Below are positions 1 to 64,000 of a stretch of 64,000 nucleotides of DNA, piece by piece (the first letter of the stretch is position 1; the number at the start of each line of letters is the position of its first letter). The DNA is from an uncultured Verrucomicrobiae bacterium. Lineage in GTDB: Bacteria > Verrucomicrobiota > Verrucomicrobiia > Chthoniobacterales > UBA10450. The stretch is taken from NCBI GenBank assembly GCA_963726745.1, contig CAVSDR010000003.1, positions 608,001 to 672,000 on the forward strand. Reading direction: 5' to 3'. The notes beneath the pieces are model-generated. The model was not told where the DNA came from. It made no database searches and saw only the letters and a list, made by a program, of their open reading frames with translations. Made by a program: the position numbers and the translations under genes.

Positions 1-383
1 CCGTTCATCACCAGGACGGAGAAGAAAGCAGTGAAGGCCGAGAAGAGCACCGTGAGCTCAAACATGATCGGGAAAAACGCCGGGACCGTGCGCCAGTCGA
101 ACGGCTTTCCGTGCACGATCAACGGGTAGATAAAGGTCGAAGGCCCAAAGGTGAGCACGCAAGCCGTGAGCAGACCGGTGATGCCGCCGACGAGGACGTT
201 GGCGCTCAGCCAGGATTTACCGATGCCCATGGCGTCGTCCATTCCGTGAATCGGGAATGGCGAGTAGACGTCCCAGCGCTTAAAACCGGCATCGCGCACG
301 CGTTCCGCCGCATGGTAAAGCGCGGCCGGCGTCGGGTATTCCGCCGCGATTCCGTAAACCTTGTTTCCGGATGGCGTCCTCAT
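1..383 (-). CDS. actD: Alternative complex III subunit ActD (DUF3341), runs off the window edge
   Basis: Manual translation from ATG at 383: [53 protein letters not shown]...PAFFPIMFELTVLFSAF. The YSPFPIHG and FELTVLF motifs are typical of DUF3341. TGATG overlap with the actC stop. Confidence 0.9.
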   Translation of the reverse strand, partial: MRTPSGNKVYGIAAEYPTPAALYHAAERVRDAGFKRWDVYSPFPIHGMDDAMGIGKSWLSANVLVGGITGLLTACVLTFGPSTFIYPLIVHGKPFDWRTVPAFFPIMFELTVLFSAFTAFFSVLVMN

Positions 384-1843
384 CAATTGCGCTCCATTCC
401 GCCGGCCTGGACCGGGTGATGCCCCTCGGGCGTGTGATGATGCGGATCCGCTTCAGGCAGGACGATCTTCACCTCCGACATCGCGATCATCGGGAGATAG
501 CGAATAAAGAGGAGGAAGAGCGACATGAAGATGCCGAAGGTGCCGATGAAGGTCCAGATGTCGACCCAGGTGGGATAGAACATCCCCCAGCTCGACGGCA
601 GGAAGTCGCGATGGAGACCGCCCACGATGATGATGAAGCGCTCGAACCACATGCCGGCGTTCACGCACATGCAGACGAAGTAGACCACGTAGATGTTGAA
701 GCGGAAGCGCTTGAACCAAAAGAGCTGCGGCGCCAGGAAATTGCAGAAGAGCATGCCGACCCACCAGTACCACCAGTAAGGACCGAGGATGCGGTTATAG
801 AAGGCGTATTTCTCGTATTGGTTGCCGCTATACCAGGCGACGAAGAACTCCATCGCGTAGGCGTAGGAAACGATCGAGCCGGTGAGCAGGATGATCTTGG
901 CCATCTTGTCCACGTGCTGCGGCGTAATCACGTCATGCAGCTTGTAGATCGCGCGCGCGGGGACCAAAAGAGTCAGCACCATGGCGAACCCACCGAAGAT
1001 GGCGCCGGCGACAAAGTAGGGCGGGAAGATGGTGGTGTGCCAGGTCGGGATAACCGACGTAGCGAAGTCAAAAGAGACGACACTATGCACCGACAGAACC
1101 AGTGGCGTCGAAAGGCCGGCTAACAAGAGGTAAGCCATCTCGTAATGCCGCCAGTTGCGGTTGGAGCCGCGCCAGCCGAGCGCGAAGATGCCGTAGAGTA
1201 GCTTCTTGATCTTGGAGCTCGCGCGATCGCGCAACGTGCCCAGATCAGGAATGAGCCCGGTATACCAAAAGAGCACCGAAACCGAGAAGTAGGTCGAGAC
1301 CGCAAAGACGTCCCAGAGCAGCGGCGAGCGGAAGTTTGGCCAGATGCCGTAGTTGTTCGGCAACGGTGCGAGGAACCAGGCCATCCAAACGCGGCCAACG
1401 TGCACCCCCGGGAAAATCGCGGCGCAAATCACCGCAAAAAGCGTCATCGCTTCCGCGGCGCGGTTGATCGAGGTGCGCCATTTTTGCCGGAGCAGGAAAA
1501 GAATCGCCGAGATCAGGGTGCCGGCGTGACCGATGCCGATCCAGAAAACGAAGTTGGTAATGTCCCAAGCCCAGCCGACCGGATGATTCAGGCCCCACGT
1601 ACCGACGCCCGTAGAGATCTGGTAGGCTAAACAAAAGAGACCGATGCCCGCGACCATCGCGGAAACCGCAAAAGCGACCCACCACCAGCGCGGCGCTGGC
1701 TCCTCGATCACGCCGGAAATGCGATTCGTGATCCAGGTGAAGTTGCGCTTGTTCAGCACCAACGGCACCCGCGCGAGCGGACGCTCCACCGAAGAGGAGG
1801 CCTCGCCCTCGATCACATCAGGGACTGTGCTCGCGCCGTTCAA
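383..1843 (-). CDS. actC: Alternative complex III subunit ActC (NrfD/PsrC-family membrane quinol-binding subunit)
   Basis: [37 protein letters not shown] and [15 protein letters not shown] motifs; multiple TM helices; lies between actB and actD. Confidence 0.95.
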
Positions 1844-4800
1844 TGTCTCTCCTCCGGATTCCTGCTACCTTCCGCCGGCTGTGCCTGCGCACCGTGCGCT
1901 GCTCCTTCTCCGTGCGTCACCTCACTCGCGACCCCAATGCGATGAGCATCCGGCATTTTCATGTTCGGGTTCCGCAGCCGTGCGAGGTAACTCGTGCGCG
2001 GTATGACATTCAAATACGAGAGCAGACGGTAATTTCGATCCTGCGACTTCATCTTCGAAACCCGGCTTTCCGGATCGGCAATGTCGCCAAAGACAATCGC
2101 CTCCGTCGGGCAAGCCTGGGCGCAGGCGCTGGTAAAGGAATCGCGCGGAATGAGCGTCTTGTCGGAAGCGCCCGCGTGCACGTGCGCCGCGATTTTCGCT
2201 TCCTCGATCCGCTGCACGCAATAGGTGCACTTCTCCATCACGCCGCGCATGCGCACGGTCACGTTCGGGTTTTTCTGCAGCTTGGAAATATCCGGCGCGC
2301 CCTTCTTGGTCAACGGCCCGAGGTATTCCTCGTAGACGTTGAACAAGCCGGCGACCTTCTTCTTGCCTACAGGACGCTGGTTGTAGTCGAAGAAATTGAA
2401 GCGCCGCACCTTGAACGGGCAGTTGTTCGCGCAATAGCGGGTGCCGATGCAGCGGTTGTAGGCCATCACGTTCAGGCCGTCTTCGCTGTGCACCGTCGCG
2501 TTCACCGGGCAGACGGTTTCGCACGGCGCATTCTCGCAGTGCTGGCACATCATCGGTTCGTGCACCATCTCCGGATCTTCCGGAATCTCGCCGCGATCCT
2601 GGTTGAACTTCTTCGCGTCGGCAAAATAACGGTCGATGCGAATCCAGTGCATCGCGCGGCCGTGGCTCACCTGGAGCTTGCCCACGATCGGGATGTTATT
2701 TTCCGCCTGGCAGGCAATCACGCACGCGCTGCAACCGGTGCAGACATTCAGGTCCACGCTCATCCCCCACTGCTGCGGCGCAGTCAGCTTCGGATGGCTA
2801 TAAAGTGTCGGCAATTTCGGCGGCAACTCTTCGTCGCCCGCGATTTTTTCGACAAACTCATTGTCCGCGCGATAGCCCTCGAGCGTCGCTTCGCGGACGA
2901 GCCCACGGCCTTCGATGCTCCAATGCTCCTGCGTAATCGCAAAGGCATAGCTCCCGGGAACCTTCTTCACCTGCACCTTCGAGATCGTCTTGCCGTCGAC
3001 CGTGATGAAGTGCGGGTTGCTGCTCGTGCGCAGGAGGTAGCCATTGAATCCGGAGCTGTCGCCCGCTGGCGGATGCAGCATCCCCTTTTCACCGGAGTAC
3101 GGGAGCGGGCCTTCGTTGTTCAAGCTCCGCCCGTAGCCGAGCGGAATCGTGATCGAGTTGTCTGCGTGCCCGGGCGAAATCAGCGCCGCGATGACGAGCT
3201 GGCGTTGCACCGGCTTGCCTGCGCTGGTGCCGGCCTCGGTGACCGTGACTTCGATCAAGTCGCCGGTGTTCACGCCAAGGTGCCTTGCGTAGGCCGGGCT
3301 AATCAAGGCCGCGTTATCCCATGTGAGCTTCGTCACCGGGTCGGGCATTTCCTGCAGCCAGCCATTATGAATGTAGCGGCCGTCGTCGACCGAGTAATCG
3401 CGCACGAGCACGATCTCCGGTGAATCGGCCGTCGGTGCCGGCGCGGAAGACCAAAGCGTGTGCGCCACGCCGCCGGCGGCGTTGCCGTTAAAAGTCGGCG
3501 CCTTGTCCGTCGGCTGCACATGCGCGGCGAAACCGTCGCGCAAAAGTTTCGACCAGGCCGCGGCCGCGTCACCCGGAGGGTTGCTCGCGCGGAAGGTTTC
3601 CTGGACGAGCTCCGGCCCTTCCACGAACGGGCGGCCCAGCAGCAGATTCAGCAGCTGAATTTCCGACAGCCCGTCGAAAAGCGGCAGAATCATCGGCTGC
3701 ACCGCGAGGTAGCTGCCCTCGGCCGTGAGCGCGTCGCCCCACGACTCGAGATAATGCGCGCCCGGCACGTGCCACTTCGCGAGTTGCGAAGTGCTGTCTT
3801 CAAAATAACCGACACGCACCACTTCAGGAACGCGCTTCTGCAGGTCGGCCCAATCGAGCAGTTCCTTCGTTTCCTTATCTTCCGCGAGACCGCGGGGCGC
3901 GTTGTAGACCGGGTCGCCGCCAATAATAAACAGCTGCTTGATCCGGCCCGCGTTGATGTCCGCGGCCAGCTGCAGAATACTGCTCGTGCGCGGATTCCGC
4001 GGAAAATTCCGCACCAACACCGTGGTCCCGATGTTCCGGAGCGCAGCGTTGATCGCATACGCCATCAACTGCACCACCACCGGCTGGTGCGAACCGGCGA
4101 GGACGATGCCCGCGCCGGCTTTCGACATCAGGTCGTTGGCGCATTCGTTCAGCCAGGCTTCATCAAACGGGGTCGCACCGGCCGGCGCCGTGAGCGTCGC
4201 CATGACCGAGCCGAGCCCGGTATCCTTGGTCGTGCCGGCGATCTTCATCGCGAGCGCGTGAGTGAACGCCGGGATCTGGCTGGCGGGCAAACGCAACCGG
4301 TGATCGGCCATCGCGCCCGTGAGCGTGAAACGATTTTCCACCACGTAGAGGCGGTTCATCGAATCCTTCGCCGTGGTCACCCGGCGACGATTCGCAAACG
4401 CCCGCGAGGAAGCGACATCGCCTTCGCCGCAATCCAGGAAGTCGCTGTCTAAAGCCAGGATCACATCCGCGCGTTCGAAGCGCGGGACCAGGCGCGTGTT
4501 GTCGCCAAAACTGATTTGCGTGCCGAAGTTTTGCGCTTCGCTCAAGGCCGGCTCGTATTGGGCCCAGCGCATTTTCGGGAACAGCTTCTCGAGCTCGCCG
4601 CGGAGGCGTTCGCGCGTCGGCGATAGCGTCTCCTCCGTGAGCACCGCAAACCCAGCGCCGCCATCCGCACTCATCTGCGTGCGCAGTTCCGCGAGATATT
4701 TCTCGAAGGCCGCGCGGTCGCGCACCTTCGTCACCGTGCGCGTCTTCGCGGGCACCCCGTGCTCGCCCTTATACTTCGGGCCTTCGTGCTCCTGCACCTT

Positions 4801-5274
4801 CTCGGTGTAACGATTCGCGCGCGCCGGATCGTAAAGATCGAGAATGGAAGCCTGCGCGAAGCTATCGGTCGCGCCGCCGCTCGCCGGATGGAGCGGGTTG
4901 CCCTCGATCTTGATCGGGCGGCCGTCGACGGTTTGCACCACCAGCGGCAAGGCGCCGGTGCGGCGCGGCATCGCAGTCGCGTAATAGAGCGGCTTACCCG
5001 GGATGGTCCACTCGACGCTCTTCGAGAACGGAAGCAAATGCGCCGCCGGACGGCGGCAGCTCGTGAGCCCAAAACCAGCCAGCGCCATGGAAGCGCCCAT
5101 GAGCTTGAGAAAACCGCGACGCGACCACTCGTCTCCTTCGAGTTGCGCGGCGCCCGCAGGGAATTCGCGGTCGAGCCAGTCGCGGAACTCCGGCGTGTCG
5201 CTCAGTTCGCCCACGCTCCGCCAGTAACGGCGGCCCGTTTGCGCTTCCGGGGGATGTTCGAGGATGCGTTTCAT
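1840..5274 (-). CDS. actB: Alternative complex III subunit ActB (Tat-exported molybdopterin-oxidoreductase-like domain fused to an Fe-S domain)
   Basis: Tat motif SRRGFLK; C-terminal [32 protein letters not shown] and EKCTYC motifs; ATG at 5274 overlaps the actA stop (ATGA). Confidence 0.95.
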
Positions 5275-5996
5275 CGATGACAACCCTGGCAGCCGAGCGG
5301 CGGGTTAATGTTCCACTTTTCTTTCAAGGTTTGGCCGATCTCCCGCTGGGTAAGTTTGTCCTTCTTCGCGAAATCTTCCTCCGCGCCTTTTGGCTGGCCG
5401 TATTTCGCGACGAACTCCGCGGGCTTCACGTCTTCCGGCTTCCAATCGAGATTGAAGATCTGATCCTCCGGGCGCAGGAAATTCTCCGGCGCGCGGTGGC
5501 ACTCGAGACACCAGGCCATGCTGTGGGGCTTCGCGTGGTAGACCTCGGCCATGTGGTTGATTGGGCCGTGGCAGCTGGCGCAACTGATCCCGCGATTCAC
5601 ATGCGCCGCATGATTGTAATAGACGTAGTCCGGCGTGCGATGGATCTGCACCCACTTGATCGGTTCGCCGCTCTTCCAGCTCGCGCGCACTGGCTCGAGC
5701 TTTGGGTTTTCCTTCTGCACCTGCGTGTGGCAGGCCATGCAGGTCTGGGTGTTTGGGAGATTCGAGTGCGCCGCCACGTCGACGAAGCTATGGCAATACC
5801 GGCAATCCATCCCGAGCTGGGTCACGTGGAGATCGTGCGGGAACGGGACCGGCTGGATCGGTTCGTAGCCCACGCGGGTATATTTCGGCGTGACATAATA
5901 CCAGGTGGCCGCGGTGAGGCCGGTCACGACCGTGGCGCCACAGACGAGAATCTTTAGCGGGAGCCAGTTCGACCAACGTGGAAAAAAGTTCGCCAT
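5271..5996 (-). CDS. actA: Alternative complex III pentaheme cytochrome c ActA
   Basis: Five CxxCH motifs (CRYCH, CMACH, CASCH, CLECH, CQGCH), N-terminal TM helix, first gene of the operon. Confidence 0.95.
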   Translation of the reverse strand: MANFFPRWSNWLPLKILVCGATVVTGLTAATWYYVTPKYTRVGYEPIQPVPFPHDLHVTQLGMDCRYCHSFVDVAAHSNLPNTQTCMACHTQVQKENPKLEPVRASWKSGEPIKWVQIHRTPDYVYYNHAAHVNRGISCASCHGPINHMAEVYHAKPHSMAWCLECHRAPENFLRPEDQIFNLDWKPEDVKPAEFVAKYGQPKGAEEDFAKKDKLTQREIGQTLKEKWNINPPLGCQGCHR

Positions 5997-6300
5997 ACGG
6001 AGACTACAGGCGAACCGCCGATTTCTCTTCGCACAGCCGCTTCCTTAAAAACGCGGCCGGGGACGATTTAGGATGTGCTGTGGCGCTCCGGAAAATTGCT
6101 TGGAAAATGTCGTGCGCAGCCACAGTGGCGAGCACTCTATAAACCGAGGTGGCAATGGCAAAAGAAATTTCGCCGCGCCGGCAATTTCCTCGATTTTCGC
6201 CGCGGCGCGGGCCGCTTCCTCGCGTGCGCGGAGGCCGGAGGGGCGCCTCCCGCGGCCTCACCCTAACGAGTGAAGTTGCTGCCTAACGAGCGCGTCCGGG

Positions 6301-7902
6301 CTACTTTGGCAGGCCCAGGCGCGCGCGTTGCGCGACCACTTCGCTCGCCAGCAGCGGGAGATTCCCCGAGCGCGCGACCAGCGTTTGCCCCACGTCGGAG
6401 AGGAGCAGGTTGATCCATTCCCGCTCGTAGGCGCTCGCCTGGTCGAGCGAGCGCGCGGCCACGTAGCAATAGAACATCCGCTGCAGCGGATATTGCCCGG
6501 AGTAGATCGTCTCCGCGGTCGGCACCGTCGCCGGCTCACCCGAGTTCGCCGCTACCGGCACGCTCCGCACCGGATGAATCCGTGTGCGCAAGGAAGCGAA
6601 GCCTAACGAATCGGGATCCTCGGCGACCGCTTTCTCGACGCCGTGCGAGAAGACCACGTCGCTGTGCTTCATCTCTTCGCGGAACGGTCCGTCCTTGAGC
6701 ACGAGCTGCTGGAAAACGCGCGTCGTCCCGTAGCTCGGGTAGCCGCCCACGAGCTTGATCTCGCCGCCGCGTCCGCCTACTTCGCTCCACTGGCGAATCG
6801 CCGCCGGCGCACCGGCGCGCCGCTCCATCCCGAAGATGGCGTCGAGCTGCGGGATGGTGAGGAACGGCACCGGATTTGCCGCCGGGACGAGAATCTCGAG
6901 CGCGTCGCGCGCGATGCTCACCTCCAGGAGGGAATGCCCGCGCTGGCGGAAGAATTCCTCCTTCTGCGCCGAGCTCATCGCCAGGCTCATCAAGCCGAGC
7001 TGCGCCTGGCCCTTGATCAATTCCTCCGCTGCTCCCGGGCTGCTGGTAAAGCTCGGTTTGAGCTCGGCCCCGGCCACGCGCAGCGCGATCAGGCGCACGG
7101 CGTTGCGCGTGATGTAGCTCACGGTGTTCGCGGTCGCGATCGCCGGCGGCACCAGCCGGCCACTCGTTAGGGGACGATAGACCGGATAACCCGGCTGCCG
7201 GAGCACGGCCGCGCCGGTTTGGTTTACCTGGGCCAAGGGCGGGAGCGAGTGCACCTGGCCCACGTGGGCATTTGCATCGCCGGCCACCTCCCGCCCGCCG
7301 CCTTGCGCAAAGGACCAGTGCCCCGGACTGAGCAAAACGCCCAGCCGTTCAGCCAGCGCTTTCTCGGTTTGCACTTCCGCAGTCACCGCGCTCAGCACCG
7401 GATACAACCCGCCGCCTAAAAGCCGCAGATCCCCGCTCAAACGCCGCACCACGATGATGGTCGCGTCCGGGTAACGGCTCAGCGGAACCACGAAAGTATC
7501 GGTGCCGACTGCGCGGGCGTTGTGCGCCGTCTCGCCGAAGAGGTCTAGCGCGAGCGCGCGGCCGGTGGCATCGAGCAGTTGCACCGCGATGTCGGTGTCT
7601 TTTTGCCAATCAGTCCGCAGCACGAGCGCGAGATCGCCTTCGATTTGCGCGCGCTCGAGCTCGAAACGCAGGGCGCCTTCGCCGAAGGGCTGGCTCGCGG
7701 CCACATGCCACCAGCCATTTTGGATTTCTCCGCCGCTCCGGTGGAGCGCGCGCAGGTAAGCCGGGTCGCCTGCGGTGGTGGTCTTGATTCCCTCCGCGCC
7801 CTCGGCCGAGAACTCAAACTCGACCGTCGCCGGGACCGGCATTTCCGCCGGCGCGAGCAAGGCGCCGAAGACAACCAGCAAGATGGCAAGCCGGAGTTTC
7901 AC
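6301..7902 (-). CDS. PstS-family periplasmic phosphate-binding-like protein with a long N-terminal extra domain
   Basis: C-terminal half has PstS-like segments (IARDALEILV..NPV..LTIPQLDAIF, GTTRVF, IYSGQYPLQR.FY.YV). Probable GTG start at 7902 followed by a signal-like peptide. Confidence 0.7.
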   Translation of the reverse strand: MKLRLAILLVVFGALLAPAEMPVPATVEFEFSAEGAEGIKTTTAGDPAYLRALHRSGGEIQNGWWHVAASQPFGEGALRFELERAQIEGDLALVLRTDWQKDTDIAVQLLDATGRALALDLFGETAHNARAVGTDTFVVPLSRYPDATIIVVRRLSGDLRLLGGGLYPVLSAVTAEVQTEKALAERLGVLLSPGHWSFAQGGGREVAGDANAHVGQVHSLPPLAQVNQTGAAVLRQPGYPVYRPLTSGRLVPPAIATANTVSYITRNAVRLIALRVAGAELKPSFTSSPGAAEELIKGQAQLGLMSLAMSSAQKEEFFRQRGHSLLEVSIARDALEILVPAANPVPFLTIPQLDAIFGMERRAGAPAAIRQWSEVGGRGGEIKLVGGYPSYGTTRVFQQLVLKDGPFREEMKHSDVVFSHGVEKAVAEDPDSLGFASLRTRIHPVRSVPVAANSGEPATVPTAETIYSGQYPLQRMFYCYVAARSLDQASAYEREWINLLLSDVGQTLVARSGNLPLLASEVVAQRARLGLPK

Positions 7903-8044
7903 CTTGGAGCGCAGCCTAACGAGAGACGCCGGTGCGCGACAACCGCAAACTCTGGCCGGCCGCGGGATTATTTCCTCGAAAAAGAAAACACGCAATCCGC
8001 GTGCCTCGCGCGATTTCGTGGTGAAACAATAAAGGAGCGACGCG

Positions 8045-8233
8045 ATGGCAGAGAAAGAACACCAGCGGGAACTGATCGATACCGGCACGGACAAGCGTTA
8101 CGTCCGGCGCGACGACGAAGGGAAGTTCAAGGAAAGCGACGACCAAGGACGCTCCCTGAGCCAGGATGTGCGGCAACACGCCAAGACCGAGGTCAAGCCC
8201 GGCCAGGGCGACCGCGGCGATCAGAAGCGCTAG
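8045..8233 (+). CDS. Small hydrophilic hypothetical protein (62 aa)
   Basis: AAGGAG RBS upstream, host-like codon usage, sequence RELIDTGTDKRYVRRDDEGKFKESDDQGRSLSQD. Confidence 0.8.
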   Translation: MAEKEHQRELIDTGTDKRYVRRDDEGKFKESDDQGRSLSQDVRQHAKTEVKPGQGDRGDQKR

Positions 8234-8275
8234 CGGCCTGCATCCTCCGCGCTCGCGGAAACGAAACGCGCCTTC

Positions 8276-8644
8276 GTGAATATTTTACTGCTCGAAGATC
8301 ACGGTGATAGCCGCACCGTGCTGGCACATTTGTTGACCCATTGCGGCTACCAAGTGGAAGTGGCCTCGGATATTTGCGCCGCCCGCAGCTCGCTGACTAA
8401 TCACCGTTTCGATGTGCTGCTGGCCGATATCGGCTTGCCAGATGGCGAGAGTTATAGCCTGGTCGCGCTGGCCAAGGAGTCTTCCCCGGCGATTCGCACG
8501 ATTGCGCTGACTGGTCGCGATACCGCGGCCGACTTGGAAAAAGGCCGCGTGGCGGGGTTCGATCACTTCCTCACCAAGCCGGTCGATTTCCACCAGCTGC
8601 GTTCCATTCTCGCGGAGCAGCAGGACAGCGTCGCCGCGCCGTAA
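8276..8644 (+). CDS. Single-domain response regulator (receiver)
   Basis: ILLLEDH, DVLLADIGLPD (phospho-Asp), IALTG and FLTKPVD motifs. Confidence 0.9.
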   Translation: MNILLLEDHGDSRTVLAHLLTHCGYQVEVASDICAARSSLTNHRFDVLLADIGLPDGESYSLVALAKESSPAIRTIALTGRDTAADLEKGRVAGFDHFLTKPVDFHQLRSILAEQQDSVAAP

Positions 8645-8751
8645 CGAGCGCGGAAATCCGGGCTAGCAATCGCCAGATTGCGGTCTTCCCCTTTCGTCAA
8701 AAAAGGCGCTGAATCCACGCCGGGCACGCCGCGCTCGCGGAATCCCAGCGC

Positions 8752-9963
8752 TTAAGAGTAGAGATACTCGTCGTGATGCTCGCGCTGCGGGGCCGCGACA
8801 TGCGCTGCCTGCTCGCCGCCTGTTTCCGGATACTCGAAGATCTCGCCCTCGTAGTTACGGATGACGATTTTCTCCTGGTCGTGGTAGAGCACGTAGCCGG
8901 GATTGATCGGCACTTTGCCGCCGCCGCCGGGCGCATCGATCACGAACTGCGGGACGGCGTAACCAGTGGTGTGCCCGCGCAGGCCCTCGATGATCTCGAT
9001 GCCTTTCGCCACAGAGCTGCGCAAGTGCGCTGAGCCGGTGATGAGATCGCACTGGTAGATGTAATAGGGACGCACGCGACACATCAGGAGCTTGTGCACC
9101 AGCGTCTTCATCGTCTCCAAGTTGTCGTTTACCCCCGCGAGCAACACGCTCTGGTTTCCCAGCGGGATGCCATGGTTAGCCAGCAACTCGAGCGCCTGCT
9201 TGACCTCCAGGGTGAGCTCGCGCGGGTGGTTCACGTGCACGCTCATCCAGAGCGGATGGTATTTTTGCAGCATCCGGCAAAGCTCCGGCGTGATCCGCTG
9301 CGGGAGAAAAATCGGCACCCGCGTGCCGATGCGGATGAACTCAATGTGCGGGATCGCGCGCAGGCGGCGAAGGATGCCCTCGAGCTTGTTGTCGCTGAAG
9401 AGGAGCGCGTCCCCGCCGCTGAGGAGAACGTCGCGCACTTCCGTGTGCTCGCTCAAGTAGCGATAGATATCCTCGAACTCGGTGTGCAGTTCCTGTTCGC
9501 CCACCCCGCTGACCACGCGGCTCCGCGTGCAATAACGGCAATAGCTCGCGCAGCGATCGGTCACCAGGAAGAGCACGCGATCCGGATAACGATGCACCAA
9601 GCCCGGCACGGGCATGTGCGAATCCTCCCCGCACGGGTCGGCCATGTCGTAAGGCGAGGTCCAGCTTTCCTCCACCCGCGGGATGACCTGGCGGCGGATG
9701 GGGCAATCGGGATTATCCTTCTCGATCAGGTTGAAGAAATGCGGGGTCACCGCGAGCGCCAGCTTCGTCCCGGAGAGAAGCACGCCGTTTCGCTCATCGT
9801 CGGAGAGCTCCAGATGCTGCTCCAGTTGCGCGAGCGAAGTGACGCGATTTTTCAGCTGCCACTTCCAGTCATTCCACTGCTCCGCGGGGACCTCCGGCCA
9901 GTATCCCGGCGCGTGGGAAGTGAAGTTTTTTCCGTCGTTATTTACTGCGGCAAAGTTGCCCAT
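8752..9963 (-). CDS. kamA: KamA-family radical SAM enzyme (lysine 2,3-aminomutase-like)
   Basis: LVHRYPDRVLF, CASYCRYC, NQSVLLAGVND and FVIDAPGGGGKVP motifs. Confidence 0.92.
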   Translation of the reverse strand: MGNFAAVNNDGKNFTSHAPGYWPEVPAEQWNDWKWQLKNRVTSLAQLEQHLELSDDERNGVLLSGTKLALAVTPHFFNLIEKDNPDCPIRRQVIPRVEESWTSPYDMADPCGEDSHMPVPGLVHRYPDRVLFLVTDRCASYCRYCTRSRVVSGVGEQELHTEFEDIYRYLSEHTEVRDVLLSGGDALLFSDNKLEGILRRLRAIPHIEFIRIGTRVPIFLPQRITPELCRMLQKYHPLWMSVHVNHPRELTLEVKQALELLANHGIPLGNQSVLLAGVNDNLETMKTLVHKLLMCRVRPYYIYQCDLITGSAHLRSSVAKGIEIIEGLRGHTTGYAVPQFVIDAPGGGGKVPINPGYVLYHDQEKIVIRNYEGEIFEYPETGGEQAAHVAAPQREHHDEYLYS

Positions 9964-9982
9964 TTTTTGTTTAGTGGAAAAA

Positions 9983-10010
9983 AAGTTAAGGGCCTTAACT
10001 ATCGTGTCAA
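9983..10010 (-). promoter_or_regulatory. Putative sigma70 promoter of kamA overlapped by a palindromic operator
   Basis: Minus strand TTGACA (10010-10005)-N16-TAACTT (9988-9983). Perfect inverted repeat AGTTAAGG-g-CCTTAACT at 9984-10000. Confidence 0.6.
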
Positions 10011-10184
10011 CGCACGCACCTCATGGTGCGTTTCCGGTGCGAGCGCCGCGTCCGCCGGCCCGGTGGGGAGAAGGAAAAACATGCGCGCAGCAGGATTACG
10101 CGACCCCGCCCGCGCAGGATGCGCCCGGCCGCTATCAAAAAGCGTTTGAACGGCTACCTTGCCACCGTGTCGAATTTCAAACTG

Positions 10185-11655
10185 ATGCGCGTTTCTCTTC
10201 TCTCGGTCGTTTTTGCGCTTGGCCTGCAGGCCGCCCGGGCCCAGGTCGCACCGGAAGCGCCTGCACCCACGCCCACGGTGCCGCCAGAGGCGGCCGCACC
10301 CGGCAAGGACGTGGTCCATCAATTGAACAACGCCTTCGCGCGCGTCTTCGACCTGGTCGCGCCGAGCGTGGTCATCATCGAGGTGACCAAGAAGGAAGAC
10401 ACGAACGAGGGCGGCTCGCTCGAGGATCTTTTCTTCAACAACCAGCCGGATGAAGGCCCGCGCCGCAATCCTCACCGCGGCCAGCCATCACAAAGCGAAG
10501 GCTCCGGTTTCATCGTCCGGCCCGATGGCTTCATCTACACGAATTACCACGTGGTCGAAGGCGCGGATAAAATCGAGGTCAAGCTCAAGGACGGCCGCGA
10601 ATTTCCCGCGAAGCTCGTCGGGAGCGACGAGAAGACCGACGTCGCGGTGATCAAGATCGAGGCGAAAGATTTGTCCGCGGTCGAACTAGGCGATAGCGAC
10701 GCCGTGCGCGTGGGCCAGTTCGCTTTCGCCATCGGGGCGCCCTTCAAATTAGACTACACTTTCACCTACGGCGTGATCAGCGGGAAAGGGCGGAACAAAC
10801 TCATCGCCACCGGCGGTTACTCGATCGCCGATTACATCCAGACCGACGCCTCGATCAATCCCGGGCAACAGCGGCGGCCCACTCTGCGACATCGATGGCA
10901 AAGTCATCGGGATGAATACGCTCATCAACGGGCTCAACCGCGGCCTGGGCTTCGCCATCCCGAGCAACCTCGCGAACGAAATCGGCCAGCAGCTCATCTC
11001 CGGCCAAAAGATCATCCGCCCGTGGCTCGGCATTCGCATCGAAACTTTGGGCGACGACCCCTCGATCCGCGACCTCTTCAAGGGCGTCGACAAAGGCGTG
11101 GTGGTGCGCACGATCGAAGCCGACGCGCCCGCGTTCAAAAGCAACCTGCGGCCGTTCGACGTTATCACCGCCGTCGATGGCGCGCCGGTCGCGACAGACA
11201 CGCAGCTTCAGCGCGAGATCTTGAAAAAGAAGGTCGGGCAGAACGTCGACCTGATGGTCTGGCGCGAAGGCAAGACAATCAAAATCCCGGTGACCGCGGG
11301 GGAATTACCCGGCGAGATCGGCCGGGTCTCCAATGCCACCCCGCCGGGCCCGCGCACCCCGGAAGACATGGGCAAGTTTGGCCTGCAAGTGCAGGACTTG
11401 ACCAAGGAGGTGGCTGCGCGCCTCAAGCTCGATCTCCAGCAAGGCGTCATCGTCACCGATGTCTCCGATAACAGCATGGCCTCGGCCCAGGGAATCGAAC
11501 GCCAGGACGTCATCACCGAAGTCGACGGCAAGCCGGTCACGAACGTGCAGAGCTTCCGCGACGCCCTCGCCAAGGCCGACCCGCGGAAAGGCATCCTGCT
11601 TTACCTCGACCGCAAAGGCAGCAAGACCTTCGCGGTCCTCAAGGCCGGCGAATAG
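10185..11655 (+). CDS. DegP/HtrA (Do) serine protease with two PDZ domains; apparent 1-bp insertion near 10865
   Basis: GSGFIV, TNYHVV, DEKTDVAVIKI and IQTDASINPG, then NSGGPL continues in the next frame; signal peptide at the ATG 10185 start. Confidence 0.9.
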
Positions 11656-11717
11656 CCGGCCAGCGGCGCGCCGCGCCTAACGAGAACAAGGTTTCGGCGC
11701 CCGCCATCTCGCTGGCT

Positions 11718-11755
11718 AAAAAAAATCGCGGCGCCGGTCGAAACCAGCGCCGCGA
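11718..11755 (-). terminator. Rho-independent terminator for the small membrane-protein genes
   Basis: GC stem TCGCGGCGC...GCGCCGCGA followed on the minus strand by a T run, just downstream of the stop at 11779. Confidence 0.7.
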
Positions 11756-11778
11756 GGGATTTCAACGAGGCCAGCGGC

Positions 11779-12003
11779 CTAGGCTTTGCGTCCGCCCGCG
11801 AGCACCATCACGATGCCCCCGGCGATGCAGAGCCCGCCCACGATCGGGCCGACGGGAACCGGGTGGCTATTTTCCTTGTTGATCTCCAGCGGCCCGAGCT
11901 TGGCCACGTTTTCTTTCGTGGTGAAGCTGGTGTAGCCGCCGTAGGCCAGCAGGACGATGCCGACCGCGATAAGGATGATGCCAACGATGCCTGCAGGTTT
12001 CAT
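11779..12003 (-). CDS. Small two-TM membrane protein (DUF3185-like)
   Basis: GIILIAVGIVLLAYGG...KLGPLEI...PVGPIVGGLCIAGGIVMVL pattern. Confidence 0.75.
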   Translation of the reverse strand: MKPAGIVGIILIAVGIVLLAYGGYTSFTTKENVAKLGPLEINKENSHPVPVGPIVGGLCIAGGIVMVLAGGRKA

Positions 12004-12021
12004 CTCAACGCGGGAGTCGAA

Positions 12022-12171
12022 CTACAAGGTCCGGCGACCCTGGATCAAATTGATGATCAGGATCACGACCGCGATCACGAGCAGAATGTGGATGAAGCCG
12101 CCGAGGGTATACGAACTAACGAGTCCGAGCAGCCAAAGCACGAGGAGGATAACGAAGATAGTCCAGAGCAT
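12022..12171 (-). CDS. lmo0937-family small membrane protein (49 aa; not in the ORF track)
   Basis: Manual translation MLWTIFVILLVLWLLGLVSSYTLGGFIHILLVIAVVILIINLIQGRRTL. Confidence 0.9.
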   Translation of the reverse strand: MLWTIFVILLVLWLLGLVSSYTLGGFIHILLVIAVVILIINLIQGRRTL

Positions 12172-12358
12172 ATTAGGTTCCTTTTGGTTGGTTTAACTGA
12201 TTCATCGTCTGCGGAGGCGGCGGTGCGCTTATGCGTCGCACACTTTGACTTTTTTCGGCTCCTCGACGCTGGGGCGAATTATGGAGTTTCCAAACAATTT
12301 CGCTAGCCGCGAGGCTGCAAAGCGCCTAGAACCATTCACGTTTTCCATCCCCAAATCT

Positions 12359-15023
<2,665 letters not shown>

Positions 15024-15026
15024 CGT

Positions 15027-16082
15027 TTACGGCGTCCGGTCGAGCCCGAGCGGCATGGTCAGCGGCGACGCGATCACCGGCGGCTGTTGCGCCGCAGGAT
15101 GGAATCCGGCCTCCACCGTGAAGGTCAGCTTCTCGTTCCCGCGCATGACCGTGATCGGCACTTTCTCCCCGGCGGTGATGAAGAACGACGCGTCGATCAC
15201 GTCTTCGGGCTGGTGCACTTTTTTGTCGCCTACCTGCAGGAGAACGTCGCCGGTTTGCGCGCCAGAATCCGCCGCCGGCGTACCTGGCATGATGTCGGTA
15301 AATTTTGCCCGTGAACCTTCCACTTCGTTCTCGGACTCGGCCACGTTGATCCCGACCCAGCCGTGACGCACCTCGCCGAAGCGGACGAAATCGCTCCGGA
15401 TTTTCTCCGCGGCATCGATCGGCAAGGCGTAACAGGCGGCGCCGTTATCCACGCTGCTCACAAGAATGCCGACGACTTCGCCCTTGAGATTCAAGAGCGG
15501 TGCGCCCGCCTCGCCCCGTTGCGTCGAGAGATTCACTCGCAGATGCGTGGTCGAAAAGTAGCGGCCGAGAAATTTTCGGTCGAGCCCGGCGATCATGCCG
15601 AAGCTGGGGGTCTTTGGCAGGTCGAGCGGAAAGCCGATGGTCATTACCGGTGTGGTCACCGCGAGATCGCCAGACTTGCCGATCGGCAGCGCCGGCGACG
15701 GCAGGTCGACCTTTAAAAGCGCGATGCCGCTGCGGCGATCGGCCATGACCATGCGCGCAGGCACTTCCTTGCCGTCCATCTCGACGGTAAAATCGTACGC
15801 GTCCGCGCCGACCGAGTAGGCCGTGAAGAGTGTGCCCGTGGGATCGATGAAGAAGCCGGTCCCGGCCAGCTTTCCGTGGTCGTCGAAGGCGCGGATCTTC
15901 ACCACCGCCTTCGCGGAACGCTCAAAAACCTCGCGGACCTCGCGACTGATGGCGCTGGCTGACTGCTCCTGCCCTAACGAGTGGTCGGGCAGGCCCAGGG
16001 CAACAAGCGCACTGATGGTGGCCGCGAGAAGCCACCGGCCAGGGCGAACGCCGCTGCTTTTAGAAGCGGAGCGCTGCCTCAT
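15027..16082 (-). CDS. Trypsin-like (HtrA) fold plus PDZ protein lacking the catalytic triad
   Basis: GTGFFID, TAYSV, SGIALLKV, RGEAGAPLLNLKGEVVGI, then HGWVGI and a PDZ domain. Confidence 0.85.
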   Translation of the reverse strand: MRQRSASKSSGVRPGRWLLAATISALVALGLPDHSLGQEQSASAISREVREVFERSAKAVVKIRAFDDHGKLAGTGFFIDPTGTLFTAYSVGADAYDFTVEMDGKEVPARMVMADRRSGIALLKVDLPSPALPIGKSGDLAVTTPVMTIGFPLDLPKTPSFGMIAGLDRKFLGRYFSTTHLRVNLSTQRGEAGAPLLNLKGEVVGILVSSVDNGAACYALPIDAAEKIRSDFVRFGEVRHGWVGINVAESENEVEGSRAKFTDIMPGTPAADSGAQTGDVLLQVGDKKVHQPEDVIDASFFITAGEKVPITVMRGNEKLTFTVEAGFHPAAQQPPVIASPLTMPLGLDRTP

Positions 16083-16584
16083 AGCTCACCGGAGTGCTAT
16101 CAAGGACGTAGCGCGGAGTAGCCGTGACCCGTCCCTGCATCTGCGCAGTGGGATAAGGCAGGCGGAAAGACTTGGCATCGAGCGCACGCGTGGTCACCGG
16201 GCGGGAGAGACTCCAGCCAGCGGGTTCATTCTCCACCGAAGCCACGGCGGAAACCGGCACCACGCTTTGTTCCAAGGTGGTGGACGTCCCGGCGATCGAA
16301 GGCGAAGTCTGCGGCGAGCGCGCCACATTCAAGGAAAGCACGGCCGCGCACACCAGGACAGCGGCCGCGGCCACGGGATAGGAAGTGAGCGACGGCAAAG
16401 TCGGTTGCAGGATGAACTCCTGCACGCGCTCCAATAGCACCCGCCAGGCGGGCTGGCGCAGGAGCTCGGCGCGCTGGCGCCGGTGAAACTCGCTCAAAAA
16501 ATCGTCGAAGTACCCGGGAGGCGGTTGCTCGTGCCGTTTAAAACGCAGCAGCTTTCCGATTTCGTTGTCGTCAAATTGATCCAT
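16060..16584 (-). CDS. Putative anti-sigma factor (single TM)
   Basis: Directly downstream of the ECF sigma gene; N-terminal LLRFKRHEQPPPGYFDDFLSEFHRRQR, central TM helix. Confidence 0.65.
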   Translation of the reverse strand: MDQFDDNEIGKLLRFKRHEQPPPGYFDDFLSEFHRRQRAELLRQPAWRVLLERVQEFILQPTLPSLTSYPVAAAAVLVCAAVLSLNVARSPQTSPSIAGTSTTLEQSVVPVSAVASVENEPAGWSLSRPVTTRALDAKSFRLPYPTAQMQGRVTATPRYVLDSTPVSYEAALRF

Positions 16585-16595
16585 GCAGCAGTCGT

Positions 16596-17306
16596 TTACG
16601 AGACGGGGTTCTTCCGGAATTCCTCCAGATAATTTTGCAGTTGGCGGTTCGCGTAGAAGAGACGGGAACGTACGGTTCCTTCGGAGACACGCAAGATCTT
16701 GCTGATCTCTGCATGCGGCATTCCCTGAATGTGAAACATCGTAACCACGGCCCTGTGTTCATCAGACAGCTTCATCATCGCCTCGTTCAATCTAAGCTGC
16801 AGCTCCGAGAGATCGGCCTCGCGCACCGGGCTGCTCGATTGCGTCAGCTCGAGGAACTCCTTGTCGTTTTGCACGCTGGAGTCGACGTCATCGAGGCTCA
16901 GGTTGAAACGCCGCCCGCGTTTCTTGAGGAAATTCAGCGTCATGTTCACTGCGATCGAGTGGATCCAGGTGTAGAACGATGACTTCCCGCGGAAGCCGCG
17001 GATGGACTTGAAGGCTTTCGCAAAGACGTCCTGCAGGAGGTCGTTCGTGTCCTCGTGGTTCGAGGTCATGTTATAGACCAGGCCGTAGAGTCGCGGCGAG
17101 TATTTGACCACCAGATCGTCAAACGCAGCCACGTCGCCTTCCTGAGTTCGGGCGACGAGCTGTTGGTCCTCGTCCGGTCTGCGCTGCTCCATCGCGTGTT
17201 TTTTAGCCTTAACACGCGTGGGCAGGCCGGACGACAATAAATCGGAAATGCGCCGTGCCGGTGGCAAAGCGATCGCGAGGCCCATCTTGGAATCAGTCGG
17301 CGCCAC
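16596..17306 (-). CDS. ECF-subfamily sigma-70 factor (RpoE-like)
   Basis: AFDDLV, DLLQDVF, FRGKSSFYTWIHSIAVN and EISKIL..SEGTVRSRLFYA motifs (regions 2 and 4). Confidence 0.93.
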   Translation of the reverse strand: MAPTDSKMGLAIALPPARRISDLLSSGLPTRVKAKKHAMEQRRPDEDQQLVARTQEGDVAAFDDLVVKYSPRLYGLVYNMTSNHEDTNDLLQDVFAKAFKSIRGFRGKSSFYTWIHSIAVNMTLNFLKKRGRRFNLSLDDVDSSVQNDKEFLELTQSSSPVREADLSELQLRLNEAMMKLSDEHRAVVTMFHIQGMPHAEISKILRVSEGTVRSRLFYANRQLQNYLEEFRKNPVS

Positions 17307-17309
17307 TCG

Positions 17310-18008
17310 TTAACGCCGGTCGCGCACAGACAGGAGGTAAAGTAAATTTCCGAGCGTCGCCACGAACGCAGCCACGTAAGTGAGCGCGGCCGCATTCAGC
17401 ACCTTGTTCACGCCCGCTACTTCCTGGCCTGGCTGGACCATCCCCATCTGCGAAAGGATGATCTTCGCGCGCCGCGACGCGTCGAACTCCACCGGCAGGG
17501 TGATGAGCTGGAAGGCGAGCAGCACCATGTAGCAGTAGATGCCGAGCGTGATCAGCCCGGTGATGTGAAAGATGAAGCCGCCGAAAATCACAAACGGCAA
17601 CATGCGCGAGGCGATCGAGGTCACCGGCACGATCGCCATGCGCCACTTCAAGGGCGCGTAAGCTTTCGCATGCTGGATCGCGTGGCCGCTTTCATGCGCC
17701 GCAATCCCGAGCGCCGCGACCGATGGCGTGTTGTAAACGCCCGAGGAAAGGCAAAGCCGTTTGCTCGTCGGATCGTAATGGTCGCCGAGGTAATCGTTCG
17801 TCTCCACCACGTCGACATCGTGGATCTGCGCCGCGGTCAGAATCTCGCGCGCCGCTTCCGCGCCGGTGACGTTTGAGGACGCGCGCACTTCGCCCCATTT
17901 CTTGAAGGCGCTGCTCACGCGCCACTGCGCCCACAAGGCGATAATCAACGGGAGTCCGACGAGCAGAAGCCAGTTCGAACCAAATCCAAAACCGTAGGTA
18001 GGGTACAT
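17310..18008 (-). CDS. YugP-like neutral zinc metallopeptidase (membrane)
   Basis: DHYDP, AAHESGHAIQH, ITLPVEFDASRRA and LNAAALTYVAA motifs. Confidence 0.93.
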   Translation of the reverse strand: MYPTYGFGFGSNWLLLVGLPLIIALWAQWRVSSAFKKWGEVRASSNVTGAEAAREILTAAQIHDVDVVETNDYLGDHYDPTSKRLCLSSGVYNTPSVAALGIAAHESGHAIQHAKAYAPLKWRMAIVPVTSIASRMLPFVIFGGFIFHITGLITLGIYCYMVLLAFQLITLPVEFDASRRAKIILSQMGMVQPGQEVAGVNKVLNAAALTYVAAFVATLGNLLYLLSVRDRR

Positions 18009-18095
18009 AGTTCTCTTTTAAGGGTACGCTTCTTAGACGCCGAACGATGCCGGGCGTTCATTAAGAACCTGCAATATACGCGGTGGAGGCGCTGG

Positions 18096-19232
18096 CTAAA
18101 TCTCCAGGCGCTTCTCGAACTTCGAGATCAAGCGATTCCCGTTTTCAGTCACCACGGCCACATCCTCGATCCGCACACCGCCCAGCCCCGGATAATACAA
18201 CCCCGGTTCCACCGTGATCACCTGCCCCGGCTTGAAGCTCGTTTTCTGAAAGCGCGGGATCTCGTGAATCTCCAGCCCGAGCCCATGCCCGGTGCCATGG
18301 AAAAAGCCCACTTGCTTGCCGTCGCGCACCTCCGTGGGGTAACCGCGATCGGTGAAGAGTTGCTTCACCTCCAGGTGCACCGCGAGGCCATCGGCGCCGG
18401 GCTTCATTTTCTTCAAAGCCAGCGCCTGCCCTTCGCGCACCGTTTCCCAGAGCTTTCGCTGTTCGTCGCTCGCGCTCCCGCGCACCACCGTGCGGGTCAT
18501 GTCGCCGTAGTAACCGCTCGCCGCGTCGCGCGGGAAGATGTCGAGAATGATCAACGAATCCGCGAGGAGCGGGCCAGAGCCGCGCTCGTGCGGATCGCAC
18601 GCCTGGTCGCCGCCGGCCACGATCGTGCCCGCGGGCAAGCCGCCCGCGCGCAAGACCGCGGAGTCAATTTCCGCGCGCAGAATCTCCGAAGTGAGCACGC
18701 GCCCGAACCAATCGAGCCGCTTGTTCCGCCGCGCCTTGCAGGCCGCGAGCACCTCGATCGCGCGCGCCATTCCCTGCTCCGTGATCGAAAGCGCGCGCCG
18801 CATCAGGCGCAATTCGTCGTCTGTTTTTGTTTCGCGCTCCGGGAAGAAGAGACCGCTGACGGTTTTCACGCGGATGCCCGCGCGCGCCAGCTCCTCGGCG
18901 TAGCCTAACGAGAAATTAGCCGGCACGATCGCGGACTTCACCCCGCGCTTCTGGAGGAAATGCGTGAGCACTTTCTCGTAGGCTGGGGCGCGCTTCGCCG
19001 ACCCCTGCACTTCGCGCTCGAACTCGCTGTAGGCAACAATCTCATCCGCCTGCGCCTGCTTCTTCCCGCGGTCGATCTCGAGATCGCTCAAGACCACCGT
19101 GCGCTTCCCGTTTTGCTCCAGAAAGATGAACGGATCCGGCACAAACATGCGCGTCGCGTAGAGCATGTCGGGATCGTGCTCGCTCGAAGCGACGATCAGG
19201 CGGGTGGGAGATTTCTCGGATTTCTTGCTCAC
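18096..19232 (-). CDS. Xaa-Pro aminopeptidase, M24 family
   Basis: DIFPR, YYGDMTRT, FFHGTGHGLGLEIHE, VITVEPGLY and GGVRIED motifs. Confidence 0.93.
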   Translation of the reverse strand: MSKKSEKSPTRLIVASSEHDPDMLYATRMFVPDPFIFLEQNGKRTVVLSDLEIDRGKKQAQADEIVAYSEFEREVQGSAKRAPAYEKVLTHFLQKRGVKSAIVPANFSLGYAEELARAGIRVKTVSGLFFPERETKTDDELRLMRRALSITEQGMARAIEVLAACKARRNKRLDWFGRVLTSEILRAEIDSAVLRAGGLPAGTIVAGGDQACDPHERGSGPLLADSLIILDIFPRDAASGYYGDMTRTVVRGSASDEQRKLWETVREGQALALKKMKPGADGLAVHLEVKQLFTDRGYPTEVRDGKQVGFFHGTGHGLGLEIHEIPRFQKTSFKPGQVITVEPGLYYPGLGGVRIEDVAVVTENGNRLISKFEKRLEI

Positions 19233-19263
19233 GCGCTACGCTTAGCCGGGAAGCAATCGCTTG

Positions 19264-22200
19264 TCACCCCCGCCGCACTTCCAGCTGGCGGCGGAGGATC
19301 CAGAGGAGCAGGCCGAGGAGCGCAAGCGAGGAGGTGACCAGGACCATGGTGTTGAAGGTAAAGACGCTCACTTTCATCCCGAGGTAGCGTTTCTCCGCGC
19401 CGAAAAAGACGTTCGGCTTCCCGCCACGGCGGTAGTCGTTTTGCTCGATCTCGGCGTTCGAGATCAGGTCGGAAATCTTCTGGTTGATGTAGAGCTGCTC
19501 TGCGGTGATCTCGCCGCTGGCGTTCCGAAAATCGCTCCGCTGGAAAGGCCGTTTTCCGGCCACCACGCGATCGATCACGTCGAGGTAGCGGTCGACTTCT
19601 TTCGGCGTTTTCGCTTCGAGGCCGGAAAGGATCGCGAGGATTTCCTTCAGATCGTTCAAGCGCGCGGCGGTCTCCGGCGTCTTCGCCGCGGGCGCGAGGC
19701 GACGGATCTCGGCGTTTACTTTTTCCTGGCGCCGGGTGAGCGGATTCAGCTTCGCCTGCGCCACGATGATCTCCTCGTAGGACCAGCGCATGCCGATGAA
19801 CTGGCAGACGAACGGCACCTTGAGCTTGCTGTCCATTTTCTTGCTCTGCTCCTCGCTCGGATGCTCCGCGAACCAGCGGCTCATGGAATGGACGAAACCC
19901 AGGTTGCGATTCATGTCCTCGAATTTCAGGAGCGCCCCGCTCATCAAAATCTGCGGAATCAAGATCAACGGCACCACGTTGGCCGCGCTCTTGGCATTCG
20001 CGACTAACGAGGAGACGACCAGGCCAAGCGAGAGGCTGCTGATCGCGGTCAGGAACATGAGCCCGAGGTGAATCCAAAACATCCCGCGGACCTCGAGGAT
20101 CCAATTCCCGATGAGGACAAAGAGAGTGCACTGCACGAGCGCGAAGACCGCGAGCGAGGTGATCTTCGCGAGCACGTAATAGGGCAGGCGGATGTTGAGA
20201 TTCCGCTCGCGCTCCAGGACCGCGCGATCGGAAACGATGTCGTCCACGCTGTTGGTTAACGAGAGGAACATCGCCACCAGCAGCCCGAGAAATAGATACA
20301 TCGGGATGTGATAAGCGGAGGCGAAGTCGTAGGCGCCGCTGTCGGAATAGTGCAGGAGCGTGGCGATCAGGAGCGCGAGCAACGGCGCCGCGCCGATCGT
20401 GATCCGGAGGTTGCCGCGATTGCGCAGCTTGCTGATAAACGCGCGCTTCATCAGCGTGCGCAGTTGGGTCCACTCATCATGCCAGCGGATCTGCGTGCGG
20501 CGCTCTTTTTTAGGCGGCGCTTTCGGCAGCGGCACCGCCGGTTCGCGTCGCAGCGAGATCTGCTTCACGTCCTGGATCAGGCGGAAGGCCTCGTATTTAT
20601 CGCGCCAGAATTCCGGCGAGTAACGCCGCGCCGGGACGAGCTGCCCGCGGTTGTTCTCCTCGTAAATGACGTCGCCGCTGATGTCGCGCAGCGGCGTTTC
20701 GAGGACGTCGAAGATGAATTCCGGCCGCGTCGTCCCGCAGGACGGACACGCGCCCAGGTCGGCGCCGAATTGATGCTGATGCTCCGCTTCCGCGAAGTAG
20801 CGCAGCATGTCCGTGGGCGTGCCGAAGAAGACCAGGCGGCCGCCTTTGTCGAACAGGATCGCCTTGTGAAACATCTGGAAAAGTTTCGAGCTCGGCTGGT
20901 GGATCGTGACCACGATGATCTTGTTGTGCGCCATCCCGCGGATGATCTCGATCACGTGCTCGCTGTCCTTCGAGGAGAGGCCGCTGGTCGGCTCGTCGAA
21001 GAGGTAAACGTCGGCGTTGCCGATCATATCCAGGCCGATGTTGAGCCGCTTCCGCTCGCCGCCGCTGAGGGTTTTTTTCACCGGGCTGCCGACCACGCTG
21101 TCGCGCCGCTCGCTCAAGCCGAGCTCGACCAATTTGCTCTCTAATCGCCGCGTGCGATCGCGCCGCGAGAGATGCGGCGAGCGGATCGCGGCCGCGAACT
21201 GGAGGTTCTCGCCGATGGTCAGGTTCTCGTCGAAGGCGTCCTCCTGCGGAATGTAGGAGACGTAGCGCTTGAGATCGTCGAGGTGATCGTAGAGCGACTC
21301 GTCGTTGAGCAGCACCTTGCCGCTGGTCGCTTGCAACTGGCCACCGAGCACCTTTAGCAGCGTGCTCTTGCCCGAGCCGCTCGCGCCCATCACGCAAACG
21401 AGCTCGCCGCGATTGATCGCAAAGGAAATGCCCTCGAGCGCGATCTCGCCGTTGCCGAAACGGTGGTTCACATCCGTGACCTCGAGGCTGCGGATGATGT
21501 TCCGCTCCTCCTCGATGATTCGCTCGGAGAAATTGCACCGGAGGAACTGGCCGGTGTCGATCCGGATGGTCTCGCCATCCTTCAACGGCGCCGTCCCGCG
21601 CACGGCCACATCGCCGACCATGATCGGGCGGTCGGCTTCGATCACTTCCAGCGTGCCGACGCGTTCGTCGTAATCGCAGAGAATCTTCAGGAGGACATCG
21701 CCGCTGGTGCCCGGAGACAGCAGGATGTCGTCCTCCTCCAGCAGGCTGGGATTATTCGAGACGAGGTATTCCGACTTCGAGGCCTTGAGCTGGAAGCGGC
21801 CGCCCATGGCGCGCGCGCGCCGGCGGAGATCGATCAAGTCCATCTCGCTGTCGTTATGGAAAACGATCCGGTCATCGAGCGTGGCCTCGACCACCGTGCC
21901 CGACGAAAGGCGGACGCCATTGATCACCGCGTCGACATCGCGCAGCGCTTTCACGCGGACCTTCAAGCCGAAAGTGATCTCGAGAGAACTGTCGCGCGAT
22001 TTCGAGCGCTCGAGCTGCACCTCCTCGGCATCCTTCGGCACACGCACGTAGATCTGCGGGAGGGAGACGTTCTTCTTCGCGTTAAAATAGGCAGCAAGCT
22101 CTTGATACGTGAGCACGTGGTCGCCCACGAGGATGCGCTGTCCGGGATAGATCCGGCAAAAGCCCCCGCGCGGCAGCGGCCGACCGCGCACGGAGACCGA

Positions 22201-22893
22201 CTGCGCGCTGTAATTCTTCAGCAGGATGAGATCGTGATAGCGGAAGGCCAGCAGGCGGTCGCTCGCTTCCAGCGTTTTCAAACGGACGTCAAAAGTCCCA
22301 CTGGCGCCGAACGAAAGCGACTCCAGCGGCGAAGCGCCGCGCTGGTAGATCGAAGCGTCAGAATCCTCGGACGCGTTGAGCTGATAGACGATGTCGATCG
22401 CCTGCGCCGCCATCCCGAGCTGCGACATGAAGGAGTAAAACGCGACCACCTGCTCCTGCTTCAGGCCGGCCTGCGAGATCAGGTCGTAGAGCTGCACCCC
22501 GAGCATGATCTTGCGATCGGCGCTCAATTGGTTGGCTAATTTCTGCGCCATCGCCCCGAGATCCTGCTGCTCGTAGAGCGCCTGGCGGAAAAGCTGCCGC
22601 AACTCGGAATAGACCGCTTCCGGATAATCGTAACGGAGGAAGCCTAACGAGCTGTCGATTTCCTCCTCGAGCAGGACGCCGTCGGCCTTGGAAAAGCCGG
22701 CCAGCACCTGGATGAGCAGCGGGAGGAGATTCGGCGCCTCGGCCACGCTCCGCGGTTTGCGCAGCGCGCGCCGCACCCAGCGCCGGCCCTGGCGTTGCAC
22801 CCGGTAGGCAAACGGCGTCACGCGCTGCACCGCGCGATCGATCCGATCGGCCAGGCTCGGCGGGGAGGGTGGAGCGGGTGCGGGTTCAGCCAT
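19264..22893 (-). CDS. Large fused ABC transporter (N-terminal accessory domains, NBD, ABC-2/ABCG-type permease)
   Basis: Walker A GASGSGKST, signature LSGGERKR, FDEPTSGL, TIHQPS and C-terminal TM helices. Probable start ATG 22893. Confidence 0.9.
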   Translation of the reverse strand: MAEPAPAPPSPPSLADRIDRAVQRVTPFAYRVQRQGRRWVRRALRKPRSVAEAPNLLPLLIQVLAGFSKADGVLLEEEIDSSLGFLRYDYPEAVYSELRQLFRQALYEQQDLGAMAQKLANQLSADRKIMLGVQLYDLISQAGLKQEQVVAFYSFMSQLGMAAQAIDIVYQLNASEDSDASIYQRGASPLESLSFGASGTFDVRLKTLEASDRLLAFRYHDLILLKNYSAQSVSVRGRPLPRGGFCRIYPGQRILVGDHVLTYQELAAYFNAKKNVSLPQIYVRVPKDAEEVQLERSKSRDSSLEITFGLKVRVKALRDVDAVINGVRLSSGTVVEATLDDRIVFHNDSEMDLIDLRRRARAMGGRFQLKASKSEYLVSNNPSLLEEDDILLSPGTSGDVLLKILCDYDERVGTLEVIEADRPIMVGDVAVRGTAPLKDGETIRIDTGQFLRCNFSERIIEEERNIIRSLEVTDVNHRFGNGEIALEGISFAINRGELVCVMGASGSGKSTLLKVLGGQLQATSGKVLLNDESLYDHLDDLKRYVSYIPQEDAFDENLTIGENLQFAAAIRSPHLSRRDRTRRLESKLVELGLSERRDSVVGSPVKKTLSGGERKRLNIGLDMIGNADVYLFDEPTSGLSSKDSEHVIEIIRGMAHNKIIVVTIHQPSSKLFQMFHKAILFDKGGRLVFFGTPTDMLRYFAEAEHQHQFGADLGACPSCGTTRPEFIFDVLETPLRDISGDVIYEENNRGQLVPARRYSPEFWRDKYEAFRLIQDVKQISLRREPAVPLPKAPPKKERRTQIRWHDEWTQLRTLMKRAFISKLRNRGNLRITIGAAPLLALLIATLLHYSDSGAYDFASAYHIPMYLFLGLLVAMFLSLTNSVDDIVSDRAVLERERNLNIRLPYYVLAKITSLAVFALVQCTLFVLIGNWILEVRGMFWIHLGLMFLTAISSLSLGLVVSSLVANAKSAANVVPLILIPQILMSGALLKFEDMNRNLGFVHSMSRWFAEHPSEEQSKKMDSKLKVPFVCQFIGMRWSYEEIIVAQAKLNPLTRRQEKVNAEIRRLAPAAKTPETAARLNDLKEILAILSGLEAKTPKEVDRYLDVIDRVVAGKRPFQRSDFRNASGEITAEQLYINQKISDLISNAEIEQNDYRRGGKPNVFFGAEKRYLGMKVSVFTFNTMVLVTSSLALLGLLLWILRRQLEVRRG

Positions 22894-23035
22894 GTTAGCC
22901 AGTTTGTAGGCTAATTCCTTGGTGCCCCGCACGCAATGCGGGGCCCGGCTCGCACTGGCTCTTCCACCTGCTCGCGAAACTTCTGCTCTCCTGTTGGTGA
23001 ACTGGGGAAGAGCCGGGCGCGCTCCCCACCCGCTC

Positions 23036-23905
23036 CTACTTCTTCTTGAAGAAATCGTCGAAGGTGGAGCCGCGCGGCGTGGCCGCCGCGCCCGGCAGTG
23101 GCGTCGCGTTCGGCGCAGCCACCGGTCCCGCTCCGGCCGCGCCCGTCGTGACAAAGGCCATCGCCTCCGCGAAGACCTCCGCCGGCGCCCATTGATGCCC
23201 GCCGTTGAACTCAAAGACCTTCAGCCGCTGGCGCGGGAAGAGCGCCTGCATCTGGGCAGCTTCGCCCTTGTTCTGGTCGGAGTTACCCATCGTCAGCGCG
23301 ATCCGCAGTTGGGCGTTTCGCCTCAGCTCGGCGATCTGGTACTGCCCATTCTTCTGCGCGGCGCCCGCCGCTTGCAGGATCAATCCCCCGAAACCCGGCC
23401 GCAGTTGCACAAAAACCGAGCTGCCGCGCGCCCCGCCCGATTGGCCCGTCGCATACTTCCGTCCTTCCGCGATCCGCAGCCGCTTGACCACGTCGTCATG
23501 CGCCGCGAGAAAATTTCCCACGATCGGCTCCCACGGTCCATTCTTCGCCTCCCCCAGCATCACGACCACGAACCCATTCGCCTTCAGCCAGGGCGCCATC
23601 GGCCCCATGGTCGCGTTGCCCCCGGCCGACATGATGAACAGGCACGGCCAACGCTTGCTCGCGTCGCTGTTGTAGCCTTTCGGAAGCCAGAGCTTGTAAT
23701 GGTAAGTGCCCCGGGCATCGTCCGCCTCCTTCTGCTTCTCGAAGACCGGCACCTGCGACGCCCGCGGAGCCTCCGTCAGCTCGCAGGTAATCGTCGTCTC
23801 CGTCTCCTCCGGGAGCGACTGATTGAGCGGCGTCCCCTCCGCCCGGAGAAACTGTGCCCCGAGAAAACAGCTACTGGCCGCCAGCATGGCGAAAACGAAC
23901 TTCAT
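23036..23905 (-). CDS. Secreted alpha/beta hydrolase-like protein
   Basis: Signal peptide, LWLPKGY...WPCLFI, nucleophile motif GQSGG and C-terminal GGH. Confidence 0.7.
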   Translation of the reverse strand: MKFVFAMLAASSCFLGAQFLRAEGTPLNQSLPEETETTITCELTEAPRASQVPVFEKQKEADDARGTYHYKLWLPKGYNSDASKRWPCLFIMSAGGNATMGPMAPWLKANGFVVVMLGEAKNGPWEPIVGNFLAAHDDVVKRLRIAEGRKYATGQSGGARGSSVFVQLRPGFGGLILQAAGAAQKNGQYQIAELRRNAQLRIALTMGNSDQNKGEAAQMQALFPRQRLKVFEFNGGHQWAPAEVFAEAMAFVTTGAAGAGPVAAPNATPLPGAAATPRGSTFDDFFKKK

Positions 23906-25131
23906 TCTTGGAATTCGCGTGCGCCACAGGCTACGGACCTGTGCGCGATGCGGTATCCTTCTGCGCGCAAAACCGACCGCAGGACCAGACACTTCACTGC
24001 CCGTCCAGCCATCTATCGTCGTTAGTGCGCTGGGCGGATCGATCTTCTCGTAGCTTCGCGAAGGCGATTGTCGCCGGATCCGGTTCTCACTTTCGATTCA
24101 CAGAGGGTTCGGCGAGGAACCAAACCCTCCCCGGCGCGCTCGGAGGATTGGTGAGTCGGTCGAGATCATCGGGCAACTCCCGAAAAGTCATGCAATTGCG
24201 CCGGATGTGAAAGCAAACTGCACGATTCTGGAACTAACCCCGGCGCCCCTCCGAAACCTTGCCGCCTTCCCCTTCCAACCTGTGATAGACGAAAAAAGGT
24301 TCGCCTTTAAAGACGAAGAGCGTTTTGCCGTTCAGATCCAGCGTGGTTGTCGCGTCCTTCGTTTAATTCTCGTTAGGTCTTTGACCGTCGACGTTTCTCC
24401 TCACATGGAATCCGGATAAGTGGACGTGGAAGGCACTCGACGAGGATTACGACCTGTTGGGGCAAGGTTCTTGACGGCCGATGGAGCTGCGGACTGTCTC
24501 GGTATCGCGCGGCGACGCGTATTCCGTTCGCAGGTCGGGAGCAGCGCGCATCTGGCACGGGTGTAGTCACTCAGAAAGTCAAGAACGATATCCAATCGAG
24601 ATCGGAGGTATCGACTCGATGGAGCTTCGACGTATCGCTCGAGCAAAGCCGAAAGCAGTTACTGTCTCGAGCGCGGCTCAATGAGCCCAGCTCGCCACAG
24701 CGATCCAAACACCAGGCCGGCTTGATAGCCATCTCGACTGATGATCCGCCGCGCTAGAGGAATCGTGGCGTGGGTTTTTGCTTCGCGCGGTTACTCTCCG
24801 ATAGTTCTCGCCGAAGAGATGCTGCGGCAGAGCGCTTCTGGCGAGCGTCCGCTCCCCTAAACGGGAACGGCTGATCAGCGCGATCTCGTAGAAAGCGTCA
24901 TAGCCCATTTCCGACGTAGATGCGCGTTTGCGGCATCGACTTCGCACATGTTTTGTGACTTGGGCACTGGCTTCACTCACGTCATCACACCGACCTATCG
25001 GAGATCGCCGCGGCACGCCGGTTGATCCGCAGAGACCTGTGCCCGTTTCCCGAACGCAGGTATGCTTCGTCGCGCACGCCGCCGCTCAGCGTGACCGAGA
25101 TCAAGCGCATTCGAAATGAACGAAGACAAAG

Positions 25132-25254
25132 GCTCAACCTGTAGTGATGCAGCTAACCGCGGGCCGCTCCCTACCAACTTCTGGGATGGCTACCACAATT
25201 CCAGCTGCACCATGCGCCGCCCCGCCAGCGGTAGCTGATCTTGTCTCGTTAGGC
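25132..25254 (+). other. attC recombination site (123 bp)
   Basis: R'' GCTCAAC (25132), L'' arm ATGCAGCTAACCGC (25147-25160) pairing with GCGGTAGCTGAT (25228-25239) with two unpaired extra bases, R' GTTAGGC (25248-25254). Confidence 0.8.
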
Positions 25255-25905
25255 CTGAGCTAAAGCGCCTCACGCCGACATTGTGCCCGCGGTGCTCATC
25301 ATAGGTGCGTCGATTGCTCGCGCAGAACCAGACGTTGCCAACGATCAAGAAACGCGTTCGAACGTCGAATTGGCGGTCACCGGATTGAATTGGCCGAACC
25401 CAAAACAGATTCTTTGCGGACCCAAGGCTGTCGCCTTGATAGCCCAGGGGACCCAAGATGGGCAGAAGTTTCCTGCCATTCATGTCAGCAAGGACGCCAG
25501 CAGGAATCTTCTTGCCCCGTGAGGGTAATAAGGGCAACGAGTATCCATTCTCGTCAGCTGGATACGGCGCGAGTCAGCTGCATCGAGAATTTATCTCGTC
25601 ATTTACGGCATTATCGCCGGAGATATGAACATCCGCTGCACGAAGACATTTACGAAGAATAGGCTGCTCAGCGCATATCACGAGTCCTCCGCCGTCGATT
25701 TCGGATTGAGCGGCATCGCACTCACGTTCAGACGAGAGTACCGGGATAACATTTTGATTACGTTCGGCCGGTAGATTGGCAGCGTCAGATCAGGAGATGC
25801 TCTTTTCGGCGCGTTTCGCAAGCTGGGTCGGGTACAGCGACCACGCACCGGTGATGTCGTCGACATCTCGGTTCCGAAAGACCTAACCATGCGATGCAGA
25901 TATGG

Positions 25906-25986
25906 GGGCAGAAATAGTCAGCTTCATAATCTCGCTGCGCTTTGTTGGCGGGAACGAAGTTATATGAAGCTGACCCCGAGTCGCTT
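25906..25986. repeat. Palindromic MITE/REP-like element, copy 1 (degenerate)
   Basis: GTCAGCTTCATAA...TATGAAGCTGACCCCGAGTCGCTT; about 80 bp similar to 27486-27564. Confidence 0.85.
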
Positions 25987-26006
25987 TCCCTGACGCGCCG
26001 CTTCTC

Positions 26007-26462
26007 ATGCGTCTGGTTTTCGGCCAGGAACGGATGTGGGCCGGGTGGGCGTGGTTTCTTGGTGACATTGCCATTTTTTGGGGCAGCATTGCTTTCGCCG
26101 TGAACATGTCCAGGTGGACGAGAAGACTAGCCGATGACCGCTCTCCGGTGGATTCTATTCATTCCCGCAGCGTTGTCGTAGGAATGCTCGCGAGACTCCA
26201 TTTACGCTTGTTTCCGGCCTTTTTTCCGGCCATCAATGAGTTCATCGTGTGCGGCGCCGCGGGCGCCGTCACAATGATAATGGTGGGTTTGCGCGTCGCC
26301 CCGAAGCGGAGCGCGGCCGCGAAGTGGACATTGATCGCGATTACTGCTCTCTTGGGCGCACTTGCCGGACTCGGTTCGCTCGTAGGGTACCGACAAGCTG
26401 CAGGCGGCGATTGGGATCACTACGTTTCTTGTCGCGATTTCTTTTTGGGGCACCAGCGCTGA
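26007..26462 (+). pseudogene. Probable decayed cassette gene for a small membrane protein
   Basis: Hydrophobic segments (CGAAGAVTMIMVGLRVAP..AAKWTLIAITALLGALAG); ends just before an attC left end at 26477. Confidence 0.4.
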
Positions 26463-27485
26463 TGACATCGCCAACGCCTAACCATGCGATAGGCTGTGCA
26501 ATAAGTCTGAAGCCAAGAAAATCGGGCGAACAAGGAGGACCTATAAATCGCTTCTATTTTCTCTGAGGATGTTTCGATGGTCTTTTCTGAGCCGTCTTAT
26601 GTGCTCCGGCGACTTATTACACATCCTCGCGATGCAGCGAACCCCAGCCGGCTCTGCGTCCACATTTCCATGACTAAACCCCTAACTCCATCAGCGACTG
26701 CCTCCGGCAGAGCGTCGCTGATCTTGTCCCCGCTTAGACTCACCATGTGGTGGAAACACGTGCTCGAATTTTGATTGTCAGCGGCCATCCTGTCAGAGGC
26801 GGCGGCTTTTGGGCTTGCCAAGCAGAGGCATCTTCAGTTCGCGGGCATTCCGAAGCCGCCGTTTCATCGGTTATCTCGGCCAGGGGATGATCGCCGAAGA
26901 AGTGCCGCGATCGAGCCGGTCTTCGGCTCGTTCGCCAAGAAGAAGATGTTTGCAGAAAGCGCCTGGCGGCGCTCCGTCAGGGCGCGGCTCCAATTGATTG
27001 GCATCTCTCCTACTCATCATCAGCTTCTTCCTCGGCGTTTGGTATTTCGTCGTCAGCTTGGCAGTGTTCGTTCTGCTCTCCATCGGCCACATACCGCCAT
27101 CAGCCAAGAACAACAACGCTACTCACGTGCACACGCTCATTTCGAACATATAAAGTGGATCAGGCCCTTGGAGGCGCCGAAGCGACTGGCACCGCATTCG
27201 TAGCGAGAATCTCGCCAATGGTGCTTTGATGCCGTCCTCCGTTCAGACCGAGTTCCAGCAGATGCTGTCGGCACATCTATTCCAGGACGCGTTCGAAACA
27301 TCACCGGTTAACACAGCGTCACTCCTGCGCCTCCGCTCGCTATGCATTGCGGCCATAGAGGAAGAGTTTGGCGCGTGAAAAGCCCTAACCAGGCGAAGCA
27401 GACATGTGGTTAGTGCAAGAAGTTTGTTTTCATGGTGAGTTTTCTTTCTGTTCCCCTCAAGAGGAGGGGTTTTGGGAACCGCAGT

Positions 27486-27564
27486 GGGCAGAAGGGGTCA
27501 GCTTCATAATCTCGCTGCGGTTTCTGGCGGGAGCGGAAGTTATGAAGCTGACCCCGAGTCGCTT
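27486..27564. repeat. Palindromic MITE/REP-like element, copy 2
   Basis: Perfect 16-bp inverted repeat GGGGTCAGCTTCATAA (27494-27509) / TTATGAAGCTGACCCC (27540-27555). Confidence 0.88.
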
Positions 27565-27626
27565 CGCATCTGGGCAATAGCCGCGGAGAGATGGACGCTT
27601 TGGCCGGCGGGAGCTCAGAAGCGGGC

Positions 27627-27827
27627 ATGCGAACTTTAGTCGTGGAGGTGCGTGGCGGGGTCGTGCAGGAGATTTACACCGATGCGGAGAACCTGCGGGT
27701 GGTGGTGGTGGATTGGGATGGGGGAGACGATCCCGAGCATCCCTACGACGGCGGTGACTTCTCCGCGCAGCCGATTGGCAGTCTGCCGGAAGAAACCATG
27801 CGCGCGGTCCTTTCTCTGACGGCTTGA
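27627..27827 (+). CDS. Small acidic hypothetical protein
   Basis: MRTLVVEVRGGVVQEIYTDAENLRVVVVDWD...; plausible compact beta-rich domain with good codon usage. Confidence 0.65.
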   Translation: MRTLVVEVRGGVVQEIYTDAENLRVVVVDWDGGDDPEHPYDGGDFSAQPIGSLPEETMRAVLSLTA

Positions 27828-27912
27828 GCGTAGTTTAGCCGACGCCTTGGCCGGCGCTAAATCGCGTATCTATAGGGCTTTATCGACCGCAGATCGGGCC
27901 GGGACATCTTCC

Positions 27913-28270
27913 GCTCGGACCGAGATTACGCACGCTCGGGTCGAGTTGACCGACACTCGGGATGAGTTGACCGACGCTCGGATTCGAATGACCGACGCTC
28001 GGGTTGAAATGATCGAGGCTCGGGTCGAGTTGAGCGACGCTCGGATTGAGTGGGAGGCCTGCTCGGGTGCGGTGGAGGCAGGCTCGGGGCGCGTGGGACG
28101 AGGCTCGGGTGGTGATGCGGCGCGCTCGGGACGGAAGGACCAGCGCTCGGGGCGCGGCGCGGACCGCTCGGGTCGAGTGGGACGACGCTCCGGGTGAAGC
28201 GAACGATGCTGGGGCTGAGTGGGAAGAGGCTGGGGCGGGCGCGAAGCGGGCTGGGGACGGGATGGGGGGA
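27913..28270 (+). repeat. 21-bp-period tandem array with a conserved GCTCGG core (17 units)
   Basis: Core at 27913, 27934, 27955 (ACTCGG), 27976, 27997, 28018, 28039, 28061, 28082, 28103, 28124, 28145, 28166, 28187 (GCTCCG), and 28208, 28229, 28250 (GCTGGG). All spacings are 21 except one of 22. Confidence 0.92.
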
Positions 28271-28327
28271 GCGTGGGGCGGGCTTTCTCGTTGATTTTGC
28301 CTAACAACTTGTTCAATCTCCCGGGCC

Positions 28328-29022
28328 ATGAACGACGATCAAGAAAATCGACGGGGACGGGCGGGCGCCGTCTCGGGCGTGCTGGCGAAATATCAAACGG
28401 CGATCGCCGCGGTGCCGGCGATCGTGGCCCAGCAGACGGAGCTGAATGATTCCATCGCGTTGGTGGACGAGATTGCCCAAGGGCAGGCCTCGCCGACCAC
28501 GGGTGTGACCTTCCAACAAGGAGGCGTTGACCGACCTGATGGTGCGCAAAACGGTGCAGGTGGCCGGGCAATTGAAAGCTTTTGCCAGCGTGACGAACAA
28601 CAAGGCCCTGGAGGAGAAGGCCAACGTGAGCCGTTCAACGTTCATGAAGAAGCGCGACGAGCAGCGCGATGAAGTGGCGCAGGAAATCCATGATCTGGCC
28701 AGCGCGCAACGTGGCGGCGCTGGCGGACTACGGCACCACGGCGGCCACGCTCTCTGCGCTGCAGACGCGGATCGACGTTTACTCGCAGGCAGTGCAGTCG
28801 CCGCGGATCGCCAAAAGCCATGTGGCCGGGCTGACGCAACTGCTAGAAAAGGAAATTCGCCGGATGGACACGATCCAGCGGGAGCGGTTGGATCCGTTGA
28901 TGGAGCAATTCAGCGATTCGAACGAGATGCTCTACAACGAATACCAGAGCGCCCGCACGCTGGTGGACAATAAGGGCGGCGGGAAGAAGACCGCCAACCC
29001 GCCGGCTAAACCGACACCCTAG
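28328..29022 (+). CDS. Uncharacterised predicted alpha-helical protein (about 230 aa) split by two apparent indels (about 28510 and 28706)
   Basis: Three overlapping ORFs join into MNDDQENRR...GVT/KEALTDLM...IHDLASA/NVAALADYG...SPR...LDPLMEQF...YNEYQSARTLVD. Confidence 0.75.
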
Positions 29023-29078
29023 AGCGTGCGGCGGCCGCGCGCTCTTGACCTGCGGCAGGCAGAGCAGAGAGTCTTCCC

Positions 29079-29288
29079 ATGGTTTTGACCGCCGTGCTCA
29101 TTCCAGCCGAGGACGGTGGCTTCGTCGCGCTGAACCCTGAGACAGGGTCTACCACGCAGGGCGAGAGCGTTGCTGAAGCGGTCGCCAACCTCCAAGAGGC
29201 GACGGAGCTTTACCTCGAGGAGTTCCCGTTGCACAGCACTGGGCAACCGCTGGTTACCACCTTCGAGGTCGCGGTTCTGCATGCCTAG
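29079..29288 (+). CDS. hicB: HicB-family antitoxin (short, no DNA-binding domain)
   Basis: EDGGFVA..PE.G..TQGES..EA.ANLQEA.ELYLE motif. Confidence 0.92.
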   Translation: MVLTAVLIPAEDGGFVALNPETGSTTQGESVAEAVANLQEATELYLEEFPLHSTGQPLVTTFEVAVLHA

Positions 29289-29496
29289 ACTGCCGCGGGT
29301 TTCCGGCGCGGAGGCGGTGCGAACTCTCGAGCGTTTAGGGTTCTCCGTCGTTCGGCAGCGTGGCAGTCACATCATCATGCGCAGAGGAGGGTCTGGGTGC
29401 GTCGTTCCGAATCATCGGGAGATCAAGGCTGGCACTCTCGCGGGCGTTCTGCGGCAGGCGGGAGTTTCCATAGAGGAATTCATTTCTGCGCAATGA
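29281..29496 (+). CDS. hicA: HicA-family mRNA interferase toxin
   Basis: [28 protein letters not shown]...[19 protein letters not shown]; overlaps the hicB stop. Confidence 0.93.
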
Positions 29497-29707
29497 CACC
29501 CGCCCTAGAGCGTGCGGCGGCCGTGCGCGGCGATATCCAGCACGGCAAGTATTCCTTTCCCCGGCGAACCGAGCACGGCAGGGGCGGCGGCGGGTGGCTT
29601 TCCCGCCACGTCTCCCCATGGCGGCGGCGTGGCCCCTGCTCTTTTGCAATGCCAAATCCTTCATGGTAACCTCCCTGTCCCTCATTTTGGGGGCGCGCTT
29701 ACCTCTT

Positions 29708-31745
29708 ATGGCCCAACCAGATCGCAACTCGAAAAAGGAGAACAAACCCGGCGGCACCGACCCCAGTTTCAACTGGCGCGGCGTGGTCCTGATCGCCATC
29801 GCTTTCTCCCTCATTGCCCTCGCGGTGCTCTTCCGCGGCGGCGCCTACGCCAACGTGGAGGATGTGCCTTACAATCGCTTCCTCGAGCTGCTGGAAAACA
29901 AGCAGATCGCGAACGACAAAAACTTCCCGCTCCAGCTGGTGGTCGAGGAGGGTGTGCCCACGCAAACGCTCCGCGGCTATTACATCCGCCAGGCGACCGG
30001 CCCGAACCAGGCCGCGCAGGTCCCCTTCCGCACGACCATTTTCCTGAACTACAACACGAACCTGCAGGATAAGCTGAGCGAGGCCGGGATTCAGCCCGCG
30101 ATCAAGCGCGACTCGAACGTCTGGATGCAGACGCTCATGGGCTTCCTCCCGATCGCGTTTTTCCTGCTCGTGCTCTACTTCCTCTTCCGCCAGCAGATCC
30201 GCATGGCCGGCAAGGGCGCGCTCAACTTCGGCAAGTCGAAGGCGCGCATGCTCGCGCGCGACAAGAACAAGATCACCTTCAAGGACGTCGCCGGCGTCGA
30301 GGAAGCGAAGGACGAAGTGACCGAGCTGGTCGAGTTCCTGCGCGATCCGAAGAAGTTCCAGAAACTCGGCGGCCGCATCCCGAAAGGCGTGCTCCTGGTC
30401 GGCCCTCCGGGAACGGGCAAGACGCTCCTGGCTCGCGCGATTGCCGGCGAGGCCGATGTGCCGTTTTTCTCGATCAGCGGTTCGGACTTCGTGGAAATGT
30501 TTGTCGGCGTCGGCGCGAGCCGCGTGCGCGACATGTTCGAGCAGGGCAAGAAGAGCGCGCCGTGCATTATTTTCATCGATGAGATCGACGCCGTGGGCCG
30601 GCATCGCGGCCATGGCGTGGGCGGCGGGCATGATGAGCGCGAGCAGACGCTCAATGCGCTGCTCGTCGAGATGGATGGCTTCGACACGCAGGAAGGCGTG
30701 ATCATCATCGCCGCGACCAACCGCCCCGATGTGCTCGATCCGGCGCTGCTGCGTCCCGGGCCGTTTCGACCGCCAGATCACGGTGAACTTGCCGGATGTG
30801 AAGGGCCGCGAGGAAATCCTGCGCGTTCATTCCAAGAAGGTGAAGCTCGCGGAAGGCGTCGACCTCCAGGTGGTCGCGCGCGGCACGCCGGGCTACTCCG
30901 GCGCGGAATTAGCCAACGTGATCAACGAAGCGGCACTGCTGGCCGCACGTCGCGGGCTCAAGGGAATCACGCTCAAGGAACTCGAAGAAGCGCGCGACAA
31001 GGTCCGCTGGGGCAAGGAACGCCGCAGCCTGGCGTTGAGCGAAAAGGAGAAGACGAACACCGCTTACCACGAAGCCGGCCACGCGCTCCTGCTCGAACTG
31101 CTCCCGCACACCGAGCCGTTGCATAAGGTCACGATTATCCCGCGCGGCCCTTCGTTAGGCAGCACCATGTGGCTCCCGGAAGAGGACAAATACACCAATC
31201 GTAAAAACGAACTCCTCGCCAGCCTGGTGGTGAAAATGGGCGGCCGCGTCGCGGAAGAAATCGTCTTTGGCGACGTGACCAACGGCGCCAGCGGCGACAT
31301 CAAGATGGCGACGAACGTCGCCCGCCGGATGGTCTGCGAATGGGGCATGAGCGAGAAGATGGGCATGGTGGAATACGGCGAGCACGAAGACTACGTCTTC
31401 CTCGGCCGCGACATCTCGCGGGCGCGGGATTACAGCGAAGCGACCGCGGAAGAGATCGACCGCGAAGTGCGCAAGCTGATCGACGACGCTTACGCGAAAG
31501 CGAAGAGCGAGTTGACCAACCATCGCGACAAGCTCGAGATCATCGCCCGGGCGCTGTTGGAATTCGAAACGCTCGATGGCGCGCAGATCCGCGACATCAT
31601 CGAGCACGGCCGGATGTTGAATCCGCCTCCGGGCCCCGACGCCAAGGGTCCCGACATGCCGGCGGAAAAGCCGCCCAAGCAAGTCGTGCTCGCGCCGGAA
31701 GTGAATCCTCCGCTCCCCGGCGGACTGAGCGGCGCCCCGGCCTAG
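29708..31745 (+). CDS. ftsH: ATP-dependent zinc metalloprotease FtsH; apparent 1-bp insertion near 30760
   Basis: Two TM helices, [25 protein letters not shown] split across frames, and HEAGH. Confidence 0.96.
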
Positions 31746-31820
31746 CCGGCTGGCTGCCATGCGCGGCGGCGGGAACGCCGCCGCGTGGGCGGCGGCGTTC
31801 TGCAGTGCAGAAAGCGCTGG

Positions 31821-32153
31821 CTATTCGCCGCGCTGCTTCTCGACCAGGTGCCGCAACTGGCGCTCCATCGTCTTGAAGGCGTCGTGCACCACTTTAGTCA
31901 GCGGCTTGTGCGCTTCGTCGCCGTTCTGGCTTTCATCGGCCACCAGCTCGTGCCCGCCGGCCACGGTCACGTCGATCCGGACGCGGTAAGGATTGCCTTT
32001 TTTGTGCGCGTGATTCGGCTGCTCAATCGCGACATCGCAGCGGTTGATGTGATCGCAGAATTTGTCGAGCCTTCCGGCCATCTCCAGGACCATGGTCTCG
32101 ATCTCGGCTGATTTTTCGACGCCGCGATAGGTAATTTCGACAGGCAATTGCAT
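31821..32153 (-). CDS. HPF/RaiA-family ribosome-associated protein
   Basis: MQLPVEITYRGVEKS...LDKFCDHINRCDVAIE...YRVRIDVTV...DAFKTMERQL. Confidence 0.88.
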   Translation of the reverse strand: MQLPVEITYRGVEKSAEIETMVLEMAGRLDKFCDHINRCDVAIEQPNHAHKKGNPYRVRIDVTVAGGHELVADESQNGDEAHKPLTKVVHDAFKTMERQLRHLVEKQRGE

Positions 32154-32215
32154 ACGTTTGCACTCCGGTTGCTGACCGAATGTGTCAAGGCGCGGCCAGT
32201 CCGCCGAGGGACGGG

Positions 32216-32677
32216 CTAGAGCGCCTGGAGCGAACGAAAATGCCCGGGCAAGGCCGCCTGCTCGATCTTCACCAGGTCGGATTTCACATGCTCCACGATG
32301 CGCGACTTCACGTCATTCGAGAGCTGTTCGACCACCGCCGCATGGATCGCCGCCGGGGCCGCAAGCGACCAGCCATTCTTGCTCTCGCGCTTGACCACTT
32401 CCGAGATGCTGTCGGCTAATTGCCGAAGGATGCGGCGCTCGTTTTCGGTTTCAAGGCCCTGGCGTTCGGCGACGGAGTTGGCGTGCCGGCCGTTGCCGTC
32501 ACTGACCGGGAAACGTCCGGCCTGGTCAGTCACGCGGTCCTGGATGCGCGTGTGCGCGTCGGTGATGTCGAAGGATTGCACCAGCTCGAGGCTCGGGCCG
32601 CGGTTCGGCGTTTCGTTCACTTTGTAGGCCTTCATGCTTCCGCGATCGGCCACGACGATGAGTGATGTTGGTGTCAT
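32216..32677 (-). CDS. Host-attachment-protein family member (AtsE/baeRF-like)
   Basis: LIVVADRG, TDQAGRFP, LAAP and KSDLVK pattern; ATG at 32677. Confidence 0.78.
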   Translation of the reverse strand: MTPTSLIVVADRGSMKAYKVNETPNRGPSLELVQSFDITDAHTRIQDRVTDQAGRFPVSDGNGRHANSVAERQGLETENERRILRQLADSISEVVKRESKNGWSLAAPAAIHAAVVEQLSNDVKSRIVEHVKSDLVKIEQAALPGHFRSLQAL

Positions 32678-32760
32678 GCAATAAACAGTGTTCGGCGACA
32701 AGGTATCGGATGCGAGCGCTAAATCGCGCGGCCGCGGTCCCCTTCGCAGATGTAATCGGT

Positions 32761-35082
<2,322 letters not shown>

Positions 35083-35226
35083 ATTGTTCCTATCCCTACG
35101 GGACTGAGTGCGAAATTGGTTGCAGGAGCTTTCAGAAACTTCCGGCACTTTTGACTTCCGTCGCGCGCGACGACTCGTTAGTCTGCCGCTTCCCGGCGGC
35201 CCTATCCCCGCCCGGCCTTCCCCCCC

Positions 35227-36508
35227 ATGAAGAAAAAACCTTGGACCGTCCTGGTCTACCTCGCGGGCGACAACAACCTCGACTCCGCCGGCGTGACCGA
35301 TCTCGCGGAGATGAAACGCGTCGGCTCGACCGACCAGCTCAACCTCGTGGCGCAATTCGACCGCGCCGCCGGCGAGGCGCAAACCCACCGCTACTTCCTC
35401 CGGAAAGGCGGCACCCTCGACGCCGATGCCGTGGGCAATCTCGGCGAGACCAACACTGGCGATCCGAAAGTGCTGTCTGATTTCATCCGCTGGAGCGTGC
35501 GCAATTATCCCGCGGAGCATTACCTCCTGGTCGTCTGGAATCACGGCGCCGGCTGGGACGATACCGATGTCTATCGCCTTGCCCGCTCCGGAGGCGCCAG
35601 CATCACCCGGCGCGGCCAGACCATCCGCGGTGCCGGCGGCAGCGCAGAGGACACAGCCATTTCCCTGCGCCGCATCCGCACCATCGGCGGCGGCAAATTC
35701 CGCCGCGCCCTCTTCCGCACCTCCGTGGCCGCGGCCATCCACACCCGCGGCATCGCCTACGACGATAACGCGCAGGATTTCCTCGATAATCTGGAGCTCA
35801 AGCGCGTCCTCCTCGCGGCCAAGAAAACCATCGGCCGGAAGATCGACCTCCTCGGGCTCGACGCCTGCCTCATGAGCATGGCCGAGGTCGGCTACGAGAA
35901 TCGCGACGCCGCCGATTTTACCATCGGCTCCGAGCAAACCGAGCCGGGCGACGGCTGGCCTTACCACACCATCCTGGCCGAGCTGGCGAAGAAACCAACG
36001 ATGGCTCCGCGTGAATTAGCCAGCGTGATCGTGAAACGTTATCTCGCCTCCTACCCGGCCAATTCCGGCGTCACCCAGTCGGCCTGCGACCTCGGGCAAA
36101 GCGAGGCGTTGCGCGCCGCGATCGACCAATTAGGCAGCGCTTTGAGCGCTGCGCTTGCCAGCGAAAGCACCCGCGCCGGCATCCTCCAGGCCCGCACTCA
36201 GGTGCAAAGCTACGAGACGCGCGATTACGTCGACCTGCAGGACTTGTGCGATCTTCTGCAAGCCAACTGCGCCACGCAAAAAGCGATCGTGGCCGCGGCG
36301 AAGACCGTCGGCCAGTGCGATCAAAAATTACGTCGTCGCCCAGGGCGCGAAGGGTTCCGCGGTGGCGCATTCCCACGGCGTCTCGATCCATTTCCCAAAC
36401 GACCCGCGCCAGCCGCTCTCGCCGCTCTACGCCAGGCTGGACTTCGCAAAGAAGGGCCGATGGGACGAATTCCTCCAGGCCTGGCTGCAGGCCTTGCAGC
36501 GGCGCTGA
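35227..36508 (+). CDS. Clostripain-family (C11) cysteine peptidase; apparent indel near 36310
   Basis: WTVLVYLAGDNNL, WNHGAGW (His), DACLM (Cys), EPGDGWPY; C-terminal HGVSIHFP in the next frame. Confidence 0.88.
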
Positions 36509-36517
36509 AGTCGCTGT

Positions 36518-37546
36518 CTAAAATCGCCGGAACCACCCGTAAGGAAACGCATCCCCCGGGCAATCCGTGGCCCAGCGCGGCGGATTCATCTCGCGATGCG
36601 GCCGCACGGGCATGCTCCCGCCGCAGCGTTCGCGCAGGTAGCGGATCAACTCTTCGCTGGAGGCAAGCTGCGCGCGCGTCGGCTGCTGCTTGTTAAAATC
36701 GCCCACCAGGCAGATGCCTAACGAGATGTTGTTCAGGTAATCGCTGTGCACGTGGCCGCCGTTGATCTGCCGGCGCCAGCGATCGCCCACCTCCACCTGC
36801 CCGTCGCCCGAGGAGGTGCCGTTGCCGACCACGAAATGGTAGGCCATGCCGTTCTGCATCCGCCGGACTTTGCGGTGGTAATAATCGAAGGCGCGCGCGT
36901 TCCCCTGCCGCGTCCCGCTGTTGTGCACGATGATGAATTTCCAGCGCGAGCGCTGGACCGGCGCGCGGCGGATGGCGTCGATCACGCTCCGGCTCAGGTA
37001 GCGGTAGCGCGTCTCCTCGCGACCGCCGAAAATCCGCGCCCAAAAACTGCGCTTCGGCGGCGGAGGAGGCGGCGGCTCGAACCCGCGTTCCTCCTCGATG
37101 CCAGATTTTTGGATTGTGATGTCGGAGGGCAAAGAGGCCGAAATGCGCGGCGTATTAGCCGGCGGGCTGGTCGGCGCGGGCTGGGCGCGGGCGGGCGTTT
37201 CCCGCGGTTCGGCCGCGCTCGCGCGCGGAATGGGCGTGGCCTTTTCTTCGTCGTCCTCGTCGGAGGTGGCGCTGCGCTTCGGCGCGGGCGTCGCTTTCCC
37301 GCTGGCGCTCTTTTTTTTCTTCTTCGAGGTCGCCTTGGGTTTGCCGCTCGACTTCTTTGCCGGCGTCGGCTTGGCGATCGTGTGCATCTCTTCGCGCGCC
37401 TTCAAAAAAGCGTCGCGCTTCTTCTTGTCGGCTTCGGAGATTTCCGCGCGCAAAGCTCCGCCCACGAGCGCCAGCAACACCGCTGCGATTGCGAGCCAGG
37501 AGCCGCGCGCAAAACGCCCGCGCGAAAAAACAGCGCGCAACTTCAA
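36518..37546 (-). CDS. N-acetylmuramoyl-L-alanine amidase (Amidase_2/PGRP type) with a basic low-complexity N-terminus
   Basis: WKFIIVHNS, AYHFVVGNG, LGICLVGDF and TDCPG motifs. Confidence 0.9.
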   Translation of the reverse strand: MKLRAVFSRGRFARGSWLAIAAVLLALVGGALRAEISEADKKKRDAFLKAREEMHTIAKPTPAKKSSGKPKATSKKKKKSASGKATPAPKRSATSDEDDEEKATPIPRASAAEPRETPARAQPAPTSPPANTPRISASLPSDITIQKSGIEEERGFEPPPPPPPKRSFWARIFGGREETRYRYLSRSVIDAIRRAPVQRSRWKFIIVHNSGTRQGNARAFDYYHRKVRRMQNGMAYHFVVGNGTSSGDGQVEVGDRWRRQINGGHVHSDYLNNISLGICLVGDFNKQQPTRAQLASSEELIRYLRERCGGSMPVRPHREMNPPRWATDCPGDAFPYGWFRRF

Positions 37547-38472
37547 GCGGCCTGGGGTTGCAGTTCGTCCGCTCTCCGGCGCGCGGCCCGTTCGCGCTCG
37601 CGCGTGAGAATGGCGTTTAATTTCCCGCCCAACAGGAGGAAGAGGCAGGTGAGATACATCCAGGTCAGGAGCATGATGATGGAGGCGAGCGCCAGGTAAG
37701 TCGGGTTATAGCGATCGTAAGCGCCTACATAATACTGGAAGAGCTTCGTCACCGTGATCCAGCCGAGCGCGAACAGGAGCGCGCCCGGGAGCGCTTGTTT
37801 TACCGTGAGATAATTCTCCGGCGTGAGCAGGTAGAGCGCGAGCGCCAGCACCGTTAGCGCCACCGCAGTCAACGGCAAGCTCAAGGCCGCGACCCATTGC
37901 TGGAGCGGAATCGAGAGCTGGAAATTCACCTCGGCCACGCCGGCCAGGGTTTCGCCAAAGACCATCGCGTTGAAAGAGAACAGGATCGTGATCCCGAACC
38001 AAAACAGGAGGAAAAAGGAGATGATGTATTTCGACCACCAATTGCGATCCTCCGCGATCCCATGCGTGCGGCTGAGCGCGTGCGAGATCGTCGAGATGAA
38101 AAGCGTCCCGAGGTAAATCCCCAGCGCAATTCCGACGTTGCCGAGCACGCCGGTGGCCCCGCTCGTGACCACGTTGGCCACGGCCGCGTCCAGGATGTCG
38201 CCTACTTTCGCGTCCGGCGGCAGGAAGCTTTTCAGAATCAAAAACATCTGGTGCAATTTCGCCGGGTCCGTCCCGAAGAGCCCGAGCAAATGCCAGAGAA
38301 AGAGCAAGCCCGGCGCGAGGGTAAAGAGGAACTGGTAGGCCATCTGCGCGGCCAGCCCGGTGGTGTTGTCCATCGCGGTTTCCCAAACCAAACGGCGCAG
38401 GACCCGGCCGATGAATTTGAGATATCTCATCTGGCGGCTGAGTCTACTTTGCCGATGGTAAACGTCCATCAA
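37543..38472 (-). CDS. YihY/BrkB-family membrane protein
   Basis: LAAQMAYQFLF.LAP, ALPGALL and Y..LASIIMLLTWMY motifs; start may be 38430. Confidence 0.88.
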   Translation of the reverse strand: MMDVYHRQSRLSRQMRYLKFIGRVLRRLVWETAMDNTTGLAAQMAYQFLFTLAPGLLFLWHLLGLFGTDPAKLHQMFLILKSFLPPDAKVGDILDAAVANVVTSGATGVLGNVGIALGIYLGTLFISTISHALSRTHGIAEDRNWWSKYIISFFLLFWFGITILFSFNAMVFGETLAGVAEVNFQLSIPLQQWVAALSLPLTAVALTVLALALYLLTPENYLTVKQALPGALLFALGWITVTKLFQYYVGAYDRYNPTYLALASIIMLLTWMYLTCLFLLLGGKLNAILTRERERAARRRADELQPQAA

Positions 38473-38512
38473 AGTCTCGGCCGCACCGGCCGGCGGCGCA
38501 GCCTAACGAGTC

Positions 38513-39613
38513 TTGAAACGCATCCTCATCCTCACCGCCGGCTTCGGCGAGGGGCATAACAGCGCCGCCCGCGGCCTCCGCGCCGGCCTCGCCCTGGCCA
38601 GCGGCGGCACCGCCCGGGTGGAGGTGCACGATCTCTTCTCCGACACTTACGGGATGGCGAACGACTGGGCCCGCGAGGCCTACCTTGCCTTGATCAACCA
38701 ATGGCCGCGCGCCTGGGCCGGAGTGTATCGCCGGCTTGACCGACAGGAGAAATTTGCCGGCAACTTCCGCGTCTTCTTTTCGCTCAAGAAAGAACTCCGC
38801 CGCCTCCTCGGCCGCTTCGAGCCGGACGTGATCGTCTCGGTCTACCCGGCCTACCCGCACATGCTCGACGAGATGCTCGGGCCCGTCGGCCACTCCGGCG
38901 GGAAACGCGTGGTCGTCATCACCGATTCGCTCACGGTCAACGCCATCTGGTATCGCTGCAGTGCGGACTATTTCCTCCTGCCTAACGAACGCAGCGCCGA
39001 GGTCCTGCGCGCCGCCGGGATCTTGCCGGCTAAACTTCGCACCTTCGGATTCCCGGTCAGCCCGGAGTTTGCCGAGCCGGGCCACTTCCGCGCGCCGCCC
39101 TCGGCTGCGGAAGGGCGGCGCGCGTTGTATCTGATCAATGCCCGCCGCGGGCATGCGCCCGAGCTGGTCCTGCGGCTGGCCGCGCTTCGCGGGATCGAGC
39201 TCACGGTCGCGGTCGGGCGCGACCGCCGCCTGCGCAAAGCGATCGAGCGCATCCAGGGCGTGAGCGCGCGGCCCTTCCAGCTCGTCGGCTGGAGCGAAGA
39301 ACTACCGCGCCTGCTTCGCCGCAGTCATCTGCTCATCAGCAAAGCCGGCGGGGCCACCGTGCAGGAAGCTTTCGCCGCCGGCTGCCCGATGATCGTGAAC
39401 CACGTCATTCCCGGGCAGGAGGAAGGAAACGCCCGCCTCCTCCTGGAGACAAACACCGGCACCGTCGCCACCAGCGACGAGGCGCTCCTCGACGCGCTCG
39501 AGCGCGTCTTCGCCCACGACGCCGCGCAATGGCACGAGTGGTCGGCTAATATCGCGCAACACAGCCGCCCCGAGGCTGCGATCGAAAGTGCGCGCTTCCT
39601 CCTTTCGCTCTAG
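38513..39613 (+). CDS. MGDG synthase/UgtP-like diacylglycerol glycosyltransferase (GT28)
   Basis: ILTAGFGEGHNSAA, VITD, ISKAGGAT and IPGQEEGNA motifs. Confidence 0.88.
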   Translation: MKRILILTAGFGEGHNSAARGLRAGLALASGGTARVEVHDLFSDTYGMANDWAREAYLALINQWPRAWAGVYRRLDRQEKFAGNFRVFFSLKKELRRLLGRFEPDVIVSVYPAYPHMLDEMLGPVGHSGGKRVVVITDSLTVNAIWYRCSADYFLLPNERSAEVLRAAGILPAKLRTFGFPVSPEFAEPGHFRAPPSAAEGRRALYLINARRGHAPELVLRLAALRGIELTVAVGRDRRLRKAIERIQGVSARPFQLVGWSEELPRLLRRSHLLISKAGGATVQEAFAAGCPMIVNHVIPGQEEGNARLLLETNTGTVATSDEALLDALERVFAHDAAQWHEWSANIAQHSRPEAAIESARFLLSL

Positions 39614-39626
39614 CGCGAGCGGCGCT

Positions 39627-40755
39627 TCAGAAGATCCGCTCTCCAGCGACCCAGGTCTGCCGGACCTCAAGGTCTGCGGAGAGCACCACCAAATCAGCGT
39701 CCGCGCCGACACGTAGTTCGCCTTTGTTCGTTAGGCCAAGCGCGCGCGCGGGATTGCGGCTGGCCATCGCCACGGCCTCGGCCAACGGCACACCGACCGC
39801 CTGCACCATCGTGCGCACGAGCTCGTTCATCCGCGCGATGCTGCCGGCTAATTTCTCCGAGCCGGCGAGCCGGCCCGCGCCGCCGCGGACCTCGCAACGA
39901 TTTCCAGCAAGATCAAACTCCGCGCCTTCCTCCAGCCCCGCGCCCGCAGTCGCATCCGTCACCAAGGCGATGCCACCCGCGCCTTTCGCGCGGTAAAGCA
40001 TCCGCAGAAGCATGGGCGAAACGTGATGCCCATCGGCGATCGCCTCGCACAGGATTCCCGGCTCGCTGAGCGCAAACTCGAGCAATCCCGCGACCCGCTC
40101 CGCGCCCCGTCGGCGCATGGAGGACATGCAGTTAAACGAGTGCGTCACCTGCGTCATCCCGCGCGCAAACGCGGCCTGCGCTTCTTCGTCCCAGGCATCG
40201 CTATGCCCGCCGCTGACCGCGATCCCGCACGCGCGAAAACGCTCGATCGCCGCCAGCGCCCCCGGCAATTCCGGCGCAAGCGTGACCTGACGCACGATCG
40301 AGTGCGAACTCGAGCAAACGGCCCACGCTGGCCGCGTCTGGCTCGCGGAGAAACTCCGCGCGCTGCGCGCCTGGCCGCTCCGGCGAAAGGAATGGCCCCT
40401 CGAGATGAAAGCCGGCCACCTGCGGATGGCCGCGAAAATTAGCCAGCACTTTCACCACCTCGTCGAGCGGCGCGGTTGCGGTCGTTAGGCAAAGCGTGGT
40501 CGTGCCGCCGGTGGCGTGGAAGTCGCAGATCTCCGCGATCGCTTCCGCGCTTCCCTCCATCGTGTCGCGCCCGCGCGCGCCGTGGACATGGAGATCGATG
40601 AAGCCGGGCGCAAGAAAATTGCCGTCCAGGTCGATGCCCTCGCCGGCGATCCCCCGCTCGATCCGCACGATCCGCCCCTCGGCGAGCGATAGGTCGAGCC
40701 CCTCCGCCACCCCTTCGGGCAGCAGGAGGCGCGCGTTCCGCAAGACCGTGGGCAT
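39627..40755 (-). CDS. nagA: N-acetylglucosamine-6-phosphate deacetylase; apparent indel near 40300
   Basis: PGFIDLHVHG, HLEGPFL, then TLAPE, GHSDA, THSFNCM, DGHHV and LVTDA in the second frame. Confidence 0.92.
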
Positions 40756-40817
40756 GGCCGGGAGTCTACCCCGGCGCATTGCGTTCGCCACGCGCCAAGT
40801 CCATCATCTCCGCGGCA

Positions 40818-42354
40818 ATGGATTTCGATTACGATGCGGTCGTGCTCGGCGGCGCTTTCTCCGGCGCGGCGACCGCTTTGCTCCTGAAGCGCAAGCACCC
40901 CGCGGCGCGCATCCTCCTGGTCGAGAAGACGGAGGAATTCGACCGCAAAGTCGGCGAATCGACCACGGAAGTAAGCAGCGCTTTCATGACCCGAATGCTT
41001 GGCCTAACGAGCTATCTCGGGCATCACCAGTTGAGCAAGCAGGGGCTGCGGATGTGGTTCGCGAAAGATTCCGCGCAGGCCTTCGACAATTGCGTGGAAG
41101 TGGGCGCGCGCTACCAGGCGCGCCTGCCCACTTTCCAGGTCGATCGCGCGACGCTCGACGAACATCTGCTCTCGCTCGCGGTCGCGGCGGGCTGCGAACT
41201 GCGCCGGCCGGCGAAGGTCACCGGGATCGAGCTGGACTGGCGCCGCCGGGCAGACAGTCACGCTCGCCGACGGCGAAACGGTGCGCACCCGCTGGCTGCT
41301 CGACGCCAGCGGCCGCGCGGCCACGCTCGCGCGCAAGCTCGGCCATTTCCGCGCGAACACCGAGCACCCGATCAACGCCGTCTGGGCGCGCTTCGAGGGC
41401 GTGAAAGATTGGGACAGCTACGAGTGGCGCGAGCGTTTCCCGGAGTACGCGAACGCCTGCCGCACCGGGCGCGGCTGGGCCACCAATCACCTCATGGGCG
41501 AAGGCTGGTGGTGCTGGATTATTCCGCTCAAGGGCGGCGACGTCAGCGCGGGCTTGGTCTACGATTCGCGGCTCTTCCAGTTTCCCAAAGAAGGCCGCCT
41601 GAGCGAGCGATTGCATCAGCACCTGCTCGGGCATCCGGTGGGGCGCGAGATCTTCGCGGACGCGCGCCCGATCGAGGGGGACGCGCACGCTTTCTCGCAG
41701 CTCCCATATGTCAGCGCGCAAGTCTGCGGCGAGGGCTGGGCCTGCGTGGGGGATGCCGCGGGCTTCATCGATCCGCTTTACAGCCCGGGCTTGGATTTTT
41801 GCTCCTACACCAGTTCCTACGTCGCGGACTTGGTGGCCGATGAACTCAGCGGGCGCGACGTCTCCGCGCGCCTCGATTATTATAACGAGCAATATGCCGT
41901 GACCTACCGCGCGTGGTTCGAGACGCTCTACCGGGACAAGTATTTTTACATGGGCGACGCCGAGCTCATGTCGGCTGCGCTCCTGCTCGATGTGGGCGCC
42001 TATTTCGTCGGTCTGGTCACGCCGGTCTATCGCGATCCCGAGCGCGAGTTCCTCCGCCTGCCCTTCGAGGGCGTGCCCGGACGTGTCGTTAGCCGGATGA
42101 TGCGCTTCTACAACCGGCGCCTCGCGCGGCTGGGCCAGCGTCGCCAGCAACACGGCGTCTTCGGCGCAAACAACGCCGGCTGGCGCGAACTTTACGATGG
42201 CTTCGTCCCCGACGCGCGCGTGCGCAAATTGATCCAGAAAGGATTGTTCCGATGGTGGAAAGCGGAACTGACCAACTTGCGGCTGCTCCTCTCGTCGAAA
42301 GGCGCGCAGCAGCGCCTGCCCGCGAGCGCGGCGACCGCAACGGTCAACGCCTGA
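40818..42354 (+). CDS. Flavin-dependent halogenase-like oxidoreductase; apparent insertion near 41238
   Basis: VVLGGAFSG, KVGES, SKQG (candidate catalytic Lys), DASGR, WCWIIP (WxWxIP) and GDAAGFIDPLYSPG motifs. Confidence 0.85.
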
Positions 42355-43256
42355 GCTTTTTCCGGCGCTTTCACGTCCACGGAGTTCTTTGGCGGAACTA
42401 CCTCGACTGGGCGGTGGAAAACGTCCCCTTCCAGTTGCAGCCGGTGCTGCTCTCCATCTGGACGGCTATTTTTTTCCTCTTCGCCCGCCCGGCACGGCGC
42501 GCGGTGGTGCAGAATCTCGCGGTCGTGCTCCCGGGTTCGTCGCGCTGGATGAACCACCTGCGCGCCTTCCGCACGCTCCTGCATTACGCGCAGACGATCG
42601 CCGATGGCGCGAGCTACCGGGTGAAGCGCGCGGAGTTCGACTACGAGATCGAAGGGGCGGAATTTCTCGAGCAGCTTCGCGTGGTCCAGGGCGGGATCGT
42701 GCTCACCGCGCACATGGGAAATTACGATCTCGGCGCGGCCCTCTTCGCGCAGAAATTCCAGCGCGAACTCTTCATGGTCCGCGCGCCGGAACGCGACGCA
42801 GAGGCGGGCGCGCATCTCTCCAGTTTCGTGCAGGAGACCGGGCGCGGCGCGGTCAAGATCGCCTACAACCAGGACGGGGCGCACATCGCCTTTGACCTGC
42901 TGAACGCGCTCCGCCGCGGCGAGGTGATCTCGATCCAGGGAGACCGCGGCATTCCCGGACTGAGCCTCGTCGCGGGCGAAATGTTTGGCGCGCCGGTCGA
43001 TTTTCCGGCGGGCCCGTTCACCCTCGCGCAGGTCACGGGTGTGCCGATTTTCCCGCTCTTCATCGTCCGCCGCGGTTACCATCGCTACCGCATCATCGTG
43101 CGGCCGCCGCTGCGGGTGGAGCGCGCTGGGCGTAGCCGCGACGCGGCGCTCGCGGCCGCGGCGGCCGACTGGAGCCGCGTGCTCGAGGAAGTGATTGCGC
43201 AGCATTGGGCGCACTGGTTTGCCTTCACTCCGGTCTTCAAAAAAGGAGGCGCGTGA
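42252..43256 (+). CDS. Lysophospholipid/lipid A-type acyltransferase
   Basis: LTAHMGNYD (HxxxxD), IQGDR and FPAGPF.LA motifs; start uncertain. Confidence 0.85.
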   Translation: MVESGTDQLAAAPLVERRAAAPARERGDRNGQRLSFFRRFHVHGVLWRNYLDWAVENVPFQLQPVLLSIWTAIFFLFARPARRAVVQNLAVVLPGSSRWMNHLRAFRTLLHYAQTIADGASYRVKRAEFDYEIEGAEFLEQLRVVQGGIVLTAHMGNYDLGAALFAQKFQRELFMVRAPERDAEAGAHLSSFVQETGRGAVKIAYNQDGAHIAFDLLNALRRGEVISIQGDRGIPGLSLVAGEMFGAPVDFPAGPFTLAQVTGVPIFPLFIVRRGYHRYRIIVRPPLRVERAGRSRDAALAAAAADWSRVLEEVIAQHWAHWFAFTPVFKKGGA

Positions 43257-43684
43257 GCGAGTTTTACTTCTCGTTGCCGCGGCTGCTGCTCCGGAGCGGC
43301 GCACCGAGCGAGCGGAATGTTTTCGAGGCGCACTTCGTGGGCACGCTCGAGCATCTCGTCGTCTATTTTTGTGCGTGGGAGCTTTGCCTAACGAGTCTTC
43401 CGGGGTGGGCGCAACTCATCCTTAGCCTGCCGCTGGCGGTGCTGGTCTTTCTTGGCTGGTTGCTCCTTTTTTACCTGAACAGTCGGCTGTTGCGCCTCGG
43501 CCTTTTCGCGGGGCTGCCGCGCAGCCGCGCGCAAAATAATCTCGTCGGCCTCGTCGCCACCGCGGCCGCCTTCTCTCTTCTTTGGGCCGGCCATTGGCAT
43601 GCCTGGATCGGCGCGCTCTGGCTTGCGCTCACGGTGCTCAACCTCTTCGCCGCGGCCGTGCTCGCGCTCGACCGCATCCGCTGA
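43253..43684 (+). CDS. Hypothetical membrane protein
   Basis: AGGAGG RBS, GTG overlapping the upstream stop, about four hydrophobic helices. Confidence 0.7.
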   Translation: MSEFYFSLPRLLLRSGAPSERNVFEAHFVGTLEHLVVYFCAWELCLTSLPGWAQLILSLPLAVLVFLGWLLLFYLNSRLLRLGLFAGLPRSRAQNNLVGLVATAAAFSLLWAGHWHAWIGALWLALTVLNLFAAAVLALDRIR

Positions 43685-43688
43685 TCTC

Positions 43689-44478
43689 ATGCTCCGCGGC
43701 TTTCTCCTTGGCTTTGCTTTCGCCGCGCCGTTGCTCTCGTTAGGCAGCGCTTTCCTGGGGCTCTCCTGGCTGCTCGCGCTCGCGCCCGTTGCTCGTTTCC
43801 CATGCGCTCCTGCTCTACGCCACGCTCACGCCCAACTGCGCCTGGTGGGGCCCGGTGCGCACCGAATTTCGCACCCGCGAAAAGGAAGTCTGGCTGACGC
43901 TCGACGATGGCCCCACGCCGGCGCACACGCTCGTCTTTCTGGAACTCCTGAAGCGCTACGACGCGCGCGCGACTTTCTTTGTCGTCGGCGAACGGGCGGA
44001 GGCGCATCCGCATTTGATTACCGAGATCCTGGCGCACGGCCACGCACTCGCGAACCACACGCAAACGCACCCGCGCGCGAGCTTTTGGTGCGCCGGTCCG
44101 GGCCGCATCGCGGGGGAAATCGACGCCTGCGCGGAGACGTTGCGGAGCGCACCCGACCGGCCGGCGCGCTACTTCCGTTCACCCGTCGGGATGACGAATC
44201 CCTTCGTCCATCCCGCGCTGGCGCGCCGCGGCCTGGCGCTCATCGGCTGGAGCGTGCGCGGGTTGGACACGATCGCGCGCGACCCGGTGAAAGTCGCCGA
44301 CCGGATCGACCGCGCGCTTCGCCCGGGCGCGATCCTTTTGTTGCATGAAGGCCAGCGGGTCGAGCGCGACCCGGAGTTCAATCCCCGCTGTCTTGAACTC
44401 GTGCTCCAGCGGCTGGCCACGCGCGGTTACCGCTGTGTGATCCCGCGGCCGGAACAACTGCGGCCGGCCGGCGTTTAA
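43689..44478 (+). CDS. Polysaccharide deacetylase (NodB/CE4) with an N-terminal membrane anchor; apparent indel near 43786
   Basis: LTLDDGP, ATFFVVG, NHTQTH, FRSPVG and ILLLHE motifs. Confidence 0.88.
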
Positions 44479-45130
44479 AAATAAACAGCCGATTGTTAAA
44501 CGGCCCCTGCCCCCACATCGGATACTCCGCGGTCTCGAAGGCCGCGGAAGTGAACGGCGCGCAAATCGACTCGCGCGTCGCGAAGTGCAGCGGCACGGTC
44601 ACGTTCCAGGAAACGCCCTGCGCGAAGCGCTCCATCACATGCGTGGCCCAGTAGCGCAGCGAGCCATCGCGCGGGCAGTCTCGCAGGAAGACCAAACCGT
44701 TTTCCGAGACCTGCGCCGCCGCCATCCGCAGGAGCTCGGCCTGCGCCGTGGGCTCGAGGTAATGGAGCACGTCGAGGAGGGTCAAATGCCCGCGCACCGG
44801 CGGGAGCGCGCGGTGGGCGCATTGCTTGAGAAAAGTGATGTCGCCGTAGTTTTCCGCAGCGATCGCGGCCGCGCGATCGACTTTCCGCTCGTCGATGTCG
44901 AGGCCAGTGATCGCAGGAGCAAAGCCGCGCTCGCGCAGGTAAAACGGGAGCAAACCGACGCCACAGCCGATGTCGAGCAGCGGCTCCGGATGGGCGTGCA
45001 AGCGCTCGTAAACCGCGGCGAAAACGCCGTCGCCCCGCAGCTTGCTCAGGGCGTAGGAGCGCAGCCAGCGCTCCGAATAATGGCCGGCCACGCGGCGGCA
45101 GGCCTCGTCGTGGGAACAGGGCCGGCTCAC
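44378..45130 (-). CDS. Class I SAM-dependent methyltransferase
   Basis: LLDIGCGVG, GLDID and LLDVLHY motifs. Confidence 0.88.
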   Translation of the reverse strand: MSRPCSHDEACRRVAGHYSERWLRSYALSKLRGDGVFAAVYERLHAHPEPLLDIGCGVGLLPFYLRERGFAPAITGLDIDERKVDRAAAIAAENYGDITFLKQCAHRALPPVRGHLTLLDVLHYLEPTAQAELLRMAAAQVSENGLVFLRDCPRDGSLRYWATHVMERFAQGVSWNVTVPLHFATRESICAPFTSAAFETAEYPMWGQGPFNNRLFIFKRRPAAVVPAAGSHSGNRAWPAAGARVQDSGD

Positions 45131-46230
45131 GGCAGCGCGGGGTTGAGCAAGCCGAGATACCAGCGGAGCAACTGCGGGCCAAAGAACATCCAGATGAGCG
45201 CGCCGCCCGCGAGATAAGGACCGAAGGGCAACTTAGCCGACCAGACGCGTTTCCCGATCACGAGCGTGCCCAGGCCGACGATGGAGCCGAGGAGCGACCC
45301 GGCGAAGATGCTGAATAAAACTGCGCGCCAGCCGAGAAACGCGCCGATTGCGGCGAGGAATTTCAAGTCGCCGCGCCCCATCGCTTCGCGCGGAATTTGC
45401 AGCTCGCGGACCACGCCGGTGATGCTGCCGAGCTGATCAAGCTGCAACTCTTCCGCGCCCACTTGGACGCGGTTGTAATGGAAGCGCAGGTCGAGCGCGC
45501 CCAACGCGCGGCCATCGATCGCGGCCTCGTTGCATTGGAGGATGAGCTGGTCTTTTTCGCGCGCGAAATTCTCACTCCAGAGCCCGCGCTCGTCGCCCAC
45601 GACGAAGTCTGCGTCATCGCCCTGGCGCGTCCAACTGAAGGCCACCGGCGCGTCGAGCCGGATGCGTTTCTTGCCGAAGACGAGCTTGCCGCCTTCCAGC
45701 ACCAGCCAGAGGAGCGCATAGCCCAGCGCGGCCGAGCCTAACGAGTAGAGCAACGCCTGCCAGCGGACCGCGGTGAGCATTAACTCCGGCACCAGCAGGC
45801 TGGCCACCACCCCCGCGCCCACGCCACCGAGCGTAATCTCGTCCGGGATGATGTAATGCTCGAAGTCGATGAAAGTCGCAGCGATCAAGAGCGAGACCAG
45901 GACGAGATAAGCCAGCGCCATGTCCCAGGGAAAAGTGCGCCAGACCGCCAGGAAGAGCAGGGCCGTGAGCAGTTCGACCGCGAAATAACGGAAAGCGATC
46001 CGCGCCCCGCAATTCGCGCAGCGCCCGCGGAGCGTGAGCCAGCTGACGAGCGGCAAATTCTGGTGCCACGGGATCTGGTGCTTGCAGACGGGGCAGAAGG
46101 AACGCTTCGGTTCATTCACCGAAAGATCGAGCGGCAGCCGATAGATGCAGACGTTCAGGAACGAGCCCACGCAGGCCCCGAGAACGAAGGCAAAAACGTT
46201 AAAGAGAATTTCGTAGGCGAGCGGTTCCAT
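45127..46230 (-). CDS. pilD: Prepilin peptidase (A24) with an internal soluble insertion
   Basis: GSFLNVCIYRLP, CPVC...CANC zinc site, IDFEHYIIPD, MGRGDLK and LPFGPYL motifs. Confidence 0.92.
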   Translation of the reverse strand: MEPLAYEILFNVFAFVLGACVGSFLNVCIYRLPLDLSVNEPKRSFCPVCKHQIPWHQNLPLVSWLTLRGRCANCGARIAFRYFAVELLTALLFLAVWRTFPWDMALAYLVLVSLLIAATFIDFEHYIIPDEITLGGVGAGVVASLLVPELMLTAVRWQALLYSLGSAALGYALLWLVLEGGKLVFGKKRIRLDAPVAFSWTRQGDDADFVVGDERGLWSENFAREKDQLILQCNEAAIDGRALGALDLRFHYNRVQVGAEELQLDQLGSITGVVRELQIPREAMGRGDLKFLAAIGAFLGWRAVLFSIFAGSLLGSIVGLGTLVIGKRVWSAKLPFGPYLAGGALIWMFFGPQLLRWYLGLLNPALP

Positions 46231-46233
46231 TCG

Positions 46234-47016
46234 TTAGCCATTCCGGAGCCGCTCCGCGCGCCGTTGCATGAACCAGGCGATCCAGATGCAGCTTTCGTAG
46301 AGACCATACATCGGCAACGCCATCGCCAGGAGGCTGAGCACATCCGGCGTGGGCGTGATGAAAGCCGCGAGCACGAAGATGAGCACTACTGCGTAGGGCC
46401 GCGTTCGCGCCATCAGCGCATAAGTGACAAACCCGAGCCGCACGAGCGCGAGCACCACCACCGGCAATTCGAAGGCGAGCCCAAAGCCGATGGTGAAGCG
46501 GGTCACGAAGGAATAATATTCCTGCACCGTCCAGGCTGGCTGCCAGCCGAGCGACTGCGTGTCCTTGAAGAAAAACGCGATCGTGTTCGGCAACAAAAAG
46601 TAATAGCAGGCGAGCACGCCGGTGAGGAAAAGCGCGAAGCTTACAAAAATAGCCGGCAACATCAGCCGCTTCTCCACCGCGGTCAGCGCCGGGAGGATGA
46701 ACTCCGCGAGGAAGTAAAGCAGGAGCGGAAACGAGAGCACGATCCCGGCATAGAATGCGAGCGAGAAGGAGATCGTAATCGAGTCGGTGATCCCGAGCGC
46801 GCGCAGCGCCCCGATCTCCGGCGAAACCTTGTGCAGCGGGCGCTGCAGCAGATTTACCAGCTCCTCGCGAAAAGCGAACGCGAGGATCATGGTCACGAAA
46901 AGCGTGATCGCCATCTTCACGATCGTCCAGCGCAGGTCCTCGAGGTGTTCGAGGAACGGCTTGGCCGATTCGGTTTCCGGGATTTCCCGAAACTTGAAAA
47001 AATTCCGCAGCGCCAT
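46234..47016 (-). CDS. tatC: Twin-arginine translocase subunit TatC
   Basis: FLEHLEDLR, FILPALT..EK, GLAFELP, ITPTPD and LYE motifs. Confidence 0.95.
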   Translation of the reverse strand: MALRNFFKFREIPETESAKPFLEHLEDLRWTIVKMAITLFVTMILAFAFREELVNLLQRPLHKVSPEIGALRALGITDSITISFSLAFYAGIVLSFPLLLYFLAEFILPALTAVEKRLMLPAIFVSFALFLTGVLACYYFLLPNTIAFFFKDTQSLGWQPAWTVQEYYSFVTRFTIGFGLAFELPVVVLALVRLGFVTYALMARTRPYAVVLIFVLAAFITPTPDVLSLLAMALPMYGLYESCIWIAWFMQRRAERLRNG

Positions 47017-47024
47017 CTCGTCGG

Positions 47025-47630
47025 CTAATTCGGGCGCGCGAGGATCCCGCGCGCGAGCAGTTGCGCGCAAATGCTGAGCGTGTTCGCGTCGCGGATTTCG
47101 TTGGCCGCGATCATCGCCAGGAGCTCCGCGGGCGCAAACGCGCGGCAATCGAGGATGGATTCGGATTCATCGTGCGCCGGACCTTTTGCGCTCGGGACCA
47201 CCGGCCGGGCGAGAAAAAAATAGCCGCGCTCATCGGTAAATCCGGGCGAGGAAAAGAAATGTCCCAACGGAAGGAGCTCGCCCCCGGGGGCGAGTTCGTA
47301 GCCGGTCTCTTCGCGCAGTTCCCGCCGGGCCACCTCCGCGCTCGCCTCCGGCTCGGAAGCGCGGGCGTCATCGATTTGTCCCGCGGGCACTTCCCAAATC
47401 GCCGCCTCGATCGGCACCCGCTCCTGGCGAATCAGCACCAGCTCGCCGGCGGCCGTCATCGGCGCGATCACCACCGCGGCTTTGCGGTGGACCACCGTCC
47501 AGCGATGCGTTTGCGGCCGCGCCGGGCTGCGCACTTCCACGTTCGCGACGGAGAGGTGCGCATTGCTGAACACGGATTCCGCCGAGAGCATCTCCCACCC
47601 GGCTTCGGGCGCGCGGCTTTGGAACTTCAC
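47025..47630 (-). CDS. NUDIX hydrolase (ADP-ribose pyrophosphatase-like)
   Basis: WEVPAGQID...[10 protein letters not shown] and SSPGFTDE motifs. Confidence 0.9.
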
Positions 47631-47698
47631 CGCGGAAGATTAGGAGGCGGCGGGCGAAAAGCGAATACTTGTGGCGCGGCTGCGCCTGTCGCGTGGCG

Positions 47699-47726
47699 TT
47701 GACACTCCGGGGTGGTCCGATAGGGT
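47699..47726 (+). promoter_or_regulatory. Putative sigma70 promoter of ppdK
   Basis: TTGACA (47699-47704)-N16-TAGGGT (47721-47726), about 45 bp before ATG 47771. Confidence 0.5.
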
Positions 47727-47770
47727 TGCCGCTCTTTCAAAAGAAACCGCTCTTCTCCATCTTTTCCGCC

Positions 47771-50578
<2,808 letters not shown>

Positions 50579-50579
50579 A

Positions 50580-52904
50580 CTACAACTTCGGATCGAACTT
50601 CCGCCACGCCGTCCAGGCGCGTTCCCAATTTTCCTGCGCGGCCCAGGCCTGGGCTTCGAGGAAATGGAAATACGCCGGAGCAGCCGGCTGGTCGGTGAAG
50701 CGGCGCACGGTGATGAGCGCGTCGGCTATTTTCCCGGCGCGCATCTGCTCCTGGTAAAGCGCGAGGCCGCCGAGGTAATCGTTCGGCGCGAAGCCTTGCG
50801 CCGGCGCGACGTTCGCGGTCTCGGGTAATTTTGGCGGCAGGCTAAAGCGCTGCGCAAGTTCCACGGCCGCGCGAAAGTCCCCCCGCTCCGCCTGCGCCTG
50901 CGCCACCGCCCGCCACGCCTGCGGCAGGAGCGACGGGTTTTCCTCCACGAGCACGAGCAGTCGCGCGCGCTCGCCCCGCTCGCGCCAAAGCGCGAATAGC
51001 TCCCGCTGTTGCCCCGCGCTCAAGCTTGCCAGCGCCGGATCGTGCGCCAGCAAACGCTCCAGTGCCGCCTCGAAATCCGCGCCCGTCGCGCGCGCGAGAA
51101 AAGTGAGCGCGAGGTCCGGCTGCACGCTCCCAAATTCGAGCAGCCGCCGCCGCACCGCGGGGTTGAGCTGGGTCGCGCTCGAGAGCATGCGCGCGTAGAG
51201 CGTGGCGCGCTCGGTTCCGGCGCGGCGCAAAGCCTCGCGCCATGCGGTCAACGTGAGTAATGGATCGCGCGTGACCCAGGCGAGCCCTTCCTGATACGGC
51301 ACCTCGAAAGAGGTCGACTCGAAGAAGCGCGCGCGGCGAAAATCCGCCAACGCCTCGTTAGGCCGGCCGGCGCCGACCTCGCCGAGCGCGCGCACGAAGT
51401 AGAGTTGCCAATCGAGCGGCGCCCACTGCAATCCGCGCGTAGCCTGCGCGATCACCGCCGGGTAATCGCCTTCCGCATTCGCTTTCGTGGCCAGGCGCCG
51501 GGCCGTATCCGCACCGATTCCGCCGGGAAGCGAAGAACTCCAGGCCCAGGTCCCACCGAGCACGATAAGCATCGCGCCCAGCCCGCGAAAAATAACCGGC
51601 AAGCTGCGGCTGCTCGTGGCCGGCCGATGGAGCGCGAGGGCAAACAAGAAGAGCCCCGCATAGGCCGAGCCGACCCGATGCCCGGAGACATCGACCAGGC
51701 CGTGCAGCGCGAAGAGCGAGGCCGCGAGCAGCGCGGCCAGGCGCAAGCGCACATTGGTTCCTTCGCCGAGCGGCGGGAAGCGCCGGAGAAGCAAGGCCGC
51801 GCCCAGCAGAAGCAAGACGACCGCAGGCCAGCCAAGCTCCGCCGCGGTCCACAGCCAATCACTTTCCGGATGGAGCACGCGATTCTGCCCGCTGGAGGCG
51901 TCGCGGAAAATCGAGAAGACCGGCGAGAAATTTCCCAAGCCAATGCCGGTCCAGGGCGAAGTCCGGATCAACTCCAGCGTGTCGCGAAAGATCAGCCAGC
52001 GAAAATCAGCCGACACATTGGCGCCCTCGCCGCCGCGCAAATGGAAGCGCTCAAGTGTAGCGCCGCCGAAAAGCAGCACCGCAGTCAACAGGACGAGCAA
52101 CGCCGAAAAACCGAGCGCAATCCGTGCCGGCGATCCGCTGCGCAGGACCAGCAAGCCGAGCCAGAACGCGCTCCCGACGACAAAAATCGCCAGGCCCGCG
52201 CGCGAGAAATTCAGGACCAACGCCACCGCGATCACGGCCACGCCGAGCAACCAAAAGACCCAGCGCTTCCTCCCTTTCCGCAGCTCCTCCTGCCCGCAAG
52301 CCAGCAGGATGACCGCGCTGATTCCAAGCAAGTCGGCGGTTTGATTGCGATTTGGGAATGGCCCAAAGCCGCGCTGGTTATGCCAGAACGGCAGCGCAGT
52401 TTTCGCGAGATAGAGGCCGATCATGAGCGCCGCCAGCAGGGCGACGCCGCCCGCAAAGACGCGCAATTGCCGGCGGAGCGCGTGGCCATCGAGCTCCTGC
52501 GCGCTCGCGTAGTAGAGCCACCCCAGCCCCGCGACCAGGCTGCCGAAGCCACCGGCGCTGATCCACGGTTGGGGCGACAAAGTAGCCGGCAGGATGAGAT
52601 TGAAATCGTTCCGCAAAACCTCCCGCCAGGCCGGCTGCGGAAACCAGCTCGCGGGCAAAAACGCCAGCGCGGCGCAGCTCACGAGCAGGAGCGCGACAAG
52701 GTGGAACCAAAGGCCCTGCGAGCGTCGCGGCGGATTAGCCAGCCAGATCACCCCAAGGAGCGCGACCACGATCCCCTCGGCCCATTTCTCGGTCGCGCCG
52801 CCGAGAAAGCAGGCCACCAGCGGCAGCGCCGGGACGGCAAAGTCGCGCCAATGCAGCGGCGCGCGATCCCCTCGGCGGAGGCGTTGGCGGCGGGGCTCTC
52901 CCAT
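50580..52904 (-). CDS. O-antigen ligase-family membrane protein with a helical/TPR-like C-terminus
   Basis: GPFPNRNQ, SRAG, GIGLGNF and HPESDWL motifs; many TM helices. Confidence 0.85.
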   Translation of the reverse strand: MGEPRRQRLRRGDRAPLHWRDFAVPALPLVACFLGGATEKWAEGIVVALLGVIWLANPPRRSQGLWFHLVALLLVSCAALAFLPASWFPQPAWREVLRNDFNLILPATLSPQPWISAGGFGSLVAGLGWLYYASAQELDGHALRRQLRVFAGGVALLAALMIGLYLAKTALPFWHNQRGFGPFPNRNQTADLLGISAVILLACGQEELRKGRKRWVFWLLGVAVIAVALVLNFSRAGLAIFVVGSAFWLGLLVLRSGSPARIALGFSALLVLLTAVLLFGGATLERFHLRGGEGANVSADFRWLIFRDTLELIRTSPWTGIGLGNFSPVFSIFRDASSGQNRVLHPESDWLWTAAELGWPAVVLLLLGAALLLRRFPPLGEGTNVRLRLAALLAASLFALHGLVDVSGHRVGSAYAGLFLFALALHRPATSSRSLPVIFRGLGAMLIVLGGTWAWSSSLPGGIGADTARRLATKANAEGDYPAVIAQATRGLQWAPLDWQLYFVRALGEVGAGRPNEALADFRRARFFESTSFEVPYQEGLAWVTRDPLLTLTAWREALRRAGTERATLYARMLSSATQLNPAVRRRLLEFGSVQPDLALTFLARATGADFEAALERLLAHDPALASLSAGQQRELFALWRERGERARLLVLVEENPSLLPQAWRAVAQAQAERGDFRAAVELAQRFSLPPKLPETANVAPAQGFAPNDYLGGLALYQEQMRAGKIADALITVRRFTDQPAAPAYFHFLEAQAWAAQENWERAWTAWRKFDPKL

Positions 52905-53060
52905 CAGCTAAACTGGCACATCAGGTATGGGATTAGCTAAAAGAGAGCAAGGCCGCGAGACTGCGGCGAGGTCAAAGATGTCGTTCCCCCTGATTTTTCC
53001 CCGAGTTGAAGGCCGCGGAGCTTCACGTACGCTCCGCCTGGCGCCCGCCGCTTTCGTACT

Positions 53061-54468
53061 ATGGTGACCCAACGCACCGAAGGGCTCTACCGGGTTTTCC
53101 TGCTCTGCCAGATCCTGCTGGTGACGCTCCTCTTTTGGTTCGGCGTCTGGATCATGGTCACGTTCTACTCGGACGGGAACGAGCTCACCTGGCGCCGCTA
53201 CAGCATCTACTGCGTGCTCCTGGTCTTCGGTTTGCTCGCCGAATCGCTCGCGCGCGACGGCTCGAAAAATTACTTCCTGCAGAACGAGCTCCTGCGCCAG
53301 CACCGGCTCGCCTTCCGGCAAACGCTCGCCAGCACCGCGACCCTCGTCGCCTACCTGATCGCGATGCACGACACCTTCATCTCGCGCGTCTTCTTCTTCA
53401 ATTTCGTCCCCTGGCTCTACGTCGTCCTGCTTTTCTCGCATCACTGGCTGCCCTCGTTTCTCTCGCGCGGTATTTTCAAAAACGAGCGCGTGGAGAAAAC
53501 CCTCCTCGTCGGCTCGGCGGAAAAAGCCCGGGAACTTCGCGGCTGGCTCCGCCGCAAGGCCGATATCGGCCTGCGCACCATCGGTCGTCTTTCCGAGACC
53601 GCCGATGGCCAGCCGGACGACGTCCTCCCGGTGCTCGGGACGACTGATGACATCGAACGCGTCGTCCGCGAGCGCGGAGTCACGCAGGTGATCATGCTCG
53701 AGTTCCCGCTCTTCACCGAGCTGAACTACAAGATCATCCAGGTCTGCGATCAACTCGGCGTGCGCCTCCTGATTGTCAGCGACCTCGAGGAAAAGCTGCG
53801 CCACCCGGTGACGCACTTCGAGGACGATGGCTTCCGCTTCATCGGCCTGCGCGAGGAACCGCTGGAGAATCCGCTCAACCGTTTCTTCAAGCGCGCGATC
53901 GACATTGCGATTTCGCTGCCGGTGATGTTCGTCGTTTTTCCGGTGCTCGCGGCGATCGTTGCGCTCGCGCAGCGTCTGCAATCGCCCGGGCCGCTCTTCC
54001 ACGTGCAGACGCGCGCCGGCTTGCAGAATCGGCGCTTCCCCATCCTCAAGTTCCGCACGATGCACGCGGACCACGGCGAGCTCGCGCGCCAGGCGAGCGA
54101 TCGGCGACGAGCGCGTCTACCCGCTCGGGAAATGGTTTCGCAAACTGAGCGTCGATGAGGTCCCGCAATTCTGGAACGTCCTGCGCGGCGAGATGAGCAT
54201 TGTCGGCCCGCGGCCGCACTTGATCGAGCATAACGACGAGTTCTCCCAGCTCATGTCGAACTATCACGTGCGCACCTTCGTCAAACCGGGCATCACCGGC
54301 CTGGCCCAGGTGCGCGGCTTCCGCGGCGAAGCTCGCAGCAGCGCCGATATCGAGCGCCGCGTCGCCTGCGACATCGAGTATCTGGAAAATTGGAACCTCT
54401 CGCTGGAATGCGGCATCATTTTGCGCACTTGCGCGCAGATGCTCATCCCGCCCCCGAGCGCCTACTGA
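53061..54468 (+). CDS. Polyprenyl-phosphate sugar phosphotransferase (WcaJ-like priming transferase); apparent indel near 54100
   Basis: KRAIDI, KFRTM, then DEVPQFWNVLRGEMSIVGPRP and KPGITGLAQV in the next frame. Confidence 0.92.
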
Positions 54469-54473
54469 GCGGT

Positions 54474-55688
54474 TTAGGCCAGCGCTTTCAGCTCTTCGAG
54501 GAAGCCTTCGAAGACGGCCGTCTTCTCAAACTGTTGCACGTAAACCCGTCCGGCCGCGCCATACGCCACCAGCCGCGCCTCGTCCTGCGCCAGCGCGCGC
54601 AAGACGTCGGCTAACTCCTCGGGCCGTCCTGGCGGAATGTTCAGTCCGAAGCCGCCCTCGACCGTCGCCTCCGCGAGTTCGCTCTCCGGATCGGCCACGG
54701 TGATGACCGCTTTCGATTGCGCCAGCAAACCCAGCAGCTTGCTTGGGAAAAACGAGTTTCCGGAACCCGATTGCTGCGTGATGAAACAGACATCCGCCTC
54801 CGCTAGCAGTGCGGTGTAATCCGCGCCCTGCTGGAGTGGGAGCATGGAAATATTAGGCAGCGCCTCGGCGCGGATTTGCTCGCGCAAAACTTCGCGCTGC
54901 GCGCCATCGCCGCAGATCAAGAGATGCATCGGCACGTCGCGCAACCGGCGCGCCGCTTCCACGAGCACATCGAGCCCCTGCTTCACCCCGAGATTGCCCG
55001 CGTAAACCGCGAGGAATTTTCCCTCCGGCAGCCCGTTCTTCCGACGGAACTCGCCGCGCACATGCTCCGGCGTTTTAGCCAGCGAGATGGCGTTTGGGAA
55101 AAAGACCAGCTTCCGCTCCGGCACGCCTTTGCGGCGAAATTTCACCAGCATCCCGTGCGTGATTCCGGAGACCTTGGCCGCGTGCCGATAGGCGAACGCT
55201 TCCAGCCCGTAGAGCGCGCGGATAAACCAGCCCTCCTTCAGCATTCCCAGCCCCACCGCCGCATCCGGCTGCATGTCCTGCACATGGAAGACGTAGGGCG
55301 CGCGCTTGAGTTTGCCGACAAACCACGCAGCCGCGCCCAGCAGCAACGGCGGCGAAATCGCCACGTAAACGTCCGCCCGCGGCAAGCTCAGGCAGCGCAT
55401 CGTCGAAGTGAAAATAAACGTCGCCTCGTGCAGGATGCGCTTCAGCGCCGAGACGCGTTCCGGGACAAAATGCCAGCAGCGATGCACCGGCACGCCGTGG
55501 ATCACATCGGTGCGATAAAGTTTTCCCCGATCCTCCGGCAGCTTCCGCCACGTGGGGTAATACGAGAAAGTGCTCACCATCTCGACCTCGTGCCCGCGCT
55601 CATGGAGGAACTCGCAGAGCGCGACGCTATGCGGCGCGATCCCGGTGAACTCCGGCGCGTAATTGATTCCCCAAACAACGATCCTCAC
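54474..55688 (-). CDS. GT4 glycosyltransferase, WcaI-like
   Basis: GINYAPEFTGIAP, HVQDMQ.DAA, YAGNLGVKQGL and FPSKL motifs. Confidence 0.9.
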   Translation of the reverse strand: MRIVVWGINYAPEFTGIAPHSVALCEFLHERGHEVEMVSTFSYYPTWRKLPEDRGKLYRTDVIHGVPVHRCWHFVPERVSALKRILHEATFIFTSTMRCLSLPRADVYVAISPPLLLGAAAWFVGKLKRAPYVFHVQDMQPDAAVGLGMLKEGWFIRALYGLEAFAYRHAAKVSGITHGMLVKFRRKGVPERKLVFFPNAISLAKTPEHVRGEFRRKNGLPEGKFLAVYAGNLGVKQGLDVLVEAARRLRDVPMHLLICGDGAQREVLREQIRAEALPNISMLPLQQGADYTALLAEADVCFITQQSGSGNSFFPSKLLGLLAQSKAVITVADPESELAEATVEGGFGLNIPPGRPEELADVLRALAQDEARLVAYGAAGRVYVQQFEKTAVFEGFLEELKALA

Positions 55689-56542
55689 GCCCCGGAATCC
55701 TCCCGCTTCTTCTGCAATTCAAAAGTCTTCGCGACCGAGAGGAACTCATAAAAGCCATGCAGCCGCGCGAAGTAATACCCTTCGCGCCCATCGAGAAAAC
55801 CCCGCTGCCAGACGTAAACGTAAAGGAACCGCAGCAGCCCGCGGAACGGCAGCCGATGCGAGAGCTGCTTCAACTTCCGCCGCCGATGGACCCGCTCGTG
55901 TTCCAATCCCGCCGAGCTGCCGGCTAGTTTCCGCTCCGTCGCCACCCGCGCTTCCCAGTTCGAGTAGCGATTGTGTTTCTCCACAAAAACTTCCACTGAA
56001 GGGAACGCGTAGTGATCCATCTCGCAGCGCAGTCGCCCGGTTGGTCCCTGCACGATCACGTGCTCGTGCACTTCGTTGTCGCCGCTCTGCGTGGCCGCTT
56101 CGGTCAACTTCTCGTAGCGCCCTAACGAGTGCTTGAAGAGGCGCAGGTTCCAGTTCGGGTAATAGGCGTGCTTCAGCCAGCGACCGAGAAAAAGGAAGCG
56201 CCGGTTGATCCAATAGCCAGCAACTTCACCGGGCGCGGTCACCGCCGCGCGAAACTCCGCCTCTGCCTCCGGCGGCAGGGTTTCGTCAGCGTCGAGAATG
56301 AAAATCCAGTCGTTCCGGAACGGCAGGTTCTCCAGCGACCAATTCTTTTTCTTCGGCCAGGTGCCGTTAAACGGGAACTGCACCACCTGCGCGCCGAACT
56401 TTTCCGCGAGCGCAATCGAGCCGTCGGTGCTGCCGGAATCGACCACGAAAATTTCATCAGCCCACGGAATCGAGCCGAGGCAACGCGGCAGATTTTCCGC
56501 CTCGTTCCGGATCGGGATGATGAAAGAAACCGGGACCTTCAT
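55685..56542 (-). CDS. GT2 glycosyltransferase
   Basis: IIPIRNE, VVDSGSTD, ILDADE and VHEH motifs. Confidence 0.92.
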   Translation of the reverse strand: MKVPVSFIIPIRNEAENLPRCLGSIPWADEIFVVDSGSTDGSIALAEKFGAQVVQFPFNGTWPKKKNWSLENLPFRNDWIFILDADETLPPEAEAEFRAAVTAPGEVAGYWINRRFLFLGRWLKHAYYPNWNLRLFKHSLGRYEKLTEAATQSGDNEVHEHVIVQGPTGRLRCEMDHYAFPSVEVFVEKHNRYSNWEARVATERKLAGSSAGLEHERVHRRRKLKQLSHRLPFRGLLRFLYVYVWQRGFLDGREGYYFARLHGFYEFLSVAKTFELQKKREDSGA

Positions 56543-57345
56543 GACGAGAGACGGGACTGGTGCACCGCCAGGAGCGAAAACGCCGGCACGCTCTCCCGGC
56601 ATGGCACGAGCGTGCGCCCATCGAAGAGCTCAAAGCCCCGCGCGCGCAAAAAATCCGGGATCGCTTTGCTTCCGTAGCCGTCGAGGTAAACCACCTTCAC
56701 CCGCCCCGCCTCGAAGAGCCGCGCCGCCCCCTCGAGCACCGGCAACTCGTGATCTTCCACATCGATCTTGAGCACCAGCGCGCCCGCCGGAAGCGAAAGG
56801 GCATCAAGTCGTTCACAAGGAATCTTCGCCATCTTGCCGTCTATTTCGGTGGTCACCTTGAAGACGCCGGAGGTCACGCCCGTGGCAAAGGAAAGCTCCG
56901 CGGCGCGGTCGGACGCGCCGATATTCAAGATCTCCACCGGCGTCCCCGCGAGCGATTGCCGCAAGCGCCCGGCCGTTCCGGGATTCGCCTCGATCGCGAC
57001 GAACCGATCCGCTGGGAACAAGTGCCGCGCGCGCGCCAGCACTGAGCTGTAGAGACCGACATTCGCGCCCACATCAACGAAGACGTCGCCCGGTTGCAGA
57101 AGCAGCGCGAGATTGATCAACGACGCCGCTTCATCGCGAAAGATCACGTTCTCCTCCGCGATCCGCGCGGCGCGGCAAAGCCCGATCTCGGCCCGCGTGT
57201 GCAGATGCAGGGGCGCGCCGAAAATCTCCACATCGATCTCGCGCTCCGGCACCAGGAGGCGGGTGAGCTGCACCCGCAGCTTTGGGTAGCGGAACATCAG
57301 CAGCCAAAACCAATGCCGCAGATGCTTCTTGCCCGGCAAACTCAT
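56539..57345 (-). CDS. FkbM-family methyltransferase
   Basis: FVDVGANVGLYS and LKIDVEDHE motifs; ATG at 57345 overlaps the upstream stop. Confidence 0.88.
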   Translation of the reverse strand: MSLPGKKHLRHWFWLLMFRYPKLRVQLTRLLVPEREIDVEIFGAPLHLHTRAEIGLCRAARIAEENVIFRDEAASLINLALLLQPGDVFVDVGANVGLYSSVLARARHLFPADRFVAIEANPGTAGRLRQSLAGTPVEILNIGASDRAAELSFATGVTSGVFKVTTEIDGKMAKIPCERLDALSLPAGALVLKIDVEDHELPVLEGAARLFEAGRVKVVYLDGYGSKAIPDFLRARGFELFDGRTLVPCRESVPAFSLLAVHQSRLSS

Positions 57346-57905
57346 GCTTCCAGGTTGCGCGGCTTGAGCACGCGGCAAGGATTGCCCGCCGCAATCGAAT
57401 CCGGCGGCACATCCTGCGTCACCACCGAGCAGGCACCGATGACGCTGCGCGCGCCAATCGTCAGGCCCGGCATGATGAAAGCGCGCGCGCCGATGAACGC
57501 GTCTTCGCCGATGGTGATCTTGCCGGTAACCAGCGGGATGCTTCGGCGGGTGAAATCGTGCGTTCCCGTGCTCAGGTAAACTTCCTGCGCCACCGTGGCC
57601 CGCGCGCCCACCTCGATCTCGCCTAACGAGTAGACGTTCGTCCGGTCGCCGAGGCACGAGCGGTCGTGCAAAGTTAGGTGCCACGGGATTTCGATCCGCG
57701 CGCGCTGGTGGACGAAGGGCTGGCCGTGAATGGTGGCCCCAAAGGCGCGCAGCCAAACGAGCCGCCAGGCGTTCAGCGGCTTCGGCGTCCAGGCGCAAAA
57801 GACCGCCCAGCAGAAATCCCAGAGCACCCGCCAGAGACGTTCCCCGGCTGACCAGGGCGAGCCGTAGAGTTCCTGGTCGGGCTTGACCGTTTGCAGCTCC
57901 GGCAT
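57342..57905 (-). CDS. WcaF-like hexapeptide-repeat acetyltransferase
   Basis: LRAFGA, PWHL, YSLGEI, LSTGTHD and AGNP motifs. Confidence 0.9.
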   Translation of the reverse strand: MPELQTVKPDQELYGSPWSAGERLWRVLWDFCWAVFCAWTPKPLNAWRLVWLRAFGATIHGQPFVHQRARIEIPWHLTLHDRSCLGDRTNVYSLGEIEVGARATVAQEVYLSTGTHDFTRRSIPLVTGKITIGEDAFIGARAFIMPGLTIGARSVIGACSVVTQDVPPDSIAAGNPCRVLKPRNLEA

Positions 57906-57911
57906 GGCTCG

Positions 57912-59040
57912 TTAGGCCGCCGCGCGGATGAGCGCGCGAAAGTCCTCCAGGTATTCGTCCGCGATCTGCTCCACCGAGAAGGAGGCCTTCGCTTTCGCGA
58001 AGGAAGCCGCGCCCATCGCGGGGATGCGCTGCGCGCTCCCGCGAAAAATAGCCGACACCTTCAGCCCACGCGGCGGCGTCGCCGGCGCGCGCGATGTAGC
58101 CGTTTCCTTCGTGGTCGACCATTTCGCGCATCGGCCCGAAATCGGAAACCAGGAGCGGCTTGGCGCACGACATCGCCTCGAGCGCGGCCATGCTGAAGGT
58201 CTCGCCAGTCAGCGAGGGCAGGCAAAAAACCGCCGCCCGCCCGAGCTCGCTGAATAATCTCTCGCGCTCGAAAATTGGCGGCTCGATCGAGACCTGTGCA
58301 CCGCACGGATCGCCCGCAAGCACCCCGCGCATCTCCTCGAGAAAGGGCACATCCGTCCCCTCCTCCGTCGTCTGCGGGCCGATAATTCGCAGCCGAATCG
58401 AGTCGTCCCGCGCGGCCGCAGCGAGAAATCCGCGAATGAGCGAGTCGAGCCCTTTGTCGCGCACAAAGCGACCGACATAGAGAAAAGTAAGCGGCTCGTC
58501 GAACCCGGCGGCCGGCATTTCCGCCGGGAGCTCGATGCAATTGTGCACCGCTTTCAACTTCGGGCGCAGCCGGGGCGAAATCGCGAGCGCCTGCTCCACG
58601 ACCGCGTGGCTCCCGCCATAGATGCGATCAAGGTTGCCGTAGAGATGCGCGATCCATTTCGGCGTGCGGTGCATCGTGTGCGTGCAGACGCCGAGCCCGC
58701 GTTTGTGGCGCAGGAGAAAGGAAAAAGGCGTGTGCATCGAAGTCACGTCGGCCGGTTTCAAGAGCGGCCAGACGCGCAAGCTATACGGAAGCGCCTGCAA
58801 GTTATCGATCCAAACATTTGCATGCCCCGGCGCGCCGCCGACGCGGAAATGCTCGATCCCGTGGGCGTCGGTCTCGTGCTCGGCCAACCCGGAGGCCGCG
58901 GGCGAGTAGGCGGTCACGCGATGACCGCGCGCGGCAAATTGCTTCGCCAGCATCCAGACGAGATTGTTCACCCCGCCCCCGCGCGTGGGCGGAAACGGCA
59001 CCTGGTGGCCGACGACGAGATTGATCCGGAGCGGTGACAT
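57912..59040 (-). CDS. GT4 glycosyltransferase; apparent indel near 58030
   Basis: PPTRGGGV, YVGRF..DKG and ETFSMAALEAM motifs; the true C-terminus (...FSVEQIADEYLEDFRALIRAAA*) is in another frame. Confidence 0.88.
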
Positions 59041-60154
59041 CACGATTCGGCCAGAATCTTTAGCAGCAATGCTGCCGCCCGCTCGATTTCGAAGCGGTTT
59101 CGGAAACAATCTGCCGCCCGCTCTCCCATCGTGACGCGTTCTGCGGGCGGCAGGGCCAGCCAGCGGCGCAGGAGGCGCTCGGTCCCGGCAAGGTCATCCG
59201 TTTCCACCAGGCCGGCGCCATCGGCTCTCGACCTCGCGGCAGATGTTGATCCGGTCGGAGATCAGGACCGGGCGCGCGCAGGCCAGCGCCTCAACCACCG
59301 AGAGGGCGAAGTTCTCCTGGTGCGACGGGAGGATGAAGACCTCCGCCGCCCGCAGCGCGCTCCACTTGAGCGAGCCCTCGAGCATGCCGGTGAAGAGCAC
59401 ATTCGCCCCGGCGCGGCGCTGGAGCTCGCCGTCCCATTGGTCGGGGCCGGCCATCACGAGCGTGAGCGACGAGTCGTTAGCCGACACTTTGGCAAACGCT
59501 TCAAGCAGGAGGTCGCAGCCTTTTTTGGGGTGCAATCGCCCAAGAAAGAGGATCAACCTGCGCCCGCGCGTTTCCGGGAAAGCGCTGGCAAAATTCCTCC
59601 GCGGAACCGACCGGCGGCGCGGGCACGCCCAACGGGAGAATCTTTTCGCGGCAGCGATAAAGCCAGAACGATTCCCGCGCTTCATCGCGCTCCGCCGCAG
59701 CGGTGAAGAGAACCGCGCGCGCGTCACGCAGGACGCGGTATTCGGCCCACGGCCAGTAGAACCATTTCTTCAGGTGCTTCAGCGGATAGGTGCGCTTGAA
59801 CCACGGATCGAGCATTCCGTGCGGGAAAACGAAGTAGGGCGTCGCGGTGCCGGCGAGCGCGCGATGCACCGCCAGGCCGGGATATTGCCAAAGACCGTTC
59901 ACGATCACGGCATCAAAGCGCTGCCTATTTTCACGGAGCCACGGGACCAGCCGAGGCGAGCGCCCGTAGCCTTCAGGGCCCGGCCCGAGGAGATGAGTCG
60001 TTAGGCCGGTGCCAATGCTGGCGCCCGGCGCATCGAGGCTCGCGATTTCCACCGCGTGTCCCTGCCGCGCCATCTCTTCGCTCAAGGAAACGACCGCGCT
60101 GGCGACGCCGCCGGAGTGCGCGGCCAGCGTTCGCACCACCTGCAGCACCCTCAT
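59040..60154 (-). CDS. GT4 glycosyltransferase; apparent indels near 59610 and 59225
   Basis: SGGV, PHGMLDPW, FLGRLHPKKG and PSHQENFA..VVEALA motifs across frames. Confidence 0.88.
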
Positions 60155-60816
60155 GTGACGAAGCCGGTGGTGCGCTGGAAGTAGGCGTAGTCGGCCGGCA
60201 AAGTCTGCAGCGCTTTCGCGGGCACGCCGCCATAGAGCGTGTGCGTTTCCGCGAGCGCCTTGTTCAGGAGCGACTTCGCGCCCAGCACGCAGTAATCCGG
60301 GAGCACGCTCCCGCCTAACAAGACGCTGTTGGTCCCGACAAAACAGTAATCGCCCACGCGGATCGGCTGAGAACGCTGCCTGTTTTCCGCGAGGTCAATC
60401 GAGTGCGTGAGCATTTGCGATTGGAACCCGGCGAAGGTGGTGAAGCGCCCGATCGTGATCCGATTGGTGCAATCGATGAAATGCCGATGCGTGATCGCGG
60501 AGTGTGCGCCGAGGATAAGTTCCGGCCGGCGCTCGGTTTCCTCGGCAAAGTGCGGCGACGGCCCGAGCGGAAAGCCGGTGATCCAGTTGCCATTCCCCAG
60601 CAGCGCGTGCTCGCCGAGGTGGAGCAGCGCGATGTTCTTGCAGATCGTGAGGTGGCCGATGCGGCTCCCGGCTTCCATCACCAAGGCATCGGGTAAGATG
60701 AAGGAAAGCCCAATGCGCGCGGTCGGATGAAGGCGATAGCCGAACTGTTTTTCGAGAAAGCTGCGGCGCAACTTCCAAGGCAGAAACAAGCTGACCAGCG
60801 CGAGCAGCTTTCTCAT
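60151..60816 (-). CDS. Hexapeptide-repeat acyltransferase
   Basis: Left-handed beta-helix repeats, LTHSID and YGGVPAK. Confidence 0.85.
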   Translation of the reverse strand: MRKLLALVSLFLPWKLRRSFLEKQFGYRLHPTARIGLSFILPDALVMEAGSRIGHLTICKNIALLHLGEHALLGNGNWITGFPLGPSPHFAEETERRPELILGAHSAITHRHFIDCTNRITIGRFTTFAGFQSQMLTHSIDLAENRQRSQPIRVGDYCFVGTNSVLLGGSVLPDYCVLGAKSLLNKALAETHTLYGGVPAKALQTLPADYAYFQRTTGFVT

Positions 60817-61922
60817 GCCGCCTCCAGTGCGCGATACATTTCCTGGTATTCGGCAATCATTCGCTCGGCGGAAAATTGCCGCGCGTTCTCCAGGCTGCGG
60901 GCGCTCCAGCGGGCGCGCTCCGCGGGATCGCTCAGCCGGAGGATCTCGTCGGCAAAACCTTGCTCGTCCTCGACCGCGTGAATCAAACCAGCTTCGCCCG
61001 CCACTTCCGGCATCGGCGGAGTTGCGCTGCAGATCACCGGGCAGCCGCAGGCCTGCGCTTCCGCGATGGGCCAGCCGAAGCCTTCGAAACGCGACGGGTA
61101 AAGCAGCGCGGTCGCGCGCTGGTAAAGCGCCTCGAGGAGGGAATTCTCCGGATGCACCGCTTCCACAACTCGCTGTCTAATCCCCATCTCGTCGGCTAAC
61201 GAGCGCAATTCCGCAGGGAGCGGTTCGCCCGCAAAGACGAGTTGTCCATGCCAATGGGGCGCCGTCCGGGCAAAAATGCGGAGTGCGCCGTCGCGATTTT
61301 TTCGGCGCAGGTTCGAGCCGACGTGGAGGACGAACGGACGGGCGAGATCGAGGCCAGCGATGCTGGGTTCCATCGCGGGCGTGGGGCCGTAGGGATGGCT
61401 CAAGCCGAGTGTGATCACGCGCAGCGCGGGGCGCTTTCCTGCCGGCAAAAGCCGATCAGCATCCTCTAAGGTCGCGCGCGAATCGCACGCGATCGCATCG
61501 GCCGCAGCCAATCCGCGCAGGATCCAGCGTTGCAAAAAATTCCCCGCAGCCGAGGCCGGGCAATCCGTTTCCTCGCCGAGCGCGCCACGCACCGCCAGCA
61601 GATCGTGACAGGTCACGAGCACCGCAGTCGGGCGAGCGGCGCGGACGTAAACCGCGTTTGAATGATCGCAAATGTGGACCAACGAGACGTCGCCGCGCGC
61701 GAGGCGTCGCCGCAGTTGCCGCGGGAACAGGAGATACTTGTCGAGGTAGGCCAGCCATTTGCCGGCAAATTCACCCGCGGCGCGCCAGCGTCCGAAGAAG
61801 GGCCGGGGTTGCAGCAGCTCCGCCGGTTGCCCCGCAGCCCTCAGGCCTTCGAGCATCATCTGGCCAAAGCGAAGCATGCTTTGCTGCCGGTCCGGCGCGT
61901 AGTTACCGATCAGCAGAACCAT
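60813..61922 (-). CDS. GT4 glycosyltransferase
   Basis: TCHDL, HVGSN..RKN and PSRFEGFGWPIAEAQACG motifs. Confidence 0.92.
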   Translation of the reverse strand: MVLLIGNYAPDRQQSMLRFGQMMLEGLRAAGQPAELLQPRPFFGRWRAAGEFAGKWLAYLDKYLLFPRQLRRRLARGDVSLVHICDHSNAVYVRAARPTAVLVTCHDLLAVRGALGEETDCPASAAGNFLQRWILRGLAAADAIACDSRATLEDADRLLPAGKRPALRVITLGLSHPYGPTPAMEPSIAGLDLARPFVLHVGSNLRRKNRDGALRIFARTAPHWHGQLVFAGEPLPAELRSLADEMGIRQRVVEAVHPENSLLEALYQRATALLYPSRFEGFGWPIAEAQACGCPVICSATPPMPEVAGEAGLIHAVEDEQGFADEILRLSDPAERARWSARSLENARQFSAERMIAEYQEMYRALEAA

Positions 61923-63360
61923 TGCGGGGCGTGGGCGGCGAAGGCGGCGCGACCGGTTCCGTCGGTGGACCGTGCAGGCGGGCGGCATAAGCCGAGCGGC
62001 CGGGCATCCGCAGCCGCGCGCCCGGCTTTCCTGCGAATACTTCGCCTAACGAGTTGTCGTCCGCGGCTTCTTCCTCGTGCCGCGCGCCCAGGACCAGGCC
62101 CATGGTGAAGACGGAAAATCCCAGCACGGTCGGCTGGCCAAACTGGCCATTGATCATCGGCAGAAAGGAAGCGCTGTAGAGCAGGAGTGGCAGCACGTTT
62201 CCCTGCTGCACGGACCGCAGGCAAAGCCAGCCGATGGCCACAACCAAACCAAACCGCCAGAGAACGAAGGCCAGCCCGAGGACAGGTCCGCTTTCCAGAA
62301 ACAGGCGCGACCATTCCCCTTCCGCGAGCAGAAACATGCTTTTGCCGGTGAGGAATCTCGCCCCCGCATTAGTCCCGATGCCGAGGCCATAGCCGAGGAA
62401 AGGCGCTTTCGTCAGGACGTGGAAGCCGTCGGCAAAATCGCTCACGACGCGCTCGACCAACCCGGCGCCGACGGAAGTTTCGGTAGCTTCCGCGACCTCC
62501 GCAAAGCGAGTCGTGAGCACGTTCAAGCCTTCCTTGAAGATCGGCGTGCGGGAAAGGATCAGGCCGAGGATTACCGTGACCACGAGCGTCTGGCCAAAGC
62601 GATTGACCGCCGAGGGACGGAGAAACAAAACCACCGCGAGCGAAGCCACCACGACCGCGCAGGCGCCCACGACCGAGCGGCTCCCGGAGACGACGATGCC
62701 AATAACCAAGGCGCTGCCGGCGGCAAAGAGCAGCCAGTTCTTGTAGACGTCGCGCCGCAACGCGGCCCAGATAAGAAAACCGGTCGAGAGGGCGAAGTAT
62801 GCCACCACCCCGATGACAAACGAGAACGGCCCCGCGGTCCGGACTTTGCCGAGCGCACTCTGCATCATCTCGCCTTCGCCGCCGGTGGTGCGATTCAGAA
62901 AAGCATCGGGCGAAGCGCGGAATTGCGCCACCATGAGCACGGTCATGGGCACGAGGATGAGGAGCGTGGCCCAGCCGATGCGCTTCACGTCTTCGCGCCG
63001 GAGGACGCGTTCCATCACAAAGATGAGCGGGAGATGAAGGAAATTGCAGCGGAAGCCGTAGCCAGTCACGAGCGCGATCCTCTGCGCATCGATGTAGGGC
63101 GCGAGCTGCACAATGCTCACCAGGACCGTGAGCAGACCGATGACGCCAAGGCCAACGACCCAACGATTCCAGGGGAAAATCTGCGCCCGAAAGGCCAGCA
63201 GGTAGATGGCCACGACCACCGGATCGCGCACCAGCAAGAGCGGATTCGAAAGGCCGGGGACGACCCATTTCCGGAGCGCGCCTTCGATGATCAGGAGCAC
63301 GAAGTAGAGCCAGATGAGCCACCGGATGTGGGCGATGGTTTTCTCGGGGGCGTGGTTCAT
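61903..63360 (-). CDS. Multi-TM polysaccharide polymerase-like (Wzy/O-antigen ligase-like) protein
   Basis: LLIIEGALRKW, SGSR and GYGLGIGTN motifs; about 11 hydrophobic helices; located inside the GT cluster. Confidence 0.7.
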   Translation of the reverse strand: MNHAPEKTIAHIRWLIWLYFVLLIIEGALRKWVVPGLSNPLLLVRDPVVVAIYLLAFRAQIFPWNRWVVGLGVIGLLTVLVSIVQLAPYIDAQRIALVTGYGFRCNFLHLPLIFVMERVLRREDVKRIGWATLLILVPMTVLMVAQFRASPDAFLNRTTGGEGEMMQSALGKVRTAGPFSFVIGVVAYFALSTGFLIWAALRRDVYKNWLLFAAGSALVIGIVVSGSRSVVGACAVVVASLAVVLFLRPSAVNRFGQTLVVTVILGLILSRTPIFKEGLNVLTTRFAEVAEATETSVGAGLVERVVSDFADGFHVLTKAPFLGYGLGIGTNAGARFLTGKSMFLLAEGEWSRLFLESGPVLGLAFVLWRFGLVVAIGWLCLRSVQQGNVLPLLLYSASFLPMINGQFGQPTVLGFSVFTMGLVLGARHEEEAADDNSLGEVFAGKPGARLRMPGRSAYAARLHGPPTEPVAPPSPPTPRNGSADR

Positions 63361-64000
63361 CGGGCGGTCAAAGTCTCGATCGCGGCCAGGATCGTTTCGC
63401 CATATCCGCGCCACGTAAACTCCGCTGCGCGTCGTTGCGCTGCAATCCCCATGCCAGCGATCTCTCCGGGATGCTCCGCGCACCAGCTAATTTTCTCCGC
63501 CAGCGCCTCGGGCGCACGGATCGGCACCAGGAAACCGGTCTCGCCCTCGACGATCAAGTCCTCGCCGCCGGCGTTGCGCGTTGCGATCAAAGGCAGCCCG
63601 CAGGCCATCGCCTCCTGCTGCACGAGCGCGCGCCCTTCGACGATCGAGGGCAGGACGAGAACGTCGCAGCTTTGCATCAAGCGCAGGACCGCGGCGTGCG
63701 GCCGGGGCGGCTCGTAGGTGAACTGGCCGCGAGCGTGATACCACTCCAGCGGCTGAAGCGGCGAACCCATGACCACCAATTCCGCGGCCCCGGGCTTGAG
63801 CAATTTCATGGCCGCGAAAACGTCGGCTAATCCTTTGCGCTGGGTCATCGAGCCGGCAAAAAGCACGCGCAAACGATCGTTCTGCCGACGCGCCGCATGG
63901 ACGATTGCCGGGGACCCGAAGGGCGCGACGACCGAACGCGTGCCGGTCGGGAGCGAGTCGCGCACGAAGTCACTCGGGCAAACCACCAGCTCGGCGAGCT
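63357..64000 (-). CDS. GT4 glycosyltransferase (5' end outside the window)
   Basis: FAGSMTQRKG and PSIVEGRALVQQEAMACGLP motifs. Confidence 0.9.
   Translation of the reverse strand, partial: LAELVVCPSDFVRDSLPTGTRSVVAPFGSPAIVHAARRQNDRLRVLFAGSMTQRKGLADVFAAMKLLKPGAAELVVMGSPLQPLEWYHARGQFTYEPPRPHAAVLRLMQSCDVLVLPSIVEGRALVQQEAMACGLPLIATRNAGGEDLIVEGETGFLVPIRAPEALAEKISWCAEHPGEIAGMGIAAQRRAAEFTWRGYGETILAAIETLTAR

What the first reader, a model, noticed from the sequence alone, without database searches (positions are those of the whole stretch)
6261..62053. Over-represented dispersed motif GCCTAACGAG written into genes with rare codons: candidate uptake-sequence/HIP-like DNA signal
Seen: by eye CTAACGA occurs 21 times on + and 16 times on -, and the exact 10-mer GCCTAACGAG 17 times. 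A simple base-composition estimate at an assumed 66% GC gives about 4 and about 0.15. Most copies are inside CDSs in at least four frame/strand phases: TCG-TTA-GGC = Ser-Leu-Gly (6601, 18903, 22642, 31151, 36716, 45736, 57621, 62044), CCT-AAC-GAR = Pro-Asn-Glu (13331, 38980, 51354), CTA-ACG = Leu-Thr (39727, 40481, 41002, 43386, 59997) and CTC-GTT-AGT = Leu-Val-Ser (12115, 20003). These use TTA/CTA/GTT/CCT codons that are otherwise scarce here. I saw no copies in actABCD, glgX or ppdK, and two copies sit 20 bp apart in the 6261-6290 intergenic gap. Established: frame-independent, both-strand enrichment is the pattern of Neisseria DUS, Pasteurellaceae USS and cyanobacterial HIP1, whereas Chi and KOPS are strand-polarised. 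Inference: a DNA-level signal such as an uptake sequence, nucleoid-protein site or methylation/recombination-driven repeat. I do not recognise this motif as described. The pilD gene is compatible with competence but is not evidence for it.
Basis: partly seen in the sequence, partly recalled or inferred. Interest (0 to 1): 0.9.

Follow-up and report, generated by a model that had tools for sequence, protein, structure and literature searches.

The report
Hyper-abundant self-DNA word in soil Verrucomicrobia
A ten-letter DNA word is written hundreds of times through the genes of this uncultured soil bacterium, overriding codon and even amino-acid preferences, which most resembles the DNA-uptake tags so far described only in Neisseria and Haemophilus relatives, although what reads it is still unknown.

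Summary
GCCTAACGAG occurs 17 times in the window (0.1 expected) and 820 times in the 3.41-Mb genome, on 7 of 7 contigs. It is the commonest 10-mer there.

- **DNA-level signal:** it survives an amino-acid-preserving codon shuffle (614 copies in genes against 9 expected). It uses all four stop-free frames. 425 of 747 Ser-Leu-Gly tripeptides are written with it. It has no conserved flanks and no replichore polarity.
- **Distribution in the genome:** it is depleted in low-GC DNA, and close pairs are fewer than chance.
- **Taxon and relatives:** the organism is an uncultured Chthoniobacterales (Verrucomicrobiota). The 9-mer core is enriched across one family (13 to 2,519 copies) and nearly absent from 15 sister families.
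- **Second word:** some sister genera carry AAGATCGAC instead. One genome carries both, and three carry neither.

Best reading (about 45%): a DNA-uptake-enhancing sequence kept up by biased transformation. ComEC and PilT are universal, and two candidates (the DUF7305 pilin-like family and pilin F) and a ComP-type domain failed. Chi, Ssn/NTS, repeat-element and artefact readings are disfavoured.

This scan had noted the same word before in other genomes, and my literature searches found no paper on it.

The parts
6261..6270 (+). variant copy CCCTAACGAG, intergenic, 20 bp from the next copy
6281..6290 (+). exact GCCTAACGAG, intergenic between the PBP-like gene and the act operon
6601..6610 (+). 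GCCTAACGAA, antisense in gene 6301-8094(-), read TCG-TTA-GGC (Ser-Leu-Gly)
7163..7172 (-). CCCTAACGAG, sense in gene 6301-8094(-), CTA-ACG (Leu-Thr)
7914..7923 (+). exact copy, antisense in gene 6301-8094(-), CTC-GTT-AGG (Leu-Val-Arg)
11675..11684 (+). exact copy, 20 nt downstream of the PDZ gene 10912-11655(+)
12114..12123 (+). core-only copy AACTAACGAG, no confident gene call
13331..13340 (+). exact copy in ligA 12792-15023(+), CCT-AAC-GAG (Pro-Asn-Glu). The same column is CCT-AAC-GA in 29 of 73 LigA loci and CCG-AAC in many others
13799..13808 (-). GGCTAACGAG, antisense in ligA, TCG-TTA-GCC (Ser-Leu-Ala)
15972..15981 (+). CCCTAACGAG, antisense in protease gene 15027-16082(-), Ser-Leu-Gly. 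Intact in an Illumina-derived contig
18903..18912 (+). exact copy, antisense in M24 peptidase gene 18096-19232(-), Ser-Leu-Gly. All 7 of the 9 compared loci that aligned at this place (L029, L013, L010, L038, L015, L001, L009, L066 tested; 7 gave an aligned segment) have unrelated letters there, so it was gained in this lineage
20002..20011 (+). core-only copy GACTAACGAG in ABC transporter gene 19264-23214(-)
22642..22651 (+). exact copy, antisense in gene 19264-23214(-), Ser-Leu-Gly
24018..24027 (-). core-only copy CACTAACGAC, in a stretch without a confident gene call
24369..24378 (-). ACCTAACGAG, in a stretch without a confident gene call
25245..25254 (-). exact copy, in a stretch without a confident gene call
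31151..31160 (-). GCCTAACGAA, antisense in the ftsH-like gene 30729-31745(+), Ser-Leu-Gly
35174..35183 (-). core-only copy GACTAACGAG, sense in the glgX-like gene 32761-35967(-), Leu-Thr
36716..36725 (+). exact copy, antisense in amidase gene 36518-37546(-), Ser-Leu-Gly
38501..38510 (+). exact copy in the 40-bp gap between divergent genes
38980..38989 (+). GCCTAACGAA, sense in gene 38513-39613(+), Pro-Asn-Glu
39727..39736 (-). GCCTAACGAA, sense in amidohydrolase gene 39627-40295(-), Leu-Thr
40481..40490 (-). GCCTAACGAC, no confident call (probably the frameshifted amidohydrolase)
41002..41011 (+). exact copy overlapping the end of call 41004-41375(-)
42085..42094 (-). core-only copy GGCTAACGAC, no confident call
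43386..43395 (+). exact copy, sense in gene 43205-43684(+), Leu-Thr-Ser
43736..43745 (-). exact copy, intergenic, about 50 nt downstream of a stop codon
45736..45745 (+). exact copy, antisense inside pilD (prepilin peptidase, 45127-46230(-)), Ser-Leu-Gly
46230..46239 (-). GGCTAACGAA at the tatC / pilD gene junction
51354..51363 (-). exact copy, sense in the O-antigen-ligase-like gene 50580-52904(-), Pro-Asn-Glu
56120..56129 (+). CCCTAACGAG, no confident call
57621..57630 (+). exact copy, antisense in gene 56539-59109(-).
57908..57917 (-). exact copy, sense in gene 56539-59109(-), Leu-Thr-Ser
59473..59482 (-). core-only copy GGCTAACGAC, no confident call
59997..60006 (-). GCCTAACGAC, sense in glycosyltransferase gene 59501-60154(-), Leu-Thr
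61194..61203 (+). GGCTAACGAG whose TAA is the stop codon of call 60876-61199(+)
62044..62053 (+). exact copy, antisense in gene 61903-63483(-), Ser-Leu-Gly

Best explanation
GCCTAACGAG is a lineage-specific "self" word. Its invariant core is CTAACGA, and the best 9-mer is GCCTAACGA. It is kept at hundreds to thousands of copies by a force that acts on double-stranded DNA and favours each copy's transmission, that is, a molecular drive.

The most likely drive is biased natural transformation. A surface or periplasmic part of the type IV pilus competence machinery binds the word. Fragments that carry it are taken up preferentially, pass through ComEC, are loaded by DprA and RecA, and replace word-less alleles. 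Point mutations that create the word therefore spread, even where they cost rare codons or amino-acid changes.

Shown here: the anatomy, the statistics, the phylogenetic pattern and the presence of the machinery. Inferred: that uptake is the reading step, and what the receptor is.
For: **Abundance and sharp specificity**
- 820 copies against 4-8 expected under order 0-3 models. It is the commonest 10-mer in the genome.
- Core positions are almost invariant. Flanking positions carry at most 0.28 bits, so it is not part of a longer repeat.

**It acts on DNA, not on protein or RNA**
- All four stop-free frames are used: 329 Ser-Leu-Gly, 123 Pro-Asn-Glu, 103 Leu-Thr, 56 Leu-Val-Arg. A further 124 copies are intergenic (15.1%, matching the 14.8% non-coding share) and 85 lie at gene edges.
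- 614 copies in genes against 9.1 under synonymous shuffling.
- 425 of 747 Ser-Leu-Gly and 146 of 237 Pro-Asn-Glu tripeptides use the word's codons. These tripeptides are themselves over-represented (observed/expected 1.61 and 2.40).
- In LigA orthologues the word arises in place, without indels. Changes are synonymous (CCG to CCT, CTC to CTA) or replace residues (ERLGF to ESLGM).

**Orientation-blind**
- 681 forward and 631 reverse copies of the 9-mer. No polarity across 50-kb bins.

**One copy per stretch seems to suffice**
- 3.6% of neighbour distances are under 200 bp, against 8.6% expected.

**It builds up with residence time**
- 1.26 copies per 10 kb in the lowest GC3 decile of genes, against 3.9-4.7 in the top five deciles.
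- About 1 per 10 kb in 10-kb windows below 60% GC, against 5.4 at 64% or more.

**Clade-specific, with alternative words**
- In 72 of 72 other genomes of the family the 9-mer is found, at 13-2,519 copies. In 48 genomes of 15 other families of the order there are 0-35 copies, below the reversed-word control.
- Genera with the second word AAGATCGAC reach up to 4,752 copies.
- Sites are gained independently in this lineage.

**Machinery is present**
- pilD lies in the window. ComEC, a ComEA-like HhH protein, DprA and PilT are present, with many prepilin-type genes.

**Downstream-of-gene bias**
- Copies are 2-3 times enriched in the 60 nt after stop codons. This is reminiscent of the downstream-of-gene bias of DUS and USS (abstract of bioRxiv 10.1101/2025.10.24.684340).
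Against: - No uptake experiment exists, and none of my literature searches found a report of competence in this phylum.
- The general machinery does not track the word. ComEC is in 116 of 121 genomes and PilT in 72 of 73, including the word-free G068, G083 and G051.
- No ComP_DUS domain passes its cut-off (best 21.9 bits against 27.3).
- The two receptor candidates I tested are not co-distributed with the word.
  - The DUF7305 pilin-like proteins are missing from the word-rich G013, G036, G042, G043 and G045, and present in the word-free G068 and G083.
  - Pilin F has full-length orthologues only in the low or middling G005, G012 and G018.
- About half of DUS and USS copies lie in terminators. 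Here only 37 neighbour pairs under 150 bp exist among 1,514 core sites, 18 of them inverted.
- One-mismatch neighbours of the core are not enriched (478 observed, 585 expected). From recall, they are enriched for the Haemophilus USS.
- Two unrelated words at high density in one genome (G071: 1,803 and 4,752 copies) is, as far as I recall, not described for DUS or USS.
Confidence: 0.45

Rival explanations
1. The word is the binding or recognition site of an abundant intracellular reader. Examples are a nucleoid-associated or chromosome-organising protein, or a defence nuclease that treats the word as a "self" mark. It would be kept by selection on the chromosome as a whole, not by uptake.
For: - Sharp specificity, orientation-blindness, even spread over 7 of 7 contigs and depletion in atypical DNA fit this reading as well.
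- The competence genes do not discriminate word-rich from word-free genomes.
- No pilin receptor was found.
Against: - Selection per site would be minute. Yet sites override codon usage and change residues thousands of times. That is easier with a per-site transmission bias.
- Known sites of this class are tens to a few hundred per genome, or palindromic (recalled).
- The word shows no preference for promoters or intergenic DNA.
- Replacement by an unrelated word in sister genera, and coexistence of two words, would need repeated replacement of a core chromosomal protein.
Confidence: 0.2
2. A drive of another kind writes the word. Candidates are sequence-specific biased gene conversion or mismatch repair (of the very-short-patch type) tied to a non-palindromic methyltransferase, or a mobile specificity module that spreads between lineages.
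For: - Distribution on the LigA tree is patchy. The first word needs at least 5-8 changes and the second at least 6-7.
- Intensity varies about 15-fold within one genus (138-2,435 copies).
- Two words coexist in G071 and G061.
- The one-mismatch spectrum is lopsided. G to A at core position 7 occurs 121 times against 5 expected, while the mirror change C to T at position 6 occurs 0 times against 9 expected. Deamination of a methylated C on one strand would give this pattern.
Against: - Known patch repair acts on one position and gives about two-fold enrichment, not 80-fold (recalled).
- Word gains need 3-4 substitutions at once at some sites.
- No methylation data could be read. The runs found are contigs, not raw reads.
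- No candidate enzyme was identified.
Confidence: 0.17
3. A Chi-like recombination hotspot, or a KOPS-like polar motif.
For: - Chi words are also short, non-palindromic, species-specific and over-represented (recalled).
- The window alone shows 13:4 strand bias.
Against: - Genome-wide the strands are nearly balanced, and no polarity follows GC skew. On contig C6, with negative skew throughout, the counts are 127:124.
- The window's bias follows gene orientation.
- No RecC was found, and only one 470-aa PDDEXK_1 open frame, so no AddAB-sized gene was found with these families in a genome that is 94.7% complete.
- Enrichment is about 80-fold, far above that of Chi (recalled).
Confidence: 0.04
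4. Not a signal at all: a piece of a dispersed repeat (REP, MITE or an Ssn-type NTS hairpin), a codon or peptide effect, or a base-calling artefact of a long-read assembly.
For: - The assembly carries frameshift-like splits in ppdK, ftsH and uvrC, as long-read assemblies do.
Against: - Flanks are not conserved and the word sits in frame in conserved genes without indels.
- The codon-preserving null fails by 67-fold.
- The same word is found in dozens of independent short-read assemblies and in an Illumina-derived contig.
- The only GIY-YIG match is a split uvrC, so no Ssn-type nuclease was found.
- NTS elements are 30-bp hairpins with 2% inside genes (PMC11893778, passages read).
Confidence: 0.01

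Closest known systems
DNA uptake sequence (DUS) of Neisseriaceae; 10-12 nt; receptor is the minor pilin ComP
   Same: A short non-palindromic word at roughly one copy per 1-4 kb, on both strands and in all usable frames. It distorts codons and peptides and is clade-specific, with variant words in sister clades. It is depleted in foreign DNA and more frequent just downstream of genes. Type IV pilus, ComEC and DprA genes are present.
   Different: - Different phylum and an unrelated sequence.
- No ComP_DUS domain above its cut-off.
- Few inverted-repeat terminator copies.
- The sister word is unrelated, not a one- or two-letter dialect.
- Two words can share a genome (G071).
- Uptake is untested.
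Uptake signal sequence (USS) of Pasteurellaceae; 9-nt core; ComN/PpdA predicted as receptor (PMC12616744, search listing and abstract only)
   Same: A 9-nt core with weaker flanking preferences, mostly inside genes. Proteome-level enrichment of the encoded tripeptides. Fewer close pairs than chance. Two alternative words exist within one family.
   Different: - There is no AT-rich flanking segment.
- One-mismatch forms are not enriched.
- The ComN homologue was not tested.
- No experimental evidence of competence.
HIP1 (GCGATCGC) of cyanobacteria
   Same: A hyper-abundant, frame-independent, clade-specific word of unknown reader, probably maintained at the DNA level.
   Different: HIP1 is a palindrome containing a Dam-type site. 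This word is asymmetric.
Chi (RecBCD/AddAB) and KOPS (FtsK)
   Same: Short, asymmetric, species-specific, over-represented words.
   Different: - Those are polarised with replication and only a few-fold enriched.
- Here there is no polarity, about 80-fold enrichment, and no RecC or AddAB-sized gene found.
NTS repeats read by the Ssn GIY-YIG single-strand nuclease (PMC11893778)
   Same: A repeated word linked to natural transformation. Copy number differs strongly between related species.
   Different: - NTS is a ~30-bp hairpin, 2% of copies are inside genes, and it clusters around particular genes.
- Here the word is a bare 9-10-mer, about 75% of copies lie inside genes, it is evenly spread, and no stand-alone GIY-YIG gene was found.

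Membership tests
DNA uptake enhancing sequences (DUS/USS) | Short non-palindromic word, hundreds to thousands of copies, both strands about equal | tested here: met
   820 copies of the 10-mer (445/375) and 1,312 of the 9-mer (681/631) in 3.41 Mb; it is the commonest 10-mer
DNA uptake enhancing sequences (DUS/USS) | Enrichment acts on DNA: frame-independent and beyond codon and amino-acid usage | tested here: met
   Four frames plus intergenic copies; 614 against 9.1 under synonymous shuffle; 425 of 747 Ser-Leu-Gly tripeptides use the word; in-place substitutions in LigA
DNA uptake enhancing sequences (DUS/USS) | Clade-specific, with variant words in related clades | tested here: met
   Family f1: 13-2,519 copies. 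Fifteen other families: 0-35. Second word AAGATCGAC in other genera of f1
DNA uptake enhancing sequences (DUS/USS) | Large share of copies in inverted-repeat transcription terminators | tested here: not met
   15% of copies are intergenic. Only 37 pairs under 150 bp among 1,514 core sites, 18 of them inverted. There is, however, a 2-3-fold excess within 60 nt after stops
DNA uptake enhancing sequences (DUS/USS) | Depleted in recently acquired DNA | tested here: met
   Using GC as a proxy: lowest GC3 decile 1.26 per 10 kb against 3.9-4.7 in the top five deciles. A 35-kb gap lies in a stretch of 59% GC
DNA uptake enhancing sequences (DUS/USS) | Bias towards genome-maintenance genes | not tested
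   No genome-wide functional annotation was made
DNA uptake enhancing sequences (DUS/USS) | Type IV pilus, ComEC and DprA competence machinery encoded | tested here: met
   pilD, ComEC, ComEA-like and DprA, PilT. These are also present in word-free relatives, so they do not discriminate
DNA uptake enhancing sequences (DUS/USS) | Dedicated minor-pilin receptor (ComP with a ComP_DUS domain; ComN/PpdA predicted for USS) | tested here: not met
   PF16732 best match 21.9 bits, below the cut-off of 27.3. ComN was not searched. The two candidates tested, the DUF7305 pilin-like family and pilin F, are not co-distributed
DNA uptake enhancing sequences (DUS/USS) | Sequence-biased DNA uptake shown by experiment | not testable with these tools
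   The organism is an uncultured MAG
Chi / KOPS polar motifs | Orientation follows the replication direction | tested here: not met
   No polarity in 50-kb bins; contig C6 gives 127:124 under uniform skew
Chi / KOPS polar motifs | RecBCD or AddAB present | tested here: not met
   No PF04257 match. One PDDEXK_1 match in a 470-aa open frame. The genome is 94.7% complete
HIP1-type iterated palindromes | Palindromic word | tested here: not met
   The word differs from its reverse complement (sequence itself)
REP / MITE / NTS dispersed repeats | Conserved flanks or hairpin, mostly intergenic; for NTS, an ssnA GIY-YIG gene | tested here: not met
   Flanks carry at most 0.28 bits. About 75% of copies are inside genes. 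The only GIY-YIG match is a split uvrC

The most novel reading that the evidence does not exclude
One family of soil Verrucomicrobia runs a system of interchangeable "genome words". There are at least two unrelated words, GCCTAACGA and AAGATCGACA. Each rises to thousands of copies, fades, is swapped, or coexists with the other, while the type IV pilus and ComEC machinery is present throughout. This points to a portable specificity module, or to a sequence-writing drive that is not the ComP/ComN type of uptake receptor. It would be a previously undescribed way in which a small genetic element rewrites whole genomes, including 7% of their stop codons and a fifth of two rare codons.
Probability: 0.25. 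Interest if true: 0.92.

Novelty: new variant of a known kind. Interest (0 to 1): 0.8.

Why it matters
- **Scope of uptake tags.** According to a 2025 survey (abstract read), uptake tags are known from only two proteobacterial families. A third, unrelated case in an abundant and uncultured soil lineage would suggest that word-guided DNA exchange between relatives is widespread in soil.
- **A test of the molecular-drive theory.** The family offers a natural experiment: graded intensities, two words, both words in one genome, and word-free relatives.
- **A handle on an uncultured group.** The word could help find the receptor, assign metagenomic contigs to hosts, and perhaps make this group transformable.
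- **Practical effects on genome analysis.** The word distorts codon-usage and stop-codon statistics in these genomes.

Tried and rejected
**Receptor hunt**
- The DUF7305 large pilin-like proteins form two paralogous sets next to small pilins, one beside dprA. They were scanned over 121 genomes and are not co-distributed with the word.
- Pilin F, the best sub-threshold ComP_DUS match of full length, has orthologues only in genomes with low or middling word counts.
- Neither DUF7305 protein has a meaningful sequence match in the PDB.
- A blind whole-proteome association could not be run with one query per search.

**General machinery as a discriminator**
- ComEC and PilT are near-universal, so they are uninformative.

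**Rival readers**
- Chi: no RecC and no AddAB-sized gene.
- Ssn: only a split uvrC.

**Third word in word-free genomes**
- None was seen in 52-91 kb samples of G083, G068 and G051.

**Aligning the window's 11 core sites to the closest loci at DNA level**
- Most sites were too diverged to align. Only 3-4 sites per locus were informative.

**Reads**
- Only low-share Logan contigs of two soil runs were listed, and no RNA holder was listed. No raw reads were available, so no methylation call was possible.

**Other**
- Rfam scan of the window: no match.
- Literature: six searches found no paper linking this word, or any uptake sequence, to Verrucomicrobia. The 130 papers that contain the 9-mer string looked like unrelated primers in the 15 listed.

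Full report
**1.

The exact 10-mer GCCTAACGAG occurs 17 times in the window, 13 on + and 4 on -. Dinucleotide shuffles gave a mean of 0.10 and a maximum of 1 of 100. The 7-mer CTAACGA occurs 37 times against 2.99 expected.

The window is G000:C3:608001-672000, in a genome of 3,406,779 bp with 7 contigs and 63-64% GC. Genome-wide there are 820 copies of the 10-mer, on 7 of 7 contigs, at 1.6-4.1 per 10 kb.

It is the single most frequent 10-mer of the genome, ahead of GC-only words at 634. The 9-mer GCCTAACGA, at 1,312 copies, ties with its reverse complement as the second most frequent 9-mer, behind only the CG-repeat word pair. Markov expectations are 7.7 (order 0), 4.4-6.1 (orders 1-3), 24 (order 4) and 254 (order 5, which already contains the word's own hexamers).

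**2. Anatomy of the word**

- The core CTAACGA (positions 2-8) is almost invariant.
- Position 0 prefers G, then C. Position 1 prefers C, then G, then A. Position 9 prefers G, then C or A.
- The 20 bases on either side carry at most 0.28 bits each and show only codon periodicity. The word is therefore not a fragment of a longer repeat.
- One-mismatch variants of the core are not enriched as a class (478 observed, 585 expected). The exception is G to A at position 7, at 121 against 5 expected. The mirror change at position 6 is 0 against 9. I have no firm explanation for this.

**3. It is a DNA-level signal**

I called 2,815 genes with a rough codon-usage caller, covering 85% of the genome. Some calls and frames are uncertain, and the assembly has frameshift-like splits.

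The 820 copies fall as follows:

| Class | Copies |
|---|---|
| TCG-TTA-GGC, Ser-Leu-Gly, antisense | 329 |
| CCT-AAC-GAG, Pro-Asn-Glu | 123 |
| CTA-ACG-AG, Leu-Thr | 103 |
| CTC-GTT-AGG, Leu-Val-Arg | 56 |
| Intergenic (15.1%; non-coding DNA is 14.8%) | 124 |
| Across a gene boundary | 85 |

The two unused frames carry TAA or TAG.

- Shuffling synonymous codons within each gene leaves 9.1 copies (maximum 16 in 30 shuffles) against 614 observed in genes.
- 425 of 747 Ser-Leu-Gly and 146 of 237 Pro-Asn-Glu tripeptides are spelled with the word. About 0.5% would be expected for Ser-Leu-Gly from codon usage.
- These tripeptides are themselves over-represented (observed/expected 1.61 and 2.40), unlike their permutations.
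- 628 of 2,874 TTA codons and 294 of 1,503 CTA codons lie in the word.
- In aligned LigA genes from 73 loci the word appears in place, without indels. It arises by synonymous change (CCG to CCT at the Pro-Asn-Glu column, in 29 of 73 loci) and by residue change (ERLGF to ESLGM in one clade).

**4. Distribution along the genome**

- *No polarity.* There is no replichore-scale polarity. Contig C6, with negative GC skew throughout, has 127:124 copies. The window's 13:4 excess follows its gene orientation and the favoured antisense frame.
- *Spacing.* Neighbouring sites are rarely close: 3.6% lie under 200 bp against 8.6% expected. Only 37 pairs under 150 bp exist among 1,514 core sites, and 18 of them are inverted.
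- *Composition.* Density rises with local GC although the word is half A+T. It is 1.26 per 10 kb in the lowest GC3 decile of genes against 3.9-4.7 in the top five deciles. In 10-kb windows it is about 1 below 60% GC against 5.4 at 64% or more. The longest gap, 35 kb, lies in a stretch of 59% GC.
- *Position within genes.* Relative position is flat across deciles.
- *Stop codons.* 209 of 2,815 called genes end with a stop codon inside the word: 124 as CC-TAA-CGA and 85 as TCGT-TAG-G. Copies are 2-3 times enriched in the 60 nt after stops. I read the stop-codon spike as cheap formation of the word where TAA or TAG already exists and constraint is low. That reading is an inference.

**5. Who has it**

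Titles of the closest LigA loci place the organism among uncultured soil Chthoniobacterales (Verrucomicrobiota). LigA identity is 70-79% to its own clade and about 55% to Candidatus Udaeobacter.

Counts over 121 genomes:

| Group | GCCTAACGA | AAGATCGAC |
|---|---|---|
| 72 other genomes of family f1 | 13-2,519 | baseline 40-160, hyper-abundant in 17 genomes |
| Genus g1 (33 genomes) | 138-2,435 | baseline only |
| 48 genomes of 15 other families of the order | 0-35, below the reversed-word control | 2-158 |

- Examples of the second word: G071 4,752, G050 2,736, G054 1,567 and G059 1,558 copies. The first hint came from the loci.
- G071 carries both words (1,803 and 4,752 copies), as does G061 (585 and 1,304). 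A 40-kb sample of G071 confirms it.
- G068, G083 and G051 have neither word, and samples of 52-91 kb show no third word.
- On a LigA tree of 73 rows the first word needs at least 5-8 changes of state and the second at least 6-7. At the 22-kb scale this window's nearest LigA relatives are word-poor.
- At least one site of the window (18903) is unique to this lineage.

Claims that rest partly on genomes flagged unpublished:
- G001 and G042 among the word-rich members of the genus.
- G051 as a word-free genome.
- G058 as rich in the second word.
- G008 and G047 as middling.

The conclusions stand without these genomes.

**6. Not an artefact**

The word is equally dense in many short-read assemblies. 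An Illumina-derived contig of a soil run covers 15864-16020 with five differences, none in the word.

**7. What reads it**

- *Machinery present.* The genome encodes pilD (in the window), ComEC, a short ComEA-like HhH protein, DprA, PilT and many prepilin-type proteins in several clusters.
- *But not discriminating.* ComEC is in 116 of 121 genomes and PilT in 72 of 73, including the word-free ones.
- *No receptor found.* No ComP_DUS domain passes its cut-off. The DUF7305 pilin-like family and pilin F are not co-distributed with word density.
- *Rival readers.* No RecC or AddAB-sized gene was found, and no stand-alone GIY-YIG nuclease.

**8. Interpretation**

An 80-fold excess built from thousands of separate substitutions, against codon and residue preferences, calls for a per-site transmission advantage and not for whole-genome selection. 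The only described mechanism that gives one to a bare, asymmetric, orientation-blind word is biased DNA uptake followed by recombination.

Several features fit that model: the deficit of close pairs, the depletion in atypical DNA, the clade-specific words and the downstream-of-gene excess. Several do not fit the DUS/USS template: few terminator pairs, no enriched one-mismatch cloud, no known receptor domain, and two unrelated words in one genome.

My estimates are:

| Reading | Probability |
|---|---|
| Uptake tag | about 0.45 |
| Intracellular reader under selection | 0.20 |
| Another drive (repair- or methylation-linked, or a mobile specificity module) | 0.17 |
| Chi-like | 0.04 |
| No signal | 0.01 |
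| Open | remainder |

**9. Prior knowledge**

- A 2025 preprint on uptake-enhancing sequences treats them as a feature of Neisseriaceae and Pasteurellaceae, with about half of the copies in terminators (abstract).
- ComN is predicted as the USS receptor (PMC12616744; search listing and abstract only).
- The Ssn/NTS system is a different kind of repeat (PMC11893778; passages read).
- Six literature searches found nothing on this word or on uptake sequences in Verrucomicrobia.
- This scan had already noted the same 9-mer in three other Chthoniobacterales genomes and read it the same way. It had also noted other words in other Verrucomicrobia. Those are unverified notes. I re-derived the statistics and the second word here.

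Noticed in passing
window 47669-50578; 29594-31745; 39627-40791; also G000:C5:167436-168975: Several conserved genes look split by frameshifts: ppdK in two ORFs, ftsH, an amidohydrolase, and uvrC elsewhere in the genome. These could be indel errors of a long-read assembly or real pseudogenes. None of the breaks checked coincides with the word.
   Followed up: partly
window 23215-27590: A 4.4-kb stretch with lower GC (0.568 for 24001-28000), no confident gene call and no Rfam match. It holds three copies of the word's core.
   Followed up: partly
genome-wide (G000): 209 of 2,815 called genes end on a stop codon that lies inside the word (124 CC-TAA-CGA, 85 TCGT-TAG-G). Stop usage is nearly even (TAG 984, TGA 930, TAA 901), which is unusual for 64% GC. 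This rests on a rough gene caller.
   Followed up: partly
genome-wide (G000): The variant GCCTAACAA (G to A at core position 7) occurs 121 times against 5 expected. The mirror change at position 6 occurs 0 times against 9 expected. It could be a tolerated variant or strand-specific deamination of a modified C.
   Followed up: no
G071, G061, G050, G054, G059, G078, G079 and others; loci L045-L047, L054, L062, L064, L069: A second, unrelated hyper-abundant word, AAGATCGACA(A/T), reaches 1.6 copies per kb. It replaces or accompanies the first word in other genera of the same family.
   Followed up: partly
G000:C6:646467-646521: Two copies of the word lie 46 bp apart in the short gap just upstream of the pilT gene (C6:646559-647686). 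This may be chance.
   Followed up: no
G000:C3:1052246-1052281: Three copies lie within 36 bp between convergent genes. Two of them form a perfect 10-bp-stem hairpin, a rare terminator-like arrangement of the DUS type.
   Followed up: no
G000:C6:623497-626133 and G000:C3:584383-586936: Two paralogous sets, each of two small prepilin-like genes plus a ~500-aa DUF7305 protein (30% identical to each other), one set beside dprA-ssb. The layout recalls the Thermus comZ locus (recalled). They are not co-distributed with the word.
   Followed up: yes
G022:C7:94047-96651, G090:C14:36544-42307 (another family of the order): In otherwise word-free genomes the 9-mer recurs on one strand every 0.4-1.2 kb within single loci. 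This is probably a repeated coding unit of a large gene.
   Followed up: no

Follow-up and report, generated by a model that had tools for sequence, protein, structure and literature searches.

The array of 21-bp repeats and the gene directly after it, in the stretch of 64,000 nucleotides analysed here (the window), look like one copy of a widespread and undescribed gene-plus-repeat unit. The pairing recurs among relatives of the gene, with the array on the same side and in the same orientation. The period stays constant while the core sequence changes, the arrays carry no coding signature, and the spread of the unit is patchy and multi-copy. The array was read as a phased docking lattice of duplex DNA for the cognate protein, whose putative binding would repress its own promoter; this reading is held tentatively, at a confidence slightly short of even. 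The features of the window are summarized in Table 1.

Table 1. Features around the array and its downstream gene (positions are those of the window)
Feature	Position	Strand	Description
Array	27913..28270	+	17 units, 21 bp each except one of 22 bp; core changing from GCTCGG to GCTGGG at the 3' end; apparently non-coding partner element of the downstream gene
Decayed 18th unit (GCGTGG), running into the promoter region	28271..28291	+	
Weak sigma70-like promoter candidate	28291..28319	+	TTGATT, 17 bp, CAATCT; 8 bp before the ATG; score 7.7, under the cut-off of 8
Gene of a ~230-aa all-helical orphan family	28328..29022	+	Split over three frames by breaks at about 28514 and 28712; structural model taken from the intact paralog C4:151261-151947
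Left copy of a 21-bp direct repeat around the toxin-antitoxin pair	29017..29037	+	Neighbour; overlaps the stop codon of the window gene
HicB-like antitoxin (29079-29288) and HicA toxin (29281-29496)	29079..29496	+	Neighbour, outside the unit
Right copy of the direct repeat around the toxin-antitoxin pair	29503..29523	+	Neighbour

The first unit of the array lies at 27913, and 17 units follow one another at a period of 21 bp with a single 22-bp step (unit 7, 28039-28060). Twelve units carry the core GCTCGG and the last three (units 15-17) GCTGGG, with ACTCGG in unit 3 and GCTCCG in unit 14; on the + strand, 166 of the 358 bases are G. The period-21 score was 94, compared to a maximum of 25 in 1000 shuffles. 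The recount and the score bear out the G-rich, 17-unit array with a drifting core that a first-pass annotation of this DNA had described. Its estimate of about 60 bp between array and start codon was close to the measured 57 bp (end of unit 17 at 28270, ATG at 28328), and GCT is indeed a minority alanine codon, being 16 of 275 in five long ORFs of the window. The 15-bp intervals, which it had called variable spacers, do vary in sequence but are not independent: they are related copies, with a mean pairwise identity of 6.9 of 15 against 4.55 after shuffling (maximum 5.13), and intervals 2, 3, 6 and 13 have 10-14 of the 15 bases in common.

All three pieces of the split gene matched the family profile. 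Its two breaks are likely assembly errors, since the assembly has further breaks inside ftsH (window 29709-31745, a frameshift) and in a paralog; they may also be true decay, as many relatives are truly truncated. Two paralogs are present in the genome, one of them intact (C4:151261-151947), and the search started from this paralog gathered 6,328 clusters at 50% identity (E up to 0.001). Among 112 members no Pfam family matched more than one, none of 11 proteins was matched by NCBIfam, PHROGs and PDB sequence searches gave no usable match, and PADLOC returned only three weak partial matches among 8 proteins. Sequence searches of plasmids, phages and viral contigs (tblastn for plasmids and phages) were likewise without usable match. 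The AlphaFold2 model of the intact paralog was all-helical with long helices only (pLDDT 97). Comparison of this model with the PDB (Foldseek, VIA-align) and with viral models revealed no clear structural match; the best (Z 9.0, rmsd 2.7, 100 residues aligned) falls in the range of generic helical bundles. The description of an uncharacterised helical protein of about 230 aa is in agreement with these results. The protein looks like two helical modules in tandem, and the check for internal duplication, N-half against C-half, gave only 1.7%. The nearest Pfam-bearing cluster by language-model features carries DUF6261 (PF19775) on 32% of its members; its score of 0.87, under the 0.9 mark, makes it a lead only, and PF19775 had no match in the 112 members or in this genome.

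The flanks were scored at 123 loci with a match, or 100 after removal of identical ones; the window and its two paralogs are included, and related genomes are not independent of each other. The threshold for an array was a score of 36, where 400 random 1-kb pieces of this genome gave a 99th percentile of 29 and a maximum of 37. Of the 65 genes with an intact 5' end, 51 had at least 500 bp of upstream flank; an array was present upstream in 44 of these and lacking in 7, compared to one downstream array among 50 genes. The 5' end is missing at 35 of the 100 loci, and 5'-truncated genes had an upstream array in only 2 of 25 cases. The first-pass annotation had called for this survey of homologous flanks for 21-bp periodicity, proposing that array and protein form a two-part system and that homologs without arrays, or a translated array with free synonymous change, would speak against it. 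The pairing recurs across the family, and neither of the two opposing outcomes was what was found.

The sole downstream array belongs to the intact paralog (C4:151261-152334, L001), at a distance of about 115 bp and seemingly inverted relative to the upstream array of a relative. A nearly identical array type stands alone at C3:185916-186373. Inversion relative to the gene was considered as a general feature and rejected, as the upstream arrays all point one way.

The best period was 21 or 42 in 40 of the 44 upstream arrays, which have 7-26 units (median 14). Of 912 steps between units, 865 were 21 bases, 38 were 20 and 9 were 22, so that the 22-bp step of the window, earlier suspected to be an indel error, need not be an error. 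Three relatives depart from this pitch, with 43-bp double units (L129, upstream flank), alternating 21/22-bp units (L064) or tandem 20-mers (L044). The core varies by lineage (GCTCGG, TCGCGG, TCGCCC, CCGGGA, AAACAAC and others), and within arrays the core positions are near-invariant while the adjoining positions are free. Identity between units stayed level with distance (11.8-12.5 of 21 bases at lags 1-7), the pattern of sites kept close to a consensus. No growth polarity was seen, the distal third being more uniform in 36 of 60 arrays, and close relatives differ by gain or loss of whole 21-mers.

A scan of the whole genome revealed six 21-bp arrays of five unit types; periods of 19, 20, 22 and 23 gave 0, 1, 1 and 0 arrays. 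Five unit types among six arrays fit cognate pairs better than one host factor. A young, nearly perfect array precedes a 206-aa gene coding for a helical part plus FN3 (C6:2205-2822; locus C6:1461-2822, L004), with a gene resembling a type I restriction-modification methylase on the other side. Among the best 30 matches to this protein, 26 of 28 intact genes had an upstream array and 2 of 27 a downstream one. A third family is represented by a 232-aa orphan (C2:253504-254199) with an array directly before it (C2:253187-254199, L162), between a LuxR-type and an Mrr-like restriction gene; among its best 30 matches, intact genes had an upstream array in 17 of 20 cases and a downstream one in 0 of 23. 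The FN3 family has the period, side and size class in common with the window family, which differs in having no beta domain. The weak alignment of its helical part to both halves of the window family (hhalign probability 34% and 27%, E 4e-4 and 7e-4; reversed controls below 1%) is no more than suggestive of homology, and the fold search with the helix-FN3 model matched through the FN3 part only. For the third family, hhalign gave no link to either of the others (below 1%). Its members L165, L166 and L177 have an extra strong repeat of period 16/24, probably 8 bp, upstream. Two arrays of the genome, at C3:185916 and C6:745884, have no such gene alongside.

These data bear on a further reading, judged to have a slight probability: that the array is carried along with the gene as a tandem repeat under neutral decay. 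In close pairs the arrays diverge about as fourfold-degenerate sites do (0.076 vs 0.017, 0.122 vs 0.137, 0.137 vs 0.189 and 0.208 vs 0.123), and fresh perfect expansions exist, as such a repeat would show. Against it, the period stays at 21 despite complete change of the core, in three protein families, periods next to 21 are nearly empty in this genome, and the core is near-invariant beside free positions.

The coding potential of the arrays was analysed with a test for synonymous excess on 68 arrays (42 of the all-helical and 26 of the FN3 family), leaving out 7 duplicates and 3 with too few distinct units. None of the 68 exceeded z 2 in the best of six frames, and the window gave z 1.4; in the positive control, 8 of 14 windows of the real gene exceeded z 2 (mean 2.6). 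Frameshifting steps of 20 or 22 bases occur in 22 of 72 arrays, with five 20-base steps in L044, four of which stand in tandem. The would-be wobble base of alanine in the commonest core is G in 97% of 128 units. These results support the earlier proposal that conservation is at the nucleic-acid level, and the arrays look non-coding. The alternative that the array encodes, or once encoded, a heptad-repeat peptide pairing with the helical protein is quite improbable. Some features favour it. The heptad frame of the window has no stop inside the units and its first half reads like a coiled coil; the arrays are most self-similar at shifts 9 and 6, a weak triplet pattern is seen in the commonest array type, and + strand frames are free of stops in 50 of 71 arrays against 35.6 expected. 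The - strand has an equal excess (49 of 71 against 38.0), and the heptad frame of several relatives contains stops.

Promoters of the sigma70-like type were scanned with weight tables and a cut-off of 8. In the relatives a separate promoter stands between array and gene, about 7-25 bases before the ATG; 23 of 33 score at least 10, and the mean is 11.4 compared to 5.1 for shuffled sequence. The array thus lies upstream of the gene's own promoter, and no promoter of this type points into it from either side, which would place the array outside the mRNA of the gene. The candidate of the window occupies the position of the relatives' clear promoter and was missing from a separate consensus scan; it would imply a nearly leaderless mRNA without the array. 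At 13 of 30 loci, against 4.3 expected, the best placement of the array core within the promoter falls inside the spacer between -35 and -10 and keeps the register of the array, whose last unit is 41-357 bp away. These loci belong mostly to one clade (10 of its 12 loci), the in-register core being in the majority in 3 of 10 clusters at 70% identity; it could be a fossil of units turned promoter.

An unlikely reading, which still takes a real share of the probability, is that of a repeat-RNA ribonucleoprotein like those of TIGR or VIPR: the array would be transcribed as a separate non-coding RNA and coated by the protein, each subunit taking 21 bases, gripping the core and leaving the variable part exposed. 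The orientation fixed relative to the gene would suit it, and steps of 20 and 22 would be tolerated by a flexible strand. The conserved Lys, Arg and Tyr residues of the family (K64, R68, R160, Y206, R210) also count for an RNA, as does the folding of the + strand in the window, which is better than shuffles (z -2.35). A short fixed core with a variable part is moreover the architecture of known guide arrays (Sun et al., bioRxiv 10.64898/2026.10.21.760802). On the other side, no promoter of the scanned type drives the array on either strand, folding of the + strand is flat over 44 arrays of the family (mean z +0.13), Rfam matched none of the arrays from 12 loci, and no nuclease or effector recurs as neighbour. 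The variable parts also speak against guides: contiguous matches of the intervals to the host genome numbered 1 exact and 35 with one mismatch, compared to 0-2 and 19-73 in six Markov controls. An apparent excess of such targets over plain shuffles (35 vs 8) had vanished under the Markov control and was rejected. The intervals being diverged copies of each other without matches beyond chance, the array by its sequence is not CRISPR-like and is no spacer library, and the repeat-spacer RNA put forward by the first-pass annotation found no support, on the same grounds and for want of a promoter of the scanned type on either strand. Near one family locus the Acido-Lenti-1 RNA motif (Rfam RF01687) was found, at L045:605-661.

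The docking of the protein on double-stranded DNA remained the favoured reading. The array would be a cis-acting element of degenerate docking sites with a pitch of about two helical turns, on which the protein of the adjacent gene would assemble cooperatively, one unit per repeat. The lattice would reach the promoter of the gene, so that the protein would limit its own expression, and each paralog would drift together with its own repeat sequence. DNA as the ligand, the adjacent protein as the binder and the autorepression are the parts that we infer. Candidate roles of the assembled lattice would be a sensor or defence switch, or a selfish maintenance element.

A box at the far end of some arrays may belong to this arrangement. 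The IHF consensus, as given in PMC9820253, is WATCARNNNNTTR. Within 120 bp of the far end of the array, an exact WATCARNNNNTTR box was present in 5 of 43 cases (0.1 expected; controls 0 of 39 and 0 of 38), and one with at most one mismatch in 12 of 43 (1.6 expected; controls 1 of 39 and 2 of 38); the box had first been spotted by eye. The box counts for the lattice; against it stand the lack of enrichment in the other two array-bearing families and the one HU/IHF gene found in this genome.

Several observations count against a DNA lattice. The protein has no recognised DNA-binding fold in the fold searches, and the median net charge of the family is -1. The first-pass annotation had linked 21 bp to two helical turns; this is plausible, but the 10/11-bp (10.5-bp) half-period was not seen in the arrays. 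Dyad symmetry is also missing: a palindrome in each unit, hinted at by units 1, 2, 6 and 13, was rejected for the all-helical family, where z averaged -0.08, exceeded 2 in 2 of 43 and was 0.1 in the window; the helix-FN3 family shows unit palindromes weakly (mean z 1.45, above 2 in 9 of 26). The self-similarity at shifts 9 and 6, the weak triplet pattern and the folding z of the window weigh in the same direction, as do the 7 of 51 intact genes without an array and the two gene-less arrays of the genome. The tandem 20-base steps of L044 would lose helical phase. Finally, the promoter core is mostly a matter of one clade, and the window itself has neither the in-register core nor the IHF box. 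The homodimer prediction score of 0.00 weighs neither for nor against.

On the docking-lattice reading, gene and array would form a small accessory unit whose two parts move and decay together, frequently next to restriction-modification genes and integron-like cassettes. The narrow profile found the family gene in 4 of 301 genomes of the phylum and the wide profile in 24 of 151 genomes of the taxonomic family, the 24 including the unpublished G739, G602 and G725, which enter into none of the other findings. Named records with relatives are mostly Verrucomicrobiota, while the nearest Atlas clusters are mostly Bacteroidota and Ignavibacteriota. The window locus lies beside ftsH on a 1.18-Mb contig, and in 10 of 10 congeners examined (the locus of the unpublished G746 being left out) the family gene was absent from the 1.5 kb before ftsH. 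This patchy, multi-copy and often truncated occurrence, together with the IHF-like box at the far end in some members and the orphan and inverted arrays of this genome, would also suit another reading. In it the array would be the end or arm of a small mobile element, bound, along with an IHF site, by a recombinase or transposase acting in trans, while the helical protein would be carried as cargo or serve as an accessory factor. Such an element was considered rather improbable. The neighbour survey covered 110 ORFs from 40 loci (121 picked, 11 over arrays dropped) and contained no integrase or transposase family, no partition NTPase or known centromere-binding fold, no cas family and no recurring nuclease or effector; no partner family recurred at unrelated loci. 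Neither is there a matching array on the other side of the gene (1 of 50) nor a plasmid or phage match, and the cores differ between copies of one genome. Methylase, HNH, ResIII, Schlafen-helicase, EVE or NOV_C genes stand upstream at 9 loci; we take these genes to be of the defence type.

The unit was compared with known repeat systems. Iteron arrays accompany a Rep initiator on iteron plasmids and secondary chromosomes. The plasmids pSC101, P1, F and R6K combine a 21-22-bp iteron pitch with an IHF site and autorepression by Rep. The present unit resembles them in its direct repeats at a pitch of about 21 bp beside one gene in fixed orientation (865 of 912 steps) and, in some members, in the IHF-like box at one end with a repeat core in the gene promoter. 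It differs in that the protein is no winged-helix Rep (Pfam, NCBIfam 0 of 11, fold searches), the array units conserve only 5-6 bp each, and the unit is chromosomal and multi-copy without plasmid or phage matches. Partition systems use centromere or operator arrays (parC-ParR, tubC-TubR, stb-StbA). The likeness lies in a protein predicted to spread on phased repeats that double as operator; the window family, unlike these, has no partition NTPase as neighbour and no ribbon-helix-helix or helix-turn-helix domain. Iterons measure 19-21 bp in PMC4948915.

CRISPR, TIGR-Tas and VIPR arrays have periods of 60-79, 18 and 5 nt according to Sun et al. (bioRxiv 10.64898/2026.10.21.760802). In these systems as in the present unit a short fixed core alternates with a variable part beside one protein family; here, in contrast, the period is 21 and the variable parts are copies of each other with no target found in the host genome. 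The unit is further set apart from CRISPR by its 6-bp core, its related intervals and the lack of a cas family among the neighbours. Cas, Nop and Vipr proteins were not matched in Pfam, NCBIfam or PHROGs or among the fold matches listed (best Z 9.0, in the generic-bundle range). By the defining features that were tested, the unit does not fall among the iteron-Rep, partition, CRISPR, TIGR or VIPR systems; it may still work like an iteron or operator array.

No description of the array-gene element was found in the literature searched, a search that lay outside subscription journals and bioRxiv supplements. The periods named in the periodicity survey of Sun et al. are 5, 7, 8, 10, 18 and 60-79, and the survey drops multiples of three that also peak at lag 3 (bioRxiv 10.64898/2026.10.21.760802); its supplements might list period-21 clusters. 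Surveys may miss such arrays because a period divisible by three resembles coding sequence. New here are the all-helical family, together with its counts and controls, the co-occurrence of three families in a single genome and the geometry of the promoter.

The 6,328 clusters of the family are unnamed, lack a Pfam model and have no relative of solved structure, yet a candidate ligand is built in, so that a single protein and a 350-bp fragment would suffice for a direct test of function. Should each paralog recognise its own repeat, the family would offer a new nucleic-acid-binding fold and, in nature, thousands of protein-site pairs that may be orthogonal. A pitch of 21 bases in three or more protein families of a single genome points to a common physical rule. 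The widest reading would be a large undescribed class of two-part elements. A compact helical module, either alone in tandem or joined to a beta domain (fibronectin-type or other), would read a nucleic-acid array of its own at a pitch of 21 bases, and in thousands of families protein and repeat code would have diverged hand in hand. At its boldest, this reading makes the array an RNA, the variable positions of which would program the protein, giving a fourth repeat-guided kind beside CRISPR, TIGR and VIPR. A small probability was assigned to this class.

The surroundings of the window gene were also inspected. The neighbouring toxin-antitoxin module noted by the first-pass annotation is present, the HicA toxin matching HicA_toxin with E 1e-17 and the HicB-like partner lying below the Pfam cut-off; it is no part of the unit, since no neighbour family recurs. 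To judge from the sequence, the pair sits as if inserted as a unit, bracketed by its own direct repeat. Repeats that we presume to be attC-like abut all three paralogs of this genome. At the third paralog (C6:735529-746240, L163) about 13 of them extend over 8.6 kb and are followed by a gene-less 21-bp array of the window type; cassettes may have been inserted there between gene and array. In the window, 24000-27420 has lower GC, attC-like ends (e.g. 25146-25253, 25882, 26477, 27384) and short ORFs without Pfam match; most probably these are integron-like cassettes in an array. Two similar copies of an imperfect inverted repeat, about 90 bp long, occur at 25891-25990 and 27486-27564, with short matches in many congeners.
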